Shown here: positions 1-64,000 of the stretch, piece by piece | How positions within the stretch are numbered: position 1 is the first letter of the stretch | Layout: each line of letters opens with the position of its first letter | NCBI GenBank assembly: GCA_003514005.1 | Contig: DOSJ01000004.1 | Coordinates: 101,533-165,532, forward strand | Length of the DNA stretch: 64,000 nucleotides | DNA from: Candidatus Falkowbacteria bacterium | GTDB lineage: Bacteria > Patescibacteriota > Patescibacteriia > Patescibacteriales > UBA12075 | Direction of reading: 5' to 3' | The notes under the pieces: generated by a model | Told to the model about the DNA's origin: nothing | The model's database searches: none | The model's input: the letters and a program-made list of their open reading frames with translations, nothing else | Program-made: the position numbers and the translations under genes

Positions 1-1017
1 TTTGATTGTTTGGACAATACGATCAACTGTTGAATCAAGGTCAAAAGATGTTCGCTCATTCTTACATGTCGTCTTTTGCGGATTATCGTAATTGTCGCAT
101 TGCGGATAGACCAGAGTAAAACTTACTGTCACCAATTCATCATCCTTGATCGTGGAGTAGTCATAAGTAGTGTAAACAGAACCGGCCGCACCCTCGCTAT
201 TTGCTTTGACACAATATGTCCGGTTGTCGACCATCCGCTTTGCAACTCTCTGGGGTAGACTGCTCTCGGCTGGCGTTTCTAAACAATTTAACTGATGATC
301 ATTGTTTGATACAGCAACCTTCGGAGGCCAAGATTGAGTAAAGATATAATCGGTTAATAATCTTTCCGGATACTTAAATGAGATTCCAGTTTGACCGTCA
401 GCACTAAGTTTCCATAGATCATTATTTGCTTCACCCGGGCATTGGGCAAATTCACATCTAGGTCCAGTGCGTCCAACATACGAGCCGTCTGGGCAAAGCT
501 TGGCCTCTTCCGTACAAGCTATTTGCCCAAAATTTGCCGAACTGTTGAGATGCCAAATTGAATAATTAAGATAACCGGCAAAACTTACCCAAAGGATGTA
601 TGGCAAAAGAAGCCACATGGCCGGACGAGAGATTTTCGCAAAAGCAATAATAGTGGCAACAATGGCGAACCAAAGAAAAATCATCTCAAAAAGAGCTCCG
701 CCCGGGCTGTGCAGGCCGAAAAAGATAATTGACCAAAGTGTATTTAAAACCAACTGTCCGATGAAAATGCCGAGGGCTATTTTTACATCCTTGCGATCCA
801 AACCTTTCTTCCAGATCAAGAACGCTGAAATACCCATCAGGACAAACAGTGTTGTCCAGACCGGTCCAAAGACCCATGCCGGAGGATTAAGAGCTGGTTT
901 GACTATATCTGCATACCAGCCGGAAATAGACTGTGTCGTAAACACCGAGCCGATGATACCAGCAAGCTCGGAGACTACGATAGCGATAATGAGTTTAAAT
1001 GTATTGTTTATTTTCAT
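1..1017 (-). CDS. TspO/MBR (tryptophan-rich sensory protein) family membrane protein fused to a C-terminal Cys-containing soluble domain; 3' end runs off the window
   Basis: Own translation of the minus strand from ATG at 1017-1015, open to position 1 (339 codons). It is absent from the ORF track because no stop lies in the window. The first ~155 aa carry TspO hallmarks: WYADIVKPALNPPAWVFGPVWTTLFVLMG, GQLVLNTLWSIIFFG, LPYILWVSFAGYLN. Track ORF 596..1033(+) is its antisense shadow. Confidence 0.8.
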   Translation of the reverse strand, partial: MKINNTFKLIIAIVVSELAGIIGSVFTTQSISGWYADIVKPALNPPAWVFGPVWTTLFVLMGISAFLIWKKGLDRKDVKIALGIFIGQLVLNTLWSIIFFGLHSPGGALFEMIFLWFAIVATIIAFAKISRPAMWLLLPYILWVSFAGYLNYSIWHLNSSANFGQIACTEEAKLCPDGSYVGRTGPRCEFAQCPGEANNDLWKLSADGQTGISFKYPERLLTDYIFTQSWPPKVAVSNNDHQLNCLETPAESSLPQRVAKRMVDNRTYCVKANSEGAAGSVYTTYDYSTIKDDELVTVSFTLVYPQCDNYDNPQKTTCKNERTSFDLDSTVDRIVQTIK

Positions 1018-1019
1018 AT

Positions 1020-1178
1020 TTATTTCCTTTTAGAATCGGCCCAAAGCGACAATATCCCCAAGGCTAAAAAGAGTGCCACCTCTACCCAATTCTGTTTTTG
1101 AAACGCATTGAAAAGCGCTGTTCCAAAAAAGATTATAAATATCGCAAGGCTGGTAAATTTATATTTTTCCATATTCAT
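1020..1178 (-). CDS. small hydrophobic protein (52 aa), hypothetical
   Basis: Own translation: MNMEKYKFTSLAIFIIFFGTALFNAFQKQNWVEVALFLALGILSLWADSKRK. It is below the track size cutoff. It sits 2-3 nt from both neighbouring minus-strand genes and has two predicted TM segments. Confidence 0.35.
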   Translation of the reverse strand: MNMEKYKFTSLAIFIIFFGTALFNAFQKQNWVEVALFLALGILSLWADSKRK

Positions 1179-1181
1179 ATT

Positions 1182-1499
1182 TTAGCGTTTAATTTTATAT
1201 TTGTCTGAAAGTCCCCATTGCCAACGCGGTTTTTCTCCTTTCTTATAGGCGACAACAACCAGAAGGATGGTCAAGACAATGATAGGTAGTGCGAACGTCA
1301 GGATATTGCTTCCCGAATCAGGATTTCCCGGAATGTCCTTTTCTCTGACGAGCACGAGGACTAGGATGAGTACGATATAGAGAAAGATGACGCACCATCC
1401 CTGCCATTTCGCTGGCGTCCAACCCCAGCCGTAAAGCTTGGCTTTAAACCAATATCCCTGCGGATTGTCTTTCAAGTATTTTATGTATTCTTTAATCAT
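1182..1499 (-). CDS. small membrane protein (105 aa), hypothetical
   Basis: Track ORF. It has a W/G-rich N-terminus (GYWFKAKLYGWGWTPAKWQGW) followed by two hydrophobic helices, and overlaps the upstream gene by 4 nt. Confidence 0.55.
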   Translation of the reverse strand: MIKEYIKYLKDNPQGYWFKAKLYGWGWTPAKWQGWCVIFLYIVLILVLVLVREKDIPGNPDSGSNILTFALPIIVLTILLVVVAYKKGEKPRWQWGLSDKYKIKR

Positions 1500-1822
1500 A
1501 AGCTTTTATCTTTGTGCTTTAACAATACTTCGGCCGGGGAGATTCCGCCAAGGACTTTGTGTGGAAAATAGTTCCAAGCATCAGTTACCAATTCAAGAAC
1601 ATTGCTTAATTCCGAAGCGTCTCCGCCACGATCAAACATGGCCACGACTTTCATCATGTCGTCATTATTCTCTTCGTGGAAAATAACGTCTCGGATATGA
1701 TCCAGAGTAAAATCACTCTCGGTTTCTTTGAGCATGTCCACCAGTTCCTGTTCGATCTCATTTCGACGTTCTAAAATTTGTTGTTTTGATTCTATTTCCA
1801 TAAAATTATTTTGCGAATGCAT
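1496..1822 (-). CDS. hypothetical acidic protein (108 aa) with DUF2384-like C-terminal motif
   Basis: Track ORF. The C-terminal TDAWNYFPHKVLGGISPAEVLL resembles the W..P...LGG.SP.ELL motif of Xre/MbcA/ParS-type antitoxin toxin-binding domains (from memory, unverified). Overlaps both neighbours. Confidence 0.5.
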   Translation of the reverse strand: MHSQNNFMEIESKQQILERRNEIEQELVDMLKETESDFTLDHIRDVIFHEENNDDMMKVVAMFDRGGDASELSNVLELVTDAWNYFPHKVLGGISPAEVLLKHKDKSL

Positions 1823-2672
1823 CGGAAAAAATCATCAACTCTTTACCTTTTCGTGATTTATAAGCATTGTAATTCAAAGAAAAATTTACAATTCTACGAT
1901 TTGGATAAAGAGATTTAATTTCTTTTTTATTATCATAGGTTAAAAGCCAGAAAGCGTCTGGATTCTGGTTTAATTTTTTTGCTAAAGCTTCATGGTTATC
2001 TTCTCGGTAGTGGTTAAGATAAAGAGAAGCACCCTTTTCAAAATATGGAGGGTCAAGATAAATAAAAACGTTCTTTTTGCTTAAATATTTATTGATAAGC
2101 TTAAGCCCATCTTCATTAAAGACCGATATTTTATCTTTGTATGCTGATATTTTTTTAATTCTTTCAATAAGGGCTTTCTTGTTAAACCTTGCATCAACTT
2201 TATATTTACCTTTTTGTTCTATCCCACCAATCACTCCTCCGTCCAAAATACCGGAAGTATTTGTTCGATTAAGAAAAAAAGTGGCAAAACCGAGATTAAA
2301 TTCACTCGCTTTCGGATTACTATAAATTTCTTTTTGTTTTTTCCATTCAGCAATTGTCACTGGAGTAGATTCTATTTTTCTAATAAACCTTGCAGAATGA
2401 AAAATAGATGAGTTCCAAAAAGAATAAACAGTTTTATCCAGATCATTGATTACTATTCGTTCAACTTTGCCAGACATTAACAATGCCAAGGCCGCACCAG
2501 CACCACCTGCGAACGGTTCAATGTAAGTAACCTTTTCCAAATGATTATCCTTTATCATGCTATCAAAAAATGGAAATAGAAAAGTCTTTCCACCAGGGTA
2601 TCTTAATGGGCTACAGTGTAATCGTTGGTTTCTTTTTTGTGGTATTTTTTGCATATTAATTTTTTTTGCCAA
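1806..2672 (-). CDS. DNA adenine methyltransferase, Dam/D12 class (N6-adenine)
   Basis: Motifs LRYPGGK, EPFAGGAG (SAM binding) and LDPPYFEKG (DPPY catalytic motif). An alternative start at MQKIPQ (2654) would remove the 17-nt overlap with the upstream gene. Confidence 0.9.
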   Translation of the reverse strand: MAKKINMQKIPQKRNQRLHCSPLRYPGGKTFLFPFFDSMIKDNHLEKVTYIEPFAGGAGAALALLMSGKVERIVINDLDKTVYSFWNSSIFHSARFIRKIESTPVTIAEWKKQKEIYSNPKASEFNLGFATFFLNRTNTSGILDGGVIGGIEQKGKYKVDARFNKKALIERIKKISAYKDKISVFNEDGLKLINKYLSKKNVFIYLDPPYFEKGASLYLNHYREDNHEALAKKLNQNPDAFWLLTYDNKKEIKSLYPNRRIVNFSLNYNAYKSRKGKELMIFSDAFAK

Positions 2673-4020
2673 AATAAAAATCTAATATGTCGGCGACAAT
2701 AAAAGAATCTTTTAAAATATCGGAGCGTTTGCAAACTATGTTTCCATGAGCATATTTATCTAAAATAACACCTAAATTACGTTGGTCTGAAAGCCATTCA
2801 TTGGTAAGCGATACGCCATTTTTGTCCTGTTGAGTTAATTGCTTTTTCGCTTCTTTGAGAAAATCCTCACAAACTTGATCTTGTTTAGCTTTTTTGCCAT
2901 CGCCTCGATTCTCGTAATGGACACGAGCCGCAATTTCAACCAATAATCGAAGTGCCATTCCAAGAAAGGGCAATATAGCATCATTGTTTTGACTTTTTTT
3001 ATCAATATCCACCAGAGCACGGTATAAATCATTTACCTTACCTTGCTGTAAAGAAAGGGTTCGTCCAAAAAGCTCATCGGCTGTTTTAGTGACCGGTGTT
3101 TTGCGAGCGATTTTTAATTTATAATCAGTGGCTATTCCTACTTTTCCAAAAAGATCTGTTTGTTTCTTGCTTTCGGCCTCTGTTATTTCGGTCGATGCCC
3201 GATCGAAGTCTTTATCAGAAATACTTTTTAAATAATCAAGTATTTCTTTGTTATTCAAACGAGAAAATAATTTGCCATTATACTGGCCATTTTTTAACAC
3301 ATCCCAAACAACCACTTTTAACTTTTTTTCAAAATCAGTATCTTTAATTTTCAATTTTTTATTTCCGTCAAAAGAAAAACCAAAAAATTCTTGAGCCGGT
3401 GTTTGCCCGATCAATCTCCAGAAAGTTGTCACATAGCCGGGCCCCAGTACTGATTCTTTTAATTCATTTGCTATTGTAAGACTGTTAATAACCTTTGTTA
3501 TTCCAACCCTTATCAACTCTTTCTCTCCGGCTTTTCCTCGACGTTCCTTGTGATGAGCTATTTCATTAGAGCCCCACGATACCTCATTGTTTTGATTAAG
3601 ATGTTTTCTTTCAATAAAGCGATAGCCTTCTTCCAAGTCCTCGGTTACGAGGCACTCTAATTCAAAATCCCCTGAAAGATTGATTTTTGATTTGATTTTT
3701 GAAAATTTTGTTTCTTGAGTGCCAGCCAGTTTGGGGTCTGCTAACAATTTATATGCGGCGACTCTTCTGTTACCTTCAAGAACAATATTGCGATCATTAA
3801 AACGCCAGACAACGATTTTCTCCAACTGAGGAAGATCAGCATCCTTTTCCATTTCGCTGGCCAATTTTAAAACCTGAAATTTACCAGTTATAAAGTGTTT
3901 TAATAAATCTTCCTCCGTAAGACCAAAATACTGATCAGAAAAACGAGCATTCTCGTCCCAGAGTGAGAGATCTTTAATCGCTATGTCTTTTTTGTTCCAT
4001 TTTGAATTGTGAGTGCTCAT
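2656..4020 (-). CDS. ParB/Srx-fold (ParB N-terminal-like, DndB/DGQHR-related) domain protein, 454 aa
   Basis: The N-terminus has IKDLSLWDENARF (equivalent of the ParB I..L...NPR box) and IVLEGNRRVAAYKLL (GxRR / DGQHR-like box). The remaining ~330 aa have no motif I recognise. Confidence 0.7.
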   Translation of the reverse strand: MSTHNSKWNKKDIAIKDLSLWDENARFSDQYFGLTEEDLLKHFITGKFQVLKLASEMEKDADLPQLEKIVVWRFNDRNIVLEGNRRVAAYKLLADPKLAGTQETKFSKIKSKINLSGDFELECLVTEDLEEGYRFIERKHLNQNNEVSWGSNEIAHHKERRGKAGEKELIRVGITKVINSLTIANELKESVLGPGYVTTFWRLIGQTPAQEFFGFSFDGNKKLKIKDTDFEKKLKVVVWDVLKNGQYNGKLFSRLNNKEILDYLKSISDKDFDRASTEITEAESKKQTDLFGKVGIATDYKLKIARKTPVTKTADELFGRTLSLQQGKVNDLYRALVDIDKKSQNNDAILPFLGMALRLLVEIAARVHYENRGDGKKAKQDQVCEDFLKEAKKQLTQQDKNGVSLTNEWLSDQRNLGVILDKYAHGNIVCKRSDILKDSFIVADILDFYFGKKN

Positions 4021-4053
4021 ATTATTTCTATTATAATTTTATCAAATTTTGGG

Positions 4054-7000
4054 CTATTTTTCTCCGCTCCAGTCCTTACACAAAACCTCGGCTTGTTCCA
4101 ATACTGTTTTGGTTGCCAATTCCTGCTTGTCTGGGGGATATTTATATTTGTTTAATAACTTCTTAACCAAGACGCGAAGCTTGGCCTGTACGCTTTGTTT
4201 GAGCGTCCAATCAATAGAAGTATTTTTGCGAAGCATAACCACCAGCTCTTGAGCAATCTTTTTTAAAATATCATCGCCAAGTTCCATAATCGCACTATCA
4301 TTAGCACAAAGAGCATCGTAAAATGCTACTTCGTCTTCAGTGAGATTAAGATTTCCTCCGCGATTCTTTTCCTCGCGAATCTTTTTTGCCAACTCAACTA
4401 ATTCAGCAATAACTTGAGCGGCCTCAATTGTCTGGTTTTGATATTTCTTGATTGTCTCCTCAAGCATCTTGGCGAACGATCGTGACTTAACCAAAAACTT
4501 CTTTTCCATCGTACGAATCTCGTCATTCAAAAGACGTTTCAAAACTTCCAAAGCCACATTCTTGCGTTCCAAGCCCTGAACTTCCTGCAAGAATTCATCA
4601 GACAAGACAGCAACATTCGGATTTTTCAATCCAGCTGCGTCAAAAATATTTATAACCTTATCCGAAGTCACAGCGTCGGAAACAATCTGCCGGATAGCTT
4701 GATCGTAATCTTCCATTGTCGGTCCACCAAGACCACCAGTCTGTTCAAATTTAGCGATGAAAGCCCGGACAGTTTGGAAAAAGGCTACTTCGTCACGAAT
4801 ATGTAAGGCCTCACTGCTTGGCACCGACAGAGCAAAGGCCTGCGACAATTCAGCAACGCTCTGCAAATATCGTTTCTTGCCGTTTTCCATTCCCAAAATA
4901 TGATCCATGGCCTTGCCGGCAATTTCTGCCTTATCTCGAGCTTTGTCAGAAAAATATCCAGAATAATCAAAGCCATGATACATCGCCTTAACCGTCTCAT
5001 ATTTTTCAAGCATGATACTAATCGCATCCTCTTGCTTAACGGTCGGTGCTTCTTTACCTTCTTGTGTGTAATAAGAAAGAGCTTCCTTGAGCGACGGTGC
5101 GATGCCAAGATAGTCAACAATAAGTCCGCCCGGTTTATCTTTATAAACTCTGTTCACACGAGCGATTGCCTGCATCAATCCGTGACCTTGCATCGGCTTA
5201 TCAATATACATCGTGTGCATTGACGGAGCGTCAAAGCCGGTTAGCCACATATCACGAACAATAACGAGTTTGAGTTCGTCCTTTGGATCTTTCATACGAT
5301 CAGCCAACAAATCTCGTTCTTCTTTGGTATGAATATGCTTCTGATAATTTGCTGGGTCGCCAGCCGATCCAGTCATCACCACTTTTATAAAACCTTTTTT
5401 AATATCATCGCTATGCCACTGTGGTCGTAATTTTATTATCTCGTCATAAAGTTCAACGGCAATTCTGCGACTCATAGATACAAACATACCTTTGCCGTCC
5501 ATAACGCCAAGGCGAGCCTCAAAATGTTCAACAACATCTTTGGCAATCAAAGCAACTCTTTTCTCCGAACCGATCATAGCCTCAAGGCGAGCCCACTTAC
5601 TCTTGAGTTTCTCTTTCTTCTCCACTTCTTCGCCCTCAGTCAATTCTTCAAATTCGGCATCAATCTTTGGTGTTATTTCTTTGAGCAAATCGATCTTGGC
5701 CAGTCGGGCTTCATAATAAATCGGCACGGTCGCTTTATCCTCTACGGCTCGAGTAATATCATACACATCAATATATTCACCGAAAACTGCTCGGGTATTT
5801 TTGTCTGACAACTCAATTGGCGTACCAGTAAAGCCAATAAACGAAGCGTTGGGCAAGGCATCGTGCATATGGCGAGCAAAACCGTCTATAAAATCATATT
5901 GGCTACGATGAGCCTCATCGGCAATCACGATAATATTTTTACGGTCCGAAAGAAGTGGATGTTTGTCGCCCTTAATCTCTGGCATAAACTTTTGAATAGT
6001 GGTAAATACCACACCACCGGAAGCGACCGAAAGAAGCTTTTTGAGATCAGACCTATCTTGAGCTTGCTTGGGAGTCTGTCGGATCAAATCACTGCAATGA
6101 GAGAATACCCCAAACAATTGGCCATCCAAGTCATTGCGATCAGTAAGTAAAACTAGAGTTGGATTATCCAAAGCCTGAATGATTTTGCCAGCATAGAAAA
6201 CCATAGACAAAGATTTGCCAGAACCTTGCGTGTGCCAAACAACGCCGGCACGTCTATCACCATTGGCAGATGACGCTTCGGCTGTTTTTTCAACGGCTTT
6301 ATTAACTGCAAAATATTGGTGATATGCTGACAGCTTTTTGATTGTCTTGCTGACATTATTTTTAGAATCCTTTTCGCTCTCAAAGACAATAAAGTTTTTG
6401 ACGATATCCAGCAGTCGCTCTTTAGCGAAAACTCCCTTGATCAGAATTTCCAAGTCGTTAGTTTTAACAATCTTTTTGCCATCAACACTTTTCCAACCAA
6501 CAAAGCGATCCATATCAGCCGAGATCGTGCCAACAACGGCACTCTTTACATGATCCGCCAAAACGCAAATCTCGTTATAGGCAAACAAAGATGGAATCTC
6601 GGCTTTATATGTTTGGATCTGATTAAATGCACTTTTAAGTGTGGCGTTGGCATCGGCCGGGTTCTTTAACTCAAAAATAGCAATCGGCAAACCGTTCACA
6701 AAAATCATCACATCTGGTCGGCGATTATGATTATTCTCAACGACAGTGAATTGATTGACTGCCAACCAGTCGTTATTATTCAAATTCTTAACATCAAAAA
6801 GGTACACCTTGTCACCAGCGATCGTGCCATCCTCTCGAGCATATTCAACATCGGTGCCTTCAGTCAGCATTTTATGAAAGGCTTGATTGGCAGTTAAAAG
6901 GTTAGGGTTGGAGTAAGCGACATTAACCGCTTTTTTGATTGCTTCCTCTTGAGCGTCTCTAGGAATATTGGAATTTATTTGAGCGACAGCACTACGCAAA

Positions 7001-7158
7001 CGATCAACCAAAACGACATCCTTGTACGATTGGCGTTCTGGATGTTCACCATCAAAAGCAATATCCGGTCCAAAGGCAACGGAATATCCAAGGTCTTCCT
7101 CAAACCATTCAAGGATTGCTTCTTCTAAATCTGATTCAATGTATTTGTAGTGCTTCAT
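4054..7158 (-). CDS. hsdR: type I restriction enzyme R subunit (helicase/endonuclease)
   Basis: 1034 aa. SF2 motor motifs [11 protein letters not shown] (motif I) and [10 protein letters not shown] (DEAH), an N-terminal nuclease-type region ([16 protein letters not shown]), and an operon with hsdM/hsdS. Confidence 0.95.
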
Positions 7159-8753
7159 ATTGTTTTATTAAAAATACAATCAAGTAATTCCTTATAAACC
7201 GTTGTTGCTGGGACAATCTGCTTTGATAGTAATAACTTAAAATCATTTTGATTAATGCCGGTAGTTATACCGCACAAAGACATTAATTCTCCTGTAGCAC
7301 TCTTAACATCTCCATTCTGAATATCTGTAATTTTTGTAGTATATTGTTCGCTGGTCACAGCAGGATATTGTTTTGACACAATTTCAAAATCAAATAGATA
7401 ATTCTCAATTTCTTTTCTTTTCAACATTCTATTCATTGTTGGATTTGCGGCAACAAAATCTTCTCTTTGTTGATCTGTAGTTGATGTTCCATCGGCATTG
7501 ATATCTTTATCTTTAAGTAGACAAAGCTCGACATCCTTAAACGCCTTATTAAGAACCTTAAGAGCAATAGCGGAGTATTTATCAGGTTCTGTGTTTCCAC
7601 CACTTGATATAAAAAGAGTATCCGGTTCACTTTCTTCAAAGATTTTATTGTAAACCTGAGCATCTATTCCGGCCTCTGCACCATTACCACTAGCTTCTTT
7701 TTTACCCTCACAATAGATAATCTTTTTGGGGGCTACTAAACCAGTTAAATCTTCTAACGCTGTTTGAAAAATTTTTTGCCAATTATTTCTACTCTTAACA
7801 ATAGGTGTTAAAGTTTTTGGTTCAGATGCGTAATCACCGTCAAACGCTATCACGGAACATTTATCATTCAAGTTTTCTTTCAAGGCAGTCAGAAATCCTA
7901 TACTGTGAGTTGCGACCCAAAGTTGGCAATTATCTGGTATAATTTTTTCAATTTCAATAAGTAAATTTTTCTGGATGCCAGTGTTTAAATGTAATTCTGG
8001 CTCATCAATGATATATACAGTGTCATCAAATTCTTTACGTTTGAGATACAAATCCAATAGAATATCCACAACCTCCTTCTCGCCGGACGATAAAACATTA
8101 AATTCAAACTCTTTCGGCTGGCTTGGTTTCTTAAAATATAAAGAACCCTTGCCAGATAGAATGTCACCCTCATCTGATATCTCTAAACCAAGACATTTTT
8201 TTAATATTTCGTTTAACTCACCTATAATTTGAGTTTTTGCTTGCTTATCCGTAAGATCGTTAGATTTTCTGTAATCGGTGATATAGATATACAACCTTTG
8301 ATAGTTATTGGTCATTTTATCATCGAGATCAATCGAGGAACTAGCACCAATATTATTCATCTTTATATCGGGAATTCTCTGCAAACTAGTTACATTAAGA
8401 TTTGAATTGTAGCGATATGGATTTCGGTAATTAAAGATTGTATTTTGTTTTCCCGTTGCTTGCTTAGCCGATCTTGTTGTAGAAAAATTACCACTATCAA
8501 AAGTGATTTCAATATTTTGGTGATTATAGTTTGCAACACCCTCCATTGAATGAAACTTGAAGTCCTTTTGCCCAAATTGACCAACGGCTTCGTGTGCGTT
8601 ATTTAAATAGAGCATCCCATCAAATACACTGCTTTTGCCACAGCCATTCGGTCCAACCAAGGCAATTATTTTTGAAGGTGTTTCTCCAAGATCAATAGTA
8701 AGATCTTTAAATCTTTTGTAGCCATTTTTGAATTGTATCTTTTTAATTTTCAT
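7155..8753 (-). CDS. ABC/SMC-type ATPase fused to Toprim/DUF4435-like domain (OLD / GajA / fused PARIS AriA-AriB-like)
   Basis: Walker [10 protein letters not shown], signature-like LSSGEKE, Walker [11 protein letters not shown] and ATHS. The C-terminal third has IIYCEGKKE (Toprim Glu), LLKDKDIN (DxD) and [10 protein letters not shown] (EIENYL box typical of DUF4435/OLD). Its stop overlaps the hsdR start by 4 nt. Confidence 0.8.
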
Positions 8754-8758
8754 AAAAA

Positions 8759-9928
8759 TTAATTTACTCTAATTTTCCCGCTCATCAGTCGAGGTAATAA
8801 AGAATCCCGAACCTGCTCGAGGTTTTTTGTCTGGCTCTCATTTTCGAGAATCATTCCAAAAAATGCAGTCAAAATTTCATTAAATTTATCTAGTGTTTTT
8901 TTGTCAGGAATAATCATCGGGATACTATTCATGTTGGCCTGATTGATTTTTGGCTGAACAGCACCAGTAACAAACGGCATAATATCTACTTGATCCAGGA
9001 ACACTTTTATATATTCTGTCGAAAATCCGTTTTTACCCTGCAAAACATGAGCATGATTGTTGACCCATATTTTACCTTGAACATATTGAACAAATGGCGT
9101 TCCGTCTTCTTTAGCAACCGAACCATCTTCGCCAAGTAATACATATGTCCCGTCAAAAATAAAATCATCCACATAATCCATAATCGAAGTAGCACCGTAG
9201 TAAGGATAACAACCCTGCTTTTTCTCACGTTCTCGACTTGATAGAGGAATACGCTTTGAGTCAAAATTTATTATCGCCTCACCGAATGTACCCATTCTCC
9301 ATCCCTTGGGTAATTCATCGCCAATATCAATAAACCATTTTTTGAATAGTGAGTTTGCCAATATTTCAAGATTTTTATTGATTTTACGATTGAGTTCTAT
9401 TTTGTCATCAAGAGATGAAAGAACCTCAGCAATTTGTTTTTGTTCTGACAATTTGGGAACTGGCCATGCAGTGTCCTTTAAATGATCCCAATCAGCTCGA
9501 GGCATACGAGTACCACTGCTCCCTCCGCTAGCAGATTTAATAAAATCTTCACTGGCGAATAACCAAAATAACCAATCCTGATCAAAACCGGTCTTTGATC
9601 GAGCCACCCAAATGTCTGTTGAGCATATGCCTGAAAATTTAGGCCTGTATACCTTTCTAAAATATGGCCTTAATTTTCCAAACAAAATATCTCCGTCTTT
9701 AAAACGGAATTTATTACTTGTTACATCAGATGATTTACCAACAGAATTAAGAGAAAGAGCTTGTTGGTTTATATGTTCCAACCCTATATAAGAAAGCTCT
9801 TCGTCAGCACTAGGTAAATAGGCATCCTTAACAAGCTCGGCAAATTTATATAACTCCAAACTGATCCATTCCTCTGGAATAGTTCCGATCTCTGTCTCTT
9901 TATATTTTGTGGCGATTTCCGTTTTCAT
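8759..9928 (-). CDS. hsdS: type I restriction enzyme specificity subunit
   Basis: 389 aa with two target-recognition halves separated by the conserved central helix (VPKLSEQKQIAEVLSSLDDKIELNRKINKNLE) and the C-terminal repeat (LEQVRDSLLPRLMSGKIRV). Confidence 0.9.
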   Translation of the reverse strand: MKTEIATKYKETEIGTIPEEWISLELYKFAELVKDAYLPSADEELSYIGLEHINQQALSLNSVGKSSDVTSNKFRFKDGDILFGKLRPYFRKVYRPKFSGICSTDIWVARSKTGFDQDWLFWLFASEDFIKSASGGSSGTRMPRADWDHLKDTAWPVPKLSEQKQIAEVLSSLDDKIELNRKINKNLEILANSLFKKWFIDIGDELPKGWRMGTFGEAIINFDSKRIPLSSREREKKQGCYPYYGATSIMDYVDDFIFDGTYVLLGEDGSVAKEDGTPFVQYVQGKIWVNNHAHVLQGKNGFSTEYIKVFLDQVDIMPFVTGAVQPKINQANMNSIPMIIPDKKTLDKFNEILTAFFGMILENESQTKNLEQVRDSLLPRLMSGKIRVN

Positions 9929-9931
9929 AAC

Positions 9932-10267
9932 TTAAATCAAATTTTTTACAATAAGAAATCCAAATAACCCGATAAAGATAAAGCCAAGCGAGAGCAGAAT
10001 TGCTGTTATTGGATTGTGATGTATTTCTTTCCATGAGATCAATGCCGTGGGGCCGGTATAAACATTCGGTGGTTTAATAGTTGAAAATTTTTGTTCAGCA
10101 ATCCAATAAGATATGCCAATTAGTAGCATTCCTATTCCAAGACCACATAGATGTTTGTTTTGGATAAAATCAATCTTCACAGTGAAAGACATAAAAATAG
10201 CACCTACGCCAAGTAATAGGATTATTTTCCACCAAGTATCTATTTTTAAGCTTTCAAGAAATTTCAT
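9932..10267 (-). CDS. small integral membrane protein (111 aa, ~4 TM) inserted between hsdM and hsdS
   Basis: Track ORF with four hydrophobic segments. It lies 2-3 nt from hsdM and hsdS on the same strand. Confidence 0.55.
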   Translation of the reverse strand: MKFLESLKIDTWWKIILLLGVGAIFMSFTVKIDFIQNKHLCGLGIGMLLIGISYWIAEQKFSTIKPPNVYTGPTALISWKEIHHNPITAILLSLGFIFIGLFGFLIVKNLI

Positions 10268-10269
10268 AG

Positions 10270-11832
10270 TTATTTTATTTCAAACCCAACACTCTTCAGG
10301 TTTTTCTTTATTCTATCCTCGAGCTCTTTAGACTGCTTAAACTGATCTCCAAGTTCGGCGGTGACTTTGGTCATCTTATCTTCAAAAGTTCCGTCGTCTT
10401 CCTCGACATAATCCGAGCCGACGTAACGTCCGGGGGTAAGAACAAATCCATTCTTTTCAACCTCTGTTATTTTGGCCGCTTTGCAAAAACCTTTAACGTC
10501 TTCGTATTTACCGTTGATTGTTCGCCAAGCGTGATAAACACCGGTAATCTTTTTCAAATCTTCGTCTGTAAGCTCACGGTTCTTGCGAGTAACCATCGTT
10601 CCCATTTTACGAGCATCAATAAAAAGAATCTCGTCGTGTCGATTGCGGAATTTATGATCGTAACGATCACGAGAGACAAACCAAAGACACGCTGGAATCT
10701 GCGTCGTATAAAACAGTTGGCTTGGGAGAGCGACAATGCAATCAACCAAACCATTCGTGATCAAGCTTTGTCTGATGTCTCCCTCGCCGGAGGTGTTCGT
10801 TGAAAGCGAGCCATTGGCCAAAACAAAACCTGCGATGCCGGTGGGGGCCAGATGATGAATCATGTGCTGAATCCAGCCGTAGTTGGCATTACTAGCCGGT
10901 GGCACACCGTACTTCCAGCGGACATCGTCTTTGAGCCGTTCACCACCCCAATCGCTGATATTGAATGGCGGATTGGCAAGAATAAAATCTGCTTTTAAAT
11001 CTTTGTGTAGATCGTTATGAAAAGTATCGGCATTCTGCGATCCAAGATTGCCGTCAATACCGCGAATAGCAAGGTTCATTTTGCAAAGCCTCCAAGTGGT
11101 AGGGTTTGACTCTTGTCCATAAATGGCAAGATCGTGAGTTTGACCGCCATGTGCTTCCACGAATTTCTCGCTTTGCACAAACATGCCACCCGATCCGCAA
11201 CACGGGTCATAAATACGACCCTTATACGGCTCGAGCATTTCCACAAGAAGCTTGACCACTGACTGGGGAGTAAAGAACTCACCTCCACCCTTACCTTCAG
11301 CACCAGCAAATCTACCAAGGAAATATTCATAGACACGGCCGAGCACATCTTTGCTTCGGCTGGCTTTATCACCAAGACCGATAGAACTCATAAGATCAAT
11401 AAGTTCACCGAGGCGGACTTTATCAAGATCAGGACGACCGTAATTTTTGGCTAACACACCTTTGAGACTTGGATTGTCCTTTTCAATAGCAATCATAGCG
11501 TCGTCCAAAAGCTTGCCGATCTCTGGTTTCTTGGCGTTGGCTTTTAGATATTCCCAGCGAGCAATTGCTGGCACCCAAAACACACCTTCAGAGATATAGG
11601 CGTCTTTATCTTCTTCTTGACCTTCATAATAATCAGCGTCAGCCTTGATGGATTTGTAGACTTCCTCGAATGAGTCAGAAATATATTTGAGAAAAATCAA
11701 ACCGAGAACCACGTGCTTGTATTCGGCCGGGTCCATGTTATTTCGCATCTTGTCGGCCAGTGACCAGAGCGTCTCTTCAAAGCCGACATTCGCACCGTTT
11801 GATTTTTTATTTTTGGCGATTTCCTTTGGCAT
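10270..11832 (-). CDS. hsdM: type I restriction-modification N6-adenine DNA methyltransferase subunit
   Basis: 520 aa. HsdM N-terminal domain ([32 protein letters not shown]), SAM motif DPCCGSGGM and catalytic LANPPFN. Confidence 0.95.
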
Positions 11833-11835
11833 ATA

Positions 11836-12021
11836 TTATTTATCAATTATTTCATAATTTTCTTTATCACCGTTTACCCGGACATAGTCATCACAACCAT
11901 CAACGGCGATAGACTTACATTGGCAGTAAGTCATTTTTTTCTTGGTATCACCAAAAATCTCATCACCGCATTTTTTGCATTTGATGAAAGTTTGCTTTTG
12001 GGGTTTGTTGGCGATTTCCAT
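11836..12021 (-). CDS. small zinc-ribbon protein (61 aa)
   Basis: CKKCGDE...CQC...GC cysteine pairs. It lies 3 nt upstream of hsdM and 11 nt downstream of the AAA ATPase gene. Confidence 0.5.
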   Translation of the reverse strand: MEIANKPQKQTFIKCKKCGDEIFGDTKKKMTYCQCKSIAVDGCDDYVRVNGDKENYEIIDK

Positions 12022-12032
12022 ATTTAAAAAAA

Positions 12033-13466
12033 TTAGATCAATAAGAAGTAATCTAACGGTACCTTAATAACATTGGCATCTTCTAAGAGAGTAAGAGAGT
12101 TTCGGCAAACTACTACACCGTATTTGGCGGAGCCCACTTTTTTCATAGTACTCCTAACTTGGGTGCCCAGCTTTTCGCCCATACCTACTTCAATTGGGAT
12201 TATATTCTTTTCTGCAATAGTTAGAATAAAATCGGCACCACCCTTTGAACTATCGTGGTTCAAGGCACCTCGACTGCTGGCTACAAACTCACGATATAAA
12301 GTCATGGCAACAATATCTTCCATTAATCTACCCTTTTGTTGAGCAAATATCTGCGGATTGCCGGCAACCGACAAAAAAGCTGATCGCATAGCTGACGACA
12401 TAAACTGATATTTTGACGGCTTTCTTACTTTTTTTGTATTAGAACCATATGGCATAACCCTTATTAACAATTCAGCGTGCTCTAACACTTCGAGAATACT
12501 GGAAATAGTATTAACGCTGGTTTCAAGAGTTTTTGCTAAATTTTGCACGCTCAAAACTTCAGACTCGGCTAGCAGAAATAAAACTCTTTTAATATAACCA
12601 ATGGTTTTTTGATCAAAGCGACCAAGGCTTTGTACATCTTGATTGATAACCTTATCGAGCAACAAAGTTATAGTTTGATAGACACGAGCTTCGTCCTTAA
12701 TCCTAATTGCGAATGGGAGCGTACCAATTTTTAAGTACTCATCAATGTAATGGCGATCTACCTGCGACCAAAAACTAAGCACCGATTGTTCAAAACTTTT
12801 TAATTTATCGTATGCTTCTTTTGCTGATTCTGATGCAAATAAAGCATCTTTGATATTTTTCTTTAATCCAGTGACCGGGTATTTACCATCTTTGATCATC
12901 AAGAATTCGCAAAAACTTGTTGGAAATAATTTCTCAAAAATTGCTCGGCGAATAACATCCGGATTTGTTTGTAAAGAAACAGCAGAGGAACCACTGCAAG
13001 CCACAAAAACCTTGTTTGATCTGTCATAAACAGTCTTCAACACAGATGCCCACTTTGGGTCATATTGTGCTTCGTCAATAAAAATAAATAACGGCTTGGT
13101 CAGTTTTTCAAAACTCTCACCGATTATTTTTTCATAAGCAGATAGCACATCCTTAAGAGATGAGCCGAGAACATTTACCACTTCATCAAGCGAAATATAA
13201 AGCATTCGCTGTTGACCAACCTCTTGGTAATGATTAAGAAACAACTGAGCAAGAATTGTAGTCTTGCCAACACCACGCAGACCGGGAATAATTATCCAAC
13301 GATCTCGAGCTTCCGGATTATGCAAAAAATCCCTCAAATATTTATCAACTTTAATATAAATATTTCTTTGAGGATACTTTTTACCTTGCTCATCTTGCAC
13401 ATAGGACTGTAGCCGAAAAGGGGCTTGGACGAGCTGATTTTGTACATATTTAAGCGTTTCTTCCAT
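12033..13466 (-). CDS. AAA+ ATPase of the AAA_14/DUF4143 type with nuclease-like C-terminus
   Basis: Walker A PGLRGVGKTT and Walker B FIFIDEAQY. The C-terminal GADFILTI...IPIEVGMGEK resembles a PD-(D/E)xK D...E.K arrangement (inference). Confidence 0.8.
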   Translation of the reverse strand: MEETLKYVQNQLVQAPFRLQSYVQDEQGKKYPQRNIYIKVDKYLRDFLHNPEARDRWIIIPGLRGVGKTTILAQLFLNHYQEVGQQRMLYISLDEVVNVLGSSLKDVLSAYEKIIGESFEKLTKPLFIFIDEAQYDPKWASVLKTVYDRSNKVFVACSGSSAVSLQTNPDVIRRAIFEKLFPTSFCEFLMIKDGKYPVTGLKKNIKDALFASESAKEAYDKLKSFEQSVLSFWSQVDRHYIDEYLKIGTLPFAIRIKDEARVYQTITLLLDKVINQDVQSLGRFDQKTIGYIKRVLFLLAESEVLSVQNLAKTLETSVNTISSILEVLEHAELLIRVMPYGSNTKKVRKPSKYQFMSSAMRSAFLSVAGNPQIFAQQKGRLMEDIVAMTLYREFVASSRGALNHDSSKGGADFILTIAEKNIIPIEVGMGEKLGTQVRSTMKKVGSAKYGVVVCRNSLTLLEDANVIKVPLDYFLLI

Positions 13467-13915
13467 ATATTTTATATACTTTTAAAATGATATAGTAACA
13501 TCACTTACTATATTACTCTAGTGATATAGTAAAGTCAAGTGCCTGTTTATCCCCTAAAATAGAGGCTTTTTATAGCCATTTACTAAATGGGTGTTGACTA
13601 TATTTTCCGTATTTCAGCAATAGGACAATAGTGTCTCAAAAGTGAGAAGTGGACTGGAAGTAACCTTAAAGGTAACTTCCAGTTCAGATTTGAAAAAGCT
13701 ATTTTGACCAGTTAGATCACTGTACTGTGCAAAATCGGGACTTTTTGCACACTTCCGAGAAATTTTTAACGGTGCTATAATAAAATCAACAAATAAATAA
13801 TTTTTGCCTCAAGGGGCAACCTGAACGGTATTCCGTGCTCAAGGGCTCGTAATCGCTATCACTTTTTGTGGTATCGGTTACGAGCTCTTTTGTTTCTCGG
13901 GGCATAAGCAAAAAT

Positions 13916-14497
13916 ATGGAAAATGAATATGAAAAATTGGCTTTTCTTAAAGCCTTGATTGATCTTTTAGATCATCAAACAAAAACTCCGAAAAAAGTGT
14001 TTCTGTCGTCATACTTCCCCGGATTTGAGATAGACAGACAAAAGACACTGCTCGGGGAGTTAAAGAAAAACAAGCTGATAAAAAGTTTTATCTGGAAGGA
14101 CGGCGATTTTATAATTACTAAACCAAGCCGATCCGGAATAATTGAGTTTTTTAACAAAATTGAAAATAAAAAGAACAAGCCAAAAGAAACCGGTCCGATA
14201 GACAACAAGATCAGATTTAATGAACAAACCGGAGTGATAAGTATGGGAGGAAAAACCTGCCCTATTCCGATTAATACTAACCAATACTTCCTATGCAAAA
14301 CTATTTTCGCAGTCCCGTTTGGCACACTGGTCAAAGAAATAGACTTTTTGGATTTAATGGACTGGGCAAAGGATAGCAAGGACAGTGTCTATGACGCTAT
14401 GCGAGCAGTCAACAAGAAAATCAAGCGTGATTTGGGAATAGACAAGTTTTTGAAATGGAAAGTTAGACGCATATTTATTGATTACAAAACCGAATAA
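13916..14497 (+). CDS. hypothetical protein (193 aa from ATG; track start 13868 is GTG)
   Basis: Long ORF in the plus-strand module, preceded by an extended -10 like TGCTATAAT at ~13782-13790 and followed by an intrinsic terminator. No recognisable motif. Confidence 0.5.
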   Translation: MENEYEKLAFLKALIDLLDHQTKTPKKVFLSSYFPGFEIDRQKTLLGELKKNKLIKSFIWKDGDFIITKPSRSGIIEFFNKIENKKNKPKETGPIDNKIRFNEQTGVISMGGKTCPIPINTNQYFLCKTIFAVPFGTLVKEIDFLDLMDWAKDSKDSVYDAMRAVNKKIKRDLGIDKFLKWKVRRIFIDYKTE

Positions 14498-14527
14498 GGT
14501 GGAGTCCGTCCTGATTCGGACAGCAAA

Positions 14528-14566
14528 GAGCAGACTGAAAGAAAACGGTCTGCTTTTTTATTTGCG
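14528..14566 (+). terminator. intrinsic terminator
   Basis: agcagac-tgaaagaaaac-ggtctgct stem-loop followed by ttttttat. Confidence 0.6.
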
Positions 14567-14580
14567 GGCCGGCAAACAAT

Positions 14581-14763
14581 ATGCCGAAGCCAATAATCAC
14601 AAAGAAAATACCGCCTCTCACCCCAGTTCAAATGGAGGAAATTTTTATGGACAGATTAGCCGATCTGATTGTCCGGCTTTTAGATTATCGCTACGAGCAA
14701 AAAGAAAAAGAGAAACAAACTAATAATCAAAATGAATATGAAAAACCAAACACCGGACAATAA
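14581..14763 (+). CDS. hypothetical small protein (60 aa)
   Basis: Track ORF. Lys/Glu-rich. Overlaps the next ORF by 32 nt in another frame. Confidence 0.3.
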   Translation: MPKPIITKKIPPLTPVQMEEIFMDRLADLIVRLLDYRYEQKEKEKQTNNQNEYEKPNTGQ

Positions 14764-14995
14764 TTTTACTACCAGCGACTTCTATGTGGCCGCTTTTTTG
14801 CTCGCCTACAAATATCAACTTGTTGGCATAAATAAAACCGATGCTCGCCGGTTTCGTTTTGTCTTTGTTGACCAACCAGGACGACCCCAATTCGTGGAGG
14901 GTTATTTTTTAGGCTATACCGACGTGAACGCCAAGGAATTTGTCTTGGCGATCAAAGAGTTGAAATCACTGATGTATAACGACGCTATCAGTTGA
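14732..14995 (+). CDS. small protein, DUF5659-like (assignment from memory)
   Basis: TSDFYVAAFLLAYKYQLVGINKTDARRFRFVFVD... matches my recollection of the DUF5659 pattern common in small mobile elements. Unverified. Confidence 0.5.
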   Translation: MNMKNQTPDNNFTTSDFYVAAFLLAYKYQLVGINKTDARRFRFVFVDQPGRPQFVEGYFLGYTDVNAKEFVLAIKELKSLMYNDAIS

Positions 14996-15014
14996 AAATA
15001 ATTGAATATGAAAT

Positions 15015-15788
15015 ATGGAAAATTTGCCATTCGAAATAGATAACAATGATTACGTAAAGCTTCCCCGAAGCATCAAGACCGCCCTCGTGGACGGCTATTT
15101 GAGTTTCGAGGAATACTCAATCCTCGTCTGGCTGTGGATCAATGCCAATCCCCGGATCGGCCGAGCTCAAGTAAGCTATGCCGGACTTTCCAAGGACTTC
15201 AAAGAAAAGTATTCCAAGAATCACATCAACCGGTTGATGCTGAACCCTAAGCGGAAGAAGTGGATGTGGTTTCCCGTACAGCAAGGTCGCAGAAGTTCGT
15301 TCCATGTTGATATCGCCAGTTATCCCTTATCAAATGGTGGTTTTGTCAACATTGAAGTACGCCAGAAACAGAAGTTCTGCAGAAGTGAGGATAATATTAC
15401 AGAGCATTCACCAGCAGAAGTGCCGACAGAAGTTAGCGACGTTCAGCAGAAGTTGAAAAGCGATAAAAACGCTTTAGTAGATAGGTTTTCTTTCGGTTCG
15501 GAAAGCTCGCTCGGCAGAAGTTCCAAGAACGACAACGAGAAAGAAAATAAAAACAACCGATCGAATCGTGGTCGACCCGTAAGAGAATATACTCCCAAGT
15601 CTTATGAGGAACAGAAATGTTGGGAGATTGCCCAAGAGCTGGGAGAAAAAGATATGACCTTTATTCTTTCGGCTTTGAAAAGATACGGACTGGCAAGAAT
15701 TGAGGAGGCCTACCGGTCTGTAATGGATCAACCAAACGAGAAAATTCGGCACAAAGGTGCGTATTTCAATAAATTATTAACCCTTTAA
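15015..15788 (+). CDS. hypothetical protein (257 aa), possible DNA-binding/replication-organiser type
   Basis: Long ORF. Winged-helix-like N-terminus (YLSFEEYSILVWLWINANPRIGRAQVSYAGLSKDF) and a C-terminal ...IRHKGAYFNKLL tail of the kind seen in DnaD/replisome-organiser-like proteins (weak). Confidence 0.5.
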   Translation: MENLPFEIDNNDYVKLPRSIKTALVDGYLSFEEYSILVWLWINANPRIGRAQVSYAGLSKDFKEKYSKNHINRLMLNPKRKKWMWFPVQQGRRSSFHVDIASYPLSNGGFVNIEVRQKQKFCRSEDNITEHSPAEVPTEVSDVQQKLKSDKNALVDRFSFGSESSLGRSSKNDNEKENKNNRSNRGRPVREYTPKSYEEQKCWEIAQELGEKDMTFILSALKRYGLARIEEAYRSVMDQPNEKIRHKGAYFNKLLTL

Positions 15789-15809
15789 AAGATACTAAAT
15801 GATACCCAA

Positions 15810-16244
15810 ATGGCAAAAAATGTAGATATAAAAAACGAAAAATATCAGAACGCAATCCGCTTAAAATATAGTGATTTCACTTATTCAGAGATTGCCCAAC
15901 TGCTAAAAGTCTCTCACGTTACCGTAAAGAGATGGTTTCGGTCAGACGGTTTACTCAAAGACGAATACGAACGATATGAAAAAGAAAGAAATAAAGTTCG
16001 TGACAAAGAGACCGATACCGTCCTCATGAAGCATGCCGAAGTCGCATCCAAAATGTTGGTTAGTCTCATGGGTGCTAAAAGCGACGCCATGAAATTCCGA
16101 GCGGCCAAAACCATTCTTGATTTTGTCCGAGGTCCGGCTGGAGGCAGAGACGATGATCTCAATGATGAGGAATATAAAAGAAGTAGTCGTCAAATAGAGG
16201 AAATTTTAGAGAAATACAAGAATAAAAAGACTGTGGGCAACTAA
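15810..16244 (+). CDS. helix-turn-helix protein (144 aa), terminase-small-subunit-like/regulatory
   Basis: YSEIAQLLKVSHVTVKRWF is an HTH. Position just upstream of the recombinase gene. Confidence 0.55.
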   Translation: MAKNVDIKNEKYQNAIRLKYSDFTYSEIAQLLKVSHVTVKRWFRSDGLLKDEYERYEKERNKVRDKETDTVLMKHAEVASKMLVSLMGAKSDAMKFRAAKTILDFVRGPAGGRDDDLNDEEYKRSSRQIEEILEKYKNKKTVGN

Positions 16245-16327
16245 CGCTTAGCTTGTTGCCAAAAATAGCGTATGTTGTGTTTGAAGCTACATCTAAAATT
16301 ATTAGCCAAAATTAAAATGAAAATAAT

Positions 16328-18025
16328 ATGGAACATGCATTAATTTACTGCCGAGTCTCAACCGAGGAACAGGCCGAGGACGGCCACCACTCCCTTGCGA
16401 CCCAGCTCAAGCTCTGCAAACGAGCGATCGAGGAAAGTAACAAATTCAAACTGATAGATGACGGTGTTTTTGAAGACCCCGGACGATCAGCCACCAACAT
16501 GAACCGCCCCGGACTGCAAGACATGCTACTTAAAATCCAAGACGACAAAACAATCAGAGCAGTATTTATTCAAGACACTGACCGACTTGCCAGAAACGCT
16601 CTTGATCACATGCAGATCAAGGCGATTATGAAAAAGCATGATGTTGAACTTTTTTCTGTCTCCCAGCCGGGCATTACCGATAGCCCCGAGGGAAACTTTA
16701 TGGACTTGGTGATTGCCGGTGTGAACCAACTCCAATCCCAAATCACTTCCAGAAAAACTCTAAAAAGTCTTGAGCAGAAATTCTGGGAGGGTTGGTGGCC
16801 GACCGGTGTGGCTGTCGGATATTTAAATGCTGGCGAACCAGACGATGAGAAAAAGAGAATTATTATCGTAGACGAGGAACGAGCCCCACTTATTCAAGAA
16901 GCCTTTAAAATGTATGTGACCGGAGATTATTCGGTCTTTGAAGTTCGCGATGCTTTATACAAAAAAGGTTTTAGAACTCACGCCGATAAACGGCTCGCTC
17001 ACAGCAAGATGATTGAGATATTAAAAAATCCTTTTTACTACGGCGAGATGAGGTGGCGAGGATTAGTTAACACCGGAAAACATAAACCGCTTATAGATAA
17101 AGATTTATGGGAACGAGTCCAACTAGTTATGGCCGAACACAATAGATATGCCTGTCGACGGCAAAAATTCAATTTCATTCTGCGAGGCCTGACCTTTTGT
17201 GCCAACTGCGGTCAAAGATACACCGCCGAACATCATCCTAAGAAAAACAAATCTTATTACCATTGCAACCGATCTGGCGATCAGATTAAATGCCAAGATA
17301 AGTATGTGGAAGTTTGGGATATAGAACAGCAAGTTGCCAACTTGTTCAAGTACATAGAATTCACTCCCAATTTTACCGACAGACTGGTGACCAAGATTGA
17401 AAAGATTTACAGCGGTCGCAAAGAAGTGATTAATAAAGATAAGAAAGCCCTGAATACTCAAAAGATGATGTTTGAAAAGAAACGGGATACAGCCGAGGAA
17501 AAACTTTTTGCCGGATTAATCACTGATGACGACTTCTCCAGAGTAAAAGTTAAAATCAAAGAACAGCTCGAGCTATTGCAAGACGAATTGTATGCCCAAG
17601 ATAAAAAACTCAATATGAGAATCGATGAACTGCAAGATATGCTCTTATTCGTCCGCAATGCTTACGAAGCCTATACCAAATCACCGGATGAAATGAAAAG
17701 ACTATTCCTTGGCCTTTACTGGGAGAGATTTGAAGTAGCCAACAAAAAAATCCAAACCGTAATACCGTCACCGATCATAAGGGGGCTGATGCAAGCCGAG
17801 GACATGGTCTTTACCAAGAAATACAAAGAAATTACCGGTCCGAGAATAATAACCGACTTGGCCGTAGAATTTACACCATTCATAGCCGGCAAATCAAAAT
17901 CCAAGATTGCCCCTAAAACGCAAAAATCCCGACAAATTGCCGAGATTCCTGCAATGATATCCAATCAACCAAACTCGGTTATATTAGATACCGTTTGGGG
18001 TGAGGTACGGGAATCGAACCCGTAA
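16328..18025 (+). CDS. large serine recombinase (integrase)
   Basis: N-terminal resolvase catalytic domain ALIYCRVSTEEQ and DRLARN, recombinase domain, Zn-ribbon CANCGQRYTAEHH...YYHCN...C, and coiled-coil. The last ~10 codons are antisense to tRNA-His. Confidence 0.9.
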   Translation: MEHALIYCRVSTEEQAEDGHHSLATQLKLCKRAIEESNKFKLIDDGVFEDPGRSATNMNRPGLQDMLLKIQDDKTIRAVFIQDTDRLARNALDHMQIKAIMKKHDVELFSVSQPGITDSPEGNFMDLVIAGVNQLQSQITSRKTLKSLEQKFWEGWWPTGVAVGYLNAGEPDDEKKRIIIVDEERAPLIQEAFKMYVTGDYSVFEVRDALYKKGFRTHADKRLAHSKMIEILKNPFYYGEMRWRGLVNTGKHKPLIDKDLWERVQLVMAEHNRYACRRQKFNFILRGLTFCANCGQRYTAEHHPKKNKSYYHCNRSGDQIKCQDKYVEVWDIEQQVANLFKYIEFTPNFTDRLVTKIEKIYSGRKEVINKDKKALNTQKMMFEKKRDTAEEKLFAGLITDDDFSRVKVKIKEQLELLQDELYAQDKKLNMRIDELQDMLLFVRNAYEAYTKSPDEMKRLFLGLYWERFEVANKKIQTVIPSPIIRGLMQAEDMVFTKKYKEITGPRIITDLAVEFTPFIAGKSKSKIAPKTQKSRQIAEIPAMISNQPNSVILDTVWGEVRESNP

Positions 18026-18071
18026 CAGGAGCGCCACAAGCTCATGTGATAACCGTTTCACCAACCTCACC
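17996..18071 (-). tRNA. tRNA-His (GTG), intact, with encoded G-1 and CCA
   Basis: Hand-folded: G-1 + GTGAGGT / TG / GTGA-AACGGTTA-TCAC / A / TGAGC-TTGTGGC-GCTCC / TGTT / ACGGG-TTCGATT-CCCGT / ACCTCAC / C / CCA. Confidence 0.9.
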
Positions 18072-18079
18072 ATAATAAT

Positions 18080-18550
18080 TTAAATTTTAATATTGTGTAT
18101 ATGTACAAGATGATGGCAATTCCAGCATAGCCAAACCAAATTTTCAATATCGTTGTTTTTTCTATTAACATCTTTATGATGAACTAATAAAATTCTTTTA
18201 TCTTGAATGCCACATTTTGCGCATATTTGTTTTTGTCCGCTTTTTTTAAGTATATCTCTATAGACATTTAATCCTCCTTTCCATAATTTATGTTTTGGTC
18301 CGGAATATATTGTGTTTCTCCATTTAGATTGACAGGATTTATTACAAAAAAACTTTCCACTTTTTGAATTTTTTAATTCTTTTGGCATTTTCCAGATTTC
18401 TTTCCCGCATACTTCGCAGTGTTCGAATTTTCCTTTTTTTTGAATTACAGTTCGACATTCCACTGAACAACATTTACTCCAGCCCCTGGCTAAATGTGAA
18501 GGTTTCGCGTAAAACTCTTTTTTGCAATTTTTACAAATTACTATAGGCAT
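18080..18550 (-). CDS. HNH endonuclease with N-terminal zinc ribbons
   Basis: HHKDVNRKNNDIENLVWLCWNCHHLVH (HNH motif), and several CxxC pairs upstream. Confidence 0.85.
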   Translation of the reverse strand: MPIVICKNCKKEFYAKPSHLARGWSKCCSVECRTVIQKKGKFEHCEVCGKEIWKMPKELKNSKSGKFFCNKSCQSKWRNTIYSGPKHKLWKGGLNVYRDILKKSGQKQICAKCGIQDKRILLVHHKDVNRKNNDIENLVWLCWNCHHLVHIHNIKI

Positions 18551-18598
18551 AATGACATCATATTATTAGCGAAATAAAATGTAAATATACAAATGAAA

Positions 18599-18637
18599 TC
18601 CACAACCCGATGTTCTAACCGCTGAACTATGGCCACC
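18599..18637 (-). pseudogene. truncated tRNA-His: 5' half only (G-1 through anticodon loop)
   Basis: G + GTGGCCA / TA / GTTC-AGCGGTTA-GAAC / A / TCGGG-TTGTGGA, then an unrelated AT-rich sequence where CCCGA should follow. The sequence differs from the intact tRNA-His at 17996..18071 except in the anticodon loop. Confidence 0.75.
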
Positions 18638-18692
18638 ATGATTTTAATTTTTAGTTTTTAAAAATTAAGAATCAAGAATTGAAAATAATCTA

Positions 18693-19235
18693 TTAAATTG
18701 TGTAGAAATAAACCTTCTCACCAATCCCGCTTACTTCGATTACTTTGTCGGGTTTTTTGTTTGGGAGTAGAAAACTGTAGCTGATTACTTTTGTGCCTAG
18801 TCGGCATTCTTTTATTATTTTTGGTTCTAGGGTTTTCATTACCCCGACGTTTAGAAAACAATACAAGAGATCGGCTTTGCTAAAATCATATTTCAGAAAA
18901 TCAGTTTTTACTAGCTCGAGTTTGCTTTTGTGTATTTTATTTTTTAATTTGGCAATCAGTAGTGGCCAAATATAAAACTCTAAACCAATCAATTGTGCTT
19001 TGGGAAAAAATTGTCTAAGTGCGCGTAAAAATTTTGCTTCACCACAACCGATTTCCAAAACAACTGCATCTTGTTTTATATCTATTTCTTTTATTATTTT
19101 CTCTATGATTGATTTTCTCGTTGAGATAAAAGGGGCGTGGTTTTTGACTAATACATTAAATAAAACATAGATGAAATAAAGCATTATTATCATCAATGTG
19201 AAAATCACAAAATATTGCCAGATCAGTATTAGCAT
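18693..19235 (-). CDS. class I SAM-dependent methyltransferase with N-terminal TM helix
   Basis: Motif [12 protein letters not shown], 180 aa, hydrophobic N-terminus. Confidence 0.7.
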
Positions 19236-19236
19236 G

Positions 19237-19310
19237 TGTACCCGACAGGGTTCGAACCTGTGACCTACAGCTTAGAAGGCTGTCGCTCTATCCAGCTGAG
19301 CTACGGGTAC
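19237..19310 (-). tRNA. tRNA-Arg (TCT)
   Basis: Hand-folded: GTACCCG / TA / GCTC-AGCTGGATA-GAGC / G / ACAGC-CTTCTAA-GCTGT / AGGTC / ACAGG-TTCGAAC-CCTGT / CGGGTAC / A. Confidence 0.9.
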
Positions 19311-19529
19311 CTTTTAATAGAAAAATAAAATAAAGTTGCCCGCTGTGGCAACGTATATAATGTAACAAAAATAGTGGTGAAAGTCAAGAGATTACGTACA
19401 TCTTTAATAATGAGTATTTTCTCAATCTAAGTCGAAAATAGGCTCGCTTTGTTTTTTTCTTGCATTGGACAAAGCTCTTTCTTTAAAAAATATTAAAAAT
19501 AGGCTAGAATATGGGTATAGATATTATTT

Positions 19530-21842
19530 ATGTTTAAACAAAAATTGGAAAATTTAAATAATTTAAAAAAACAGGACAGTAGCGATGTTTTTATTGAAAA
19601 AAACTTGGAGGAAGATAATAAAAAAAAGGAAATTCGGCAACAAATTTTTATAGAATTAAAGAACAATTATGTTGATGAAAATGAAAACCTAAGAAGAGAC
19701 AATGCTTTATATTGTGGAATTGATGTTGGTGAATATTATAAACCGATTATTAGCGATAAAATAGCGATATTATGGAATAAGTTATTAGATGACTATAATA
19801 TTGATGAATGGGATGAAGATAACAATAACATTCAGAATTTTTTTGGCAATATTGTTTTGGACAAAGATTTAGTCTGTTTGTTAAAAAAAAATTTTATTGA
19901 CAAAAAGGCTGATTTGAAAGATAGAATTATTTGCACAAATGTTATTCGAGATATTGCCAATAGTCTAGTGGAAAATGATCAAGAACATGTTGCCACTGAG
20001 TATGTTAATATGCTGGAAGACTTAGAAAAATCTAAAGATGTCCCTTATATTTTAAAAATATATTTAGAAAGAGTTGTTTCTGAGGCAAAGCAACTAATCG
20101 AATCAACTTATTTTGACAGTTATGACGATATTGAATTATCAAAAAATACTGATGAAAGGATGAAAATAATAAATGATTTTCATGATAATAAATATGACTG
20201 CATAAACATGGTTTTTGATGATAAAATGAAAATGATTTTAAGCGAAGCAGTTTACAGAGAGGGATATGGCGATATTTTTAGGCCAATCGGTAAGATGATT
20301 GATATCGACGGAAAAGAAGATTGGGATGGTGATTATATAGTTTCTCAGGCGGCACCGGGTAGAATTGGCATTTATTCTTTAAATGGAAATATGGTAGGGT
20401 GGAAAAAGGAAGATGAAATAAAAGAGGAAGTTGAAATTGACGGACAAAAAACATTTTATGATTTTGCGATAAATCAGAATGATGTATTTTTTATGAATCT
20501 GCTGACTAGCTTGCCTTTTCGTTCGGCGTTAAAAGACAGGATTGGTTTTGACATCGCTGGTTTGAGTCCGGAATATCAAAAAAGTTTTTTGATCTATATA
20601 AAGAATAAAACAGAAGATGAGATTGATGAATTGATAAGATTTATTAAAAAAAGTAATAATGAAAGTTGTGCAGTGAATCGAGTTAAGTCTTTTTTATCTC
20701 TTGAATCGGGTGAATTATCCGGAGAGGAGATTTTATTAATTAGTGAAAGCTTGAAAGATGATCAAGATATTGCGAATGGAATTTTTGCGGCATATGCTAA
20801 ACTGTCGGATCAGGCTGATATTTCAAGGGAGCAAATTAACGAATTTTTTAAAGTTGAGAAAGAGTTTAAAACCGAAGACGTAGATAAAGTATCCCGCTCT
20901 ATTTTAAATAAGGCGAATTCTCTTTTGGTTAATTATGTTAAGCAAATTAAAAAAGGAGAAGAAATAAGCACAAAAGAACTTTTGGATATTATAGAAAACT
21001 ATAAAGAAGACGCGGTTGTTTTTTCTTCTATTTTTAAAACGGCGCACGAGAAAGAAGATGTTATTAGCTTTGAAGAACTACGAGGCGTAGATTACAAAAC
21101 TTCATTTTCGGTAGAATTATCGAGCGAAGAGAAGAAGATGATTTTAGACGTCGTGAGGCTGAATTATCCGGACAAGGAACAGCAGGAAGATATTTTGCAG
21201 AAAATTGAAGAATCGTTTAAAAACGATAAGACCAAATGGCATCTTTTAACTAGACAGGGTGAGCAGGAAAAATCATTGGTGTCATGTTTGCGATTTGATG
21301 AACTGGACGAAAAGAATGTGTACGCGGCAACTTTCAATGTCGGCACTGCTTATCGCGGGTCAAAATTGGGAGACGCTATGTTTGATCGTGTCATGACCGA
21401 GGTTGCACAAAATAAAAAAATCCATGCCATCGCCGAGATGGATAAAAGCGTTAGCGATTATTATATAAACAAGGGCGGTTTTAATGCCAAAGGGATAAAA
21501 ACTAATGAAAAAACCCAAAGAAAGTATTATGAAATAGAGAGATTTGACCCGGAAAATGAGTTTTATGGAACCAAGAGAATCACAAGCAACAATGATTTGC
21601 TTACATATTATAAGGAAGGCGCTAAACCCGATGACCTTGTTCGGATGCAGAAATATATTTTGGTAAAAAAGGAAGACCTTAACAAAGCGTTTAATCAAAG
21701 AGAAATTGAATATATTTTAAATAATGGTTATTTATTAACCAGAACTATAAAAAATAAGCCGGTAAACGGTAGAAATGATTCATATTTGGTTTTTGAGAAA
21801 AAGGCCATGAAGGCAAGGGATGATCAAAAACAAGCGGCCTAA
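19530..21842 (+). CDS. large acidic/Lys-rich protein (770 aa) with C-terminal GNAT-like acetyltransferase motif
   Basis: Long uninterrupted ORF in very AT-rich DNA. Near residue 600, AATFNVGTAYRGSKLGDAMFDRVMTEV resembles GNAT motif A (R-x-x-G-x-G/A). The rest is unassigned. Confidence 0.55.
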   Translation: MFKQKLENLNNLKKQDSSDVFIEKNLEEDNKKKEIRQQIFIELKNNYVDENENLRRDNALYCGIDVGEYYKPIISDKIAILWNKLLDDYNIDEWDEDNNNIQNFFGNIVLDKDLVCLLKKNFIDKKADLKDRIICTNVIRDIANSLVENDQEHVATEYVNMLEDLEKSKDVPYILKIYLERVVSEAKQLIESTYFDSYDDIELSKNTDERMKIINDFHDNKYDCINMVFDDKMKMILSEAVYREGYGDIFRPIGKMIDIDGKEDWDGDYIVSQAAPGRIGIYSLNGNMVGWKKEDEIKEEVEIDGQKTFYDFAINQNDVFFMNLLTSLPFRSALKDRIGFDIAGLSPEYQKSFLIYIKNKTEDEIDELIRFIKKSNNESCAVNRVKSFLSLESGELSGEEILLISESLKDDQDIANGIFAAYAKLSDQADISREQINEFFKVEKEFKTEDVDKVSRSILNKANSLLVNYVKQIKKGEEISTKELLDIIENYKEDAVVFSSIFKTAHEKEDVISFEELRGVDYKTSFSVELSSEEKKMILDVVRLNYPDKEQQEDILQKIEESFKNDKTKWHLLTRQGEQEKSLVSCLRFDELDEKNVYAATFNVGTAYRGSKLGDAMFDRVMTEVAQNKKIHAIAEMDKSVSDYYINKGGFNAKGIKTNEKTQRKYYEIERFDPENEFYGTKRITSNNDLLTYYKEGAKPDDLVRMQKYILVKKEDLNKAFNQREIEYILNNGYLLTRTIKNKPVNGRNDSYLVFEKKAMKARDDQKQAA

Positions 21843-22582
21843 GTTACCCAAATAAATTCAAAAAGCGCCTTATGCATTGAATAGATATTTTCGTCTTCGA
21901 TCAAAGTACCGGTTAGATTTTTTTCTGTCATTGTGATATAGGCGATTTTGTTATCGTAAATATGAAGACTGGTTGAGAATGGGGTAATTTGCAAATTTAT
22001 CAGTTTTACATCGGTTAATTCGCTTGCGCTCGAAAAATGATTACGGGCGTAAGGCGAATCAAGGGCGAGAAGCCTTTTTTTAATACCTTTTTTGTTTCTT
22101 TTTGCCACGTATTCCTTGTTTATCTCTCTTAGATATTTATCAACCGCCTCAACATCGGCAATAGTTAGGATTTCAGTCTTTGCTGTAAGTGTGTCATTAA
22201 GAATTTTCCAAATCCCTTCCTCTCCCTCATAATACCTTACCCCCGGCTTGTTACTAAGCAAATTATAGGATGAAACCATATCTGGCAGGTAATTGTTAAA
22301 CAATTCCCTGTCTTTTTTTATTTGTCTTTCTTTTTGGTCAAAAAACTTTTCCATCTGCGCCGGGTGCCCGATGCGGAAATAGCTGATGGCGTTCGGCTTT
22401 TCTACCCGCTCAACAATATTTAAAACCACCATTTCCTCCAGATCTTTATAAACGATTGCTCTGGATTTTTTGATTTGCTTGGCAATTTCCGAGGCCTTGT
22501 CTTCTTTTTTATTGAATAAGTATTCCATTATGGCGGATTGAGTAGGGGTGAGGCCGGCTTTTTGGAAGATTTGTTTGTACAT
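21839..22582 (-). CDS. TrmB-family (winged HTH) transcriptional regulator
   Basis: The N-terminus GLTPTQSAIMEYLFNKKEDKASEIAKQIKKSRAIVYKDLEEMVVLNIVERV is a typical TrmB wHTH. 247 aa. Confidence 0.75.
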   Translation of the reverse strand: MYKQIFQKAGLTPTQSAIMEYLFNKKEDKASEIAKQIKKSRAIVYKDLEEMVVLNIVERVEKPNAISYFRIGHPAQMEKFFDQKERQIKKDRELFNNYLPDMVSSYNLLSNKPGVRYYEGEEGIWKILNDTLTAKTEILTIADVEAVDKYLREINKEYVAKRNKKGIKKRLLALDSPYARNHFSSASELTDVKLINLQITPFSTSLHIYDNKIAYITMTEKNLTGTLIEDENIYSMHKALFEFIWVT

Positions 22583-22590
22583 CTGGTTTT

Positions 22591-22675
22591 AAAAATTCTA
22601 AATTATAAGGTCTAATTTCTAATATTTTAAATCATTAATAGATTAGAAATTATAATTTAGATACTTAGAAATTAT
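22591..22675. repeat. hairpin repeat, family ttctaaattataa/gtctaatttctaa (copy 1 of 4, degenerate)
   Basis: Inverted arms aaattctaaattataaggtctaatttctaat / attagaaattataatttagatacttagaaatt. The same words occur at 27463, 48685 and 50478. Confidence 0.7.
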
Positions 22676-22737
22676 TTTTACAATCATTATCTAGAATAAT
22701 TATAGCATATCTATAAAAAATGTCAATATAAAAATTA

Positions 22738-22836
22738 GACAATATTGCATATGCAAATGCTTAATATATTGCAATATTGTCAACGTAATCACGGAAAATG
22801 ATATAAAATGCCTGGTAAAATACTTGACAATATTGC
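22738..22836. promoter_or_regulatory. three GACAATATTGC(A) operator-like boxes
   Basis: gacaatattgca 22738-22749, inverted copy tgcaatattgtc 22770-22781, and gacaatattgc 22826-22836 overlapping the -35 of the plus-strand promoter. They lie between the divergent TrmB gene and the non-coding locus. Confidence 0.5.
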
Positions 22837-22852
22837 TATTCTGTGATATACT
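22824..22852 (+). promoter_or_regulatory. near-consensus sigma70-type promoter
   Basis: TTGACA (22824-22829), 17-nt spacer ending TGa, TATACT (22847-22852). Confidence 0.6.
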
Positions 22853-22858
22853 GGTTAA

Positions 22859-23808
22859 TCAAGCTAAGAAACGGAGAATTTGTCAAATTGGTAAGAAGTT
22901 AAAAATTGCACATTAGAAAAAAAACAATATATTTCAAGAACTTATCGGCGGAGCTTTGAGTGGCGTAAATTATCGGAGAGAGAAAAGATGATTTCGTCCA
23001 AGCGAAACAGGTAAGGTTTTGGAATTACTAGCTAGAGATGCTTCTTTGGTCTCACGAGAGAAGAGAGCAAAGAAGAACTTTATCTGGTAAGGATACAGAT
23101 CATTACAATTTAATACTCTGGAGAGAGACAAGTGATTTTCGATTTTCGATTGGCGATTTTCGATTTAGTTTAACAGTGATTGGTTTCTCTTCATTAAATT
23201 AGTGAATAGAAATTGGTTGCTGTTTTTTAAAACTAAAAAATGATCAAAAATCTGAAGAGGAGAGAGATGCTTCCTTTTCTGAACTGCGGGTTTGCCCGTA
23301 GATTGGATAGGGAATGATAACAAAAATTATTCAGGGAAAGAAAATCATGTCAATCGTCCCAAAAGAATAATACAATATTCTCTTCAAATTTTTGTTCTTT
23401 TTAAAAAAATTAACTGCTTTGGGAAATTTCGCCAAAATGAAGTCTCGACCATGCTTGGAGAGTTCTTCCCCCGAAAAAATGCTTTGCATTCTCGGGGTAA
23501 AATTGGAGAGAGTAGATTTCTTGAAGTAATTATAACTAATCAAGTTCGACCGCGTAAAGATGCTGTGCATCCGCGCGGAAATGTGCCGAGCCCTGTGGGA
23601 TTTGTCTGGTTTCGTTTCGAACCGGAACTGATAAGTTCTGCAATTTTCAAGTAAGTGAGTGCATCTGTCCCGCGGAAACGCGAGGCAGGCCGCTGAAAGA
23701 AGGCTACGGACGATCGATATCTTATCAAAGAGATCGACTGCGCGTGAAGGATTGAACCCCCTTCGCGTTCAGAAATTTCTCTGGTAGAGAAAGAATTTTT
23801 TTAAACAA
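22859..23808 (+). ncRNA. ~950-nt promoter-to-terminator locus without a credible long ORF (micro-ORFs plus structured GC-rich 3' half); class unknown
   Basis: Bounded by the promoter at 22824 and the stem-loop/T-run at 23783-23808. Contains four GGAGAGAG boxes, covarying hairpins, a CGCG-GAAA-CGCG tetraloop hairpin (23671-23682) and a local GC content well above its surroundings. Confidence 0.4.
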
Positions 23809-23834
23809 AAAAACCTCCGTATTAGGCGGAGGTT
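23801..23834 (-). terminator. intrinsic terminator of the 88-aa gene
   Basis: aacctccg-tattagg-cggaggtt hairpin followed on the minus strand by a T-run (forward aaacaaaaaaa). Confidence 0.7.
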
Positions 23835-23848
23835 AAATAGTAAGGTAT

Positions 23849-24115
23849 TTATTTTTTGATGTTAACAGTATAAGGATTTAAACCAAGATGTACTTCGATA
23901 TTGGAAATGCGTTGTTCAAAGCGATCGTGGGCAGCCATGTTTGAAACGAAAGAATGTTCGATATTATCTAATTTATGCATGACCGCATCAACAGCCGACA
24001 AGACCGAGTCAAATTTTTGATTTAATTCATCCCTGGTTGCAAAATCTTTTAAGTCATCTTTTAATGCTATTTTATTGAATTGTTCTGGAGTAAGTGACAT
24101 ATATTTAATAATCAT
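23849..24115 (-). CDS. small coiled-coil protein (88 aa), hypothetical
   Basis: Track ORF with heptad-like composition and its own terminator. The start may be the internal MSLTPEQF. Confidence 0.5.
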   Translation of the reverse strand: MIIKYMSLTPEQFNKIALKDDLKDFATRDELNQKFDSVLSAVDAVMHKLDNIEHSFVSNMAAHDRFEQRISNIEVHLGLNPYTVNIKK

Positions 24116-24260
24116 TTTTTATAAATATAGTATAGCAACCAAACAATTATATTTCAATAGCGATTTTTATTAGGAATAATCAAATCAGTTGGAATATTTT
24201 TGCGGGGAAAGATTTTGCCCATAAAAATGTCCTAACTATTTTGGAGAGAGAAACTAGTCG

Positions 24261-24289
24261 TTGGATGGACTTCGACAATTGAATATACT
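24261..24289 (+). promoter_or_regulatory. putative promoter TTGGAT-N17-TATACT
   Basis: ttggat 24261-24266 and tatact 24284-24289. The same -10 hexamer occurs in the promoters at 22847 and 25228. Confidence 0.4.
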
Positions 24290-24299
24290 TATTGTTGAC

Positions 24300-24357
24300 T
24301 TTTAATCACCAATCAAAATTGTTTTTATATCAATGTAGTTTTGATTGGTGATTAAAA
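24300..24357 (+). promoter_or_regulatory. perfect 19-bp inverted repeat in the leader of the small-protein operon
   Basis: ttttaatcaccaatcaaaa (24300-24318) / ttttgattggtgattaaaa (24339-24357), with a 20-nt loop. Confidence 0.6.
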
Positions 24358-24406
24358 AACAAATAAGACCACGCTTCCGAGGGTTGATATCGGAGAGGGA
24401 GATGAA

Positions 24407-24616
24407 ATGAGAAAAAGTGATTTGAACTTTTCAGGAAATGAAACTAACGTCGTATCTGGAAAGGCGGTGAAAATCGTCAGCGATAAAGAAGGTAAATTTT
24501 TTGCTGTCGCAATATTGGGCGGCAGAGAATATTATCATCTTGTTGAAAAAAAAGATGGATGGGATGAAAGATTTTTACCTTCCCGGTATTTCGCTGAGGG
24601 AGGAATCAAAATTTAA
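24407..24616 (+). CDS. hypothetical small protein (69 aa)
   Basis: Track ORF preceded by GGAGAGGGAG 7 nt upstream of the ATG. Confidence 0.5.
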   Translation: MRKSDLNFSGNETNVVSGKAVKIVSDKEGKFFAVAILGGREYYHLVEKKDGWDERFLPSRYFAEGGIKI

Positions 24617-24626
24617 GGAGAAGAAA

Positions 24627-24929
24627 ATGATTGATATTTTTACTGTCGTTGATGATTCTGGCAGAATTACATTGGTGTCCCTGCCTTGTTCAGGAGAAGG
24701 ATATCGAGTGCATGTGTTCGCAGATGGTACATACGTGTGTGACGTTTGTGGTCATTGCGCAGGGACAAGCTTCATTCTCAACCGACACTGGTCGGTGGTT
24801 GGTGAAGCGAAGATTTATCTGAGAGGGAAGCTTCTCACAAAAAATCTGGTAGATAAATTCTTTGGACTGATACAGCCAAAGGATTTTGAGGTCATTTACG
24901 AAGATGAGGACGAGGACCATGAGAACTAA
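24627..24929 (+). CDS. hypothetical small Cys-rich protein (100 aa from MIDIFTVV; track start 24501 is probably too early)
   Basis: AAGGAGAAG SD 5 nt before the ATG at 24627. Contains CSGEG...CDVCGHC and an acidic tail EDEDEDHEN. Confidence 0.55.
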   Translation: MIDIFTVVDDSGRITLVSLPCSGEGYRVHVFADGTYVCDVCGHCAGTSFILNRHWSVVGEAKIYLRGKLLTKNLVDKFFGLIQPKDFEVIYEDEDEDHEN

Positions 24930-24981
24930 TTAGTTCTCGGGTTTAAGTAATCCTAAATAAATATTAAGGTTCAATTTTTTT

Positions 24982-25015
24982 GGAAGTTTTTTTAAAAAAC
25001 TTCCACTCTTTTTAG
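24982..25015 (+). terminator. intrinsic terminator
   Basis: ggaagttttt-ttaa-aaaaacttcc hairpin followed by actcttttt. Confidence 0.55.
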
Positions 25016-25159
25016 TCCGGCACAAAAATGGCGGCCTGAAAAAAGTGTGCATAAATAATTTTTCCCTCCATCAGGGCGGCCTGACACAAATAGTAATAGA
25101 TTCTCTCTCCCTATTGCTTAGTGTCACGCCTTCCTGATGGGGATATGAAAATAAAAAGA

Positions 25160-25233
25160 GTTTACAATTGGTTTACAATAAATTTAAACGTGGTTTACAA
25201 TCGGTTGACAATAATTAATAAATGCTTTATACT
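25160..25233 (+). promoter_or_regulatory. four phased GTT(T/G)ACAAT direct repeats merging into a TTGACA-N17-TATACT promoter
   Basis: Repeats at 25160, 25171, 25193 and 25204 (spacings 11, 22, 11 bp). The last one contains the -35 TTGACA 25205-25210, and the -10 TATACT is at 25228-25233. Confidence 0.6.
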
Positions 25234-25261
25234 GAATATATAAGTATTGTATTAGGCAGAT

Positions 25262-26302
25262 ATGTTGACAAAAGAAAAAATATTAAAAATAGTGGAAAAA
25301 AACGGGATATTAAAGACAAATGATATTGTCTTGACTTTTCGAGTGTCAAGACAATACGCAAATCGTCTGATAAAAGACTTGGTAATTGAGCGGAAATTAT
25401 TAAAAGTCGGGCTTGCTTCAAAGGCTATGTATGTCAGCCTGGGGTACGCCAAAAAACATCCGGAAATATTAAACTGTAAAATCACAAAAACTTTTGTTAA
25501 TAAAAATCTTGAAGAACATATTGTTTTAAACATAGTAGAATCCGAATTGCCATTGATTCTTAAACAAAAAGAAAATATTCGAAATATCTTTACTTTTGCG
25601 TTTTCAGAAATGCTGAATAACGCGATCGAACATTCAAGTTCTGCAAAAATTAAAATTGATGTTTTGTTTGCAGAAAAGATGTTCATTTTTACTATCGCTG
25701 ATTTTGGAGTAGGTGTGTTTCGGAATGTGATGAAAAAAAGAAATTTGAAATCCGAACTTGAAGCCATTCAAGATATTTTAAAGGGAAAAGTAACTACGAT
25801 GCCTGAATTGCATTCTGGTCAAGGTATATTTTTTACATCTCGTTCGGGTGATGAGTTTATTTTGGAAAGTTATGGTTATCGTTTGATTGTAAATAATCAA
25901 ATCAATGATGTATTTCTTGAGGAAATCAGTGGATCAAAAATGAAAAAAGGCACCAAGGTTACTTTTAAACTTTCAGTTGATTCAAAAAAGCATTTAAAAG
26001 AAATCTTTGATGAATTTTCTAATATTGATAAAGAAAACGAATTTGGTTTTGACAAAACCGAAATTAAAATTAAATTATATCTGAAAAGTGGAATTCATAT
26101 ATCGCGTTCGCAGGCAAGAAGGGTTTTATCCGGTCTTGAAAAGTTCAAAATTGTAGTTTTTGATTTTGACAAAGTTCCCATGATTGGACAGTCTTTTGCT
26201 GATGAAATTTTTCGAGTTTTTCAGAGTAAGCACCCAAAAATTCAGATTGAGGCAATAAATATGAATGAAGCGGTAAGATTTATGATTGACCGTGTTGAAT
26301 AA
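25262..26302 (+). CDS. wHTH + GHKL (SpoIIAB-like HATPase) + STAS-like DUF4325 domain protein
   Basis: N-terminal HTH (TNDIVLTFRVSRQYANRLIKDL). GHKL N-box FSEMLNNAIEHS, G1 DFGVGVF and G2 HSGQGIFF. The C-terminal ISRSQARRVLSGLEKFKIVVFDFDKVPMIGQSFADEIFRVF is typical of DUF4325. Confidence 0.8.
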   Translation: MLTKEKILKIVEKNGILKTNDIVLTFRVSRQYANRLIKDLVIERKLLKVGLASKAMYVSLGYAKKHPEILNCKITKTFVNKNLEEHIVLNIVESELPLILKQKENIRNIFTFAFSEMLNNAIEHSSSAKIKIDVLFAEKMFIFTIADFGVGVFRNVMKKRNLKSELEAIQDILKGKVTTMPELHSGQGIFFTSRSGDEFILESYGYRLIVNNQINDVFLEEISGSKMKKGTKVTFKLSVDSKKHLKEIFDEFSNIDKENEFGFDKTEIKIKLYLKSGIHISRSQARRVLSGLEKFKIVVFDFDKVPMIGQSFADEIFRVFQSKHPKIQIEAINMNEAVRFMIDRVE

Positions 26303-26513
26303 GTTTTTATTTTTTTTAGAAAGAAAAACTTATCGAAGTTAGTGGCTTCATTAATTAAGGCTATTAGCGGGTTTTTTTATATTTTTGGGTATATCCGCCC
26401 TCTTGCATTTTTTTTAACATTATGTTACTGTTAGCCTAGATTTAATAAATAATTTTACCCTATCTTGGTTATGCGTAAGGCTTAAGCATATCTCGGTTGG
26501 GGACAAGAAAAAC

Positions 26514-26903
26514 ATGTTAGCCAAAGAAGCAAAACAGAGGATTATTAACAAGTTTAAGATCCACAAGAACGACACCGGTTCATCCCAGGTGCAGATTGCT
26601 ATTTTAACAGCGGAAATCGAGGAATTATCAGAACACTTGAAGATCCACAAGCACGATCATTCATCACGTCGAGGGTTACTTAAAAAAGTTGGAGAAAGAC
26701 GCCGTTTGTTGAAATATTTGCAAAAAGAAGACGAGAATTCATTCATGGATATTGCGAAAAAACTTAAGCTTAAAATCGCTAAAAAAATGATTGAAGAAGA
26801 AGATGAAAAGAAACGGATTGAGGCCGAGATGCTTGCAAATGAACAATTAAAATTAAAAGACAGTGAGGAAGAGGAAGAAGTGGAAGAGGTTAAGGAGGAT
26901 TAA
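26514..26903 (+). CDS. rpsO: 30S ribosomal protein S15 with ~40-aa acidic C-terminal extension
   Basis: NDTGSSQVQIAILTAEIEELSEHLKIHKHDHSSRRGLLKKVGERRRLLKYL aligns with E. coli S15. The tail is ...EEEDEKKRIEAEM...DSEEEEEVEEVKED. Confidence 0.95.
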   Translation: MLAKEAKQRIINKFKIHKNDTGSSQVQIAILTAEIEELSEHLKIHKHDHSSRRGLLKKVGERRRLLKYLQKEDENSFMDIAKKLKLKIAKKMIEEEDEKKRIEAEMLANEQLKLKDSEEEEEVEEVKED

Positions 26904-26906
26904 GAA

Positions 26907-26937
26907 GTGTCGAATGACGAATGTCGAGTGTCGAATA
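26907..26937. repeat. gtcgaat-word repeat (intergenic copy)
   Basis: gtgtcgaatgacgaatgtcgagtgtcgaata. The same words occur inside yebC at 31718-31756. Confidence 0.7.
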
Positions 26938-26958
26938 TAAAATAATTAAGAATATTCA

Positions 26959-27453
26959 ATGATTAAACATAAAGAGCAGAGGATTGGGGTGCTGGTGGAT
27001 GTTTCCAATATGTACCACTCTGCTAAGAATTTATACCATAAGCGCGTTAATTATAAGGAAGTGCTTAAGGACGTTGTAGCGGGGCGCAAACTGATTCGCG
27101 CGATTGCTTATGTTATCAAGACTGAGTCAGAGGAAGAAATGCCTTTTTTTGAAGCGCTTTCTCAGCAGGGGTTTGAGGTGCGGATGAAAGATTTGCAAAT
27201 ATTTGCCGGCGGTGCCAAAAAAGCCGATTGGGATGTTGGCATCGCCATGGACGCAATCAAGCTTGCGCGGAATCTTGATGTTATCGTTTTGGTGTCCGGT
27301 GATGGCGATTATTTACCTTTGATGAATTATTTGCAAAGCACAACCGGCTGTCTTGTAGAAATTGCCGGTTTTCGCCAAACAACATCGTCTAAACTGATTG
27401 AAGAGGCGGATGATTTTATTAATTTGAGTGAGAATAAGAAGTTCTTGCTTTAA
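26959..27453 (+). CDS. NYN-domain (LabA/DUF88-like) predicted RNase
   Basis: IGVLVDVSNMYHSAKNLY and VLVSGDGDYLPL are NYN/LabA hallmarks. 164 aa. Confidence 0.85.
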   Translation: MIKHKEQRIGVLVDVSNMYHSAKNLYHKRVNYKEVLKDVVAGRKLIRAIAYVIKTESEEEMPFFEALSQQGFEVRMKDLQIFAGGAKKADWDVGIAMDAIKLARNLDVIVLVSGDGDYLPLMNYLQSTTGCLVEIAGFRQTTSSKLIEEADDFINLSENKKFLL

Positions 27454-27462
27454 TAATGCAAA

Positions 27463-27531
27463 AAATTTCTAAATTATAATGTCTAATTTCTAAATTCTAT
27501 TTTAGAAATTAGACATTATAATTTAGAAATT
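27463..27531. repeat. hairpin repeat, ttctaaattataatgtctaatttctaa family (copy 2; ~31-bp perfect stem)
   Basis: aaatttctaaattataatgtctaatttctaaa / tttagaaattagacattataatttagaaatt. Confidence 0.85.
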
Positions 27532-27617
27532 ATTTTATTAAAATATGGCTTGGCCATGAGATAAATAGTGCTGTGAGTAAGCTCATAGTCCTGTAATTTC
27601 ATTGCCAAGCAGAACTA

Positions 27618-27691
27618 AGTTCAAAGTTGGAAAGTTTAAAGTTATAAAGTTATTAATATGCTTTATGCTTTATAACTTTAAACTTTGTACT
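27618..27691. repeat. hairpin repeat, ataaagtt/aactttat word family (copy 1)
   Basis: agttcaaagttggaaagtttaaagttataaagttatt / atgctttataactttaaactttgtact, immediately upstream of the pnp start. Confidence 0.8.
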
Positions 27692-27701
27692 AACCAAAAA
27701 T

Positions 27702-29981
27702 ATGAATAATGAACAAGTATTCATTACTGAGTGGCTTGGCAGAACACTCACTATCAAAACCGGAAAGCTTGCTAAGCAGGCTGATGCCGCGGTAACCGTG
27801 CAATACGGCGATACCGTTGTTTTGGCTACGGTTGTTGAGGCAAAAACCGAAAGAGAAGGGATTGATTATTTCCCTTTGATGGTGGATTTTGAAGAAAAAT
27901 TGTATGCTGCCGGAATTATTAAGGGCTCGCGCTGGATCAAGCGTGAAGGCCGTCCAACAGATGAGTCCGTATTATCCGGTCGCATGATAGATCGCGCTTT
28001 GCGTCCGCTTTTTGATGACAGCTCGCGCAAAGACGTTCAGGTCGTGGTTACGATTTTGAGCGCTGATCAGGAGAATGATCACGATATCGTCGCCATAATC
28101 GCGGCTTCTGCGGCCTTGTCCATTTCCGGAGTAAAATGGGCCGGACCGATCGGTGGTATTCGCGTTGGACGCGATAAAGAAGGCAAATTTGTTTTTAATC
28201 CGACATACGCGGAACGTTTAGAAAGCGATTTGGATTTGATTGTTGCCGGTACCGTAGAAAAATCCATTATGATCGAAGCGGGAGCAAAAGAAGTAAATGA
28301 AAATGATATGTACGAGGCGATCGTAGCCGGGCAAAAAGAGATGCAGGCCGCTATTGCTTTGATTCATGAACTAAAGTCGCAGGTAATGCCCAAGGAAAAA
28401 ACAGAAAAAACCGAAAGAAAAAGCGAGGATGAATTAAAGTCAATCGCAGAAAAGAAAAAAATTATTGAAGTAGCGGAAGTGTGGCTAAAAGACAATGTTA
28501 ATAAAATATTGTTTGATAAAACCTATTATACAAAAGGCGAAAGAAAGTTGGCTGTAGCTGAAATTAAAAATCAGCTTGATGCATATTTGTTTGAAAAAGG
28601 TATTGGAAAGGATTTGCGTTCTTATGCAATAGCAAGAACGGCGGAAGCGGCCATTGATTTTGAAATTACTAATGAGATTTTAAAAAATGATCGCAGAGTA
28701 GATGGTCGTGGTATCAAAGAAATCCGAAATCTTGAAGCTGATGTCAATGTTTTGCCAAGAAACCACGGTGCCGGACTTTTTTCTCGCGGAGAAACCCAGG
28801 TAATGTCTATCGTTACTTTGGGAGCGGCCGGTTTGGCGCAGACTTTGGAAGGTATCGAAGGAACAAGCGAAAAAAGATACATGCATCATTATAATTTCCC
28901 GTCTTTTTCCGTGGGTGAAGCCAAGCCAAACCGCGGACCAAGCCGTCGTGATATTGGTCATGGCGCTTTGGCTGAAAAAGCCTTGGAACCGGTATTGCCG
29001 ATTAAAGAAGATTTTCCTTATACCATTCGCGTGGTATCGGAAACTCTCGGTTCAAATGGATCATCGTCTATGGGCGCGACTTGCGCTTCGACGCTTGCCC
29101 TAATGCATGCCGGCGTGCCGATTAAAAAAGCGGTTGCCGGTTTGGCAATCGGTTTGGCATCCAACGACGATATGAGCGAATGGAAAGTGATTACCGATAT
29201 CCAAGACCTGGAAGACGGCAAAGGCGGAATGGATTTTAAAGTAACCGGTACGGCTGACGGCATTACGGCGATTCAATTGGATACAAAAACAAACGGACTG
29301 GTTCCGGAAATAATCAAAGAAGCATTAGCGCAAGCGCGCGCTGGCCGTATGCAGATTTTGGAAGTAATGAAAGAAGCGATTCCAGAACCAAACAAAGAAT
29401 TATCACCGTACGCCCCAAGAATCACAAGCTTCCATATCAATCCGGATAAAATCCGCGAAGTTATCGGAACCGGCGGCAAAGTCATTAATGAAATTATCGC
29501 GGCTTGCGATGTGCAGATCGATATCGACGATGATGGTTTGGTTATGGTTTGCGGTACGAATGCCGAAGGCGCGGAAAAAGCGGTAAATTGGATCAAGGAC
29601 ATTGTTCGAGAACTGCAAGCCGGAGAAATCTTTGATGGCAAAGTCGTTCGCATTTTGGACTTCGGCGCTTTTGTTGAGCTGCTTCCCGGACGCGACGGTA
29701 TGGTGCATGTTTCAAAACTTGCGCCATATCGCATTGGGAAACCAAGCGATTTTGTAAATGTCGGCGATATTGTCCGCGTCAAGATTGACGAGATCGATGA
29801 CCAAGGACGAGTTAATCTAACCATGCTGGGCTTGCCTGAAAACGAGCACCTTTGGAAAGAAGAAAAAGGCAAGCAAGTTGGCGGCGGATTCGGCGGCAGT
29901 AGCAACGGCGGAGGAAGATTCAACGACCGCAGACCAAGCGGAGGAAGTCGCGGTGGATTTGGCGGGGGTCAGAGAAGATAA
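27702..29981 (+). CDS. pnp: polyribonucleotide nucleotidyltransferase (PNPase) with Gly/Arg-rich C-terminal tail
   Basis: Two RNase PH domains, KH and S1 regions recognisable (e.g. GETQVMSIVTLG, GHGALAEKAL, GSNGSSSMGATCASTLALM, GEIFDGKVVRILDFGAFVEL). The tail is GGGFGGSSNGGGRFNDRRPSGGSRGGFGGGQRR. Confidence 0.97.
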   Translation: MNNEQVFITEWLGRTLTIKTGKLAKQADAAVTVQYGDTVVLATVVEAKTEREGIDYFPLMVDFEEKLYAAGIIKGSRWIKREGRPTDESVLSGRMIDRALRPLFDDSSRKDVQVVVTILSADQENDHDIVAIIAASAALSISGVKWAGPIGGIRVGRDKEGKFVFNPTYAERLESDLDLIVAGTVEKSIMIEAGAKEVNENDMYEAIVAGQKEMQAAIALIHELKSQVMPKEKTEKTERKSEDELKSIAEKKKIIEVAEVWLKDNVNKILFDKTYYTKGERKLAVAEIKNQLDAYLFEKGIGKDLRSYAIARTAEAAIDFEITNEILKNDRRVDGRGIKEIRNLEADVNVLPRNHGAGLFSRGETQVMSIVTLGAAGLAQTLEGIEGTSEKRYMHHYNFPSFSVGEAKPNRGPSRRDIGHGALAEKALEPVLPIKEDFPYTIRVVSETLGSNGSSSMGATCASTLALMHAGVPIKKAVAGLAIGLASNDDMSEWKVITDIQDLEDGKGGMDFKVTGTADGITAIQLDTKTNGLVPEIIKEALAQARAGRMQILEVMKEAIPEPNKELSPYAPRITSFHINPDKIREVIGTGGKVINEIIAACDVQIDIDDDGLVMVCGTNAEGAEKAVNWIKDIVRELQAGEIFDGKVVRILDFGAFVELLPGRDGMVHVSKLAPYRIGKPSDFVNVGDIVRVKIDEIDDQGRVNLTMLGLPENEHLWKEEKGKQVGGGFGGSSNGGGRFNDRRPSGGSRGGFGGGQRR

Positions 29982-30001
29982 AAAAATATCATCACTTAAA
30001 T

Positions 30002-30035
30002 AAAAAAACACCGGAAATTTTCCGGTGTTTTTTTG
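30002..30035. terminator. bidirectional intrinsic terminator between pnp and pgi/pmi
   Basis: aaaaaaacaccggaaa-tt-ttccggtgttttttt, with A-run and T-run on either side. Confidence 0.8.
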
Positions 30036-30052
30036 CGTAATCATTTATGATT

Positions 30053-31054
30053 TTAAGCAAGCATTTTTTTTAGGTCTTCAACCATATCGACCGGGGTTGG
30101 ATCTTGGCCGTATGCCAGAGCTAAATAGTAGGATGCCCAGTCTCCGAGCGCTAATGTGCTGAATATTTTATTGAATATTCCATTTTCCGGCATTTCGATT
30201 ATGGTCGCGCTTACGTCTTTTTTCTTTAGAAGCAGGGCGGTCGTGCGCATTCTTTTATTATTTTGCGGATGGTCTTTTTTGTCCATAAGCATGATGACAT
30301 GAAATTTTCCTTGCGGAAGGGTATAGCCGACCATTTCATTGTGGTTTAATTCCGGAAAAAAATTATAGAATGCCGGGGTTTTTGCGTTTTCATTTATTTT
30401 GATTTTCCAAATCATTGCGAGCGCCTTGTATTCGGTTGATGCATAGATGACAGGAGTTTTCTTGACTAAAGAGTTGGCAATTTTTTTCCCTTGGCTTTCC
30501 AGTTTGATAATATTTTTTTCAAGTTTTTCCGCTTCTTCGATTATTTTTTTTGTTTCATCTTTGACCATATACATGTTTACCAGTATTTGGTACATAGCGG
30601 CAAAGAAGTAACCAGTGGCAAAACGCGGCTGAATGCCTTTTGGTAAAATGACGCAAGGAGTGTTGTTTTTTTGGCATAATTCGAGTAGTTTTCCGCCGGT
30701 TGCCAAACCGATTGATGGTAGCTTTTTTTTAATCGCTTCTTTAAAAGACGAAATAGTTTCTTCTGTATTGCCGGAATAAGAAGCAAAAAAATTCAAGCAA
30801 TTGTCATAGGCTTCATGCGGAAGGGAATAAAAACGATTTTGAAAAATAGCGAGTTTTTTTTTGTCGTTTTGGTTGCAAAAAATCCTAAGGATATTTGCAG
30901 GCAAGGATGATCCGCCCATGCCGGAAATTTCAAGTGACTTAAACTTTCCCTTAATCTTAATGTTTTTTGCCAGATTAAAGCCTTCTTTGAATTGCTTCGA
31001 AGAAGACAAAATAATACTACGCAGATCGCTTTTATCAAGTGAATTTTTTTTCAT
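30053..31054 (-). CDS. bifunctional phosphoglucose/phosphomannose isomerase family (SIS domain)
   Basis: ISGMGGSSLPANIL and SYSGNTEETIS are SIS motifs. The size (333 aa) and C-terminal pattern are typical of the PGI/PMI family. Confidence 0.8.
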   Translation of the reverse strand: MKKNSLDKSDLRSIILSSSKQFKEGFNLAKNIKIKGKFKSLEISGMGGSSLPANILRIFCNQNDKKKLAIFQNRFYSLPHEAYDNCLNFFASYSGNTEETISSFKEAIKKKLPSIGLATGGKLLELCQKNNTPCVILPKGIQPRFATGYFFAAMYQILVNMYMVKDETKKIIEEAEKLEKNIIKLESQGKKIANSLVKKTPVIYASTEYKALAMIWKIKINENAKTPAFYNFFPELNHNEMVGYTLPQGKFHVIMLMDKKDHPQNNKRMRTTALLLKKKDVSATIIEMPENGIFNKIFSTLALGDWASYYLALAYGQDPTPVDMVEDLKKMLA

Positions 31055-31306
31055 AAGGATGAGTTTATTTTTAAAATATTAAATAGTTCGTTAACATATT
31101 CTGTGAGCATTTCACGTCTGTGCCGGCCGAAAATATGTCGGAGAACCAATAAAGATATTGTATCATTTTTTTGAAAAAATAGAAATAATTTCAATATTTT
31201 CTCTTGATTTTTTATATGACTTATGGTAATTTTATAAAAGATAAGTAAAGACGACAAAATCAGAATATGCTGGATGTCGTCTATTTTATATATTAAGAAT
31301 AAACCT

Positions 31307-32020
31307 ATGTCAGGACATTCAAAATGGGCGACAATTAAACGAAAAAAGGAGGTTACGGACTCTAAACGCGGAGCCGTATTTACAAAATTGGGAAATATTA
31401 TCAGTATCGCGGCCAGGGAAAAAGGCGGCGATATTGAGACGAATTTTTCTTTGCGCATGGCAGTTGAAAAAGCCAAAGCCGCGAATATGCCAAAAGAAAA
31501 TATCGAGCGCGCGATCAAGCGCGGTACGGGCGAAGGTGGCGGAGAGCAGATTGTTGAATTGATTTATGAAGGAATCGGACCGGCTAATTCGCAGTTTATT
31601 GTAAAAGTTTTGACTGATAATAAAAACCGCAGCGCCGCGTCCGTGCGCCATGCTTTTACAAAATATGGCGGATCGCTTGGGACTGTGATGTGGAATTTTG
31701 AGCAGAAAGGAGTGATTCGAGTGTCGAGTGTCGAATTTCGAATTTCGAATGACGAAGATGAGCTAGAGTTGATTGAAGCAGGCGCTGACGATATTTTAAA
31801 AGAAGAGGAGGGAGTAACTATTTATACAAAGCCGGAGAATTTGCAGAAGGTTAAGAAGTTTTTGGATGAGAAAAAAATTAATACAGAATCTGCAGAAATT
31901 GAGTATATTGCGAAAGACGAGGTTGAGATTAGCGGGGAAGATAAAGAAAAGATTGAAAAATTTATTGATGAGTTGGATGGCATTGAAGACGTTTCGGATT
32001 ATTATAATAATGTATTGTGA
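31307..32020 (+). CDS. yebC: YebC/PmpR family DNA-binding transcriptional regulator
   Basis: MSGHSKWATIKRKKEVTDSKRGAVFTKL is the canonical N-terminus. The track start 31274 adds 11 non-homologous codons. Confidence 0.9.
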   Translation: MSGHSKWATIKRKKEVTDSKRGAVFTKLGNIISIAAREKGGDIETNFSLRMAVEKAKAANMPKENIERAIKRGTGEGGGEQIVELIYEGIGPANSQFIVKVLTDNKNRSAASVRHAFTKYGGSLGTVMWNFEQKGVIRVSSVEFRISNDEDELELIEAGADDILKEEEGVTIYTKPENLQKVKKFLDEKKINTESAEIEYIAKDEVEISGEDKEKIEKFIDELDGIEDVSDYYNNVL

Positions 32021-32025
32021 TTTTA

Positions 32026-32118
32026 GTAGGTAGCAGTAAGCCTGTAGCCTGTAGCTCGTAGCAGGTAGCAGGTAGCTTTTTAGAATGTAAATAATTGCTA
32101 AACGCTACAGGCTATAAG
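32026..32118. repeat. hairpin/word repeat gtagc(a/c)(g/t)
   Basis: agtaggtagcagtaagcctgtagcctgtagctcgtagcaggtagcaggtagc ... gctaaacgctacaggctataag. Confidence 0.7.
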
Positions 32119-32128
32119 TTAATAATCT

Positions 32129-32617
32129 ATGAATAACATAATTTTAGGCATTGATCCCGGTATTGCCGATACTGGTTGGGGCGTAATCCAGGTAGAAAAA
32201 AATGGCAGTTTAAAATGCCTTGGTTATGGCACGATAAAGACCAAGGCAAATACGGATTTGTTCAAGAGATTGGAAATAATAAATTTAGAGCTTAAAACAT
32301 TAATCGATAAATATAAGCCGGATTTGGCGGCGGTGGAGGAATTGTTTTTTTGCAATAACGCCAAAACGGCGCTCGTCGTCGGTCAAGCGCGCGGAGTCGT
32401 GCTTTTGACAATCCGTCAAAGCGAGGTATCGTTTGTCGAATTTACGCCTCTGCAGGTAAAACAGGCAGTATCGACATATGGTCGCGCCAGTAAATTACAG
32501 ATTCAGAAAATGGTAAAATTAATTTTGAATCTAAAAGAACTTCCGCGTCCAGACGACGCGGCAGATGCGCTCGCGATTGCGATATGCGCGGTTAATAGTT
32601 TTAAGTATAAAGTATAA
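32129..32617 (+). CDS. ruvC: crossover junction endodeoxyribonuclease RuvC
   Basis: ILGIDPGIADTGWGVI, AVEELFF and DAADALAIAIC are RuvC catalytic motifs. Confidence 0.92.
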   Translation: MNNIILGIDPGIADTGWGVIQVEKNGSLKCLGYGTIKTKANTDLFKRLEIINLELKTLIDKYKPDLAAVEELFFCNNAKTALVVGQARGVVLLTIRQSEVSFVEFTPLQVKQAVSTYGRASKLQIQKMVKLILNLKELPRPDDAADALAIAICAVNSFKYKV

Positions 32618-32709
32618 AGTTAAAAGTTATAAAGTTATTATTAAAAAAGTTTAAGCTTTATAACTTTTAACTTAATACTTTATAACTTTACACTTTATAA
32701 CTTTAAACT
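32598..32709. repeat. hairpin repeat, ataaagtt/aactttat word family (copy 2); left arm overlaps the ruvC 3' end
   Basis: agttttaagtataaagtataaagttaaaagttataaagttatt / aagtttaagctttataacttttaacttaatactttataactttacactttataactttaaact. Confidence 0.8.
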
Positions 32710-32717
32710 ACGAAAGA

Positions 32718-34181
32718 ATGTCTAAAAAATTAAAAATAGTATCAATCGCATCTGAAGTTGCTCCGTTCTCAAAGACCGGCGGACTAGCTGATGTTGCTCG
32801 CAGTTTGCCCAAGGCACTAAAACGTTTGGGTCATGATGTAATCGTGATTACGCCAATGTACGGCAAGATTATTGATAAGAAAAAAAACGATTTAAAATTG
32901 ATTTTTTCTGACGTTAAAGTATATCTAAATTCAACAGAAACGGTGCAAGTCAATTTTTGGAAAGGCTACTTAATGGAAGGTTTGCCGATATATTTTATTG
33001 AAAACAAAAAATATTTTTCGCAAAGAAAAAGTATTTACGGTTCGACACATGAGAACGCGCGCTTTTTAATTTTTGATGTTTCTGCTCTGAAACTGATTTC
33101 GCTTTTGAAATACGAAGCTGATATTGTTCACTGTCATGATTGGCAGACCGGACTTATTCCTTTTTATTTAAAAACCGATTTTCGTTATTCCAAAACGCTT
33201 AGCAAAGCGAAAACTATTTTTACTATTCATAATTTGGTTTTTCAATTTGGTAGGAATTGGTGGGAAGTACCACAAGATAAAAAAGATTTTGGACGCAAAC
33301 GCTTGCCGCATATTTCTGACCCGGATGTTGAATATTTGAATTTTGTAAAAAGGGCGATTCTTTCGGCGGATATAATCAATACTGTCAGTGAGCAGTATCG
33401 CGAAGAGATTATGACCAAGAATTTTGGGCAAGATTTGCACCGGATCTTAAAAAATCGCGAAGGTCGTTTGTTTGGTATTGTTAATGGCATAGATTATAAA
33501 GCGTATAATCCGCAAAATGATCCGGCGCTTATTAGTAATTTTACGCACAAAAAAGTTCATCGTAAAAAACTTAACAAAGAATATTTACAGAAAAAATTCG
33601 GTTTGCCAATCAATCGTGATATTCCCTTGATTTGCGCGACATCACGCGTTGCCTACCAAAAAGGAACAGAATTGATTATCAAAATTTTTGAACATTTATC
33701 CAGTATCAACGCACAATTCATTATAATGGGTGATGGTGACAAAGGTTATCTTAGTAAATTAAAAAAAATTAAACAAAATTATCCAAAAAAATTAGCTTTG
33801 CTTTCTTTTTCAGATAATCATAAAGATGAAACATTGCTCTATGCCGGATCTGATTTTTTTCTATTACCATCCCATCATGAGCCGTGCGGCTTAAATCAGA
33901 TGATTGCCATGCGTTATGGTGCGGTACCGATAGTTAGAAAAGTTGGAGGACTTCACGATACAGTTAAAAATTATAATGCGGAAAAAAATACAGGTACCGG
34001 TTTTGTTTTTGAAAAATTTAATGAGATTTTTTTATACGAGGCGATAATGCGTGCGTTGGAACTGCGGAAAAATTCAAAAGCTTTTCGCGATATGGTTGTG
34101 CGGATTATGCAAGAGTCAAATTCTTGGGAAATTCCCGCGAAGAAATATTTGGCGCTTTTTAAGAAGGCGATGAGAGGATAG
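32718..34181 (+). CDS. glgA: glycogen/starch synthase (GT5), copy 1
   Basis: N-terminal SEVAPFSKTGGLADV, HCHDWQTG and EPCGLNQMIAMRYG. Confidence 0.9.
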   Translation: MSKKLKIVSIASEVAPFSKTGGLADVARSLPKALKRLGHDVIVITPMYGKIIDKKKNDLKLIFSDVKVYLNSTETVQVNFWKGYLMEGLPIYFIENKKYFSQRKSIYGSTHENARFLIFDVSALKLISLLKYEADIVHCHDWQTGLIPFYLKTDFRYSKTLSKAKTIFTIHNLVFQFGRNWWEVPQDKKDFGRKRLPHISDPDVEYLNFVKRAILSADIINTVSEQYREEIMTKNFGQDLHRILKNREGRLFGIVNGIDYKAYNPQNDPALISNFTHKKVHRKKLNKEYLQKKFGLPINRDIPLICATSRVAYQKGTELIIKIFEHLSSINAQFIIMGDGDKGYLSKLKKIKQNYPKKLALLSFSDNHKDETLLYAGSDFFLLPSHHEPCGLNQMIAMRYGAVPIVRKVGGLHDTVKNYNAEKNTGTGFVFEKFNEIFLYEAIMRALELRKNSKAFRDMVVRIMQESNSWEIPAKKYLALFKKAMRG

Positions 34182-34255
34182 AAGACGAGAAGTAAGAAGT
34201 TAGAAGTAAGAAGGATTTAAAATTTTTCTTACTTCTAACTTTTTACTTCTAACTT
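34181..34255. repeat. hairpin/word repeat agaagtaag
   Basis: gaagacgagaagtaagaagttagaagtaagaagg / ttcttacttctaactttttacttctaactt. Confidence 0.8.
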
Positions 34256-34261
34256 AAAAAT

Positions 34262-35428
34262 ATGTTGTGGATCAATTTTTTACATTTTTATCAACCCGTA
34301 AATAAAGAAGCGAGCGTTATCCGCGAGGCTACAGAAAAAAGTTTTTTACGGGTTTTGCGCGGGATAGAGGAGCACAAAGATATTAAATTCACACTTAATA
34401 TCAATGCTTGTCTTTTTTTGCGCTGGGAAGAAATGGGGTATTTTGATATTTTTGCGCGTTTAAAAAAACTTTTGAAAGCCGGCAAAATAGAACTGACCGG
34501 AAACGCGGCTTATCATCCGCTTTTGCCTTTGATACCGATTGAGGAATGCAAACGACAAATATTGGAAACAGAAAGTATTTTTAAAAAAATTTTGGGTAAT
34601 GATTTTCAGAGAAAAGGTTTTTTTATGTCGGAAATGGCATATAGCGAACCTGTGGCAATTTTGATAAAAAGCTTGGGTTATGAATGGATTGTGCTTGACG
34701 AGATTGCGTACAATGGACAATTAAATCAAATTGATTATAATAAAAATTATTTTGATAAGGCGAGCGGTTTGCAAGTGGTTTTTCGTAATCGTAAAATTTC
34801 AAATACATACGTGCCAAAAACAATAATAAAATTGTTGGAAAAAAAGAGCACAAAAACACTGATAACCGCATCTGACGGTGAACTTTACGGACTCCGTCAT
34901 GAAGACCCGACAGCAGAGTTTGAAAAAGTTTTAAAAGAGCAGAGTTTAGAGACAGCACTTTTATCATCTTTTCTTCACGTTGAAAGAGAAAGTGAAATAA
35001 TTAAGATTATTCCATCAAGCTGGGAATCAACCGAACAAGAAATTGCGGACAAGAAGCCATATTTGATCTGGCAAGACAAAGACAAAGAAATTCAGCAAAG
35101 GCTTTGGAAATTGGCGAATTTTGCTTATCAAATTTGTGAGGAATACAAGAATGATAAGAATCGTAATTGGTCGCGCTGGCATCTGGTCCGCGGATTGGCT
35201 AGCTGTACTTTTTGGTGGGCTTCGGAAAAGGATTTTAAGCACAATTTTGGCCCTTTTGCCTGGAGTCCGGATGAGATTGAGCGCGGTATGAACGAACTTG
35301 TTCGCGTCGTCCGATCAATTGATAATATTGCGAGTAGGGAGCAAAAGATACAGGCGGAAAAAATATATATTGATTTAAAAAAAATAATCTGGGAAAAGCA
35401 TTGGGAGACTTATTGGAAAAAAAAATAG
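34262..35428 (+). CDS. glycoside hydrolase family 57-like protein
   Basis: FLHFYQP (HQP-type region I), GKIELTGNAAYHP (region II) and FFMSEMAYS (region III with putative nucleophile Glu). Confidence 0.7.
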   Translation: MLWINFLHFYQPVNKEASVIREATEKSFLRVLRGIEEHKDIKFTLNINACLFLRWEEMGYFDIFARLKKLLKAGKIELTGNAAYHPLLPLIPIEECKRQILETESIFKKILGNDFQRKGFFMSEMAYSEPVAILIKSLGYEWIVLDEIAYNGQLNQIDYNKNYFDKASGLQVVFRNRKISNTYVPKTIIKLLEKKSTKTLITASDGELYGLRHEDPTAEFEKVLKEQSLETALLSSFLHVERESEIIKIIPSSWESTEQEIADKKPYLIWQDKDKEIQQRLWKLANFAYQICEEYKNDKNRNWSRWHLVRGLASCTFWWASEKDFKHNFGPFAWSPDEIERGMNELVRVVRSIDNIASREQKIQAEKIYIDLKKIIWEKHWETYWKKK

Positions 35429-35553
35429 TATAATTCGAATACTACAAATGACATTCAAATACTATAAAAATAATTTAAAATACGTTCGTTTGTTATGCGC
35501 TCTGGTCTATCAAACAGTACGACACAAATATAGATTTGCAATAACTTAAAATT

Positions 35554-36573
35554 ATGAACAAAATTCTTGATCTATTTGATGAAGAAAAGGTAAAAGTATT
35601 GTTTAAAGAAAAAATATTGCCGTTTTATCCGAATTTTTGTGATATTAAAAAAATTGATATCAAGGCGTATAAAAAACAGATTTGGGAAACTACTTATCAT
35701 GTTGTCTTGGAATTTAATACCAGTTTCAAAACCAAAAAAGGCAAGATTAAAAAAATGCCGATTGTCTGTTCGGCGCATTCAAACGAGCCAAGAGAAAATT
35801 TTTATATTGCCTTGTCTTATTTGTGGGAGCATAATTTTTCCGGACCTTTCTTTTCGGTTCCGCATCCGCTTTTTTATTCCGATTATTATAGGGGCGTATT
35901 TTATCGTGGTGTAGCCGGCAACACGCTTTATCATCACATAAAGAAAAATAACCGCTCCGAAATTGAAGCAATCATTCCACTTACGGCAAAATGGTTTGCA
36001 AAACTTCACAATCTTTCGGTAAATGGTACGCCGAATTTTAATTTGGAAAATAGCCGAATTGAAACGGCGCTACCCGGCATAAAGCAGATATTGGCGCGTG
36101 TTCAAGTGGTTTATCCGGAGTATTATGATATTTATCACAAAATATACAAGAAATTGGACGAAAATGAGAAAAAATTTTTTGCATCAACGAAAAAAAAATG
36201 GTTGGTGCACGGTGATGCGCATCCGGAAAATATAATCAGCATGAGCAAGCGAAAAATTGCCGCGATTGATTTTGCCGATCTTTGTCTTTCGGACTACGCG
36301 CGCGATATCGGATCATTTACGCAGCAGCTAGATTATATGTGCGGACGAAAAATCGGTGATAGTGATTTTACAAAAAAAATAAAAGAATTATTTTTAAAAA
36401 TTTATTTTGAAAATTTTAAAAATGGACAACAAGCAGGCATTGATGATCGGATAAAAAATTATTATAATTGGACTGCCATGCGCACAGCAACGTATTTTTT
36501 GACCAGATACAATCCGGATCCGAGCCGAGCCGAGCCATTGATTGAGGCGGTTGCTCATGATTTAAGATTTTAG
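35554..36573 (+). CDS. APH/choline-kinase-fold phosphotransferase
   Basis: LVHGDAHPENII (HGDxxxxN catalytic loop) and IDFAD (DFG-equivalent). Confidence 0.7.
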   Translation: MNKILDLFDEEKVKVLFKEKILPFYPNFCDIKKIDIKAYKKQIWETTYHVVLEFNTSFKTKKGKIKKMPIVCSAHSNEPRENFYIALSYLWEHNFSGPFFSVPHPLFYSDYYRGVFYRGVAGNTLYHHIKKNNRSEIEAIIPLTAKWFAKLHNLSVNGTPNFNLENSRIETALPGIKQILARVQVVYPEYYDIYHKIYKKLDENEKKFFASTKKKWLVHGDAHPENIISMSKRKIAAIDFADLCLSDYARDIGSFTQQLDYMCGRKIGDSDFTKKIKELFLKIYFENFKNGQQAGIDDRIKNYYNWTAMRTATYFLTRYNPDPSRAEPLIEAVAHDLRF

Positions 36574-36630
36574 ATTTTTGATTTATGATTTTAAATTAAA
36601 TCCTAAATCAAAAATCCTAAATCATAAATT
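36560..36630. repeat. hairpin/word repeat gattt(t/a)tga / tcataaatc
   Basis: tttaagattttagatttttgatttatgatttta / aaatcctaaatcaaaaatcctaaatcataaatt. The left arm overlaps the stop of the kinase gene. Confidence 0.8.
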
Positions 36631-36638
36631 ATATTAGT

Positions 36639-37511
36639 ATGCTAATCGACCTTCAACTTCACTCAAGATACTCCGATGGTTATTTAACGCCGGAAGAATT
36701 GGCAAAGTTTATTGCCAAGCAAGGCGTTAAAGTGGCGGCGCTTACTGACCATAATACCGTACGCGGACTTCATCAATTTAAAAAAGCCTGTGAAAAATAT
36801 GGAGTTCGCGCCATTCCGGGGATTGAGATTTATGTAACGCTGAATAATCGCCATTTCAATATCCTCTGGTATAATTTGAATCATACCTCAACTGAACTGC
36901 ACGATATGTTGCGAAATAGCCAAATCCGAAGACGACAACAAATGCGCATTGTTTTGGAAAAGATCAAAAATAACGGTTTTGTTATTGATATTAACGCGAT
37001 TATAGATAAGTACAATCACTACGCCCCGGTTAATCATATTGTTGATGATATTTGCGCGATACCGGCGAACTTAAATAAAATAAAAAAAGATTTTAAAGGA
37101 AAAAGTTTTCGTGAAAGCGACATAATTAATGATTATTTTCAAAATAAAAAATTTCCGCCTGTATTGAAAAATAGCAATATCAGTTTGGAACGGATTCTGA
37201 AATTGCGGAAAAAAATCGGCGGACAGATCATTATTTGCCATCCGGCCAAAAGCCATTTTATGAAGCGAGATTTCTGGGAAAAAATCAAAAAGTTGGGAAT
37301 TGACGGTGTTGAGTTATTATCACCCCATCATTCCTACAATGCTATCATGCATATTCAGCATCTAGCTAGGGAAATGAAATTTATTGAAACCGGCGGTTCC
37401 GATTTTCATCGTTTTGAAGGTAGTGGACACAGTATCCAGAAATCATGGAATTATTTTTTAATCGATTCTGATAATCTTTTTGGGATTGAAAAAATAATTG
37501 GTAACAATTAG
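36639..37511 (+). CDS. PHP-domain metal-dependent phosphoesterase
   Basis: IDLQLHSRYSDG, ALTDHNTVRG and GGSDFH. Confidence 0.8.
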   Translation: MLIDLQLHSRYSDGYLTPEELAKFIAKQGVKVAALTDHNTVRGLHQFKKACEKYGVRAIPGIEIYVTLNNRHFNILWYNLNHTSTELHDMLRNSQIRRRQQMRIVLEKIKNNGFVIDINAIIDKYNHYAPVNHIVDDICAIPANLNKIKKDFKGKSFRESDIINDYFQNKKFPPVLKNSNISLERILKLRKKIGGQIIICHPAKSHFMKRDFWEKIKKLGIDGVELLSPHHSYNAIMHIQHLAREMKFIETGGSDFHRFEGSGHSIQKSWNYFLIDSDNLFGIEKIIGNN

Positions 37512-37538
37512 CTTATTTTATTATAATATTGCGTTTTT

Positions 37539-38801
37539 ATGAATATAGTTATCTTTAGCGGACTGGTAAATATTGACAAAAACTTGGTTGGTACTGCTGT
37601 GATTTATAAGAAAATCGCTGATTTGGCAAAAAAACTTGGTTATCAGGTAGACATGGTTATTCCTAATTTGATTGATGCGAAAGATGATGTAAAATATTGT
37701 GTTTGGGAGAAAAAAAATAATCAGAAATTAATCAATCAAGCAGACATAGTTGTTTTTGGCGCTTATCCACCTGTTGAACCCCTGAATTATGCGAGGCAAA
37801 AGAAAAAAATCATCGTAAGCTATCTTTGGAGCGTGGCGCCCATCGGTTCGATGGAGTTTCGTGATTACAAAGACGCGAATAAACAAAGGGAGCTACATGA
37901 ATTTATCAGCTCATCATATAATTTACAGTTGTTATTATCTGATAAAATATTTTGCCGTGACCATGAAGTTAGAAAATTAATTATCGGATCACTTTTGTCT
38001 TTGGGCAGGATTGATTTGAATAATTATTACGAAGACCGAACGTTAAACAGTTTAATCGAAGCAGCACCTTTTGGGATTGAAGATAGAGAGCCGAGACACA
38101 AAAAAAATATTTATCGAGGAATAATTAACGGCATAGAAAAGAATGATTTTTTATTGCTTTCAAGCGGCGGTATCTGGAATTGGAATGACGGAGAAACTCT
38201 AGTGAAAACAATGGGATTGATTGATGAAAAATATAAATTAAAAAATATCAAATTAATATTGCAAGGTTTTCGTCATCCAGATAAAAAACAAAAATTGTCT
38301 TTTGAGGCTGAAAAAACTTTAAAACTTGCAAAAAATTATGGTTTGCTTGGCAAGAACATTTTTTTGACTGATTGGGTGCCGTTTTTAGAGCGAGAGAATT
38401 ATTTGACAGAATGTGACGCGGGCATAGTTACCTCGCCTGATATTCCAGAAGCTAACTTTTTTTTAAAAACAAGAATTTATGATTATCTCTGGGCCGAACT
38501 TCCTGTCTTGCTTGGTGATAATGAAGCTTTTGCCGGCATAGTAATGAAAAATAGATTAGGCTTAATCGCAAAATGCGGTCAAGCGGATGATTGGGCCAAG
38601 AATATTGTGTATTTGTACAAAAACAAGAAAGGTCAAAAACAAATAAAAACAAATATTAAAAAAATAAAAAAAGAAATGACCTGGAAAAAAACATTAAAAC
38701 CGATTGAAATATTTTTAAAAAATCCGAAAAAAGATAAAAATCTTTTTAAGAATGATAGAAAATTATTTATTAACAATATTAAGTATAACTCCAAATTGTA
38801 A
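37539..38801 (+). CDS. putative GT-B-fold glycosyltransferase (weak)
   Basis: 420-aa ORF in the glycogen cluster. The C-terminal half (LLSSGGIWNWNDGETL...RIYDYLWAELPVLL) has the general look of a GT1/GT4 C-domain. No firm motif. Confidence 0.45.
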   Translation: MNIVIFSGLVNIDKNLVGTAVIYKKIADLAKKLGYQVDMVIPNLIDAKDDVKYCVWEKKNNQKLINQADIVVFGAYPPVEPLNYARQKKKIIVSYLWSVAPIGSMEFRDYKDANKQRELHEFISSSYNLQLLLSDKIFCRDHEVRKLIIGSLLSLGRIDLNNYYEDRTLNSLIEAAPFGIEDREPRHKKNIYRGIINGIEKNDFLLLSSGGIWNWNDGETLVKTMGLIDEKYKLKNIKLILQGFRHPDKKQKLSFEAEKTLKLAKNYGLLGKNIFLTDWVPFLERENYLTECDAGIVTSPDIPEANFFLKTRIYDYLWAELPVLLGDNEAFAGIVMKNRLGLIAKCGQADDWAKNIVYLYKNKKGQKQIKTNIKKIKKEMTWKKTLKPIEIFLKNPKKDKNLFKNDRKLFINNIKYNSKL

Positions 38802-38810
38802 TATAAACAT

Positions 38811-40226
38811 ATGAAAAAATTAAAAGTTCTCATGGCCTCAGCCGAGATTGCGCCTTTTGCCAAGGTGGGCGGACTTGGCGATGTTGTCGGATCATTGCCA
38901 CCGGCGCTTTTTGACTTGGGGGTTGATATCCGTTTGGTGATGCCTCTCTATGGCTCGGTTGATCGTAAAAAATATGGACTGAAAAAAATCTATTCCGATT
39001 TGGAAGTGCCATCCGGACGTTTGTTTATTAAAATAAATATTTGGGAAGCAGTATTATCAGGTACAAAGATTCCGGTTTACTTTATTGATGCGCCGGAATA
39101 TTTTGATTTTGATGAAGTGTATACGCACGGAGACAATTCGGAGCGTTATTTATTTTTTTCATATGCTCTACTGCACGCTTTGCCTGCGATTGATTTTGCA
39201 CCGGATATTATCCATTGTCATGATTCGCACACCGCACTCATTCCGGATATTTTAAAAGTAAGTAATTTTGAATATTTAAAAAATATAAAAACTTTGTTTA
39301 CGATTCATAATTTTCATTATCAAGGCAAAGCGAAGCTTCCTGTACTAAGCACCGGTAATCTACATATCAACTCGCTTAAGACGCTAACAAAGGACGCAGC
39401 TGACGGTGATATAAATTTTATGGTACAGGGCGTTTTGAATGCTAACTTTGTTAATACTGTTAGTTCGACTTATGCCAAAGAAATAACCACTAGTGCCTAT
39501 GGGGCAAGATTGGATAATGTGATCAGACAACGTAAAGAAGATTTGTCCGGTGTTTTAAACGGAATTGATGCGGATTTTTTTAATCCGGAAAATGATAAAT
39601 ATATCTTTAAGAATTATTCAGAAAAAACTCTTGAGAATAAAATTGATAATAAATTGGTGTTGCAAAAACGCTTGGGTTTGCCGGTTGATAAAAATATTGC
39701 CTTGGTCGGATTGGTTTCGCGTTTGGCTTGGCAAAAAGGAATCGATTTGATTACAAAAGATTTTTCAAAGCTTAAATGTCAATTCGTCTTTTTGGGAACC
39801 GGACATTTCGAGTATGAAAAACATCTCTTAAAATTATCGCATAAGTTTCCCGAACAGTTTAGCGCTCAGATCAAGTTTGAATTAAAACTGGCGCAGGAAA
39901 TATATGCTGGATCCGATATTTTTATTATGCCATCGCGTTATGAACCGTGCGGTTTGGGACAGATGATTGCCATGCGTTACGGCACTATTCCGGTCGTGCG
40001 CGCAACCGGCGGCTTGGTTGATACGGTTAATCCGCGCCTCGGGTTTAGTTTTAAAAATGTTGATAGCGGAGAATTTTATGGTGCCTTGGAAAAAGCGCTG
40101 GACGTATATTATGAGAATAAAAGTTTGTGGCGCGCTATGCAGAAAAATGGGATGAAGAGTGATTTTTCTTGGAAGAGGTCGGCGGGAGACTACTTAAAAC
40201 TTTATAGAAAGCTCGTTTTTAAGTAA
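38811..40226 (+). CDS. glgA: glycogen/starch synthase (GT5), copy 2
   Basis: AEIAPFAKVGGLGDV, HCHDSHTA and EPCGLGQMIAMRYG. Confidence 0.9.
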   Translation: MKKLKVLMASAEIAPFAKVGGLGDVVGSLPPALFDLGVDIRLVMPLYGSVDRKKYGLKKIYSDLEVPSGRLFIKINIWEAVLSGTKIPVYFIDAPEYFDFDEVYTHGDNSERYLFFSYALLHALPAIDFAPDIIHCHDSHTALIPDILKVSNFEYLKNIKTLFTIHNFHYQGKAKLPVLSTGNLHINSLKTLTKDAADGDINFMVQGVLNANFVNTVSSTYAKEITTSAYGARLDNVIRQRKEDLSGVLNGIDADFFNPENDKYIFKNYSEKTLENKIDNKLVLQKRLGLPVDKNIALVGLVSRLAWQKGIDLITKDFSKLKCQFVFLGTGHFEYEKHLLKLSHKFPEQFSAQIKFELKLAQEIYAGSDIFIMPSRYEPCGLGQMIAMRYGTIPVVRATGGLVDTVNPRLGFSFKNVDSGEFYGALEKALDVYYENKSLWRAMQKNGMKSDFSWKRSAGDYLKLYRKLVFK

Positions 40227-40248
40227 AGCATTTCTTAATAGAACGTTC

Positions 40249-40422
40249 ATTAGGGAATAGGGATGGGAAATTAGGTACTTAGGTACTTAGGGCATAGGAG
40301 TTGGAAATTTAAGATTTATATAAAAAAATAAACTCAATTATATTTGAGTTTATTTTTTTAGATAAAATGATGATACCATACCCCCTATGCCCTAAGTACC
40401 TAAGTACCTAATTCCCTTATTA
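40249..40422. repeat. aggtacttagg-family long inverted repeat clamping a bidirectional terminator; right arm overlaps the trmD stop
   Basis: Left arm ttagggaatagggatgggaaattaggtacttaggtacttagggcatagg and right arm ccccctatgccctaagtacctaagtacctaattcccttatt. They enclose aaaaaaataaactcaa-ttatat-ttgagtttattttttt (40322-40360). Confidence 0.85.
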
Positions 40423-41111
40423 CTCCGTCTCCATTTCTCAATCTCCGCATGATTGCCAGATAACAAAACCTCCGGCACCTTATGTTCATGGCTATTGCTA
40501 TCAATAAAAACCTCCGGTCTTGTGTACTGAGGATATTCGAGCTCGCCCGGAATAGAATGCGATTCGTCTTGCGCGCTTTGTTCGTTGCCGAGTACGCCGG
40601 GCAATAGTCGCGTGATTGAATCAACCAATGCCATTGCGCCGATTTCACCGCCGGTCAAAACATAATCGCCGATTGAGATTTCTTCGTCAATGAATTCCGT
40701 TATTCTTTCATCTACGCCCTCATAGCGGCCGCAGACTAGAGTGATGTTTTCTAAGTTCGCGTATTCCTTTGCTTTTTGTTGATTCCATTTTTGGCCTTTG
40801 GCAGATAATAAAATAATTTTTGTATTAGGTATTAAGTATTTAGTATTGTGCAATTCAGGCTGTATATTATTGCTTAATACTTGATACTTAATACTTGATA
40901 CTGTTTTGTATAAAATATCGACTTTCATAACCATTCCAGCGCCGCCGCCGTATGGTGTGTCATCGACCGTTTTATGTTTGTCCGTTGTATAGTCACGCAG
41001 ATTGATAATATTTATTTTTATATTCCCTTGTTCTTGCGCGCGCTTAAGAATGCTCTCGTTGAAATAAGAGTTGAAAATTTCGGGGAAGATTGTGATTATG
41101 TTAAAAGTCAT
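40392..41111 (-). CDS. trmD: tRNA (guanine37-N1)-methyltransferase
   Basis: TIFPEIF, DDTPYGGGAGMVM, VCGRYEGVDERI, IGDYVLTGGE and LLSGNHAEIEKWR. Start taken at MTFNIITIFPE. The track start 41126 lies inside the MITE terminal repeat. Confidence 0.92.
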   Translation of the reverse strand: MTFNIITIFPEIFNSYFNESILKRAQEQGNIKINIINLRDYTTDKHKTVDDTPYGGGAGMVMKVDILYKTVSSIKYQVLSNNIQPELHNTKYLIPNTKIILLSAKGQKWNQQKAKEYANLENITLVCGRYEGVDERITEFIDEEISIGDYVLTGGEIGAMALVDSITRLLPGVLGNEQSAQDESHSIPGELEYPQYTRPEVFIDSNSHEHKVPEVLLSGNHAEIEKWRRSNKGIRYLGT

Positions 41112-41120
41112 ATATGCATC

Positions 41121-41255
41121 TGTCATTCCCGCGAAGGCGGGAATCTTGGTTTAAAAATAATAAAATATTTTAATTTTTTGAAGGTTGTAAAATCATTTCA
41201 AGAAAATAAATTCGGTGATTTGTTTACCGAGATTCCCGCTTTCGCGGGAATGACA
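41121..41255. mobile_element. MITE-like element, copy 1 (135 bp) with 26-bp hairpin-containing terminal inverted repeats
   Basis: tgtcattcccgcgaaggcgggaatct ... agattcccgctttcgcgggaatgaca. No ORF. Lies between khpA and trmD. Confidence 0.65.
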
Positions 41256-41355
41256 AAAGTGTTTATTCGTAGATTAGCATTTTTATTTTTATTTGACTAT
41301 CAAAAAGCCACGAACAAAATGTTGTGGCTTTTTGAATATCTGATTTTGTTTTAGA

Positions 41356-41688
41356 TTAAATTCTTAAATCATCAACACTTGAAGTATCGATATCAGCAGT
41401 TGGACGTTGTTCTCTGCGTGCCGGTCTTTGTGATCCTTCCGGTTCGTTGATTTTTAAGTTTACTCGGGCGTTATTTTTTGCACCTACGATTTTAAGCAAA
41501 GTGCGGATAGCCTGAGCGGTTTGACCGCGGCGGCCGATAACATAACCCATGTCTTCGGGACTGATGGAAAGGGTCAAAAGAACACCTCTTTCATCAACTG
41601 TTCTGTCAACAGAAACGCCTTCCGGACGTCCGACAATCGACTTTACGACGTACTCTAAAAAATCTTTGTCTTGTACATTTTCTACCAT
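41356..41688 (-). CDS. khpA: KH-domain RNA-binding protein (KhpA/UPF0109) with C-terminal extension
   Basis: SVDRTVDERGVLLTLSISPEDMGYVIGRRGQTAQAIRTLLK matches the KhpA pattern. Extra ~30-aa tail. Confidence 0.85.
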   Translation of the reverse strand: MVENVQDKDFLEYVVKSIVGRPEGVSVDRTVDERGVLLTLSISPEDMGYVIGRRGQTAQAIRTLLKIVGAKNNARVNLKINEPEGSQRPARREQRPTADIDTSSVDDLRI

Positions 41689-41828
41689 AGTTTTTTGCTT
41701 TGGGATTTATGGCTTAATAGCCATAGACCTAAAGCGTACTTAATAATTAATTCATCCTGTTCGTTTTGCTATGCAGGAATATTATGTGTATATTATAACA
41801 CAAATATAATATTTGTCAATAGCCTGTT

Positions 41829-42224
41829 TTATTTGGCTTTTTCAGCAGTTTCTTCTGTATTTTCTTTTTTATCCTCAGTTTCGGTTTTTGCTTTTATATC
41901 GGCTAAACGCTTTTCGTTCTCTTCTTTTAAACGCTTTATCACCTCTTCTTTGGTATTTTTACCGGTTTTTGAGGCTGTAACCTTGTCACCTTTGATTATT
42001 TCTTTTTGTAATAAAAGGTTATTAACGGTCGGGGACATTCCAGCACCATTTTTCAACCAATATTCAATTCGGTCTTTTTTTGCGGTTAATTCCTTGGTAA
42101 ATGGGTTATAAGCACCTAATATTTCCAAGGCGCGGCCATATGGATCTTTGGTTTTTTCGGAAATAATCAGACGATAAGTCGGTTTTTTCTTTTTCCCGAT
42201 TCTTGATAATCTAATAGTTAGCAT
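41829..42224 (-). CDS. rpsP: 30S ribosomal protein S16 with Lys/Glu-rich extension
   Basis: MLTIRLSRIGKKKKPTYRLII...GAYNP...IEYWLKNGA aligns with E. coli S16. ~50-aa charged tail. Confidence 0.95.
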   Translation of the reverse strand: MLTIRLSRIGKKKKPTYRLIISEKTKDPYGRALEILGAYNPFTKELTAKKDRIEYWLKNGAGMSPTVNNLLLQKEIIKGDKVTASKTGKNTKEEVIKRLKEENEKRLADIKAKTETEDKKENTEETAEKAK

Positions 42225-42284
42225 AGTTTATGTAAAAATATCACGTTTATCTTTATGATTAGCGTTTATTTTTATTAAATCTCT

Positions 42285-42326
42285 CCGCGGATTTATGCGG
42301 ATATAAACGCGGATAGACGCGGATAT
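42285..42326. repeat. four GCGGAT(A/T) direct repeats upstream of rpsP
   Basis: ccgcggatttatgcggatataaacgcggatagacgcggatat. Repeat starts are spaced 10, 12 and 10 bp apart. Confidence 0.6.
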
Positions 42327-42692
42327 TTTTTGGAATAATCTTTATTTTATTTAAAAAAAATTTTTGCAGCAATAAAACAAGAAGAGCAAGAGCAAAAATT
42401 AAAAAAGATATTCAAAAATACCTTTTTAACCCTTTTGTTTTACATTGATAATATAGCAATTAGAGCGGGAGAAGTCAAGGGGATAGCTTCTCGATGCATG
42501 AGGCAAGTATAAAATGACTATTTTTTGACATCAATTATATTATTTGCTATTGTTGTAGTAACAATAGGAAAAAACTAGTCTAAATTGTTATTAACTTTTT
42601 AAATTCTTATTTTATTTTTAAAAATTCGATTTAAGCTTATTCATTTTTAGGCTTGATGAATCTGATATTTAAAAATAAAAACATAAAAAATT

Positions 42693-43652
42693 ATGAAAAA
42701 AATTCTGTTTTTGGTTTTAATTTTAGTTTTTTTTAGCGCAGGCTGTTCTTTGACTAGCAAAACCAAAGAGACAAAAGCATTAACTGCGGAAGAAGCAAAG
42801 GTGCGGGTGGTTGATTTTATTAATAAAAATTTAATGCAACCAGGATCTGAGGTGTCTATTAAAGAAATAAGCGAGGAGAATGGAATGTACAAGATTATTG
42901 TAAATATCAGCGAAGGGCAAGAAATCACATCATATCTGACAAAGGATGGAAAAAAGTTTTTCCCGCAAGTAATGGATATTGACGAGGTTGCCGCACAAAA
43001 CGCGCAAAAAAAAGAAGCTGGGGATGATTCTACGGCTGCTAATCAAGAAATTCCAAAACAAGACAAGGCAACAGCGGAATTATTTGTGATGGCTTTTTGT
43101 CCTTATGGCGTACAAGCCGAAGATGCGATGTTGCCGGTAGTTGATTTGTTAAAAGGTAAGGCAGATATCAATATTAGATTTATTGCCAGTATCGAGGGCG
43201 ATGATATTAATCAAGTGAAATCACTGCACGGCGCGATTGAAGGCATTGAAGATGCTCGCCAGCTTTGTGTTGCCAAAAATTATGACAATGCGACTTTATG
43301 GAAATATGTCAGTGAGATTAATAAAAATTGTTATTCCATATATAATCAGGGCGATGATGTTTACAAAAAGTGTTGGGAAGCGGCCGCAAAAACCGCAAAG
43401 GTGGATGTTGGTAAAATTACTAAATGCGTGAGCAGTGAAGGTCCTGACTTGATTCGCGCCGAGGACGCAGTAGCCAGCGCTAATGGCGTATCCGGTTCCC
43501 CGACATTGATAATTAATGGCGTGAAATACAACGGCAGTAGAACCGCCGATGGTTTCAAAAATGCGATCTGCAGTGGATTCACCACTCCACCAGCTGAATG
43601 TTCCGAAGTATTGGATACGACTGCGGCAGCAGCAAGCGGTGGTTGCGAATAA
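42693..43652 (+). CDS. lipoprotein with thioredoxin/DsbA-like domain
   Basis: Lipobox LVFFSAGCS. FVMAFCPYGVQAE has a CxxG/CPYG-type redox-like motif in a thioredoxin-fold context, followed by GSPTLIINGVKY. Confidence 0.6.
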   Translation: MKKILFLVLILVFFSAGCSLTSKTKETKALTAEEAKVRVVDFINKNLMQPGSEVSIKEISEENGMYKIIVNISEGQEITSYLTKDGKKFFPQVMDIDEVAAQNAQKKEAGDDSTAANQEIPKQDKATAELFVMAFCPYGVQAEDAMLPVVDLLKGKADINIRFIASIEGDDINQVKSLHGAIEGIEDARQLCVAKNYDNATLWKYVSEINKNCYSIYNQGDDVYKKCWEAAAKTAKVDVGKITKCVSSEGPDLIRAEDAVASANGVSGSPTLIINGVKYNGSRTADGFKNAICSGFTTPPAECSEVLDTTAAAASGGCE

Positions 43653-43682
43653 ACTTAATAAAAAGAATTGACATAAAACTAC

Positions 43683-43720
43683 TGCCCCACTTTTTTTGAA
43701 AGTTGGGGCGGTTTTTTTTG
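43683..43720 (+). terminator. intrinsic terminator
   Basis: tgccccac...gttggggcg stem followed by gttttttttg. Confidence 0.6.
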
Positions 43721-43759
43721 TTTTTTATAATTTCTTACTAATTCTGAAAAACCCGTTCC

Positions 43760-43875
43760 GTAAAGACTTGCATTAGTTATTTTCTTGCTGTGGAACTCGA
43801 CTTTTTTCTTTAATATTTATTTTGGAAGCGTCTCAGACAGTCCTCGCTTCGAAAATAACTAATGCAAGTCTTTAC
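43760..43875. repeat. perfect 24-bp inverted repeat with 68-nt spacer upstream of rpsA
   Basis: gtaaagacttgcattagttatttt (43760-43783) / aaaataactaatgcaagtctttac (43852-43875). Confidence 0.85.
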
Positions 43876-44062
43876 TTCACTGTCGTTTATTGTTTAAATT
43901 GGTGCTTGCATTTTATTTAATATATTGTATAATAAACAAAGAATAAAAACTGCATACACGCCTGTAATTAAATCTTTGGAAAAATACCCCTAATATTAGG
44001 GAAAGGCGGCCAAAGAACTTGCCCTAGGGCGGGTTAAGATGCTTTTTTTTATTTGTAATAAT

Positions 44063-45298
44063 ATGACAAAAATAGACGAAAAAGAAATTAGCCGAGATGA
44101 TTTCAGCAAGATGCTGGATGATTATAAATTCAAGGCGCCACAAGTCGGTGAATTGGTTACCGGCGAAGTTATTTCCGCTTCCAAGGCTGAAGTAAAGCTA
44201 GATATCAACGGAATCATGACCGGCGTAGTGCGCGGTCCAGAGCTATACGAAGAAGACGAAGAATATGCAGGATTAAAACCCGGAGAAACCGTAGAGGCTA
44301 CCGTATTGGAAATGGAAAATGAGAATGGTGAAATTGAGCTTTCATTTAAGTATGCCGGACAAGAAAAAGCTTGGGAAGGCTTGCGTGAAGCTGAGAAAAG
44401 CCGTTCGGTTATCAAGGTAAAAGTAATTGATGCGAACAAAGGCGGACTTTTGGTAAAATATCGTCAGATCTCCGGGTTCTTGCCAGTATCGCAATTGGCG
44501 CCGGAAAATTATCCGCGCATCAATGGCGGTGACAAATCAAAGATTTTGGATAAACTGCGCTCTTTTGCCGGACAAGAGTTTGAAGTAAAGGTTATGACTT
44601 TGAATGAAAAAGAAGACAAGATAATTTTCTCGGAAAAAGACGCATGGAGCGAACGCCAGAAAGATACTATTTCTAAATATCAAGTCGGGGCAATTGTTGA
44701 AGGCGCTATTACCGCCATTACCGATTTCGGCGTATTTATCAGCTTTGGCGAGAACTTGGAAGGACTAATCCATATCTCTGAGCTGGCTTGGCAAAGGATT
44801 GATGATCCGGCAGAGCTATACAAAGTCGGCGATAAAATCCAGGCCGAAGTAATCAGCTTGAGCGATTCCAAAATATTTTTGAGCGCGAAAAAACTGATCA
44901 AAGATCCATGGGTGGAAGTAAGTCAGAAATATAAAATCGGCCAGATTGTTAATGGTACCATTATCAAAGTTAACCCTTTTGGGCTATTTATTAAGCTCGA
45001 TGAAGATATTCATGGTTTGGCGCATATCAGCCAGATCGATTTGGCGCCAAAAGAAAAGATCAATGACAAATTCAAATCTGCGGATAAATTGAATTTTGAG
45101 ATCGTATCAATCGAAGCCAAAGAGCATCGTTTAGGCTTGGCTTATTCCGAGGAAATCGCGAAGATGAAAGAAGGCGAAGTGCGGGTTAAGAAAGGCGCGG
45201 CTGTTAAAGAAGAAGTTAAAACAGAGGTTGAAGATGAAGCGAAAGAAGCGAAGAGTGAGAAGAAGAGTAAGAAAAAGAAAGAGGAAGCAGTTGATTAG
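44063..45298 (+). CDS. rpsA: 30S ribosomal protein S1 (four S1 domains) with Lys/Glu tail
   Basis: Repeated S1 OB-fold units (GELVTGEVIS..., VIKVKVIDANKGGLLV, GAIVEGAITAITDFGVFISF, GQIVNGTIIKVNPFGLFIKL). Start taken at MTKIDEKE. Confidence 0.88.
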   Translation: MTKIDEKEISRDDFSKMLDDYKFKAPQVGELVTGEVISASKAEVKLDINGIMTGVVRGPELYEEDEEYAGLKPGETVEATVLEMENENGEIELSFKYAGQEKAWEGLREAEKSRSVIKVKVIDANKGGLLVKYRQISGFLPVSQLAPENYPRINGGDKSKILDKLRSFAGQEFEVKVMTLNEKEDKIIFSEKDAWSERQKDTISKYQVGAIVEGAITAITDFGVFISFGENLEGLIHISELAWQRIDDPAELYKVGDKIQAEVISLSDSKIFLSAKKLIKDPWVEVSQKYKIGQIVNGTIIKVNPFGLFIKLDEDIHGLAHISQIDLAPKEKINDKFKSADKLNFEIVSIEAKEHRLGLAYSEEIAKMKEGEVRVKKGAAVKEEVKTEVEDEAKEAKSEKKSKKKKEEAVD

Positions 45299-45477
45299 TA
45301 ATTAGTTAATTAGGGGCGATATAAAAACCGTTTTATCTGTATAAAACGGTTTTTTATTGAAAAAAATGTATTTGCCAAGCTTAAAAACGTGTTGTATACT
45401 GTATTAAGTACATTATTTAATAATTAGGTATTATAGATAATTCTTTGGGTAAATTTTTAAACGTTTTTTCCTTCACT

Positions 45478-45645
45478 TGTCATTCCCGCGAAGGCGGGAA
45501 TCTTGGTTTATTAATAACAAAATATTTTTATTGCAGGTTTGTTATGAAACTATTTTATCATATTTTTCTTTTGTTATTATAACACCGAGATTCCCGATCA
45601 TTTAGTATTAATTCCCTGCGGGGCCATGGAGTGTCGGGAATGACA
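45478..45645. mobile_element. MITE-like element, copy 2 (168 bp), right terminal repeat interrupted
   Basis: The left 33 nt are identical to copy 1 (tgtcattcccgcgaaggcgggaatcttggttta). The right end is agattcccg[39-nt insertion]cgggaatgaca. Lies upstream of ftsH. Confidence 0.65.
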
Positions 45646-45693
45646 AAGTATTTTACTCAAATGATTATCTAAAGAACCTTTAACATAAATAAA

Positions 45694-47520
45694 ATGAAAA
45701 ACTTATTTAAGAATTTTGGAATATTTTTTATTATTTTTATCTTGATTATCGCGTTATTCAATTTTTTTGGTATGCAGGACGAGGAAAAGACCAGAGTTGG
45801 TACCGAGGTTTTGATCGCGCGAATAAATCAGGAAGAGATTGAAAAAATTATAGTCAGTGGAACGAATATTGAAGTTATCTTGAAAGATGGGAAAAAAGAA
45901 GAAGTAAAAAAGGAAAGCGGGGAATCTTTTTCCGAATTGGTAAATAATTATGGCGTGGAAAAAGATAAGCTGGCAAAACTAAATATCGAAGTAAAGGAAG
46001 GCGAAGGCTTTGATTATTGGCTAGCCGCGATTTTGCCTTTTCTTTTGCCATTTTTATTGATTGGCGTGTTTATTTTTATTATGATGCGGAGCGTACAAGG
46101 CGCGAATTCACGAGCAATGATGTTTGGCCAATCAGGCGCCAAGGAATTTACCAAAGACGAAAAGAATCAGATTACTTTTAAAGATGTTGCCGGGGTCAAG
46201 GAGGCAAAAGAAGAGTTATACGAGGTTGTAGAATTTTTACGCAGTCCGAAAAAGTTTTTGGATTTGGGCGCGCGCATCCCGCGCGGCGTTTTGCTTTTGG
46301 GCAGTCCCGGAACCGGAAAGACATTGCTGGCGCGCGCTGTTGCCGGCGAGGCAAAAGTGCCTTTTTTCCATATTTCCGGTTCGGAATTCGTTGAGATGTT
46401 TGTCGGTGTGGGCGCGTCGCGTGTTCGTGATTTGTTTAAAAAAGCCAAGAAAAATACACCTTGCATCGTATTTATTGACGAGATTGACGCGGTCGGACGG
46501 AAGCGCGGTGCGGGTCTGGGCGGTTCGCACGACGAGCGTGAACAGACATTGAATCAGATTTTGGTTGAGATGGACGGTTTTGATCAGAGTACGAATATTA
46601 TCGTTATTGCCGCAACCAATCGTCCGGATGTGTTAGACAAGGCATTATTAAGACCGGGCAGATTTGACCGCCAAGTAGTTTTGGAAAATCCGGATATCAA
46701 TGACCGTGAAGAAATATTAAATGTTCATGCCCGCAAAAAGCCTTTGAGCAAAGACGTTAGTTTGCGAAAAATCGGCGAACGCACTCCTGGTTTTTCCGGC
46801 GCTGATTTGGCAAATCTTTTGAATGAAGCCGCAATTTTGGCTGCTCGCCGCGACAAAAAGATTATCGACATGGAAGAATTGATCGAGGCGATTGAAAAGG
46901 TGATGATGGGTCCGGAGCGCAAGTCGCGCGTGATTACAGTCAAGGAAAAAGATATTACAGCTTATCACGAGGCTGGACATGCGATCGTCGCACATTTTTT
47001 ACCAAACACCGATCCGGTTCACAAAATATCCATTATCGCGCGCGGACAAGCCGGCGGTTATACGTTAAAATTACCGACAGAGGACAGACATATGCATACC
47101 AAAACCGAATATGTTGAAGAGATTGCGGTGCTTTTGGGCGGATTTTTGACAGAAAAAGCGATTTACGGCGAAGTTACAACCGGCGCCACTTCGGACTTGC
47201 GCCGTGCGACAAATATCGCGCGCCGTTTGATTACCGATTTTGGCATGAGCGATATCCTGGGTCCGCGCACATTCGGCAACAAAGAAGAGATGATATTCCT
47301 TGGCCGCGAGATCACCGAACAGCGCGATTACAGCGAGAAGATCGCGGAAAAGATTGACGAAGAAATCTCAGGCTTTATCACACGCGCTACCAAATTGGCC
47401 GAAGAAATAATCTCTTCGAAAAGAGCAATGATTGATAAGGTGGTTAAGGAGCTATTGGAAAAAGAAACGATTGAGAAAGATAGGTTTGAGGAGTTGATGA
47501 AGGAAGAAGGTGTTGTTTAG
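45694..47520 (+). CDS. ftsH: ATP-dependent zinc metalloprotease FtsH
   Basis: [36 protein letters not shown] and HEAGHAIV. Confidence 0.97.
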
Positions 47521-47523
47521 GAT

Positions 47524-47628
47524 ATTAGGGTATAGGTACTTAGGTAATTAGGTTTTTTAAAACGTCTTGATAATACATCAAGACGTTTTTTGTTTTACAC
47601 CCCTTATTCCCTAAGTACCTATTTTCCT
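47524..47628. repeat. aggtacttagg-family inverted repeat clamping a terminator hairpin
   Basis: attagggtataggtacttaggtaattagg / caccccttattccctaagtacctattttcc, around aaaacgtcttga-taataca-tcaagacgtttttt (47558-47592). Confidence 0.75.
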
Positions 47629-47695
47629 TTTAACTTTTTCCTAAATATGTTATAATATAATTACTTAAATAATAAATAAAACTATTTTCAAAAAT

Positions 47696-48679
47696 ATGTC
47701 TTTATATCGCACAATTTTAAAACGAGCCTGGGATAACACTTGGCAACATAAATATTTGTGGTTTTTTGGGCTTTTTGCCGCATTGCTTGGCAATGGCGGA
47801 GAGCTTGAGCTTATTTTTCGCAATTATGACGGACAGGCGCGAGACGTTCTTTTTCCAACATGGCAAAGATTTGCCGAAACCGGAATATTCAACGGAAGCG
47901 CATTGTCAAATATCGCCAATTTGGCGCGTACAGAACCCTATACCTTATTTTTGGCTTTAACCACTTTATTTATCATTGTTTTACTTGTCATGTTTATTTT
48001 GTGGCTGACCATTATTTCACAGGTTGCTATCGTTCACAACACTGCCAAGATCAAACACGACAAAGAGCATGATTTTAAAGACGGGGTTATGCAGGGAATA
48101 AAGAATTTTTGGCCAGTGTTGGGTTTTAATCTGATAATCAAGCTGATTTCCGCTGTTTTGCTTTTTTTAATCGGTTTGCCGATTTTTTTCGGATTTGTAA
48201 AAACCACTTTTACGATAAATCTGACCTATGTTTTAATGTTTATAATTTTTATTCCAATCAGTTTGGTCTTATCGTTTGTGTTTAAATTTGCAATAGTGCA
48301 TACTGTGGTCAAAGGACAGAAATTTTTAGAATCAATCAAGTCCGGTTTTGAATTGTTCAAAAAAAATTGGCTTGTGAGCATGGAAATGGCTATCTTGCTC
48401 TTTTTTATTAATTTTCTAACTGGAATCGCTTTGTTAATGATGTTCTTGATTTTAGCAGTACCGCTTTTATTCGCGATTCTAATGTTTTCAAAGCTGTTTG
48501 CTTTTATAAATTTTTGGCTGTTTATCATGTCCGCAATAATTTTACTCTTACTTATGGTCGTTTTTGTCGGTTCAATGCTCTCAACATTCCAAATTTCCGC
48601 CTGGACGCATTTGTTTATGGAACTGGTCGGCAAAGGCGGCGTTAGTAAGTTGGTTAGAGTTTTTGGGAAAGAAAAATAG
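47696..48679 (+). CDS. polytopic membrane protein, hypothetical
   Basis: 327-aa ORF with ~6-7 hydrophobic helices. No catalytic motif recognised. Confidence 0.6.
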   Translation: MSLYRTILKRAWDNTWQHKYLWFFGLFAALLGNGGELELIFRNYDGQARDVLFPTWQRFAETGIFNGSALSNIANLARTEPYTLFLALTTLFIIVLLVMFILWLTIISQVAIVHNTAKIKHDKEHDFKDGVMQGIKNFWPVLGFNLIIKLISAVLLFLIGLPIFFGFVKTTFTINLTYVLMFIIFIPISLVLSFVFKFAIVHTVVKGQKFLESIKSGFELFKKNWLVSMEMAILLFFINFLTGIALLMMFLILAVPLLFAILMFSKLFAFINFWLFIMSAIILLLLMVVFVGSMLSTFQISAWTHLFMELVGKGGVSKLVRVFGKEK

Positions 48680-48684
48680 TTATT

Positions 48685-48763
48685 AATGTCTAATTTCTAA
48701 ATTATAATTACTAAAAAAGCATTAATAAAAAATTTAGTTATTATAATTTAGAAATTAGAAATT
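48685..48763. repeat. hairpin repeat, ttctaaattataa family (copy 3), upstream of the pilB-like gene
   Basis: aatgtctaatttctaaattataattactaaa / tttagttattataatttagaaattagaaattt. Confidence 0.8.
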
Positions 48764-48772
48764 TAGAGATTT

Positions 48773-50476
48773 ATGTCCGATATCCAATCAATTGAAGATT
48801 TGATCGCTTCCTCAAAGGGAGGCGGTTTTGATGATGAGAGCGCTTTGGGAAAATTTCAGGCAAAGCAAAAAGAGATCAATGTGAAAGAAGTAGAAAGATT
48901 AACTGAACAGAACGCGGTAAATTTGGGCGTGTCTTATATAAGTCTTTTTGGTTTTCCGATTAGTCCAGAGGCCCTGTCTCTGATCACCGAGCAAGACGCG
49001 CGCCAGTTTAATGTTGTTTGTTTTTTTTATGACGGCCAAAAAATCCGTTTAGGCGCGCTTGAACCGCATAGCGAGGCAGTAGTAAACAAACTCGAAGAGC
49101 TTTGCGCAACCTTTTTCTGCGAAGGCGAAACTTATTTGATATCCAAAAATAGTTTGGAATACGCGATAAGGCTGTATAACTCGATTCCAAAGGTTAGAGT
49201 AATTCCGCGCGGCGTAGAATTAACAGAAGATGATTTGAATAAATTCAGTGAAAAATTTTCCAGTTTTGCGGATTTGCAAAAAGAGATCAATCAGGCAAAA
49301 GTAACCGATATCGTAACCATGGTTATGGCGGCATCTATCAAGCTGGACGCTTCCGATATTCATATCGAAGCAGAAGAAGACGGCATAAAAGTGCGTTTTC
49401 GCGTTGACGGCGTTTTGCATGACGCTTCGGTAATCAGTAAAGATTTATGGAAAAAGATAATTTCACGCCTTAAAGTTATCGCCAAAGTAAAGATAAATAT
49501 TGCCGATAAGCCGCAAGACGGGCGCATGTCTATTATTACCGCGCATGATCGGATTGATATTCGCGTTTCTTTTTTGCCGACCAATTTCGGCGAAAGTGTG
49601 GTTATGCGTATTTTGAAAGCCAGCTCAGTCGGCTTGGCTTTTAATGATCTGGGCATCCGTGATCGCGCGTTTGAACAACTAAGGCGCGAAGTCGAGCGTC
49701 CGAACGGCATGATTATCACAACCGGTCCGACCGGTTCAGGGAAAACCACTACCTTGTATGCGATTTTAAAGAAATTAAATAATCAAGAAACAAAAATAAT
49801 CACGATCGAGGATCCGATTGAGTATCAGCTGGAAGGCGTTAATCAATCGCAGATTAGCGAGAAATACACTTTTGCTCAAGGTCTGCGCTCTATCGTGCGC
49901 CAGGATCCGGATATTATTATGGTTGGCGAAATTCGCGATTTGGAAACCGCCGAGATTGCAATCCAGGCTTCTTTGACCGGGCACCTGGTATTGTCCACTA
50001 TCCATACAAACGATGCCGCTGGCACTGTGCCGCGTTTCATATCCATGGGAACAAAGCCTTTTCTTTTGGCACCGGCTTTGAACGCGATGATCGGTCAGCG
50101 TCTGGTCCGCCGTATTTGTGAAAAATGCAAAGTTGTCGACGAATTGGATGAAGAAAAAAGAAAAAGAGCTTTGGATTATATCAAGGAAATTCCCGCGGCT
50201 GAGCGGGGCGAATTGGATTTTGACAAAATCGTATTTTATAAAGGCGCCGGCTGCGAGGCTTGCCAAGGCATAGGCTACAAGGGTCGGATCGGCATATATG
50301 AGATTGTTGTGGTTGACGAAGATATGGAAAAACTGATCTTGTCCGGAGCAGTTAATGAGTATGATATGCGCGCCGCGGCTGCGAAAAAAGGCACGCTTTC
50401 AATGGCACAAGACGGAATGCTCAAAGTTTTGGACGGAATAACTTCGGTTGAGGAAGTGTTTAGAGTTGCGGAGTAA
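48773..50476 (+). CDS. type II/IV secretion / type IV pilus assembly ATPase (GspE/PilB family)
   Basis: GPTGSGKTTT, IMVGEIRD, GHLVLSTIHTNDA, and the tetracysteine CEKC...CEAC. Confidence 0.92.
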   Translation: MSDIQSIEDLIASSKGGGFDDESALGKFQAKQKEINVKEVERLTEQNAVNLGVSYISLFGFPISPEALSLITEQDARQFNVVCFFYDGQKIRLGALEPHSEAVVNKLEELCATFFCEGETYLISKNSLEYAIRLYNSIPKVRVIPRGVELTEDDLNKFSEKFSSFADLQKEINQAKVTDIVTMVMAASIKLDASDIHIEAEEDGIKVRFRVDGVLHDASVISKDLWKKIISRLKVIAKVKINIADKPQDGRMSIITAHDRIDIRVSFLPTNFGESVVMRILKASSVGLAFNDLGIRDRAFEQLRREVERPNGMIITTGPTGSGKTTTLYAILKKLNNQETKIITIEDPIEYQLEGVNQSQISEKYTFAQGLRSIVRQDPDIIMVGEIRDLETAEIAIQASLTGHLVLSTIHTNDAAGTVPRFISMGTKPFLLAPALNAMIGQRLVRRICEKCKVVDELDEEKRKRALDYIKEIPAAERGELDFDKIVFYKGAGCEACQGIGYKGRIGIYEIVVVDEDMEKLILSGAVNEYDMRAAAAKKGTLSMAQDGMLKVLDGITSVEEVFRVAE

Positions 50477-50477
50477 A

Positions 50478-50549
50478 AAATTTCTAAATTATAATGTCTA
50501 ATTCCTAAACAATAAAATTTAGAAATTAAACATTATAATTTAGAAATTT
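50478..50549. repeat. hairpin repeat, ttctaaattataa family (copy 4), downstream of the pilB-like gene
   Basis: aaatttctaaattataatgtctaattcctaaa / atttagaaattaaacattataatttagaaattt. Confidence 0.85.
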
Positions 50550-50614
50550 TATATTTTAGGTATAAATATTAAGTATCACATGTATTATAAAAATATTGCA
50601 TGTAACGCAAAACT

Positions 50615-51184
50615 ATGATTAACAAGATTTTCATTCAAAAACTAAAGAAAGAACATGAGGAGAGCAATAACGAGAGAAGACAGATAATCAGTTTGGCAAA
50701 TATCGTTTTGCACGATTCCAAACGGGTGATATTTTCCTTGCATCGTGGCGATATGACTAAGGCCGAAGAAAGTTTAGTGGAGATTGAAAAAATATTAATG
50801 AAACTTGAAAAAAACTTTGGTTATGAACGCGTTTATTCCGAAGGCGCGTACAAAGCGGCGGTTGAAGAGTATGCCGAAGCCAAGACTTTGCATATGGTAA
50901 TTAACGGGAAAAAGATTGATAAATTCAGTGGCATCAAGCTGGATTACGAAACATATTTGGGCGGAATCTGCGACCTGACAGGCGAGCTTGTCCGCCGCGC
51001 AACAAACGAAGCCGCAAGCGGAAATCGAGATGAAGTAACGCGCGTAAAAAAAATTATCAACGATATCATGGCTGAACTAATCGAATTCAATATGTCCGGT
51101 TATCTACGAACCAAGTATGATCAAGCGCGCGGCAATCTGCGCAAGATAGAACAGATGGATTACGATTTGAAAATAAGAGGATAG
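50615..51184 (+). CDS. translin-family-like protein (tentative)
   Basis: All-helical 189-aa protein. YLGGICDLTGELVRRA resembles the translin/TRAX Y..G..D..GEL.R motif (from memory). Confidence 0.5.
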   Translation: MINKIFIQKLKKEHEESNNERRQIISLANIVLHDSKRVIFSLHRGDMTKAEESLVEIEKILMKLEKNFGYERVYSEGAYKAAVEEYAEAKTLHMVINGKKIDKFSGIKLDYETYLGGICDLTGELVRRATNEAASGNRDEVTRVKKIINDIMAELIEFNMSGYLRTKYDQARGNLRKIEQMDYDLKIRG

Positions 51185-51273
51185 ATTAGGGCGTAGGTAC
51201 TTAGGGAATAGGGGGATTTAAATTCTAATGCGATTATTAATAATCCTAAGTACCTAAGTACCCAAGTACCTAA
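51184..51273. repeat. aggtacttagg-family inverted repeat
   Basis: gattagggcgtaggtacttagggaataggggga / aatcctaagtacctaagtacccaagtacctaa. Confidence 0.75.
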
Positions 51274-51276
51274 AAT

Positions 51277-52422
51277 ATGCATAAAATAGTTAAAGATAAA
51301 AATTACTGGCAAGCCGTTGCGGTTATGATCGGCTATATTGTCGGGGTAGGAATGTTTAGCCTGCCTTTTTTGATTGCCCGTTCCGGTTGGCTGGTTTTTT
51401 TGATTTTGTTTTCGGTTTTGGGGCTTGTGCAGTATTTGGTTCATCTGATTTATGCCAGCGTGATTGTTGCCAATCCTGGATATAACCGTTTGCCCGGCTA
51501 TGTTTACAAATACCTGGGCTACAAAGGCAAGTGGTTGGCGTTTTTTGCAAAAGTATTCGGAAACTATGGCTCAATATTGGCTTATCTCATTATCTCTTCT
51601 ATTTTTTTACAAGAGCTGTTGTCGCCGGTTGTCAATGGCTCTTTATTTTTTTACGCAACTGCAATTTTTGTATTCGGCGCGTATGTGGTTTATAATGGTA
51701 TCAAAACGATATCAAAAGTCGAGCTGTATATGTCGATTTTGCTATTTTTGGTTGTCGGTTTGATGGCATATCAGGGCTCTGTATTTATGGAATCGGCTAA
51801 TTATGAATTTTTTAATTGGAAAAATTTTCTTTTGCCGTATGGCGCGATGTTGGTTGCCTTGGACGGCATCGGCTCTTTGCCCATGGTGGGCAGGATGGTC
51901 AAGAAAGACGCGCGTGTTTTTAAAAGCGTAATCCGTTCCAGCATGGTTTTGTCTTCGGTAATCTTGCTTGTTTTTGTGTTTGTCGTAGTCGGCATTTCCG
52001 GAGCAAGTACTACACCGGATGCGCTTTTGGGAATTAAAAACGTTTTATCCAATAGCGTTATTTCCCTTGTCTTGCTTTTTGGCCTGCTCTCTATGTTAAC
52101 ATCATTATTCGGCGTCAGCGAAGCGATCAAAGAAACCTTGGCTTGGGATTTCAAGATTAATGAAAAGCTTTCATGGTTCTTGGCAATAATCGTGCCGTAT
52201 CTGTTATACGTACTTGGAGTCAGGGATTTGATTGGCGTGATCAGCTTTATCGGCGCGGTCGGTGGAGGTGTCTGTATAACTTTGCTTTTGTTGATTTTTT
52301 TAAAAATGAAAAAACAAAAAATAAAATTATTAATGTTTACGAGCGTACCAAGCAATACTGTTATTTACAGTTTGATGTTTATGTTTTTTTTAGGAATTGT
52401 TTATACGATTTTAGGGCTTTAA
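51277..52422 (+). CDS. amino-acid permease-like transporter (~11 TM)
   Basis: WQAVAVMIGYIVGVGMFSLPFLIARSGW resembles the N-terminal signature of Aa_trans/Trp-Tyr permease families. Polytopic. Confidence 0.65.
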   Translation: MHKIVKDKNYWQAVAVMIGYIVGVGMFSLPFLIARSGWLVFLILFSVLGLVQYLVHLIYASVIVANPGYNRLPGYVYKYLGYKGKWLAFFAKVFGNYGSILAYLIISSIFLQELLSPVVNGSLFFYATAIFVFGAYVVYNGIKTISKVELYMSILLFLVVGLMAYQGSVFMESANYEFFNWKNFLLPYGAMLVALDGIGSLPMVGRMVKKDARVFKSVIRSSMVLSSVILLVFVFVVVGISGASTTPDALLGIKNVLSNSVISLVLLFGLLSMLTSLFGVSEAIKETLAWDFKINEKLSWFLAIIVPYLLYVLGVRDLIGVISFIGAVGGGVCITLLLLIFLKMKKQKIKLLMFTSVPSNTVIYSLMFMFFLGIVYTILGL

Positions 52423-52426
52423 AAAT

Positions 52427-52924
52427 ATGAAAATAGCAATTATCGCCGATATTCATGATAATCTCGTAAACCTTGAAAAGTGTTTGCGTTATTGTTCCGG
52501 GCAAAAAGTTGAAACATTACTTTGTTGCGGTGATGTAACAAATTTTGACACGCTTGAATATATATCAGAAAATTTTCCTGGTCAGATTTATTTGGTTCAG
52601 GGGAATATGGAGATTTATGAAGAAAAAGATGTTTTAAAATTTTCTAATATAAATTTTTTAGGTCGAGTTGGACGCATTGTTTTGGATAAAAAAAGTATCG
52701 GACTTTGTCATGAGCCGTTTTTAAAAAATAGCGCTTTAAAACTCGGCGCTTGCGACTTTATTTTTTACGGCCATACGCATAAGCCGTGGATAGAAGAGAA
52801 TGAAGGATACAAATTTATCAATCCCGGAACTCTGGGCGGCGTTTTTCAGCGCGCGACCTTTGCTTTGTGGGATACGGATAATGCGGAGCCGGAGTTGAAG
52901 GTTTTGGATTTGATAAAAGGATAA
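52427..52924 (+). CDS. YfcE/MJ0936-type metallophosphoesterase
   Basis: IAIIADIHDN, CCGDV, LVQGNME and YGHTHKP. Confidence 0.85.
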   Translation: MKIAIIADIHDNLVNLEKCLRYCSGQKVETLLCCGDVTNFDTLEYISENFPGQIYLVQGNMEIYEEKDVLKFSNINFLGRVGRIVLDKKSIGLCHEPFLKNSALKLGACDFIFYGHTHKPWIEENEGYKFINPGTLGGVFQRATFALWDTDNAEPELKVLDLIKG

Positions 52925-53014
52925 ATATTAAAAAAAATTGTAATAATAAATTATTTTTTTTATTTAATTTTAGCTAAAATATTAATAATTATCACATATT
53001 TTCGCATTTTGCTA

Positions 53015-53043
53015 TTGACAAAAAGATGAATATGTGATAGCAT
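53015..53043 (+). promoter_or_regulatory. putative promoter TTGACA-N17-TAGCAT flanked by a 10-bp inverted repeat
   Basis: ttgaca 53015-53020, TGa-tagcat 53035-53043. The inverted repeat atcacatatt (52991-53000) / aatatgtgat (53029-53038) brackets the -35. Confidence 0.45.
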
Positions 53044-53146
53044 GTTGTTATTAATCCTGAAAAGGAAAAATATAAGAATGTAGTACATTGACAATCCTCA
53101 CTTGTTTTTAACCGATCATTTAACCTGAAAGGAGGTGATGATAGAT

Positions 53147-53197
53147 ATGCGCCGTTTTAATACCAGAAAACGTAATTTTTTTGGAATGAAAAAATGA
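53147..53197 (+). CDS. micro-ORF (16 aa, MRRFNTRKRNFFGMKK; an in-frame ATG also lies at 53138)
   Basis: AAGGAGGTG at 53129-53137, 9 nt before the ATG at 53147. Very basic peptide. Confidence 0.25.
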   Translation: MRRFNTRKRNFFGMKK

Positions 53198-53268
53198 TCC
53201 TGCCCGGCTCCAGCCTGCGAGTCCACGCGAGCTCTCTGAAATCGCGTTACACCCCAAGGAGGTGAAAA

Positions 53269-53298
53269 ATGACACAACGGTCGTCTAGTTACGGGTAG
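53269..53298 (+). CDS. micro-ORF, 9 aa MTQRSSSYG
   Basis: Perfect SD AAGGAGGTGA (53256-53265) 3 nt upstream of the ATG. A paralogous copy lies 132 nt downstream. Confidence 0.4.
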   Translation: MTQRSSSYG

Positions 53299-53400
53299 TG
53301 AAATTACACCGGTTTGTAATAAACCTGCCCCCGGGTTGAATGCCCACATGCGGAAAAATTCAAGGTTACCCTGAATAACCACTCACCACAGGAGGTGATC

Positions 53401-53430
53401 ATGACACAACGGCCTTCGAGCTATGGGTAG
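53401..53430 (+). CDS. micro-ORF, 9 aa MTQRPSSYG
   Basis: AGGAGGTGA (53390-53398) precedes the ATG. It differs from the first copy at codons 5-8, and three of the four changed codons are synonymous. Confidence 0.4.
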   Translation: MTQRPSSYG

Positions 53431-53987
53431 CAGTTTCACTGTTGCTGAAAAAAACAAAATATACTAAGAAATAATGACCCGGAACTGACCCGCCCTACCT
53501 GGCCGCCATAAGCGCGCGCATGTAACGCGGCTCCCTACACCCGCTATTTTTCCCAATATTCGGGTGATTGTTTGGCGATTCAGTTTGGAAAACGGCCGGG
53601 GGATTTCCTGATGAAATCCAGCCCCGCCACTATATCCTCGAAGAAGTATCGGTGCCAAAACTGGTTGCGCTCCACCTTTATCGCCCATTGAGTGCACCTG
53701 CTTATCGGACCGATGTGGCTGGAAAACCAGACCACAAATGTGAAAATCCCTCTTGAATGAGGGCTATGACCGGGAAGAAGTCCTGGTTGAAGAAAGAGAT
53801 AAGTAAAAAGTATTCCCGTCGAAGGATGGGGAAATTTCCGGGAAAACATCCCGGTTTGTGTAACCGGCCTATCCTGAATGAATGTTGGCCGTCCCACCCC
53901 TTACCGTGTTCTGCAGACATGGTAAGGGGTTTTTTATATAAAAAAGCGCATAGTAACTATGTGCTTTTTAAATATTTGAAACTAAAA

Positions 53988-56900
53988 TTATCCAAGCGCT
54001 TTTTTCAAAAACTTACCAGTATGTGTATCGGTCTCCGCAACTTCAAGCGGTGTGCCTTGTGCAACAATATAGCCGCCTTTGTCGCCACCTTCTGGGCCGA
54101 GGTCAATGATGTGATCGACGGATTTTATTACGTCTAGGTTGTGTTCGATAATTAAGACGGTGTTACCTTTGTCAACCAGTTTGTTTAATACACCCAATAA
54201 GCGTTTAATATCTTCAAAATGGAGGCCGGTGGTTGGTTCGTCCAGAATATAGAGGGTTTTGCCAGTAGCGCGGCGCGAGAGTTCGCTAGCCAGCTTGATG
54301 CGTTGGGCCTCACCTCCAGATAGTGTCGTGGCAGATTGACCGAGTTTGATATAGCCTAGTCCAACCTCAAATAGGGTTAACATTTTGGTGTAAATAGTCG
54401 GGATATTTTTGAAAAAATCCATTGCTTCTTCGATCGTCATATTGAGTACATCGGAAATGTTTTTTCCTTTATAAAAAATATCAAGTGCTTCTTTGTTGTA
54501 TCTATGTCCATGGCAAACTTCGCATTCTACATAAACATCGGGCAAAAATTGCATTTCGATTTTAACCATGCCGTCGCCGGAGCAGGCTTCACAGCGGCCG
54601 CCGACAACGTTAAACGAGAAACGTCCGGCTTTGTAGCCTCTTATCTTTGATTCGGGTAAGCCGGCAAAAAGATCGCGGATAGGAGTGAAGGCGCCGGTAT
54701 AGGTAGCTGGATTGGAGCGCGGTGTTCGGCCGATTGGTGATTGGTCAATATCGATTACTTTATCAATAAAGCCCAGGCCTTCAATACGGTCATGTTTGCC
54801 TGGTTCGGCTTTGGCGCGGTAAAATTTTTTGCTCAAAGCCTTGGCAAGAATATCGGACATAAGGGTTGACTTGCCGGATCCGGATACACCGGTGATTGCG
54901 ATTAGCTTGCCCAAAGGAAATTCAACATCAATATTTTTTAGATTATGTTCGCTGGCGTTATAAATTTTGATCGCTTGCCGCAGTCCTTTGCGATAGGTTT
55001 TTGGGGCAATAATCGATTTTTTACCGGATAAATATTGCCCGGTCAAAGAAACCGTGCTTTTTTTGATCTGCGCTGGAGTTCCGGCCGCGATGATATTACC
55101 ACCATGTTCGCCCGCACCAGGGCCTACGTCAATTAGCCAATCAGCGGCATTCATGGTTTCTTCGTCATGTTCGACAACAATAACCGTATTACCGATATCG
55201 CGCAGTTTTTTGATAGTTTCGATTAGTCTTTTATTGTCTCTTTGATGAAGTCCGATTGAGGGTTCATCCAAGATATATAAAACTCCGACAAGCGATGTGC
55301 CGATCTGATTTGCCAAACGGATGCGTTGGGCCTCTCCGCCCGAAAGCGTGTTGGCCGCGCGGCCGATTGTTAGATAGCTAAGGCCGACATTGTTCAAAAA
55401 ATCCAAACGCGCGCAGATTTCTTTGATAATTTGGGTAGATATCTTTTTTTCTTTGGCGCTTAGCTCTTTGCTTTCCGCCATTTCACAAAAAAATTCTTTG
55501 GCTTTATCAATCGTTTTTGTGCTAACATCATGAATGGAATGGGAAAGAATTTTCACACCCAAAATCTCTTTTTTCAAGCGTTTGCCTTCGCAAGACGGAC
55601 AGATAAGTACGCGCATGTATTGCTCGATCTCTTTTCGTACCCAGTCGGATTCGGTTTGGTTGAAACGGCGTTCCAGATTTGGGACAACACCTTCAAATTC
55701 TGTCGAGAGCTCGCCGGAAAAGCGTTCGCTTTCGTAGTCAACGCTATAGTTTTTTTTGCCAGTGCCATATAGCACAATATCAAGCTGTGCCTTGGTCAAA
55801 TCTTTTATCAAAGTATTCAGATCAAAACCGTTTTTTGTAGCAACCGTACCAAGAATACGCATGAGCCAAGTTTGCCCGGTGGTAGTGCTGTGCGACCAAG
55901 GGCGGATTCCGCCTTGGGCGATTGTTAGGTTCTGATTTAAAATTAATTTTGGATCTATTTCAAGCTTTGTACCGATTCCGGAACACTCCGGACATGCGCC
56001 ATGGGGAGAATTAAACGAAAAATTGCGTGGTTCCAATTCAGGCAGACTGATGCCGCAATCCGGACAAGCAAAAAGCTTGGAATAAGTAATGTCTTTATTA
56101 TCCGCGCTTTTGCTTTCAGTCGCCCCTCCCCAGTCTTGGGAAGGGGATGGGGGTGGGGTGTTTTTTTTAATCGTAGGCGATACTGTTATCAATCCATTTC
56201 CCAAATCAAGTGCTTTTTCTACCGCTTCGGCAAGCCGTGCGCGGTCTTCGTTTCCATCCAGATTAAAGCGGTCAATAACTATTTCAACAGTATGTTTTTT
56301 TTGTTTATTTACTTCCAGGTCTTCAACCTCATCCAAAGTATAGTAAGAGCCATCAAAACGAACTCGGCTAAAACCGGCTTTGGCAATGCCGACCAAAATA
56401 TTTTTATGCTCACCTTTTTTGTCTTTGATTAATGGGGCAAGGATGGTAAGATTGGTTTTGGCAAACATCCGGGTTACGTTATCGACAATCTCGTCAACCG
56501 TATATTGGCGGATTTTTTTTCCGCATTCCGGGCAATGCGGTACGCCAATACGCGCGAAGAGTAGGCGCATATAATCATATATTTCTGTAATCGTACCAAC
56601 GGTCGAGCGTGGATTGTGCGGTGCCGTTTTTTGGTCTATTGAGATAGCAGGCGACAAGCCCTCGATCGAATCAACATCCGGCTTGTCCATAAGCCCGACA
56701 AATTGTCTGGCATAGGCCGAAAGTGACTCAACATATCGTCTTTGCCCCTCGGCATAGATAGTATCAAAAGCCAAAGAAGACTTGCCGGATCCGGAAAGTC
56801 CGGTAATCACGACAAATTTGTCGCGCGGTATTTCGACATTGATATTCTTGAGATTATGAACGCGTGCCCCCTTTATTTTTATTGAGTTATTGTTTGACAT
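53988..56900 (-). CDS. uvrA: excinuclease ABC subunit A
   Basis: Two ABC modules ([36 protein letters not shown] twice), zinc modules and 970 aa. Confidence 0.97.
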
Positions 56901-57065
56901 TTATATTATTCTTTAATTATTTAACGGATTTTATTATACATCAGTTTTTCGGGTAGCGCAAGGGGGAGTCGGTGATTTTTCTTTGATATTTTTTAGCTTG
57001 ACAAAAATAGGGAAAACATGTAGTATGAATTCAACAATTTCGCACATTTAATTTAAGGAGAAATT

Positions 57066-57698
57066 ATGATTAATTGTTTGTTCTTTGATTTTGGGAATGT
57101 TATTTATTTTGCGGATCAGATGATTGCGTATAAAAAATTTTCTGAGTATAGCCCTTTTTCAGCTGAAAAAATATACGAGCTGATTTATTTGGGTGGTATT
57201 GAGAAAATTCCAGATGAAGGAGGGACTTTTAGTAATTTTTATCTAGAATCTATTAAGAAAATCAAGGCCGACAAGAAAAAATTAACATCTGATATCTTTT
57301 TAGAAATTTGGTGTAATATTTTTAGCCCCGTTAATGGAATGGATGAATTACTTCAAAAAATAAAACCCGATGTTAGAAAAATTCTTGTATCAAATACAAA
57401 CTTTATCCATTGGCAAGGGACAATGTCAAAGCTTCCTTTGATAAAAAAGCATTTTTCAGAAAAAGAAAATCAAGTGCTCTCATTTCAAGTCGGCAAAAGA
57501 AAACCAGATAATTTGATGTGGATTGAAGCATATAAAAAGGGAAAGTGTAATCTGGATGAAGCATTGTTTATCGATGACGTGCCCTTGTTCGTAGATTCTT
57601 TTCAAATATTTGGGGGGAAAGGAATTGTGTTTAATGCAAAAACTGATTCCATTTATTTTCTAGAAAAAAAATTAAAGACGTACGATGTTTTAATTTGA
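57066..57698 (+). CDS. HAD-superfamily hydrolase (YihX-like)
   Basis: FFDFGNVIYF (motif I variant DxGxV), SNTN (motif II) and FIDDV (motif IV). Confidence 0.75.
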   Translation: MINCLFFDFGNVIYFADQMIAYKKFSEYSPFSAEKIYELIYLGGIEKIPDEGGTFSNFYLESIKKIKADKKKLTSDIFLEIWCNIFSPVNGMDELLQKIKPDVRKILVSNTNFIHWQGTMSKLPLIKKHFSEKENQVLSFQVGKRKPDNLMWIEAYKKGKCNLDEALFIDDVPLFVDSFQIFGGKGIVFNAKTDSIYFLEKKLKTYDVLI

Positions 57699-57832
57699 AA
57701 AAATAAATTATTACATAAAATAAACCTCGACAGACTTTGTTCTGAGCGAGGTTTTTTAGTTTGACAAAAATCAAGATTACCTGTATTGTAATTTCAACAA
57801 TTCAGAAACAAATAAAAAAGGAGAAAAATAAA

Positions 57833-58015
57833 ATGAGCCCTTTACCATTTATTATTGTAGGAAAAATTGTTTTGATTCCGGCGTATTTTGCCATTAAAAA
57901 ATTTGGCGTAAAAACTGTTGGTACTGCTCTTTTAAAAACCGCTGTTGGTACCACAATACTAACGGCAACATATAAAGGATTAAGGAGTATTCATGAAAAC
58001 AAAAGAGCAAATTAA
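57833..58015 (+). CDS. small membrane protein (60 aa)
   Basis: AAGGAGAA SD 8 nt before the ATG. Two hydrophobic helices. The track start at 57761 is the TTGACA of a likely promoter. Confidence 0.5.
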   Translation: MSPLPFIIVGKIVLIPAYFAIKKFGVKTVGTALLKTAVGTTILTATYKGLRSIHENKRAN

Positions 58016-58247
58016 AGCAGATTTGCGTTTTGGCAGATTTGCACGAATTGCAATGATTATATTGATAGTTATTTTGGCGTTAGTAGCAGTATTATCATCT
58101 ATTGATATCTATTTTTTTGGTCTTAATAAGTTCAATTTCGTATTACTTTTTGCTCCATCAATTTTAGTCTACAATTGTTTTTTGGTCGTTGAAATAGCTG
58201 ACAAGAATATTTTAAGGCTAAAAAATATTCCACTTAAGGAAGAGTAA
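57993..58247 (+). CDS. small membrane protein (84 aa)
   Basis: TAAGGAG SD. Two TM helices. Overlaps the upstream ORF by 23 nt. Confidence 0.5.
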   Translation: MKTKEQIKADLRFGRFARIAMIILIVILALVAVLSSIDIYFFGLNKFNFVLLFAPSILVYNCFLVVEIADKNILRLKNIPLKEE

Positions 58248-58258
58248 AAGGAGAGTTA

Positions 58259-58435
58259 GTGAATACAGAAAATATAGATAAGGAAAATTTTGGTTTTATC
58301 GAATTTTTAAAATCATTTCCAACTATGCTATTTCTGGTTTTCGTAGCCATGATGGTAGCCTTCTTCCTTTATGCTTGCATGACTGATGTGGGCACGATGG
58401 AGTTTGCTCGTTTTTTTATCGGGACGTTTATATGA
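58259..58435 (+). CDS. small membrane protein (58 aa, GTG start)
   Basis: Own translation (below the track cutoff): (M)NTENIDKENFGFIEFLKSFPTMLFLVFVAMMVAFFLYACMTDVGTMEFARFFIGTFI. AAAGGAGAG SD. Followed by the terminator at 58468. Confidence 0.45.
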   Translation: MNTENIDKENFGFIEFLKSFPTMLFLVFVAMMVAFFLYACMTDVGTMEFARFFIGTFI

Positions 58436-58467
58436 CGAGATATAGAGAAAATTTTAACTACCAATCA

Positions 58468-58501
58468 AACCCCGCTTGTAATATAGCGGGGTTGTTTTTT
58501 T
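58468..58501 (+). terminator. intrinsic terminator
   Basis: aaccccgct-tgtaatat-agcggggtt followed by gttttttt. Confidence 0.8.
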
Positions 58502-58599
58502 AAATATAGAAGTATTTTTACAAATTGACAAAATCAATTATTTATAATAAATTAAAGTCCTGAACATTCAAAATAGAATATTAAAAAAGGAGAGAGAAA

Positions 58600-59463
58600 A
58601 TGGAAAAAATTAAAAAATTGGTAAGCATTATTTTTGTATTTATGTTTTTTGTATCCGGACTTGCTTTTGCAGAGGATAAGATTCGAGTATTATTATCCGA
58701 GGGACAGCTTAAAAGCATAAGTGTCAAAAGAGTGAAGGATGTTGAGGTGCAAATTTCTTTCAGCGATGAATTATCGGGCTTGCATGAATATACTATAAAA
58801 GAAATTGTACAAAAACTTTTGATTGAAAAACAGCCGTTTTACTACAATGAAAGATTAAATACGCTAAGTAGTTTATTACCGCTTAGGATTAACCGGGAAT
58901 ATAGTTATAAAATATTTCTAGATCAGGAAAAGAATCTTATATATGGGGAAAAAATATTAAATGAACCCATTTCTGCATCTAAAATCTGGAGATGTTATAC
59001 AACGATGTTGCTATCATTATTTATTCTGGTACTGCCAATGATTTTTAAAATTACAATCCATTTTTATTCAAAAAATAAAGGATGGCTAAGCGTGTTTTTT
59101 GTTTCATTATTTTTGATTATGTTTGTTATTCAATTATGTATAGTGGGTGAATTTATAATGATTTTATTTTTAGCACAGATAGTTTTAATTGGCGCTTCAG
59201 TATTTATAAATGATGTATTTTTAGAAAAAATCAGCATAAGAAAATTTCCAGCAATTTTTGCCAGTACATTTTTGATGACAATTTCCGTTTTAGCAGGAAT
59301 TGTAGTACTGGTGAATATTCAAATTGCACAATCTATTAATTTTCTTCTAGTTCCGTATTTTATTTATTTTTTTATCACTTGCATATTGTTTTTTATTGTA
59401 TATTTCTTGGAAAAAAGAAAAACACAAACAATAAAATGCGATTTTCAATTTGATAGTAAATAA
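58600..59463 (+). CDS. membrane protein (287 aa): signal peptide, ~120-aa exposed domain, ~5 TM
   Basis: GGAGAGAG SD (58589-58596) 3 nt before the ATG. Signal-like N-terminus IIFVFMFFVSGLAFA. Confidence 0.6.
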   Translation: MEKIKKLVSIIFVFMFFVSGLAFAEDKIRVLLSEGQLKSISVKRVKDVEVQISFSDELSGLHEYTIKEIVQKLLIEKQPFYYNERLNTLSSLLPLRINREYSYKIFLDQEKNLIYGEKILNEPISASKIWRCYTTMLLSLFILVLPMIFKITIHFYSKNKGWLSVFFVSLFLIMFVIQLCIVGEFIMILFLAQIVLIGASVFINDVFLEKISIRKFPAIFASTFLMTISVLAGIVVLVNIQIAQSINFLLVPYFIYFFITCILFFIVYFLEKRKTQTIKCDFQFDSK

Positions 59464-59481
59464 AACAAAAATTTAACCTCT

Positions 59482-59510
59482 GGGCAGTGAACGCTTCACT
59501 GCCCTTTTTT
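59482..59510 (+). terminator. intrinsic terminator
   Basis: gggcagtgaa-cgc-ttcactgccc followed by tttttt. Confidence 0.8.
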
Positions 59511-59511
59511 A

Positions 59512-59563
59512 TTTGCAAATTAGAGTTTTTATGTTAATATATACCCATGATTAAAGAAAAAAT
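59512..59563 (+). repeat. 52-bp direct repeat A (copy of the valS promoter/leader)
   Basis: tttgcaaattagagtttttatgttaatatatacccatgattaaagaaaaaat. 50/52 identical to 60169-60220. Contains TTGCAA-N16-TAATAT. Confidence 0.9.
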
Positions 59564-59571
59564 ATTTGATA

Positions 59572-60042
59572 ATGGAAAATAATAATTTTGAAAATATAAA
59601 AAAATCAGCAGAAAGTTTTTATGGAAAAATTGGAAAAGTAAATTGTCCGGCTTTGAAAGAATTAGTGTATTTTAACTCGGAGGGCTTTAATCATTTGTTG
59701 TATAAAAATAAAAGCGTTCGAACGCAAAAAGAACAGGCGCTGAAATTAAAATTTTTAGCAATTGGAAAAGAGATAATTGAATTGTCGACAACTTATCAAG
59801 AATACGACGAATCTCTGAAAGAAATTCAGGTTAAACAATTTAAAAGGAAGGTGATGAAAACCGTAATGATTAAATATTGGGGATTGGTGGCTATTATCAG
59901 AGGTTGTAGAGTCAAAGTAATTGTGAGACAAATTGGTGAGGGTAAAAAGCATTTTTGGAGCGTGATGCCAACGTGGGGATATGATCATTATAGAGATACA
60001 AAATTTGTAATAAAATCAAAAGGAAATCTTGATGAAGATTAA
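59572..60042 (+). CDS. hypothetical protein (156 aa from ATG) inside a cassette bracketed by 52-bp direct repeats
   Basis: Track ORF (TTG start at 59566; ATG at 59572 MENNNFEN...). Motifs VYFNSEGFNHLLYK and KHFWSVMP. Family not recognised. Confidence 0.55.
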   Translation: MENNNFENIKKSAESFYGKIGKVNCPALKELVYFNSEGFNHLLYKNKSVRTQKEQALKLKFLAIGKEIIELSTTYQEYDESLKEIQVKQFKRKVMKTVMIKYWGLVAIIRGCRVKVIVRQIGEGKKHFWSVMPTWGYDHYRDTKFVIKSKGNLDED

Positions 60043-60043
60043 A

Positions 60044-60071
60044 AAACACCACCTAAAGGTGATGTTTTTTT
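60044..60071 (+). terminator. intrinsic terminator
   Basis: acaccacc-taaa-ggtgatgt followed by ttttttt. Confidence 0.7.
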
Positions 60072-60168
60072 GTATGCCTGCCTTCAGCTTAACGTTGAGC
60101 CGAATAGGGCTGACGCCCCACAAGCATACTTATATGATATAGAATATTTTATTTTTTGTCAATTGAAA

Positions 60169-60220
60169 TTTGCAAAATAGAGTTTTTGTGTTAATATATA
60201 CCCATGATTAAAGAAAAAAT
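60169..60220 (+). repeat. 52-bp direct repeat B (valS promoter/leader)
   Basis: tttgcaaaatagagtttttgtgttaatatatacccatgattaaagaaaaaat, 12 nt upstream of the valS ATG. Confidence 0.9.
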
Positions 60221-60232
60221 AAGAATAAAAAT

Positions 60233-62905
60233 ATGACAAAAGAAATGCCAAAGGCTTATGAGCCGGGCTTGTATGAGGATGATATTTATAAACAGTGGGA
60301 AGAATCCGGAGTTTTTCAGCCGGAAAATTTGGAAAATACTAGTGGGACGTATTGCAATGTTTTGCCGCCGCCGAATGCGAATGGTGAATTGCATTTGGGG
60401 CATGTTTCCGGATATGTGGCTATGGATTTGATGGGGCGCTATCAACGGATGCTTGGTAAAAAAACCTTGCTTTTGCCGGGCAAAGACCATGCCGGAATCC
60501 AGACCCAGGTCGTTTATGAAAAGAAAATAAAAAAAGAAAGAAATATTTCACGTCACAACCTGGGGCGCGAAAAGTTTTATAATGAAATTTATGATTTTTG
60601 CATTGATCGCTCGGCCTATATGCGAACGCAGGAAAAAAAGATTGGCTTGTCCGCGGATTGGAGTCGAGAGAAATTTACCATGGATCCCAAAATCGTTAAT
60701 AATGTCCTCGACACTTTTGTAAAAATGTATAACGAGGTTGATGAAGACGGGAACAGGATGATCTATCGCGGTGAACGGATTATCAATTGGTGTCCAAGAT
60801 GCGCGAGTGCTTTGGCAGATGTTGAGGTTGAACATGAAGAACAAAAAGCAAAATTATTCTATTTTAAATATGATAAAAATTTTCCAATAACAATAGCAAC
60901 TACTCGTCCGGAAACAAAACTGGGCGATACTGCGATTGCGGTTAATCCAAAAGATGAAAGATACAAGGAATATATTGGCAAGACATTTCAAGCGAATTTT
61001 TGCGGGATTGATTTGAATATCAAGATTATCACAGACCATAATATTGATTTGTCTTTTGGCGCTGGTGCACTTGGTGTTACTCCCGGGCATTCTGCAATTG
61101 ATTGGCAGATGGCACAGGTGAATGACCTAGAAATAATCAAAGTAATTGGCGAAGATGCAAATATCAGGCCTGGTTTTGGCGAATATTCTGGCAAGAGCGT
61201 TCTCGAGGCGCGTGAAATGATCGTTGCAAAACTAAAAGAACAAGGTTTGATTGAAAAAGAAGAAGAGTTTGATAATAATCTTTCAGTCTGTGAACGTTGT
61301 AAAACCGCTATTGAACCATTGGTTTCAGAGCAATGGTTTGTGAATGTTGACCACAAGAATTTTTCCTTGAAAAAAGAAGCGCGGAAAGTTATTGAAAACG
61401 GAGAAATAAAAATTTATCCAGAAAGATATAAAGACATTATGCTTTCTTGGATTGACAATGTTCATGACTGGTGCATTTCGCGCCAGATTTGGTGGGGACC
61501 AAGGATACCGGCGTGGTATCGGGAAATTTTCGATTTACGATTGCCGAATGCCGATTTGGATGATAATAAATCGAAAATCGAAAATCGGAAATCGGAAATT
61601 TATGTCGGTATCGAAAAACCAGACGGCGAAGGATGGATGCAGGATTCTGATACATTTGATACTTGGTTTTCATCCGGGCAGTGGGCTTATAATACGCTTG
61701 GGTTTCCGGAGGGAAATGATTATAAAGAGTTTTATCCGAGCGACACCATGATAATGGGACGGGATATTTTGCCGTTTTGGGCGTTTCGGATGATTATTTT
61801 GAGCATATATCGTACAAAGCAGATTCCGTTTAAAAATTTGTATTTTACCGGGTTGATTCGCGATGGACAAGGAAAGAAGATGTCAAAGTCAAAAGGGAAT
61901 GGCATTGAACCGCTTGAGATGATCGAAAAATTTGGAACCGATGCTGTGCGATTATCTATGATGATCGGGGCGACACCGGGGAATGATATGAATCTGAGCG
62001 AGGAAAAGATCGCGGGGTTTCGGAATTTGGTGAATAAGCTTTGGAATGTGGCGAGATTTGCGATTTCCGATTTGCGATTTCCGATTGTTGAATTAAATCA
62101 AGATATGCTTACTGTTTCTGATAGATATATTTTAGAAAAAATGAAATTTTTAATTAGAGAGGTAAGTGGTGATTTAGAAGAATATCGATTTTCTCAGGCA
62201 GGTGAGAAACTTCGCGAATTTACATGGAATGATTTGGCGGATTGGTATATTGAGGCTAGTAAGTTTGCTGTAAGCGATGGGAAAGACTTTGTTTTGATAA
62301 AGATTTTAACTGATTTATTAAAACTATGGCATCCGTTTATTCCTTTTGTTACCGAAGCGATTTGGCAAGAACTTGATTCTGATAAAAAATTAATTGTGTC
62401 GCGTTGGCCGCTTGCTTTGGATTATGAAGTTTATAAAACAAAGCAAGAAGATATTGATAATTTTGAGATAATAAAAAATATTATAATTGCGATTCGCAAT
62501 GCGCGTTCGGAAAATAAGGTGGAGCCGGCAAGGAAGGTTAAAGCGCTTATTGTTGCTGGTGAATATTTTGATTTGATAAATGATAATGAAGCTTTGCTAA
62601 AGGGGATGAGGACAGGGGTAGAGAAGTTAGAAGTTGTAAGTAAGAAGTTAGAAGAAAAAGATGAAAATGAAACTATTAAAATAGTTGTGGGAGAAATAAT
62701 AATATATTTATTTGGAGCGATAGACAAAGAAAAAGAAGCGGAGCGGATTAAAAAAGAAAAGGCGAATTTGGAAAAACAGATTGAAGTTTTGCGTGTAAAG
62801 CTTGGTAATAAAGATTTTGTGGAACGAGCGCCAGAGGCTATTGTAAAAACTGAACAAGAAAGACTTTTAAAAATGGAGAGTGAGTTGGTGAAATTGGGAG
62901 AATAA
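60233..62905 (+). CDS. valS: valine--tRNA ligase
   Basis: PPPNANGELHLGH (HIGH), KMSKSKGN (KMSKS), CISRQIWWGPRIPAWY, and a C-terminal coiled-coil. Confidence 0.97.
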   Translation: MTKEMPKAYEPGLYEDDIYKQWEESGVFQPENLENTSGTYCNVLPPPNANGELHLGHVSGYVAMDLMGRYQRMLGKKTLLLPGKDHAGIQTQVVYEKKIKKERNISRHNLGREKFYNEIYDFCIDRSAYMRTQEKKIGLSADWSREKFTMDPKIVNNVLDTFVKMYNEVDEDGNRMIYRGERIINWCPRCASALADVEVEHEEQKAKLFYFKYDKNFPITIATTRPETKLGDTAIAVNPKDERYKEYIGKTFQANFCGIDLNIKIITDHNIDLSFGAGALGVTPGHSAIDWQMAQVNDLEIIKVIGEDANIRPGFGEYSGKSVLEAREMIVAKLKEQGLIEKEEEFDNNLSVCERCKTAIEPLVSEQWFVNVDHKNFSLKKEARKVIENGEIKIYPERYKDIMLSWIDNVHDWCISRQIWWGPRIPAWYREIFDLRLPNADLDDNKSKIENRKSEIYVGIEKPDGEGWMQDSDTFDTWFSSGQWAYNTLGFPEGNDYKEFYPSDTMIMGRDILPFWAFRMIILSIYRTKQIPFKNLYFTGLIRDGQGKKMSKSKGNGIEPLEMIEKFGTDAVRLSMMIGATPGNDMNLSEEKIAGFRNLVNKLWNVARFAISDLRFPIVELNQDMLTVSDRYILEKMKFLIREVSGDLEEYRFSQAGEKLREFTWNDLADWYIEASKFAVSDGKDFVLIKILTDLLKLWHPFIPFVTEAIWQELDSDKKLIVSRWPLALDYEVYKTKQEDIDNFEIIKNIIIAIRNARSENKVEPARKVKALIVAGEYFDLINDNEALLKGMRTGVEKLEVVSKKLEEKDENETIKIVVGEIIIYLFGAIDKEKEAERIKKEKANLEKQIEVLRVKLGNKDFVERAPEAIVKTEQERLLKMESELVKLGE

Positions 62906-62971
62906 TTTTGAAATAAAAATAATAAAACCGGCGTTTCTCAGGCGTCGGTTTTTTTTGTTGAGATTTAAAGT

Positions 62972-63382
62972 TTATATGGCTGCTCGGATTTGAGCGGCTT
63001 CGAACTGGCTGGAACGACGGATGTTTGGAAAATTGATAATGCGTTTTTCCCTGCGCCATGCGTTTGTTCTTAAAATACTGTTTTTTTTCATAACAGCTTT
63101 TATAGTTGCTTCTTTGCGTAAGTAACCTGTACAGAGCAGTGCAGTTACCAAAATCTTTTCCCTTGTCGGGGTTTTTTCAAAATTCACTTCATCTGCCACT
63201 GCTTCAGTGCAGAATGGGCAGGGATATGACACGGGAACAGGACGACGACGAGGTGATTTTCTTACAATATCATCTGAAACATTGGAAGATATTGGTCTGC
63301 AAGCGCCAATATTAGGGAGGTAAAAAAACATTTCTACGCCGTTCACTTTAACAATTCTGTAGTCTTTTGAGTTTTTTCTCAC
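62972..63382 (-). CDS. hypothetical protein (136 aa, GTG start)
   Basis: AAGGAGAA SD 5-6 nt upstream of the GTG. Contains CPFC. No family recognised. Confidence 0.45.
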   Translation of the reverse strand: MRKNSKDYRIVKVNGVEMFFYLPNIGACRPISSNVSDDIVRKSPRRRPVPVSYPCPFCTEAVADEVNFEKTPTREKILVTALLCTGYLRKEATIKAVMKKNSILRTNAWRREKRIINFPNIRRSSQFEAAQIRAAI

Positions 63383-63515
63383 GCTATTCTCCTTGTTTTT
63401 TGTTTTAAAGGTTCTAACTTAATTTTCTATCATAGCACAATTATTAAAACTTGTCAAGATGTTGTTATTTGGCTTGTAAATTGTTATAATATATGAGTAT
63501 CAAAGCAATAAAAAC

Positions 63516-64000
63516 ATGTTTAAGAAAATCTTATTTTTTATAAAATATAATAATGCTGTTGTTTTAATATTGGCGATTATTTTTGTTGCCGGTACCGGTG
63601 TTTTTGCGGCCAGTGAACCGGGGCAGGAAATTATCGGGCAAAAAGAAACAGAGATTAGTGGTACTGATAATACCTTACTTTTGAGCGCTGATTTGGATGC
63701 TTTGGATATGGACTATAAGATTGAGAAAATTGAGGAGGACGCGGATTATTTTTTTGTTACTTATACATGTTTGGAATTGATAAAAAAAGATAATGCTTGG
63801 CAATATCAGCTGAATGAAAAGAATCGGAAAATATCCAAAAAAATCAAAAAAGATTTAGGCGTTTATCTGGCGGAAGAGCTTAAAGAAGAATACGAGGCAA
63901 AAATCAAGGATTTAAAAATAGCCAAAACAAAAGCACAGACCGAAGGTGAAAGCGTGCGTCAAGAAGTGTCGGCGTATTCCGGTTTGATTGGCAAAACATT
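63516..64000 (+). CDS. hypothetical secreted/membrane-anchored coiled-coil protein, 3' partial (runs off window)
   Basis: Own translation from ATG 63516: MFKKILFFIKYNNAVVLILAIIFVAGTGVFAASEPGQ... open to the window end. Absent from the track. TATAAT at 63485-63490. Confidence 0.55.
   Translation, partial: MFKKILFFIKYNNAVVLILAIIFVAGTGVFAASEPGQEIIGQKETEISGTDNTLLLSADLDALDMDYKIEKIEEDADYFFVTYTCLELIKKDNAWQYQLNEKNRKISKKIKKDLGVYLAEELKEEYEAKIKDLKIAKTKAQTEGESVRQEVSAYSGLIGKT

Follow-up and report, generated by a model that had tools for sequence, protein, structure and literature searches.

The gene pair described here lies on the minus strand of the window, i.e., the whole 64-kb stretch of DNA that was analyzed. 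Its features are listed below from the upstream to the downstream end, and the coordinates of components A and B include the stop codon.

4021..4053, minus strand: spacer of 33 nt between hsdR and the gene of component A, read from the sequence; the hsdR stop codon ends at 4054
2656..4020, minus strand: assigned PD-lambda-5 component A, 454 aa, from the ORF and its translation; ATG at 4020, TAA at 2658-2656
3685..3996, minus strand: predicted ParB/Srx-type N-terminal domain, residues ~9-112, with the conserved LWDENARF and EGNRR; Foldseek
3763..3777, minus strand: arginine-patch motif E82-G83-N84-R85-R86, the probable counterpart of ParB GERR with the Glu replaced by an invariant Asn
3121..3663, minus strand: middle region, residues ~120-300, predicted to start with a helical, HTH-like part that would bind DNA as in ParB and to end with a small alpha/beta part
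3055..3120, minus strand: linker, residues ~301-322, of low confidence and poorly conserved
2659..3054, minus strand: predicted C-terminal helical bundle, residues ~323-454, weakly HEPN-like; separate AF2 model
2652..2672, minus strand: A/B junction, with the TAA of A at 2658-2656, 1 nt, and the methylase ATG at 2654-2652; alternative TTG at 2672
1806..2654, minus strand: assigned PD-lambda-5 component B, a 282-aa D12-class DNA amino-methyltransferase of the alpha-group
2043..2054, minus strand: DPPY catalytic motif (motif IV) of B, read from the sequence; conservation in 65 homologues is 90% or higher
1496..1801, minus strand: 101-aa ORF directly 3' of the methylase gene, a doubtful member of the module with no family match

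The layout given in the preliminary description, i.e., a 454-aa ORF with hsdR 33 nt upstream and a methylase gene that overlaps or nearly abuts it, was confirmed in all coordinates. The upstream gene encodes HsdR, as confirmed by the PADLOC model REase_I (E = 0) and by the Pfam families HSDR_N, ResIII, and T1RH-like_C in public gene calls. When 1000-4600, including the spacer between hsdR and A, was scanned for promoters and terminators, the minus strand showed no terminator. A and B are encoded on the same strand, and the gap or overlap between them depends on the methylase start. The longest form of the methylase ORF (2672-1806) uses a TTG start, encodes 288 aa, and overlaps A by 17 nt; the ATG at 2654, located 1 nt past the stop codon of A, yields a protein of 282 aa. 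Since alignments to the methylase homologues begin at residue 5-7 of the 288-aa form and the 282-aa form was chosen in public gene calls, the ATG at 2654 is the likelier start. Both the 454-aa ORF and the methylase ORF are real genes. For A, 341 homologues were found, the closest with E = 1e-274 and 91% identity, and at least 24 contigs from public metagenomes encode a protein identical to A. A role of the 101-aa ORF as a third component is not supported, as it occurs directly 3' of the methylase in one other locus only (L002), lies 1.8 kb from the methylase in L071, and is missing from the remaining loci.

A matched 24 PD-Lambda-5_A models in PADLOC. The best of them, PDLC04013 (E = 2e-29), aligned residues 10-437 of 454 with profile positions 5-423 of 440, and the models of approximately 500 positions cover A over a part of the model length only. 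No other PADLOC family was matched by A at E up to 0.1. B matched PD-Lambda-5_B (PDLC04018) over its full length with E = 1e-113, and MTase_II with E = 6e-89. By these profile matches, the gene pair is identified as a copy of PD-lambda-5 and is a further member of an already known anti-phage system, so that the annotation changes from a hypothetical protein plus an orphan Dam to a recognized defense system. The preliminary description had proposed an uncharacterized methylation-linked module; a separate methylation-linked defense module is indeed indicated, but its family is a known one.

PD-lambda-5 (family PD-Lambda-5_A/B in PADLOC and DefenseFinder), which is listed as "ParB/HEPN, methyltransferase", was validated in E. 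coli as a broad anti-phage system (Vassallo 2022, PMC9519451), with phage resistance demonstrated for the E. coli ECOR7 prototype only (PMC9519451). The prototype proteins have the accessions RCQ13837.1 and RCQ13838.1. It had to be cloned in a strain that lacks the mrr region (PMC9519451), implying that host DNA is a substrate of the methylase. The strongest protection was observed against T-even phages, the glucosyl-hmC DNA of which withstands most classical restriction (PMC9519451). For component A of the prototype, the published HHpred analysis gave ParBc with 96.4% and DUF4145 with 35.6% probability (PMC9519451). In our literature search, no mechanistic study of PD-lambda-5 was found beyond the discovery paper and surveys. 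The present copy has the same two-gene order as the prototype: the ParB-like protein comes first and the D12-class methylase second. However, it lies in a type I R-M island instead of an E. coli prophage, its A comprises 454 aa instead of about 500 aa, and its closest relatives stem from metagenome-assembled Patescibacteria/Saccharibacteria genomes. A Vibrio phage homologue of A that carries the depositors' label PD-Lambda-5_A has the N-terminal region as well as the C-terminal domain in common with A. The phage collection yielded three partial matches to A only, and no homologue of A was found in the plasmid collection.

The linkage of both genes was followed in 80 genomic loci with a gene for a relative of A. 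Of these loci, 71 have a methylase homologue downstream of it on the same strand, directly adjacent in 68 of the 71, and four of the nine loci without a downstream methylase end or are fragmentary at this position. Of the 64 pairs in which the spacing from A to B could be measured, 61 fall between −56 and +98 nt. The most frequent spacing (mode) is −4 nt, and the identity matrices of A and B correlate (r = 0.44, Mantel p = 0.001). We conclude from these comparisons that the gene pair is conserved and, as the spacing suggests, translationally coupled across bacterial and archaeal phyla. The tight linkage of the two genes across genomes, for which an analysis had been proposed, is borne out. In one locus (L066), A is disrupted and the methylase intact. 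The pairing is not absolute, however, because a single intact A (L029) has no methylase within 4 kb and another locus (L052) combines a methylase of 74% identity with an A of only 32% identity. Across the family, A diverges widely (17-57% identity), whereas the methylase is evenly conserved.

Type I genes were found within 6 kb in approximately 8 of the 80 loci and near none of the three closest relatives (L001-L003, 80-83% identity), so that PD-lambda-5 constitutes a module in its own right, separate from the type I system. The pair had been described as stacked on the type I system; this applies to the co-location in the window, but functional coupling as a conserved feature was rejected.

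Regarding component A, neither Pfam, at E up to 0.1, nor NCBIfam assigned anything to the protein, ParBc included, and HMMER searches of Pfam, NCBIfam, and PDB sequences with A, 30 aligned homologues, and 10 distant members returned no meaningful family. The AF2 model of A reached a pLDDT of 82.8. Its top match in the PDB by Foldseek was ParB-CDP (7bnk, E = 2e-3, probability 1.0), followed by 6sdk, Noc (7ng0), and KorB (8qa8), and the alignments to the C-terminally truncated ParB, Noc, and KorB extend over 210-290 columns. Among the viral fold matches, the names ParB/Srx, ParB-like nuclease, and GmrSD N-terminal domain were common, the ParB/Srx matches reaching down to E = 2e-6. According to this structure prediction, A consists of a ParB-type N-domain and an HTH-like domain. 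The previously proposed ParB/Srx fold is thus supported by the structure prediction and by the published HHpred result for the E. coli homologue, but it had been confined to the first ~100 aa, and the likeness spans about 270 aligned columns, including the HTH-like domain.

The sequence of A contains WDENARF at residues 21-27 and LEGNRRVAAYKLL at residues 81-93. W21, N24, R26, F27, and E82-R86 are invariant in 30 homologues, and EGNRR is at least 90% conserved in 65 loci. In a tentative hhalign comparison with B. subtilis Spo0J, which reached an overall probability of 0.4%, IVLEGNRRVAAYKLL was placed on IVAGERRFRAAKLA, so that GNRR meets GERR. From this alignment the GNRR/GERR register alone was used, as the register of box I is ambiguous; in the same low-probability register, ParB box III (ENLQR) is not conserved in A. 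The Glu of GERR is required for CTP hydrolysis in ParB. With an invariant Asn in place of this Glu and box III not conserved, the use of nucleotides by A is uncertain. The assignment to the DndB/DGQHR branch, as put forward in the preliminary description, is not supported, since EGNRR aligns with ParB GERR and the best structural matches are the CTP-binding ParB, Noc, and KorB. Moreover, the DGQ(H/Q)R motif, PF14072, and PF03235 are absent from A (no Pfam match at E up to 0.1 for A and at E up to 1 for 30 homologues), and no model for DndB, DUF262, GmrSD, or BrxU matched A in the Pfam or PADLOC output.

The ~330 aa that follow the N-terminal domain had been regarded as unassignable. The structure prediction divides them into three: a middle region with a ParB-type HTH-like part and an alpha/beta part, a linker that is disordered, and a bundle of helices with a length of 137 aa. 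In the middle region, R138, K139, H140, N144, W149, E153, R160, G193, T198, and R202 are invariant. The linker shows a pLDDT below 50 at residues 301-314 and the lowest conservation in the alignment. The bundle was modeled separately from the last 137 aa with a pLDDT of 90 and a pTM of 0.87, and its invariant residues are N330, Y333, R358, N401, H425, and F450. An Rx4-6H motif was not found in the bundle; the invariant R358, N401, and H425 sit on separate helices. R358-x3-E362 presumably resembles the first-helix motif of DUF4145. In a Foldseek search of the PDB, the bundle had no significant match (best E = 1.2), and HEPN chains recur among the weak ones: 8xeh_D, 2q00_B (TM 0.56/0.62), 7ae8_A, and 7bxo_D. 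HMMER found no HEPN family in 40 members of the A family, and DUF4145 was matched weakly by one of 30 homologues (E = 0.027). When a profile of the bundle was run against 1.84 billion representatives, 261 matches were obtained, nearly all at the C-terminus of proteins of 410-520 aa and hence in the same architecture, so that the profile provides no bridge to another family. The bundle is also present in phage-borne proteobacterial homologues of A. The HEPN label that the discoverers of PD-lambda-5 gave to this part is only weakly supported by the models.

Component B carries the motifs SPLRYPGGK, EPFAGGAG, and DPPY and matches PF02086 with E = 4e-19. Its earlier classification as a Dam-class methylase is correct at the level of the D12 fold; however, B is not a Dam orthologue, as its score against the Dam model TIGR00571 (55 bits) is below the cut-off of 114.85. 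By phmmer, M.CbeI (7m6b, E = 2e-18 over residues 16-276) was the sole sequence relative in the PDB, and neither Dam nor T4 Dam nor DpnM was among the matches at E up to 0.01. The nearest solved relative of B, as judged by sequence, is therefore an N4-cytosine methylase, and neither Dam identity nor GATC as target should be assumed. By analogy with Dam, we take residues 121-165, between motif I and DPPY, to be the putative DNA-recognition region. Across the family, the conservation of B is even from end to end, these residues included, which suggests a single shared specificity and not many. GATC, GGCC, and most of the remaining 4-mer palindromes show a mild depletion in the 64-kb window, and as this depletion is common to most 4-mers, it is uninformative on the target of the methylase.

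With regards to the mechanism, we favor, at a probability of roughly 55%, an independent two-gene system of the PD-lambda-5 type, in which A would act as the restriction and sensor component and B would provide self-protection. B would methylate a fixed short motif on the host DNA, the modified base being either N6-adenine or N4-cytosine. A would bind DNA via its ParB-like HTH region, with the ParB N-domain and its GNRR arginine patch serving as a nucleotide-gated switch or as a nickase, and DNA without the methyl mark would be its target. The C-terminal bundle may dimerize A or may provide a second, HEPN-like output of the RNase type. This reading agrees with the match of both proteins to the models of a family validated in E. 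coli, with the gene linkage including the decay pattern in L066, with the CTP-clamp structures of ParB, Noc, and KorB as top PDB matches and GNRR placed on GERR, and with the single specificity that the even methylase conservation suggests. However, A shows no identified nuclease catalytic motif, the exchange of the GERR Glu and the non-conserved box III make its use of nucleotides uncertain, and the bundle has neither a significant structural match nor Rx4-6H. Furthermore, the protection against T-even phages is not easily explained by plain sequence-specific R-M, and L029 and L052 break the strict pairing. A more daring version, which we put forward as speculation, is that A is a nucleotide-gated ParB-type clamp that works as an immune sensor, loads on DNA, reads whether the mark set by the M.CbeI-like B is there, and on unmarked DNA triggers a non-canonical (R/N/H) HEPN-like C-terminal effector. 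If true, this would be a compact R-M and Abi machine without a classical nuclease fold and the first case of ParB-style clamping for self/non-self discrimination, and it would account for the protection against phages with hypermodified DNA.

The discoverers of PD-lambda-5 read the system as a hybrid of R-M and Abi, in which a minimal R-M system is made up of the methylase together with the ParB part and a C-terminal, HEPN-like latent RNase kills the cell or arrests translation once restriction fails or is inhibited, comparable to PrrC guarded by EcoprrI. This is a possibility to be taken seriously, albeit a clearly less probable one, and it draws on their DUF4145 hit of 35.6% (PMC9519451), to which we can add the one weak DUF4145 match among 30 homologues. 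The broad protection including T-even phages fits an output of the Abi type, and HEPN chains do occur among the weak structural matches of the bundle. The presumed likeness of R358-x3-E362 to DUF4145 points in the same direction, but the distribution of R358, N401, and H425 over different helices without Rx4-6H, the best Foldseek value of 1.2, and the absence of HEPN families from 40 members by HMMER do not, and the bundle could merely substitute for the C-terminal dimerization domain of ParB. It appears unlikely that the pair is an ordinary type II R-M system, in which the ParB-fold protein would be the cognate restriction endonuclease of the methylase, albeit an unconventional one. The MTase_II match of B, its relationship to M.CbeI, which serves as methylase in a classical type II system, and the coupling of A and B, which is typical of R-M pairs, argue for it, and nicking is documented for the ParB/Srx-family proteins Osa and RK2 ParB (cited in PMC12839542). 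Against this stand the fold of A, i.e., a ParB N-domain and HTH with a clamp-like arginine patch, for which we know of no characterized type II enzyme, and the result that no PADLOC restriction-endonuclease model matches A at E up to 0.1. An even methylase next to an A of 17-57% identity is also unlike specificity-diversifying type II pairs, and the E. coli prototype protects against T-even phages.

We give still less credit to the notion that A is not an effector but serves the methylase as a ParB-like loader or regulator, similar to DpdB or DndB, so that the pair would act in epigenetic regulation or anti-restriction. Phages and plasmids commonly encode fusions of ParB with a methylase, and no nuclease motif was identified in A, both of which are compatible with such a role. 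There is also a precedent in the Dpd and Dnd systems, where DNA modification is assisted or regulated by ParB-like ATPases (PMC12839542). However, the invariant polar residues in three regions of A suggest more than a loader, and because the two-gene E. coli system suffices for phage defense in a host without the mrr region, the effector has to be among its two proteins. Finally, the linkage and family data practically rule out that A is a routine chromosome- or plasmid-partition ParB paralogue that came to lie beside an orphan methylase by chance. Although the N-domain and the HTH-like region resemble ParB, Noc, and KorB, A has no Pfam ParBc or HTH match, a family-specific domain takes the place of the dimerization domain, a methylase follows in 71 of 80 loci across phyla, and defense-system models are matched.

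Compared to known proteins, A shares with the CTP-dependent DNA clamps ParB, Noc, and KorB the N-domain, the adjacent helical DNA-binding domain, and a GxRR arginine patch. It differs from them by the Asn for the GERR Glu, by the box III that is not conserved, by the replaced C-terminal dimerization domain, and by a gene that is linked to a methylase and lacks a ParA partner. GmrSD, BrxU, SspE, and PD-T4-2A likewise use a ParB/Srx-fold N-domain as the nucleotide-binding module of a defense protein, in their case a DUF262 ParB-like NTPase with an HNH or HEPN effector, either as a fusion or as a pair. A, however, has no DGQQR/DGQHR, DUF262, DUF1524, or HNH matches, and these systems attack modified DNA without a methylase of their own, whereas the present pair carries one. 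The HEPN anticodon nucleases PrrC-EcoprrI and RloC, which are linked to type I systems, represent the same concept of R-M with an Abi back-up, and the present copy adjoins a type I R-M system as well. Unlike them, A shows no sequence or significant fold similarity and misses the canonical HEPN catalytic residues, and PD-lambda-5 has its own methylase and usually lies away from type I genes. M.CbeI, which belongs to a type II R-M system and to the alpha class of N4-cytosine methyltransferases, has LRYPGGK and DPPY in common with B, but the aligned region is only distantly similar and M.CbeI is partnered by a conventional restriction enzyme. While these findings are not surprising enough to alter current views, future experiments on PD-lambda-5 can be sharpened by the HTH-like domain within the ParB likeness, the invariant Asn for the GERR Glu, the family-specific bundle without a HEPN signature, and a methylase nearer to an N4-cytosine enzyme than to Dam.

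The pair is flanked by type I R-M genes and by small ORFs without a family match. From its gene content, the locus is a small defense island of at least three components, with the pair at the 3' end of the type I R-M operon. The components are a type I R-M system with an embedded PARIS/OLD-like ATPase, PD-lambda-5, and a PDC-S01-type ATPase. A serine recombinase gene and a tRNA gene adjoin the island.

Component A, the 454-aa ORF downstream of hsdR, and the DNA methylase that follows it (component B) belong to the known PD-lambda-5 family of anti-phage pairs, which has been validated in E. coli (Vassallo 2022, PMC9519451). No Pfam or NCBIfam family matched component A, all 24 families listed for it by PADLOC were PD-Lambda-5_A models (best E=2e-29, residues 10-437), and the methylase matched PD-Lambda-5_B with E=1e-113. 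The preliminary description had proposed an uncharacterised methylation-linked module; a two-gene, methylation-linked module it is, of a family already described. PD-lambda-5 was recovered from E. coli ECOR7 in a functional selection and entered as 'ParB/HEPN, methyltransferase', its two genes suffice for broad phage defence, and its cloning required MG1655 with the mrr-containing region deleted (PMC9519451). In the literature after the discovery it appears solely as a survey listing, and the interest of the locus comes mainly from the PD-lambda-5 mechanism.

The minus strand holds all genes of the ~1.2-13.5 kb segment of the window, and further features of the region lie beyond it:

11832-10270, minus: hsdM
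10267-9932, minus: 111-aa membrane-like ORF between hsdM and hsdS (weak, sub-threshold Pfam match)
9928-8759, minus: hsdS
8753-7155, minus: 532-aa ABC-type ATPase between hsdS and hsdR (4-nt overlap with hsdR)
7158-4054, minus: hsdR
4020-2656, minus: component A, 454-aa ORF
2672/2654-1806, minus: methylase
1822/1801-1496, minus: small ORF, 101-108 aa
1499-1182, minus: 105-aa membrane ORF
from 16328, plus: large serine recombinase, 565 aa (Resolvase, Recombinase and Zn_ribbon_recom), ending inside tRNA-His
17996-18070, minus: tRNA-His
19236-19310: tRNA-Arg

The hsdR stop is separated by 33 nt from the ATG of component A, whose TAA stop (2658-2656) lies a single base ahead of the methylase ATG (2654), giving a 282-aa enzyme. 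Read from a TTG at 2672, the methylase ORF has its greatest possible length and overlaps component A by 17 nt. The ATG is likelier to be the start, because alignments of homologues begin at residue 5-7 of the long form and public gene calls chose the 282-aa form. The initial reading of this arrangement was accurate, and the motifs it had named (WDENARF, LEGNRRVAAYKLL, LRYPGGK and DPPY) were all found.

When genomes were scanned with 30 aligned component A homologues, 80 loci from many phyla emerged, including Patescibacteria/Saccharibacteria, Bacteroidota, Gammaproteobacteria, Ignavibacteria, Verrucomicrobia and several archaeal lineages. Of these, 71 carry a window methylase homologue downstream on the same strand, which is the linkage in related genomes on which the preliminary description had staked its proposal. 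No methylase match was obtained in nine loci: the sequence stops at the component A match in L014, L065 and L075, L079 contributes only a 28-residue fragment, component A is truncated at an inserted transposase-like ORF in L046, and L073 combines a partial component A match with a methylase-like ORF in the vicinity that is unrelated. Also among the nine, L029 carries an intact component A (474 aa) with no methylase within 4 kb, which speaks against strict toxicity of component A. The last two of the nine (L081 and L082) are the window's own contigs; retrieved later by exact sequence, they do contain the methylase. An identical component A protein is present on metagenome contigs, and its nearest genomic relatives are found in Patescibacteria/Saccharibacteria metagenome-assembled genomes.

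The spacing from the component A stop to the methylase start was -56 to +98 nt in 61 of the 64 pairs with both ORFs intact, and its mode of -4 indicates translational coupling. The remaining three (L022, L032 and L069) have a gene for an ~518-aa OLD-like ATPase-Toprim protein between the two. This insert matched PADLOC ATPase-Toprim_I-B with E=4e-20 (7400-8956, 7371-8948 and 7388-8941, respectively), and the three-gene variant occurs twice in Gammaproteobacteria and once in Flavobacteriia. The pairwise identity matrices of the two components correlate with r=0.44 (Mantel p=0.001); the two genes largely travel together, if imperfectly. In locus L052, identity to the window copy is 74-75% for the methylase (7455-8291) and only 32-38% for component A (6001-7059), evidence that the two modules can be swapped. 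L052 also has hsdR and hsdS directly upstream, in a window-like arrangement; component A is frameshifted beside an intact methylase in L066, and both genes are frameshifted in L037. Only ~8 of the 80 loci had homologues of the type I genes of the window within 6 kb, and the three closest relatives (L001-L003, 80-83% identity) were not among them, so the position after hsdR is an island co-location with no conserved coupling to the type I system; of the supposed stacking on that system, the adjacency in the window is what holds. The 101-aa ORF directly 3' of the methylase (1496-1801, minus) is 67% identical to the ORF directly after the L002 methylase (8216-8509) and 60% identical to an ORF of L071 (9978-10277), 1.8 kb downstream of the methylase there, and had no homologue in the remaining loci.

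An AlphaFold2 model of component A, built with 30 homologues, reached a mean pLDDT of 82.8. In a Foldseek search of the PDB, its top 16 hits were ParB-family structures, nucleotide-bound or C-terminally truncated: ParB-CDP of M. xanthus (7bnk, E=2e-3, probability 1.0), ParB of B. subtilis (6sdk), Noc (7ng0) and KorB (8qa8). A viral structure library returned ParB/Srx, 'ParB-like nuclease' and GmrSD N-domain proteins. The Foldseek alignments spanned 210-290 columns and covered the ParB N-domain and the next helical DNA-binding domain; the ParB resemblance first noted for the initial ~100 residues extends beyond them. For the prototype, the discoverers' HHpred analysis gave ParBc at 96.4% for residues 6-89 and DUF4145 at only 35.6% (PMC9519451). 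Conservation in component A is highest in L-x-L-W-D-E-N-x-R-F (residues 18-27), E-G-N-R-R-x-x-x-Y-K-L (82-92), R-K-H...N...W...E...R (138-160) and G193/T198/R202. With hhalign, IVLEGNRRVAAYKLL was aligned to the IVAGERRFRAAKLA box of Spo0J, at a low overall probability; in this register, component A appears to retain the nucleotide-pocket arginine patch of ParB. It has an invariant Asn at the position of the ParB Glu that was replaced in M. xanthus (E93A, PDB 7o0n) to block CTP hydrolysis. The suggested DndB/DGQHR affiliation is not supported, as the motif is EGNRR, neither DGQHR nor DGQQR, and no DndB, DUF262 or GmrSD model matched.

Behind a poorly conserved linker of low model confidence (residues 301-322), residues ~323-454 modelled alone gave a confident helical bundle (pLDDT 90, pTM 0.87). 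Of the C-terminal ~330 aa, for which searches had been advised at the outset, the first part is covered by the ParB-like alignments, and the bundle gave nothing significant in the PDB (Foldseek, best E=1.2). Conserved bundle residues are N330, Y333, G354, R358 (with E362), N401, Y423 and H425. Its profile found 261 proteins among 1.84 billion cluster representatives, and because nearly all matches form the C-terminus of a 410-520-aa protein, the domain is specific to this family. It also occurs in a Vibrio phage protein labelled PD-Lambda-5_A by its depositors and in a Pseudomonas phage homologue. In Pseudomonas phage OQ658368.1 (L083), an A-like gene annotated as hypothetical protein (2992-4386, plus) and an unannotated methylase homologue (4424-5227, minus; 46% identity, E=4e-71) are convergent, not tandem.

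The methylase is an alpha-group D12-class enzyme (PF02086), in which motif I (EPFAGGAG) precedes DPPY. It scored below the Dam family cut-off, and its sole PDB sequence relative (7m6b, E=2e-18) is M.CbeI of Caldicellulosiruptor bescii, according to its depositors an alpha-class N4-cytosine methyltransferase (PMC8616854). For both reasons neither Dam nor GATC is to be presumed; the methylated base may be N6-A or N4-C. The mrr-region-deleted host of the prototype shows only that the mark is not tolerated by E. coli. The methylase shows even conservation in 65 family members (43-50% identity to that of the window), also in the stretch from motif I to DPPY (residues 121-165), whereas component A diverges far more (17-57%), which suggests one shared methylase specificity, not a diversifying one.

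Our best account, with a probability of roughly 0.55, is that the methylase marks host DNA and component A is a ParB-type restriction factor and sensor. Component A would bind DNA through its ParB-like region and act where the mark is missing, its GNRR pocket would work as a nucleotide-dependent switch or nickase, and the bundle would dimerise it or give a second output. Family membership, gene pairing and the D12 class of the methylase are established, as are, at the level of the models, the ParB-type N-domain with its HTH-like fold and the family-specific bundle; the methylase of the prototype is active in vivo according to the literature (PMC9519451). The main rival is the discoverers' RM+Abi reading, which is compatible with this account, takes the bundle for a latent HEPN RNase and may be entertained tentatively. 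Four HEPN structures recur among the weak Foldseek matches of the bundle (8xeh_D, 2q00_B with TM 0.56/0.62, 7ae8_A and 7bxo_D), but none reaches significance and the bundle contains no Rx4-6H motif. HEPN is therefore a plausible, unproven label, and the data fit a dimerisation module in place of the ParB C-domain equally well. A plain type II restriction-modification system with component A as unconventional nuclease is doubtful. Two points speak against a simple restriction-modification version: the prototype protects strongly against T-even phages, and component A has no recognisable nuclease motif. We consider it very improbable that component A is a non-effector loader of the methylase, and give next to no credence to a routine partition ParB.

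The PD-lambda-5 pair sits within a defence island, another member of which is the type I restriction-modification system with an AriAB/OLD-like ATPase at the hsdS-hsdR junction (PADLOC). This 532-aa ATPase (7155-8753, minus) matched Pfam AAA_21, SMC_N and AAA_15 and, best in PADLOC, the fused PARIS protein AriAB (E=8e-34); its C-terminal 233 aa had no Pfam match. Its position is that of prrC in the prr type I locus, and the analogy suggests an anti-anti-restriction back-up inside the type I operon. Upstream of hsdM (11836-13466, minus) lie a 61-aa DUF7695 ORF and a 477-aa AAA_14/DUF4143 ATPase, which matched the PADLOC candidate system PDC-S01 (E=3e-32) and is probably a further island component. 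The serine recombinase and tRNA-His near 16-18 kb seem to mark the edge of an integrated island with the defence genes. At the window start, a 342-aa TspO/MBR-family gene runs off the window; its 3' part makes up the GC-richer positions 1-1017 (minus) and is visible only via the public gene calls for L081 and L082, the identical metagenome contigs.

Follow-up and report, generated by a model that had tools for sequence, protein, structure and literature searches.

Two unrelated mobile elements, an HNH cassette and a large serine recombinase island, are probably stacked at one tRNA-His locus of a Candidatus Falkowbacteria genome. We analysed a 64,000-nt stretch of DNA, hereafter called the window. 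On its minus strand, a tRNA-Arg(TCT) gene is followed by a methyltransferase-like ORF, the 5' half of a tRNA-His gene, an HNH endonuclease gene and a complete tRNA-His gene, whose 3' end is overlapped by a recombinase gene on the plus strand (Table 1). The anatomy of the locus, the recurrence of its HNH–tRNA-His unit, the nesting of that unit and the positions of the junctions are shown by the sequences. The boundary between the two elements indicates that the serine recombinase did not cause the split of the tRNA-His gene.

Table 1. Features of the tRNA-His locus and the adjoining island, in window coordinates
Feature	Position	Strand	Basis
Conserved distal module: 108-aa, 105-aa and 52-aa ORFs, 342-aa membrane protein	1..1822	-	Identity to L018
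Variable cargo: AAA_14/DUF4143 ATPase, type I R-M (hsdM, hsdS, hsdR), AAA_21 ATPase, 454-aa ORF, D12 adenine methyltransferase	1806..13466	-	Pfam
Conserved integration module: 193/209-aa ORF, small ORF, DUF5659, 257-aa ORF, HTH protein	13772..16244	+	Nucleotide identity, gene order
Large serine recombinase, 565 aa	16328..18025	+	Pfam Resolvase, Recombinase and Zn_ribbon_recom, all above cut-offs
attL element arm (AACGGTATCTAATATAACCGAGTTTGGTTGATTGG...)	17940..17995	-	Four-way alignment of window, L107, L017 and L018
Complete tRNA-His(GTG)	17996..18071 (body 17996-18070, G-1 at 18071)	-	ARAGORN; Rfam RF00005, 56.3 bits (cut-off 29)
HNH endonuclease gene, 156 aa	18080..18550	-	ORF; invariant columns; profile and fold comparisons
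HNH cassette leader, promoter-like TTTACA-17-TATGAT	18551..18598 (site 18585..18557)	-	Promoter scan
tRNA-His orphan 5' half, G-1 to position 38	18599..18637	-	Sequence reading, Rfam truncated match, nhmmer profile
SAM-dependent methyltransferase-like ORF, 180 aa (163 aa in other gene calls)	18693..19235	-	Weak Pfam matches to RrnaAD and Methyltransf_25
tRNA-Arg(TCT)	19236..19310	-	ARAGORN; Rfam 72.5 bits

A broken and a complete tRNA-His gene

The first-pass annotation had described a canonical tRNA-His 5' half that ends after position 38 at 18599, and the sequence, Rfam and nhmmer results bore this out. The letters of the half are, in order, G-1, GTGGCCA, TA, GTTC-AGCGGTTA-GAAC, A, TCGGG and TTGTGGA, after which the gene breaks off. 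Embedded in a 2-kb context, the half was missed by the Rfam tRNA model (RF00005), but the covariance model supported its fold once the stretch was cut at 18599 (22.4 bits, E = 0.006, model positions 1-37, flagged as 3'-truncated). An nhmmer tRNA-His profile matched it over profile positions 1-38 (E = 5e-6). The half occurs once in the window and had no match in 100 shuffles. These results indicate that it is the left scar of a disrupted resident tRNA-His gene.

To look for the 3' half (acceptor strand TGGCCACC), we combined pattern searches, both exact and degenerate, with BLAST-short, local alignment to modelled 3' halves and an nhmmer tRNA-His profile. It had been reported missing from the window, and our searches agreed: none was found there or in the 8.8 kb past its left edge, and no method gave a score above the shuffled background. 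This region (73 kb) also held no repeat copy of the orphan half or of the complete tRNA-His, and no significant complementary-leader match to the 48 nt after the orphan half. In a genome collection not including the source assembly, the near-exact orphan 39-mer had no match, and a relaxed pattern matched nine loci, two of them from CPR bacteria.

The complete tRNA-His was confirmed by ARAGORN and Rfam 8 nt beyond the HNH stop codon, where the first reading had placed it. It carries a GTG anticodon, an encoded G-1 opposite C73, CCA, an acceptor stem of the GTGAGGT/ACCTCAC type and a single U.C mismatch (pair 27-43); its nearest relatives are the tRNAs of L031, L071 and L030. The 5' halves of the two window genes are alike at 25 of 39 positions. 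The complete tRNA is not a hybrid, because its 3' half (ACCTCAC, GCTCC) is not complementary to the orphan (GTGGCCA, GTTC/GAAC, TCGGG). A model in which the cassette contributed just a 5' half to a hybrid tRNA likewise fails for L038 and L054, where the acceptor strand of the orphan does not match the 3' strand of the complete tRNA. We conclude that the complete tRNA-His is the functional copy, which travels or sits with the HNH gene, and that it is the site to which the recombinase island attached.

Upstream of tRNA-His, the tRNA-Arg(TCT) gene is a conserved neighbour that shows where the native tRNA-Arg/tRNA-His pair lies. The methyltransferase-like ORF lies between tRNA-Arg and the orphan half, outside the HNH cassette, and has a homologue in the same place in locus L071 (41% identity).

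The HNH gene and its leader

The HNH ORF starts 48 nt past the orphan half, close to the 45 nt estimated earlier. The promoter-like site ends 6 nt ahead of the ATG, which suggests that the HNH mRNA is leaderless or near-leaderless, and the -35/-10 spacing upstream of HNH homologues is like that of the window. A CCACA(A/G) motif was found at -50 in about 35 of 73 loci; the window is without it.

Members of the HNH superfamily share a beta-beta-alpha-metal motif with a conserved His (the general base), an Asn and a His/Asn metal ligand, and often have two CxxC zinc pairs. In the protein of the window, the C-terminal HNH domain is preceded by two FCS/MYM-type zinc fingers. In 26 homologues, C110, C113, H124, H125, N137, C142, N144, C145, H146 and H150 were invariant (column pattern C..C, HH, N, CxNCH, H), and these conserved residues supply the superfamily motif. 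The Pfam thresholds were not reached (HNH_3, 22.4 bits against a cut-off of 24.8; HNH, 18.8 against 21.4). A profile search against the PDB matched the En domain of a group II intron maturase (E = 8e-4) and the HNH domain of IscB (E = 0.007). Foldseek matched the C-terminal 60-85 residues of the AF2 model (pLDDT 84) to McrA, VcaM4I, Gme HNH, IscB and I-HmuI with probabilities of 0.4-0.9, the best being McrA and Gme HNH (about 0.9), all with E above 0.03.

Recurrence of the HNH–tRNA-His unit in CPR bacteria

The promoter, the zinc-finger/HNH gene and the complete tRNA-His form a unit that recurs in CPR bacteria. A tRNA-His gene lay 6-60 nt downstream of HNH on the same strand in 75 of 80 metagenome loci and in contigs L019 and L024 (77 of 82 in all), so that the HNH gene occupies a constant insertion site directly upstream of tRNA-His, as expected of a free-standing homing endonuclease gene. 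In most HNH loci with upstream sequence, the nearest upstream tRNA was tRNA-Arg(TCT), usually 54-120 nt before the ATG. At least 14 of 73 HNH loci have an orphan tRNA-His 5' half that ends at GTGG(A), some 47-58 nt ahead of the ATG, and many further ones have more decayed remnants; the orphan halves range from flawless to barely recognisable. Across 16 orphan halves the D stem was 95% paired, with 13 double-change cells, a number reached by none of 500 shuffles, and these compensatory changes between loci indicate that the orphan halves were once different working genes.

Remnants of the resident 3' half were found 24-52 nt past the complete tRNA, clearly in L093 and L033 and, as an acceptor match of only 8 nt, in L085. 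They are exactly complementary to the orphan acceptor strand in L033 and L085 and have one mismatch in L093; nhmmer independently found the 3' scar in L093 and L033 only. As read from these flanks, the cassette in L093 and L033 (and in L085 by the 8-nt match) is nested in the anticodon loop of the resident tRNA-His. Locus L071 repeats the methyltransferase-fragment-HNH-tRNA layout of the window with a fragment 75-78% identical to that of the window, so the insertion event may be old. Four CPR tRNA-His loci fetched independently of HNH (L013, L015, L017 and L018, with no closely related occupied/empty pair among them) are free of the gene; in L018, tRNA-Arg(TCT) is followed after about 10 nt by tRNA-His.

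The first-pass annotation had offered, as one of two alternatives, an HNH homing cassette that brought a cleavage-resistant tRNA-His allele and destroyed the resident one. The structural core of this proposal, a cassette with its own tRNA-His inside a broken resident gene, stands on at least 77 loci, the orphan halves and the doubly flanked cassettes of L093 and L033. A cleavage-resistant allele is the more speculative part: the cassette tRNA-His has the same anticodon loop as the presumed HNH target, and a comparison of orphan with cassette tRNAs revealed no significant difference at position 38 (p = 0.14) and no sequence signature of resistance. Viral contigs contained only weak HNH relatives, none similarly placed beside tRNA-His, and gave no sign of a phage vehicle.

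The same loci bear on a rival explanation, in which HNH has long been inherited vertically within the tRNA-Arg/tRNA-His operon of many CPR lineages, either domesticated or merely stuck in place, the orphan is a relic of one or a few ancient rearrangements, nothing is mobile now, and the 5' remnant and the CCACAG motif were kept as promoter or operator of HNH. The tRNA-Arg/HNH/tRNA-His synteny is indeed very constant, and the window and L071 are alike in layout, methyltransferase included. Internal stop codons were present in only 3 of 82 HNH copies, leaving 79 ORFs intact, and HNH divergence (63% amino acid identity to L019) is like that of the housekeeping protein PNPase (59%), so long vertical inheritance fits as well as mobility does. 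The fixed motif at -50 and the better conservation of the remnants than of HNH third-codon positions in some pairs also agree with this explanation. We nevertheless consider it unlikely. The acceptor and D stems of the orphans differ and are linked by compensatory changes, which argues that function was lost independently, and a relic of few events does not match halves of such varied preservation. Nor does it match the cassettes flanked by both resident halves, the CPR loci with tRNA-Arg and tRNA-His and no HNH, or the pairing of similar tRNA-His genes with HNH proteins only 50% identical (L084 versus L061 and L099). HNH identity and tRNA identity tracked each other only among close pairs (overall rho 0.09), so this comparison does not separate vertical descent from cassette transfer.

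Another explanation is that the orphan 5' half is itself functional. It might serve the cassette as a left homology arm for homing into foreign tRNA-His genes, with selection acting on the element, or it might be expressed as a tRNA half or belong to a split tRNA. The window fragment is flawless despite its possibly old origin, the orphan always lies where a left arm would be required, and among L036, L038 and L054 the fragments (89-92% identity) resemble each other more than the rest of these loci do, tRNA-Arg being 66-74% and HNH 55-62% identical, although such comparisons of short 5' halves are noisy, tRNA-His types being conserved in themselves. Many loci with an intact HNH have lost the fragment wholly or partly, and the window fragment has neither a 3' partner nor a complementary leader within 73 kb; a function of the orphan half is therefore quite improbable.

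A serine recombinase island at the CCA end

Large serine recombinases are recognised by an N-terminal resolvase domain with a YxRVS(T) serine motif, a recombinase domain and a zinc ribbon. The protein of the window begins with MEHALIYCRVSTEEQ and has the catalytic domain, the recombinase domain and the zinc ribbon. The earlier observation that its 3' end is antisense to the last 30 nt of the tRNA was confirmed: the ORF ends in WGEVRESNP and a stop codon, and its last 9 codons cross attL into the tRNA, antisense to tRNA positions of about 47-76.

We aligned the window with L107, L017 and L018. The tRNAs differ, and conservation begins exactly after CACCCCA, which places the attL boundary of the island at the CCA end of tRNA-His. 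The 4.3-kb module (window 13772-18022) shares its gene order with these loci, with a nucleotide identity of 92.5% in L107 and 76-79% in L017 and L018. The recombinases are 98% (L107), 86% (L017) and 85% (L018) identical to that of the window at the amino acid level, and each abuts a different tRNA-His. Among 779 recombinase homologues, an antisense-tRNA tail or a stop at the xG junction was found in about 93 of the best 120. These results indicate that members of this recombinase family usually target tRNA-His at its CCA end.

The defence cargo of the relatives consists of an SNF2/N6_N4 methyltransferase in L017, AbiEii/DpnI/HEPN_AbiV in L018 and Fic in L107. Distally, the window matches L018 in two stretches, 1494-1812 (86% identity, L018 1145-1461) and 85-242 (67% identity, L018 440-597). 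The island is at least 18 kb long and runs out of the window on the left. A search of 27 kb for its far end (attR) revealed neither a P-arm nor the 3' half, and an inverted copy of the attL element arm, sought as the far end, was absent. The sequence downstream of the L071 tRNA-His had no counterpart in the window. An alternative C-terminal tail (AVVEDVRTVFER...) was considered as an attP read-through and rejected: it is absent from the window, and its counterpart in L109 is a different, non-tRNA target with no Rfam match.

The other alternative of the first-pass annotation was that a serine-recombinase element including HNH and the complete tRNA-His entered the anticodon loop of the host tRNA-His, with an attachment junction at 18598/18599, thereby splitting the gene and carrying its replacement. 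The recombinase does adjoin the tRNA, the fragment does end in the anticodon loop, a classical sublocation of integration, and the 3' half could sit past the far end of the island; even so, this alternative is scarcely credible, being contradicted by junctions at CCA, where homology between near-identical recombinase modules stops beside other tRNA-His genes, by HNH-free upstream flanks in L017 and L018 (in L107 the contig stops 10 nt short of the tRNA, and this flank is out of view), by the absence of the recombinase from 81 of 82 HNH–tRNA-His units (it follows the tRNA in one), by the same orphan half in L071 with no recombinase, and by a spacer after the fragment with the promoter layout typical of HNH cassettes.

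Discussion

We infer the nuclease activity and specificity, the homing and the order of events at the tRNA-His locus as follows. An HNH cassette of about 0.65 kb, comprising a promoter, the zinc-finger/HNH gene and the complete tRNA-His, would have taken the place of the 3' part of the resident tRNA-His downstream of tRNA-Arg(TCT). The break lies after position 37/38, within the anticodon loop, and would have left the resident 5' half as a scar. The HNH endonuclease would cut cassette-free tRNA-His genes in or near the anticodon loop, and the donor cassette would be copied in during repair. Loss of the resident tRNA-His would be tolerated because the cassette supplies an intact one, and the sole working tRNA-His would then be tied to the cassette. 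The resident 3' half may be co-converted, deleted or occasionally kept. The serine-recombinase defence island would have integrated later, or independently, at the CCA end of the cassette tRNA-His, and with this point of integration the recombinase ORF would read 9 codons into the tRNA antisense.

We suggest, tentatively, that the HNH–tRNA-His unit may be a homing element that is active throughout the CPR and is of a kind new for bacteria. It would invade the anticodon loop of the single tRNA-His gene of its host, put its own copy in place of that gene and so be indispensable, because the only working tRNA-His would now belong to the selfish cassette. The TTTAT-CCACAG inverted anticodon motif at -50 would perhaps be a recognition site or operator, and the orphan half beside tRNA-Arg might act as a left homology arm when the cassette homes again.

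The closest logic is that of the mORFs of fungal mitochondria (Allomyces atp6; Glomus atp6, atp9, cox2 and nad3), in which an endonuclease ORF arrives with a foreign part-copy of its target gene (PMC3630166). The foreign copy assumes the function, and the displaced native piece stays adjacent, unexpressed and closer to the genes of relatives (PMC3630166). Like mORFs, the HNH cassette combines an endonuclease with replacement sequence and has a displaced native remnant alongside. However, mORFs supply a gene terminus, whereas the HNH cassette supplies a whole gene, a bacterial tRNA gene, and its remnant is a 5' half upstream of the endonuclease. The mORF enzymes are LAGLIDADG or GIY-YIG proteins, whereas the cassette enzyme is of the zinc-finger/HNH kind, and its mobility is presumed.

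The first-pass annotation had drawn a parallel with the free-standing endonucleases of phage tRNA clusters, and it is apt: in both cases a stand-alone endonuclease gene lies between tRNA genes. The tRNA-region endonucleases of phage T5 are likewise free-standing homing endonucleases in such a cluster. In the T4 tRNA cluster, the stand-alone endonuclease SegB cuts the tRNA-region DNA of relatives without it and spreads with co-conversion of flanking tRNAs (PMC2988022, PMC13096335). SegB is a GIY-YIG enzyme of a phage genome and is not known to leave a split tRNA gene, whereas the HNH cassette resides in the chromosome, keeps to a single tRNA species throughout a group of phylum rank and lies inside the broken target gene.

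In Patescibacteria, group I introns that carry HNH genes occur in the anticodon loops of tRNA-Asn/Asp (position 35/36), where they self-splice and the exon halves form one tRNA (PMC13011429). The HNH cassette shares with them the phylum, the anticodon-loop site and an HNH-family endonuclease, but its downstream tRNA is complete and its upstream half is dead. A group I intron was rejected at our locus: there was no Rfam Intron_gpI match at E <= 10 in window 17500-19500 or upstream of HNH in L019, and the downstream tRNA is complete. The split tRNA genes of Nanoarchaeum include a tRNA-His half ending next to the anticodon, as the orphan does. A split tRNA was rejected as well, with no 3' half or complementary leader in the window and the 8.8 kb beyond it and with an intact tRNA-His 0.5 kb away; bacteria are not known to have the splicing endonuclease.

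tRNA sites are a hallmark of tyrosine integrases, and there the 3' end of the tRNA is rebuilt from a common core of 25-76 bp. The island resembles such tRNA-targeting integrative elements in its site at the tRNA 3' end, an integrase beside the junction and an ORF across att, but it uses a large serine recombinase, and with its junction at or after CCA the tRNA body is wholly host DNA. An ORF also crosses the att site in the integration-dependent systems of mycobacteriophages (PMC8092301).

If mobile, the unit would be a homing endonuclease with a full replacement of an essential single-copy tRNA gene, nested in the gene that it broke. We found such replacement-carrying logic described only for fungal mitochondrial protein genes, and it is possibly new for bacteria. 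It would account for an HNH gene bound to tRNA-His across many CPR/Patescibacteria genomes and for a class of half-tRNA pseudogenes overlooked by tRNA finders. The compact zinc-finger/HNH enzyme is predicted to have a presumably long, conserved DNA target. By docking defence islands at the CCA end of tRNA-His, large serine recombinases would occupy a niche usually held by tyrosine integrases, and this recombinase family could serve as a ready marker for defence islands in CPR genomes. The tRNA-Arg/tRNA-His locus thus appears to be a hotspot where several selfish elements accumulate in very small genomes.

The source genome of the window is a groundwater Falkowbacteria. All 24 contigs read with an identical HNH protein keep the arrangement of the window, and the places shown for them belong to one groundwater project.

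Organization of the tRNA-His locus

The first-pass annotation had described a broken tRNA-His 5' half, an HNH gene, a complete tRNA-His 8 nt past the HNH ORF, and a serine recombinase whose 3' end overlaps that tRNA. Our analysis confirmed this order and its coordinates, as collected in the table.

Features of the tRNA-His locus in the window
Feature	Position	Strand	Remark
tRNA-Arg(TCT)	19310-19236	minus	
Methyltransferase-like ORF	19235-18693	minus	longest ORF
tRNA-His 5' half, 39 nt	18637-18599	minus	
Spacer, 48 nt, 5' half to HNH ORF	18598-18551	minus	
HNH ORF, 156 aa	18550-18080	minus	
Spacer, 8 nt, HNH to tRNA-His	18079-18072	minus	
Complete tRNA-His(GTG), with G-1 and CCA	18071-17996	minus	
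Large serine recombinase, 565 aa	16328-18025	plus	3' end inside antisense of complete tRNA-His

The 5' half, hereafter the orphan half, occurs once in the window and is real: the Rfam tRNA model called 18599-18637 a 3'-truncated tRNA (22.4 bits, E = 0.006) when the searched stretch was cut at the break, and missed it when it was embedded in 2 kb. The 3' half of the broken gene (TGGCCACC type), reported missing, was found neither in the window nor in the adjoining 8.8 kb of the 244-kb source contig, which belongs to a groundwater Candidatus Falkowbacteria genome. The HNH/tRNA-His arrangement was identical in all 24 contigs read that carry an identical HNH protein. The longest methyltransferase ORF begins on the base directly past the tRNA-Arg 3' end; other gene calls start it 51 nt further in (163 aa), and a homologue fills the same slot in the HNH locus L071.

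HNH gene and complete tRNA-His recur together as a unit

In the HNH protein, two FCS/MYM-type zinc fingers precede a C-terminal HNH motif whose Cys, His and Asn columns are invariant. Its profile reached two known HNH domains, one from a group II intron maturase and one from IscB, and its structural model (pLDDT 84) matched McrA, Gme-HNH and I-HmuI across the nuclease domain with weak E-values; Pfam matches were below the cut-offs. The protein collection contained 52 clusters of homologues, and JGI metagenomes at least 344 relatives, from which 80 loci were kept. The results showed a co-oriented tRNA-His(GTG) 6-60 nt downstream of HNH in 75 of these 80 loci and in the contigs L019 and L024, the exceptions being mostly contig ends. 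These findings indicate that the two genes form a recurrent unit. Its usual upstream neighbour is tRNA-Arg(TCT), 54-120 nt ahead of the ATG, and a serine recombinase lies past the tRNA-His in only one of the 82 HNH loci (L046). Internal stop codons in three of the 82 homologues (L100 and L102 at codon 36, L104 at codon 73) indicate that degenerate copies of the endonuclease gene exist. In L019, a second, broken tRNA-Arg(TCT)-like copy with two inserts (AGAGCACCAGCC...CTTCTAAGCTG...CGATTCCTAGTGGGCGTACA) lies between tRNA-Arg(TCT) and the HNH gene (5782-5900), and small GIY-YIG genes flank tRNA genes of this contig (738-1001 and 5398-5718).

The HNH cassette is probably nested in a resident tRNA-His

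We consider it probable that two elements are stacked in the window, one of them a cassette (promoter, HNH gene and tRNA-His) that sits inside a resident tRNA-His. Of the 73 HNH loci with enough upstream sequence, at least 14 had a 5' half that matched a tRNA-His profile from position 1 to 33-47 and lay about 47-58 nt ahead of the HNH start codon; ARAGORN called none of the orphan halves. They begin 1-10 nt past the upstream tRNA, which is the position of tRNA-His in HNH-free genomes, and terminate at GTGG(A), positions 34-37/38. Many further loci retain only a decayed D-arm and anticodon-stem remnant. The profile also revealed a 3' fragment 15-35 nt past the complete tRNA in L093 and L033. 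An 8-mer exactly complementary to the orphan acceptor strand plus C73 lies 24-52 nt past the complete tRNA in L033 and L085, and L093 has this 8-mer with one mismatch. These scars indicate that the cassette is flanked by both halves of the resident tRNA-His, clearly so in L093 and L033 and by the 8-mer alone in L085.

Across 16 orphan halves, 95% of D-stem cells were paired and 13 changes were double-sided, a result reached by none of 500 shuffles; slid registers gave 20-63% pairing. The orphan halves thus come from different, once-functional tRNA-His genes and not from one ancient relic. We also considered the complete tRNA-His as a hybrid of cassette and resident sequence and rejected this, because the window orphan (acceptor GTGGCCA, anticodon stem TCGGG) is unable to pair with the complete tRNA 3' half (ACCTCAC, GCTCC). 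The window orphan resembles the tRNA-His types of L044, L063 and L015, and the complete tRNA-His resembles those of L031, L071 and L030.

Upstream motif and the possibility of a long-resident HNH gene

In about 35 of the 73 loci (e.g. L045, L047, L058 and L091), a motif that reverse-complements the tRNA-His anticodon loop, (T)TTAT-CCACA[AG], lies exactly at -50 from the HNH ATG and is immediately followed by the promoter-like boxes TTGAC/TTTACA (-35) and TATAAT (-10). Where an orphan half is preserved, it forms the palindrome TTGTGGA-N(1-6)-TCCACAA. This motif, absent from window 18551-18598, might act as an operator or recognition site, or might mark a past repair. At the promoter-like site (18557-18585 in the window, and at homologue loci), the -10 box stops 6-9 nt short of the ATG. 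This spacing, together with the lack of any visible Shine-Dalgarno sequence at the window HNH gene or its homologues, suggests leaderless translation of the HNH mRNA.

The fixed position of the motif and the high share of intact HNH ORFs would also suit a long-resident, perhaps useful HNH gene in which parts of the remnant are regulatory. L071 shares the window's layout (tRNA-Arg, 41%-identical methyltransferase, orphan half, HNH at 56% amino acid and tRNA-His at 81% nucleotide identity) and has no recombinase. Its orphan half is 75-78% identical to that of the window, so the event may predate their split; the window orphan is flawless despite this possible age. In L036, L038 and L054, the orphans are 89-92% identical, with tRNA-Arg at 66-74%, HNH at 55-62% and the complete tRNAs at 72-83%. 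These observations keep the explanation alive, but HNH-free tRNA-Arg/tRNA-His loci exist among other CPR genomes and the covarying D-stems derive from different genes, and we regard it as unlikely.

The recombinase island and its attachment site

Three recombinase relatives (L107, 98%; L017, 86%; L018, 85% identity) lie in islands that each adjoin a different tRNA-His gene. A 4.3-kb module is common to the window and these three (92.5%, 76% and 79% nucleotide identity, respectively); leftward of the recombinase it encodes a 193-aa ORF, DUF5659, a 257-aa ORF and an HTH protein. The defence cargo differs, comprising in the window type I restriction-modification, two AAA ATPases and a D12 methylase. 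L018 reads tRNA-Arg, 10 nt, tRNA-His and island, without HNH; L017 also lacks HNH, and the L107 contig stops 10 nt ahead of its tRNA, leaving the upstream flank outside view. In the four-way alignment, the tRNAs are unlike throughout and conservation begins directly past ...CACCCCA, with (A/G)ACGGTATCTAATATAACCGA... The recombinase C-terminus is an in-frame antisense tRNA 3' end (...W|G..RESNP...) or a junction stop in about 93 of the 120 best homologues. Given this post-CCA junction and these C-termini, the nine last recombinase codons antisense to the tRNA are an integration by-product. Judged from these alignments, the adjoining tRNA-His is the island's predicted target rather than its cargo, and the predicted site is the tRNA 3' end, not the anticodon loop. 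The earlier proposal that the recombinase element inserted into the anticodon loop and split the tRNA-His is wrong and retains very little probability, as near relatives adjoin other tRNA-His genes and conservation starts past the CCA.

It is tyrosine integrases that classically use tRNA 3' ends as sites (PMC8092301); among serine recombinases, a family devoted to tRNA-His is unusual. The Levyibacteria contig L015 carries a 22%-identical recombinase that likewise overlaps a tRNA-His. Of the near-identical loci L044 (700-830) and L046 (640-720), the first is empty and the second is occupied by a different serine recombinase of 515 aa (L046 661-2208, minus strand). In L046, other sequence takes over the tRNA-His at the T-arm and ends with an acceptor strand that mismatches the 5' strand (C6.T67, A7.A66); this integration seems to damage the tRNA. 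A minority of homologues (P0007, P0053, P0066, P0074 and P0075) share another conserved C-terminal tail, (G)AVVEDVRTVFERRNDATIYIP. The DNA at this tail in L109 (9560-9650) is not a tRNA and had no Rfam match; the site may be a second conserved attachment target.

The island extends beyond the window's left edge, and its far end was not found. A distal module (window 1-1822, L018 149-1461) encodes a ~100-aa ORF and a ~340-aa membrane protein with a TspO_MBR match. Its nucleotide identity to L018 reaches 86% (window 1494-1812), above the integration module's 79%, and it may be a conserved element end.

Proposed mechanism and related systems

In the simplest reading, a free-standing homing-type endonuclease cassette would take the place of everything in the resident tRNA-His past a constant break point in the anticodon loop, supplying an intact copy of the essential gene that it destroys. 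The resident 3' half would mostly be lost by co-conversion or deletion and occasionally kept. We infer that the enzyme cuts, that repair copies the cassette and that the tRNA carried by the cassette is immune; the sequences showed no signature of resistance to cleavage. The recombinase island would then have taken the cassette tRNA-His as an ordinary attachment site, and a resident 3' scar, if extant on its arrival, would now sit past the island's far end. The first-pass alternative, in which an HNH homing cassette brought its own tRNA-His and destroyed the resident copy, was essentially right, and it generalises to a widespread, apparently undescribed cassette in which a free-standing endonuclease bears a replacement of its target gene.

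Full-text literature searches turned up no account of HNH genes coupled to tRNA-His in CPR bacteria. Among described systems, fungal mitochondrial mORFs follow the nearest logic: the endonuclease ORF brings along a foreign terminus to replace that of atp6, atp9, cox2 or nad3, and the native terminus stays behind as a silent remnant (PMC3630166). Free-standing endonucleases in phage tRNA clusters, T4 SegB among them, have the tRNA context in common with the cassette. A survey of Patescibacteria tRNA introns reported HNH genes only within group I introns of tRNA-Asn and does not mention the HNH-tRNA-His arrangement (PMC13011429).

Other observations in the window

Cumulative GC skew is lowest at about 13-19 kb (13000-19000), where gene orientation flips; the island boundary and the strand switch may be enough to account for this, with no replication landmark involved. 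Two intergenic AT-rich repeats of ~32 nt, AAAA[A/T]TTCTAAATTATAA[G/T]GTCTAATTTCTAA, lie 4.9 kb apart (22591-22661 and 27462-27527); they are 94% identical, and each has a partly inverted companion.

Follow-up and report, generated by a model that had tools for sequence, protein, structure and literature searches.

In cyanobacteria, STRR sequences are 7-bp repeats of unknown function that form hairpins between genes; proposals for what they do invoke transcript stability and translational coupling (PMC2670836, where the STRR work of Jackman & Mulligan 1995 is cited by title). Beggiatoaceae, cyanobacteria and Bacteroidetes carry arrays of heptamers, whereas the spacers of relatives are shorter and contain no repeats (MacGregor 2015, PMC4679880). 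The conserved GTAG/CGTC tag of REP elements with RAYT is defined in PMC3733652.

We analyzed 64,000 nucleotides of DNA, here called the window, from a Candidatus Falkowbacteria of the Rifle aquifer (groundwater). The genome is tiny; genomes of this type are usually given as about 1 Mb, a general figure rather than a measurement of this one. The window contains families of long hairpins built from short words, and the closest known kind is the cyanobacterial STRR heptamer repeat, which the initial annotation of this DNA did not name. We put at roughly 55% the probability that these elements are STRR-type dispersed palindromic repeats of heptamer words whose copies spread as DNA and which, inside operons, are transcribed into stem-loops. 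This would place STRR-like heptamer repeats in a new phylum, the Patescibacteria, where a non-exhaustive literature search found no report of such repeats.

Composition and position of the intergenic elements

Each element is an array of 7-nt (sometimes 8-nt) words placed head-to-head with an array of the complementary words, giving an AT-rich helix of 20-35 bp. An ungapped scan of the window found 17 inverted repeats scoring at least 14 versus 0 in each of 10 dinucleotide shuffles, and the RNA-fold z of confirmed hairpins was about -3 to -13. The arms had been described as short-period tandem repeats, and this was confirmed: they are degenerate arrays for which TRF returned periods of 7 and 8, and exact 6-mer self-matches numbered 118, 96 and 125 at lags 7, 14 and 21 versus about 32-36 after local shuffling. 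The intergenic elements are as follows.

22591..22686, no strand: degraded family 1 hairpin (AATTTCT/AAATTAT/AATGTCT words), immediately upstream of a TrmB-like regulator gene (21839-22582, minus strand); fold z -3.1
26908..26936, plus strand: GTCGAAT/GACGAAT direct heptamer array in the spacer between rpsO (S15) and the NYN gene; TRF period 7, 4.1 copies
27460..27535, no strand: family 1 hairpin in the NYN gene-pnp spacer; 35-nt arms, 34/35 paired, 6-nt loop, flanked by an A-tract and a T-rich tract; -38.4 kcal/mol, z -12.9
27617..27686, no strand: AAAGTTA/AAAGTTAT word hairpin (ataaagtt) upstream of pnp, with a perfect core (19/19) at 27631-27686; z -5.4
32024..32118, plus strand: GTAGCAG/GTAGCCT heptamer array of 7 words in the yebC-ruvC spacer; z -1.8
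32591..32709, no strand: GTATAAA/AAAGTTA word hairpin filling the ruvC-glgA spacer, with the ataaagtt inverted repeat at 32606-32709; z -5.3
34181..34255, no strand: glgA-GH57 gene spacer filled by an AGAAGTA word hairpin (34188-34250), whose RNA helix is perfect over 30 bp once 3 G:U pairs are counted; z -9.7
35432..35480, plus strand: partial copy (left arm only) of the ATTCGAATACTACAAAT/ATTCAAATACTA family in the GH57-kinase gene spacer
36557..36633, no strand: GATTTTA/GATTTAT word hairpin filling the kinase-PHP gene spacer; z -8.0
40249..40421, no strand: TAGGGAA/TAGGTACT word outer hairpin beside trmD; 33-nt arms, 32/33 paired (40266-40416)
45289..45313, plus strand: TAGTTAAT 8-mer array at the stop of the S1-domain gene; conserved in the relative L155
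47524..47622, no strand: TAGGTACT word outer hairpin downstream of ftsH; z -7.4
48685..48771, no strand: family 1 hairpin filling the spacer upstream of a pilB-like gene; 31-nt arms, 29/31 paired (48685-48763); z -5.7
50474..50553, no strand: family 1 hairpin starting at the pilB stop codon; 36-nt arms, 33/36 paired; z -8.4
51184..51273, no strand: TAGGTACT/TAGGGAA word hairpin between the Translin and permease genes, filling their spacer and stopping 4 nt short of the start codon; z -3.0

Family 1 (ttctaaattataa/gtctaatttctaa) has copies at 22591, 27460, 48685 and 50474, the last two of which bracket the gene for a PilB-like ATPase (48773-50476), as had been noted. Eight word families had been listed as inverted repeats. 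The inverted-repeat scan and folds recovered the hairpins of five of them (family 1, aggtacttagg, ataaagtt, agaagtaag and gatttatga). Of the other three, two are not hairpins: the gtcgaat array (26908..26936) has no inverted partner and a fold z of +0.8, and gcggata (42285-42326) is a direct array with a period of 10-11 upstream of rpsP, conserved in a relative, that is a different class from the word hairpins. The third, the gtagc array (32024-32076), has an inverted partner of only 11 nt. The hairpins had also been said to occupy most spacers. Of the 22 spacers exceeding 50 nt between 22.5 and 52.9 kb, 10 contain word hairpins and 4 more contain direct arrays, but the spacer survey and gene reads found no word hairpins in 1-22 kb of the window. 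This hairpin-free stretch consists of a type I R-M defence island and a recombinase/tRNA island, both acquired.

The operons are otherwise tightly packed, and the hairpins take up the whole interval between the stop codon of one gene and the start codon of the next. The arms of two TAGGTACT copies (40249 and 47524) surround unrelated ordinary terminators, the one near trmD enclosing a bidirectional terminator (40315-40366) and the one downstream of ftsH (47532-47622) a canonical intrinsic terminator (about 47558-47592), so that either nesting or growth in place is needed. Family 1 copies with an A-tract and a T-tract resemble bidirectional terminators of relatives. The similarity of an arm to its own partner averaged 0.80 versus 0.71 for foreign arms, the best foreign arm often exceeded the partner, and word variants stand in different order in the two arms of one hairpin. 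That arms of one hairpin are no closer to each other than to foreign arms does not fit with a simple element transposed as a unit. A second, MITE-like element with GTCATTCCCGCGAAGGCGGGAATC termini is found at 41117-41258 and 45488-45645.

The window is identical to independent ENA (over 20.4 kb), NCBI GCA_003453605.1 (over 20.4 kb) and JGI (over 12.7 kb) assemblies. Thus, the hairpins are not an assembly artefact. The earlier view that they are not CRISPR also stands.

Arrays at gene ends and inside genes

The elements are additions to the native Candidatus Falkowbacteria chromosome. Some of them supply stop codons, and some replace, in frame, loops of essential genes that tolerate change. Reading of the sequence bears out the earlier observation that arms run into the last codons of three genes. 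The array forming the left arm of the 32591 hairpin takes in the final ~4 codons of ruvC and its stop, and the left arm of the 36557 hairpin likewise covers the stop of the APH-type kinase gene with the ~5 codons before it. In trmD the last 7 codons (GIRYLGT) and the stop are spelled by TTAGGTAC words in the right arm of the 40249 hairpin. The following arrays inside genes, together with the partial copy at 35432-35480, were missed by the initial annotation.

31716..31756, plus strand: six-heptamer array (TGTCGAG/TTTCGAA type) inside yebC
40822..40901, minus strand: in-frame hairpin inside trmD, words GTATCAA/GTATTAA
61524..61601, plus strand: in-frame CGATTTN/AAATCGA word hairpin in a variable loop of valS; z -3.5
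62055..62086, plus strand: in-frame GATTTGC/GATTTCC array in the valS linker from the catalytic to the anticodon-binding domain
62622..62654, plus strand: AGAAGTT array, in frame, in the linker of valS that precedes the C-terminal coiled coil

All three valS arrays are in loop or linker regions. The yebC array rewrites a surface loop with its length unchanged, and in the relative L034 the same loop is occupied by a different heptamer word, the GATTTGC/GATTTCC word of the valS linker. The internal trmD hairpin encodes VSSIKYQVLS...NTKYLIPNTK, and trmD carries an insert there when compared with P0127 and with TrmD structures that have been solved. Among relatives, nucleotide identity in its arms is 83-98% versus 68-75% across the rest of the gene, and the synonymous codon is the same in 18/20 and 19/20 cases in the arms (90-95%) versus 42-45% elsewhere in the gene (p about 1e-5). 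These comparisons indicate that a nucleotide-level constraint acts on at least the trmD copy. Covariation is weak, with two-sided changes in 3/26 pairs and most pairs never varying, which argues that sequence, and not only pairing, is conserved.

Dispersal, turnover and possible origins

We compared orthologous spacers, as had been proposed, with those of L032 and L155 (~90% identical and from the same sample), L033, L034 and L035, and found those of relatives to be empty or to contain other words. The yebC-ruvC-glgA-GH57 spacers are 108/100/80 nt here versus 27/15/21 in L034, 39/32/49 in L033 and 10/15 in L035 (10-39 nt in relatives for yebC-ruvC), and the kinase-PHP spacer is 65 nt here versus 7 nt in L035. 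With spacers of about 10-50 nt at the same junctions in relatives, the word hairpins were gained in this lineage. The right-arm words of the 32591 hairpin are common to L032 (89%) and absent from L033, L034 and L035. After glgA, L032 has TAGTTAAT words where the window has AGAAGTA, and the glgA2-trmD spacer is 59 nt with a plain terminator in L155 (90%) versus a 165-nt TAGGTACT hairpin here. The ATTCGAAT/ACTACAAA family occupies the trmD-khpA and S1-ftsH spacers in L155 and the GH57-kinase spacer in the window, the ATTCGAATACTACAAAT/ATTCAAATACTA family forms full hairpins at two non-orthologous loci in L155, and a ~45-nt stretch that by eye looks about 85% identical is found in L155 and the window at loci that are not orthologous. 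Turnover is rapid: a ~90% relative has other words or none at the same sites, and one shared family at other sites.

Families recur within the genome, as had been reported. Between close relatives they change locus, and their small vocabulary is found in other genomes too. Family 1 copies 27460 and 50474, which are 23 kb apart, are near-identical, and in 29 identical nucleotides carry four different word variants in the same order. An AGAAGTA array at 68.4 kb, a AACTTTAT array at 70.5 kb and a further AATAATC hairpin at 65.3 kb lie beyond the window, so the repeats are not unique to it. About 26 of 118 metagenome stretches matching a family 1 20-mer (two words) are family 1 hairpins in other gene contexts. 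A Falkowbacteria contig (L098) has 6 word hairpins in 8 kb, and others occur in L016 (Harrisonbacteria), L010 and L035. An Acidobacteriota contig of 58% G+C has 5, including an AT-rich one of the family 1 type, and also carries the STRR1 word CCCCAGT as hairpins. ACGAATN arrays in viral-collection contigs are mostly direct, with no partner (161/170). The same word vocabulary is thus present in other Patescibacteria, one Acidobacteriota contig and viral-collection contigs.

The hairpins could be functional RNA elements selected at each locus as processing, stability or termination signals, with no mobility, as in the RNA-processing or insulation code suggested earlier, and the families would then reflect shared recognition by RNases or RNA-binding proteins (e.g. 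OB-fold, S1 or cold-shock, about 7 nt each). Their operon-internal position, the very stable predicted helices, the 34188 copy that is a perfect helix only with sense-strand G:U pairs, the synonymous-site conservation in the trmD arms and the terminator-like tracts of family 1 are all consistent with this. So are cyanobacterial stem-loops at processing sites that stabilize nif transcripts (PMC4284476) and the binding of CspB to heptamer repeats, one protein per heptamer (as cited in PMC4679880). However, the same operons in relatives have 10-50-nt spacers without hairpins, these junctions carry different words or no words in a ~90% relative, and the arrays overwrite protein loops, which a transcript signal would not require. 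Mismatch counts (G:U versus A:C) give no clear bias overall toward pairing on the sense RNA strand, and no Rfam family matches the hairpins. We consider this explanation unlikely.

Another possibility is growth purely in place. Here 7-nt duplications would arise by chance at gene ends or terminators, replication slippage would lengthen them, and one arm would be mirrored onto the other through quasi-palindrome correction (intramolecular template switching); no copy would move, and the recurring words would be convergent. Such growth fits the different word order in two arms, the partnerless direct arrays (26908, 32024 and the 161/170 ACGAATN arrays), the arms built around pre-existing terminators, the yebC loop rewritten at constant length with another word there in a relative, and the different words of close relatives at the same spacer. 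It is nevertheless quite unlikely given the four-variant word order that 27460 and 50474 share over 29 nt, the recurrence of the two-word 20-mer as hairpins in about 26 unrelated contigs, the ~45-nt stretch shared with L155, the AT-rich hairpin in a 58% G+C contig and the acquired islands of the same replicon without hairpins. Very improbable, in our view, is that the elements are DNA-level binding platforms, either inverted arrays whose 7-8-bp sites are bound by nucleoid or regulatory proteins or REP/BIME-like cruciform-forming supercoil or insulator sites, with a different factor reading each word. In favour of this are the conservation of sequence rather than pairing in the trmD arms, the conservation of the vocabulary among genomes and the GCGGATA array upstream of rpsP, which shows that direct-repeat operator-like sites are in use in this genome. 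However, each of more than 10 unrelated words would call for its own factor in a genome type of about 1 Mb, a 7-bp period sets successive sites on different helix faces, positions are not conserved between close relatives and arrays lie inside coding loops.

If the elements are STRR-type dispersed repeats, copies would spread at the DNA level by copy-and-paste, perhaps where word microhomology seeds template switching or ectopic templated repair, or alternatively through an unseen hairpin-recognizing enzyme. Replication slippage would then make arrays grow, shrink and reshuffle, and we propose that arm pairing is kept because both arms draw on one vocabulary. A cognate transposase of the RAYT/TnpA-REP type had been suggested; in the 73 kb of genome examined we saw no RAYT, IS200, or other transposase or mobilizing enzyme and no full-length insertion sequence related to the word hairpins, at which no target-site duplications were evident. 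Since the hairpins lie inside transcription units, they are probably transcribed and fold into long stem-loops. Such stem-loops may punctuate polycistronic mRNAs, and could be barriers to 3' exonucleases, sites for double-strand RNases or a means of occluding the region just upstream of the next start codon; family 1 copies with an A-tract and a T-tract could be bidirectional terminators. The RNase III, RNA-processing or insulation code that had been suggested would likewise rest on the 20-35-bp helices inside operons.

Comparison with described repeat systems

The initial annotation had considered the elements a diversifying REP/MITE-like system, and this is supported in that they are dispersed palindromic families with turnover. 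They lack, however, the defining features of REP/RAYT and MITE elements. REP/BIME elements and REPINs are also short, species-specific extragenic palindromes at gene ends in operons, with proposed roles that include mRNA 3'-end protection and termination. Here, by contrast, there is no single consensus, no conserved GTAG/CGTC tag and no RAYT seen (73 kb), the arms are tandem arrays and copies occur in coding sequence. MITEs (Correia, NIME of Neisseria) are similarly non-autonomous dispersed inverted-repeat elements that alter transcript ends, whereas the word hairpins have neither termini distinct from their interior nor target-site duplications.

Rickettsia palindromic elements (RPEs), from work by Ogata and colleagues in 2000, reportedly lie both between genes and in frame in essential protein genes, at tolerant surface sites. 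The elements described here share this occurrence of palindromic repeats in intergenic regions and in frame in essential genes. However, RPEs are about 100-150 bp with a family consensus rather than 7-nt word arrays, there is no sequence relationship, and the yebC case is replacement only, with no insertion.

The heptamers of MacGregor 2015 (TAACTGA etc.) are also mostly intergenic, with some that overlap ORF ends or lie in ORFs, and also have repeat-free shorter spacers in relatives, contig breaks at repeats and a patchy distribution across phyla suggesting transfer by an unknown mechanism (PMC4679880). One dominant word prevails there, as direct repeats just upstream of start codons with a single inverted case, whereas many words occur here, mostly as inverted arrays across whole spacers. 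The likeness to STRR extends to several families of 7-nt tandem words per genome, intergenic and often inside operons, to inverted arrays able to fold into hairpins, including the hupS-hupL and nif intergenic hairpins, and to intergenic regions that are very variable between close relatives yet still structured. The elements described here differ in belonging to Patescibacteria with a very small genome, in AT-rich words unlike STRR1-3, in the predominance of the hairpin form, in arms that enter stop codons, in the in-frame copies in trmD, valS and yebC, and in a vocabulary common to distant genomes.

Host and gene content of the window

The relatives of the PNPase, GlgA and TrmD proteins encoded in the window are all from Patescibacteria and place it more precisely in Candidatus Falkowbacteria, and we therefore rejected a cyanobacterial origin. 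At species level, the closest PNPase shares 76% identity. Its exact S15 protein places the window in a 244-kb contig (DMOD01000015, GCA_003453605.1) from the Rifle aquifer, and in ENA and JGI assemblies as well. Three assemblies match the window without a difference, hairpins included, over stretches of 12.7-20.4 kb, so an assembly artefact was also rejected.

Gene content of the window
1-13.5 kb: type I restriction-modification defence island (Pfam)
4054-7158: hsdR of the type I R-M system
8759-9928: hsdS of the type I R-M system
10270-11832: hsdM of the type I R-M system
13.5-22 kb: serine recombinase, HNH gene and two tRNAs (Pfam)
16328-18025: large serine recombinase, overlapping tRNA-His and followed by the HNH gene and tRNA-Arg
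From about 22.5 kb, mostly plus strand: core genes rpsO, an NYN-domain gene, pnp, pgi, yebC, ruvC and glgA
Core genes, continued: a GH57 gene, an APH-type kinase gene, a PHP gene, a glycosyltransferase gene and a second glgA
After the second glgA, minus strand: trmD-khpA-rpsP
After rpsP: a thioredoxin-like gene, an S1-domain gene, ftsH, a pilB-like ATPase gene, a Translin-family gene, a permease gene, uvrA and valS

Positions 1-22000 are probably an acquired region. The restriction-modification island also carries an AAA/OLD-like ATPase and a Dam-like methylase. Among the core genes, the S15 ORF (26514-26903, 129 aa) has its Pfam S15 domain at residues 7-86; a tail of about 40 residues follows and stops directly at the GTCGAAT array. 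A plus-strand ORF (41671-42111) antisense to rpsP (41829-42224, minus strand) is probably spurious. At the rpsP-thioredoxin-like junction the window has only a 468-nt spacer (42225-42692), where L155, a locus of a relative about 90% identical to the window, has an additional 335-aa gene. Upstream of the S1-domain gene is a perfect 25-nt inverted repeat (43760-43784/43851-43875) with a 66-nt loop. It lacks tandem words, is conserved in L155, has no Rfam match and may be a leader structure.

Architecture of the word hairpins

The initial annotation had described families of long hairpins built from short tandem words, and its observation is real, substantially as described. An ungapped scan and RNA folding found inverted repeats where they had been reported. 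In the scan, 17 inverted repeats in the window scored at least 14, compared to none in ten dinucleotide-preserving shuffles. The best-formed spacers folded as RNA at -24 to -40 kcal/mol (z-scores of -5 to -13), and degraded copies had z-scores of -3. With no matches in the shuffles and such strongly negative fold z-scores, we rejected chance in AT-rich DNA as the source of these structures.

The arms are degenerate tandem arrays. TRF reported a period of 7 for the AATTTCT, TGTCGAA, GTAGCAG, AGAAGTA, GATTTTA and GTATTAA arrays and a period of 8 for two families, TTAGGTAC and AAAGTTAT. Exact 6-mer self-matches at lags of 7, 14 and 21 occurred at three to four times the local-shuffle expectation. 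Across 73 kb (the window and a 9-kb extension of the same genome beyond its end) at least ten words are dispersed at mainly intergenic sites. These include four copies of family 1 (AATTTCT/AAATTAT/AATGTCT words, at 22591, 27460, 48685 and 50474), three of TAGGTACT, three of AGAAGTA and three or four of the ATAAAGT/AACTTTAT type. The extension holds an AATAATC hairpin at 65.3 kb, AGAAGTA/TTCTAAC arrays at 68.4-68.6 kb and AACTTTAT at 70.5 kb. As had been noted, arms reach into the ends of genes: ruvC and the kinase gene both have their stop codons within arrays, and in trmD TTAGGTAC words spell out the last seven codons together with the stop.

The share of spacers occupied by hairpins differs along the window. 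Between 22.5 and 52.9 kb, 10 of the 22 spacers longer than 50 nt contain word hairpins and four more contain direct arrays, whereas the islands at 1-22 kb have none. Three arrays previously listed as hairpins do not match that description. The gtcgaat array (26908) is direct, has no partner and has a fold z-score of +0.8; gtagc (32024) has an inverted partner of only 11 nt; and gcggata (42285-42326), upstream of rpsP, is a direct array with a period of 10-11, shared with L155 and more like part of an operator or promoter. The TAGGTACT hairpins at 40249-40421 and 47524-47622 carry ordinary intrinsic terminators in their loops, and ordinary terminators also occur elsewhere in the window (30002-30034 and 45323-45354). 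At gathering thresholds, Rfam matched only the two tRNAs and assigned the word hairpins to no known RNA family.

The window also contains a second class of repeat, a MITE-like element of 140-170 nt with GTCATTCCCGCGAAGGCGGGAATC termini (41117-41258 and 45488-45645). Two more copies lie past the window end in the extension, L358 (64478-64614 and 69019-69100 in window-equivalent coordinates). The termini are about 35 nt long and each contains the palindrome ATTCCCGCGAAGGCGGGAAT (GTCATTCCCGCGAAGGCGGGAATCTTGG...). The terminal motif is also present in loci L004, L013 and L087, as well as at one contig end, that of L032 (the same ~90% relative as L155). We take this element to resemble the dRS3/NIME repeats of Neisseria.

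Word hairpins in relatives, in other genomes and in coding sequence

Relatives with 74-79% identical GlgA have kept the gene order with tiny spacers. The successive spacers of yebC-ruvC-glgA-next gene measure 108, 100 and 80 nt in the window versus 27, 15 and 21 nt in L034, 39, 32 and 49 nt in L033, and 10, 15 and 87 nt in L035; the kinase-PHP spacer is 65 nt versus 7 nt in L035. The short spacers of these syntenic relatives indicate that the hairpins in the window are additions inside operons.

The ~90% relative (L032/L155, both from a single sample) has TAGTTAAT words after glgA where the window has AGAAGTA, a 59-nt plain terminator between the second glgA and trmD versus a 165-nt TAGGTACT structure in the window, and a different TrmD end. 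Hairpins of ATACGAAT/ACTACAAA lie in its trmD-khpA spacer and downstream of its S1 gene, which corresponds to the S1-ftsH spacer of the window; the window has a CCCGC element at both sites, and its partial copy of the ATTCGAAT/ACTACAAA family sits at another junction, GH57-kinase. The two genomes have in common the right-arm words before glgA, TAGTTAAT after the S1 gene and GCGGATA. This comparison shows rapid turnover. Species-level relatives have mostly ordinary terminators consisting of an A-tract, stem and T-tract, with word hairpins sporadic in L009, L010, L035 and L016 (Candidatus Harrisonbacteria), and the contigs of two relatives end in such repeats. Word hairpins are lineage-specific additions whose families recur within and between genomes. 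They occupy non-orthologous sites in close relatives and avoid recently acquired islands.

A 20-mer of family 1 matched at least 118 metagenome stretches. Among the matches listed, which do not include contigs of this genome, about three-quarters are lone AT-rich chance matches, and in about 26 the 20-mer is part of a hairpin made of that word set, with unrelated genes around it; in the viral collection the pattern gave single matches only. L113 and L149 together make up a 65.7-kb contig with four family-1-type hairpins in 10 kb, a Falkowbacteria contig identified by rplB (L098) has six word hairpins in 8 kb, and L072 has a GTATAAA-type hairpin like that at 32606 in the window. Outside the Patescibacteria, an Acidobacteriota (Terriglobia) locus with 58% G+C, L135 (Ga0326728_10007270), contains five long hairpins in 14.6 kb. 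Four of these consist of heptamer words, which include CCCCAGT/CCCCAGC (CCCCAGT being the cyanobacterial STRR1 word), AAATGGC and AT-rich TTCTAAA/TTATAAG words of the family-1 type. The Harrisonbacteria locus (L016) carries three structures, and its TACGAAT vocabulary is also found in L035, L040, L110, L155 and the window (35432).

Word hairpins and arrays in other genomes
L135, 2666-2734, 7272-7411, 8100-8197 and 13365-13491: hairpins
L016, 137-210: TACGAAT-word hairpin
L016, 15263-15424: perfect 13-copy TGTTTAGC array with inverted partner
L016, 16741-16845: CACTAAT-word hairpin
L303, 3649-5995, and L251, 6388-9277: examples among the viral-collection loci

Arrays of (ACGAATN)3 occur in more than 120 stretches of the IMG/VR viral collection (L238-L357), where a back-of-envelope estimate with an assumed collection size predicts a handful by chance. 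Among the matches listed they are mostly direct, and some contigs of 41-55% G+C have several word hairpins. Seven was the commonest period among strong tandem arrays in all retrieved DNA. About 1.2 Mb of retrieved loci contained none of the words TAGGTACTTAGG, GTAGCAGGTAGC and GCGGATA, so not all families are demonstrably widespread.

Word hairpins tolerate or create stop codons and can also overwrite protein loops in frame.

Repeats inside coding sequence
40822-40901 (80 nt): in-frame hairpin in trmD, translated VSSIKYQVLS...NTKYLIPNTK
valS: three arrays, in frame in linker regions
yebC: six-heptamer array that rewrites a loop without changing its length

The trmD hairpin loop adds about 17 residues relative to solved TrmD structures. 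The region is hypervariable across Patescibacteria (alignment A1, 21 TrmD proteins), and its inserts are unrelated between lineages (for example in P0170, P0125, P0128 and P0129): it has no insert in P0127, IKYQVLS...NTKYLIPNTK in others, or 7-residue periodic peptides, namely NLQPTTY repeated five times or NMKHATC/NMEHATD/NTQHATH. Such peptides are expected from a heptanucleotide array translated in three frames, and in-frame arrays of this kind offer a route to new protein loops. We compared trmD nucleotide sequences from five genomes with TrmD proteins 70-90% identical. The hairpin arms are 83-98% identical, whereas the remainder of the gene is 68-75% identical, or 89% in the closest pair, and at identical amino acids the codons are the same in 18 of 20 and 19 of 20 cases in the arms versus 42-45% elsewhere (Fisher p ~1e-5). 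The hairpin loop is variable. All five sequences are predicted to form a helix of 26 pairs, and most of these pairs never vary, which makes covariation uninformative. The identity of the arms and the conservation of synonymous codons show that the nucleotide sequence is constrained, or is repeatedly renewed from a family consensus. With its conserved synonymous sites, the trmD hairpin is a concrete candidate for a functional element within coding sequence. In L035, from a 74% relative, perfect arrays of ACTTTTG (620-651, 4.6 copies) and ATTTGGA (841-904, 9.6 copies) both lie inside a called tsaD-like gene (208-1332, minus strand).

Origin of the word hairpins and comparison with known systems

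The reading we favor, at a probability of roughly 55%, is that word hairpins spread at the DNA level, are remodelled by slippage and are transcribed as stem-loops inside operons. Spreading could occur through templated ectopic repair or template switching seeded on word microhomology, or alternatively through a hairpin-recognising enzyme encoded outside the 73 kb that we read. Slippage after spreading would leave the order of word variants different between the two arms, and arms that match their own partner no better than foreign arms. Complementarity of arms to their own partner is indeed no better than to foreign arms, and we looked for co-evolution between the two arms of one hairpin and did not find it. 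It is unlikely that the hairpins are instead RNA elements selected locus by locus. Counts of G:U versus A:C mismatches, a test for selection on the sense-strand RNA, were small and gave mixed signals, and the conserved trmD arms can be read either as constrained or as renewed. Growth purely in place we regard as quite improbable. That the arrays serve as DNA-binding platforms seems very unlikely.

Under the favored reading, spread at the DNA level with slippage, hairpins within operons must be transcribed. As RNA, their helices of 20-35 bp may stop 3' exonucleases, recruit double-strand RNases or cover the sequence immediately before the next start codon. Family 1 has an A-tract and a T-tract and may act as a bidirectional terminator. 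These effects are predicted from sequence.

Bacteria of the candidate phyla radiation are usually described as having streamlined, repeat-poor genomes. In a 30-kb core stretch of this genome, long hairpins that close relatives lack occupy about half of the usable spacers. With hairpins this dense, and with the contigs of two relatives ending in them, repeat dynamics play a part both in how these genomes evolve and in where their contigs break. To our knowledge, where STRR heptamer repeats come from and what they do has lacked an explanation since 1990. Their architecture, and even some of their words, recur in Patescibacteria and Acidobacteriota, and this opens up small genomes, sampled as populations over time at Rifle, for tests of mobility, slippage and effects on transcripts. 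What stands out is the repeat density in a streamlined genome, the vocabularies common to genomes and phyla, and an in-gene hairpin conserved at synonymous sites.

Several known systems resemble the word hairpins in part. REP/REPIN elements have one 20-40-bp palindrome consensus with a GTAG or CGTC tag, whereas the window has many unrelated words, with GTAG only in the GTAGCAG array and family-1 ends of AATTTCTAAATTATAA. No RAYT (Y1) transposase was present among Pfam hits of the scanned ORFs of at least 100 aa, which cover most such ORFs of the window, or among the genes tabulated for the extension, and no Y1/HUH, DDE or IS200/605 domain was found in either. The only recombinase is the large serine recombinase beside tRNA-His, in the hairpin-free island. 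MITEs have terminal inverted repeats and target-site duplications, whereas here the whole element is an inverted repeat, and no direct duplication flanks the copies at 27460, 50474 and 48685. Where family-1 cores in the retrieved loci are paired at IS-like spacing, the genes between them are ordinary ones: pilB in the window and an ABC ATPase gene in L113. The description of these repeats as REP/MITE-like diversifying families was thus right in spirit, since families recur and turn over, but does not hold as a class assignment.

The units are 7-8 nt, contiguous and without spacers, which agrees with the earlier exclusion of CRISPR. Integron attC sites were rejected because RYYYAAC...GTTRRRY cores are absent from the hairpin ends, the genes on either side are housekeeping genes that keep their order in relatives, and the only recombinase is a serine recombinase and not IntI. 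We rejected Rho-independent terminators because word hairpins are AT-rich, 20-35 bp long and mostly without a T-tract, an A-tract with a T-tract being confined to family 1. DUS/USS, a single 9-12-nt motif in very high copy, was rejected because there are many tandem words with few loci each. REP/RAYT, MITE, attC, CRISPR, DUS and plain terminators each fail at least one defining feature. Rickettsia palindromic elements occupy essential genes in frame, and the in-gene copies of the window recall them. The trmD hairpin is such an in-frame palindrome insertion into a protein gene, but it is in another phylum, has arms of heptamer arrays and does not share their consensus.

Heptamer arrays have been described in Beggiatoaceae, cyanobacteria and Bacteroidetes, with relatives having shorter, repeat-free spacers, and their distribution suggests horizontal spread by an unknown mechanism (MacGregor 2015, PMC4679880). 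In a non-exhaustive literature search we found no description of such repeats in Patescibacteria. As a tentative and rather improbable extension, heptanucleotide-word arrays and hairpins from Patescibacteria, Acidobacteriota, cyanobacterial STRRs, Beggiatoa and Bacteroidetes heptamers and phage-like contigs, with their shared vocabularies, might form one self-propagating class. It would be written by a dedicated heptamer-reiterating or targeting mechanism instead of ordinary slippage, with some copies, such as the trmD hairpin with synonymous sites conserved across Patescibacteria, domesticated as nucleic-acid-level elements in essential genes.

The closest kind to the word hairpins is the cyanobacterial STRR. 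STRRs are 7-bp tandem repeats of several families with unknown function, for which roles in transcript stability and translational coupling have been proposed, and those between hupS and hupL form hairpins (PMC2670836). The window has the 7-nt tandem unit, several word families at many dispersed, mainly intergenic loci (at least ten words in 73 kb), and complementary-word arrays that can pair into hairpins between genes, as seen in the fold z-scores. It differs in host and vocabulary, being from Candidatus Falkowbacteria with other words and not from (heterocystous) cyanobacteria with the words STRR1-3. We treat the cyanobacterial occurrence as where STRRs were first described and not as defining of the kind. 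The repeats of the window are the same known kind in a new phylum.
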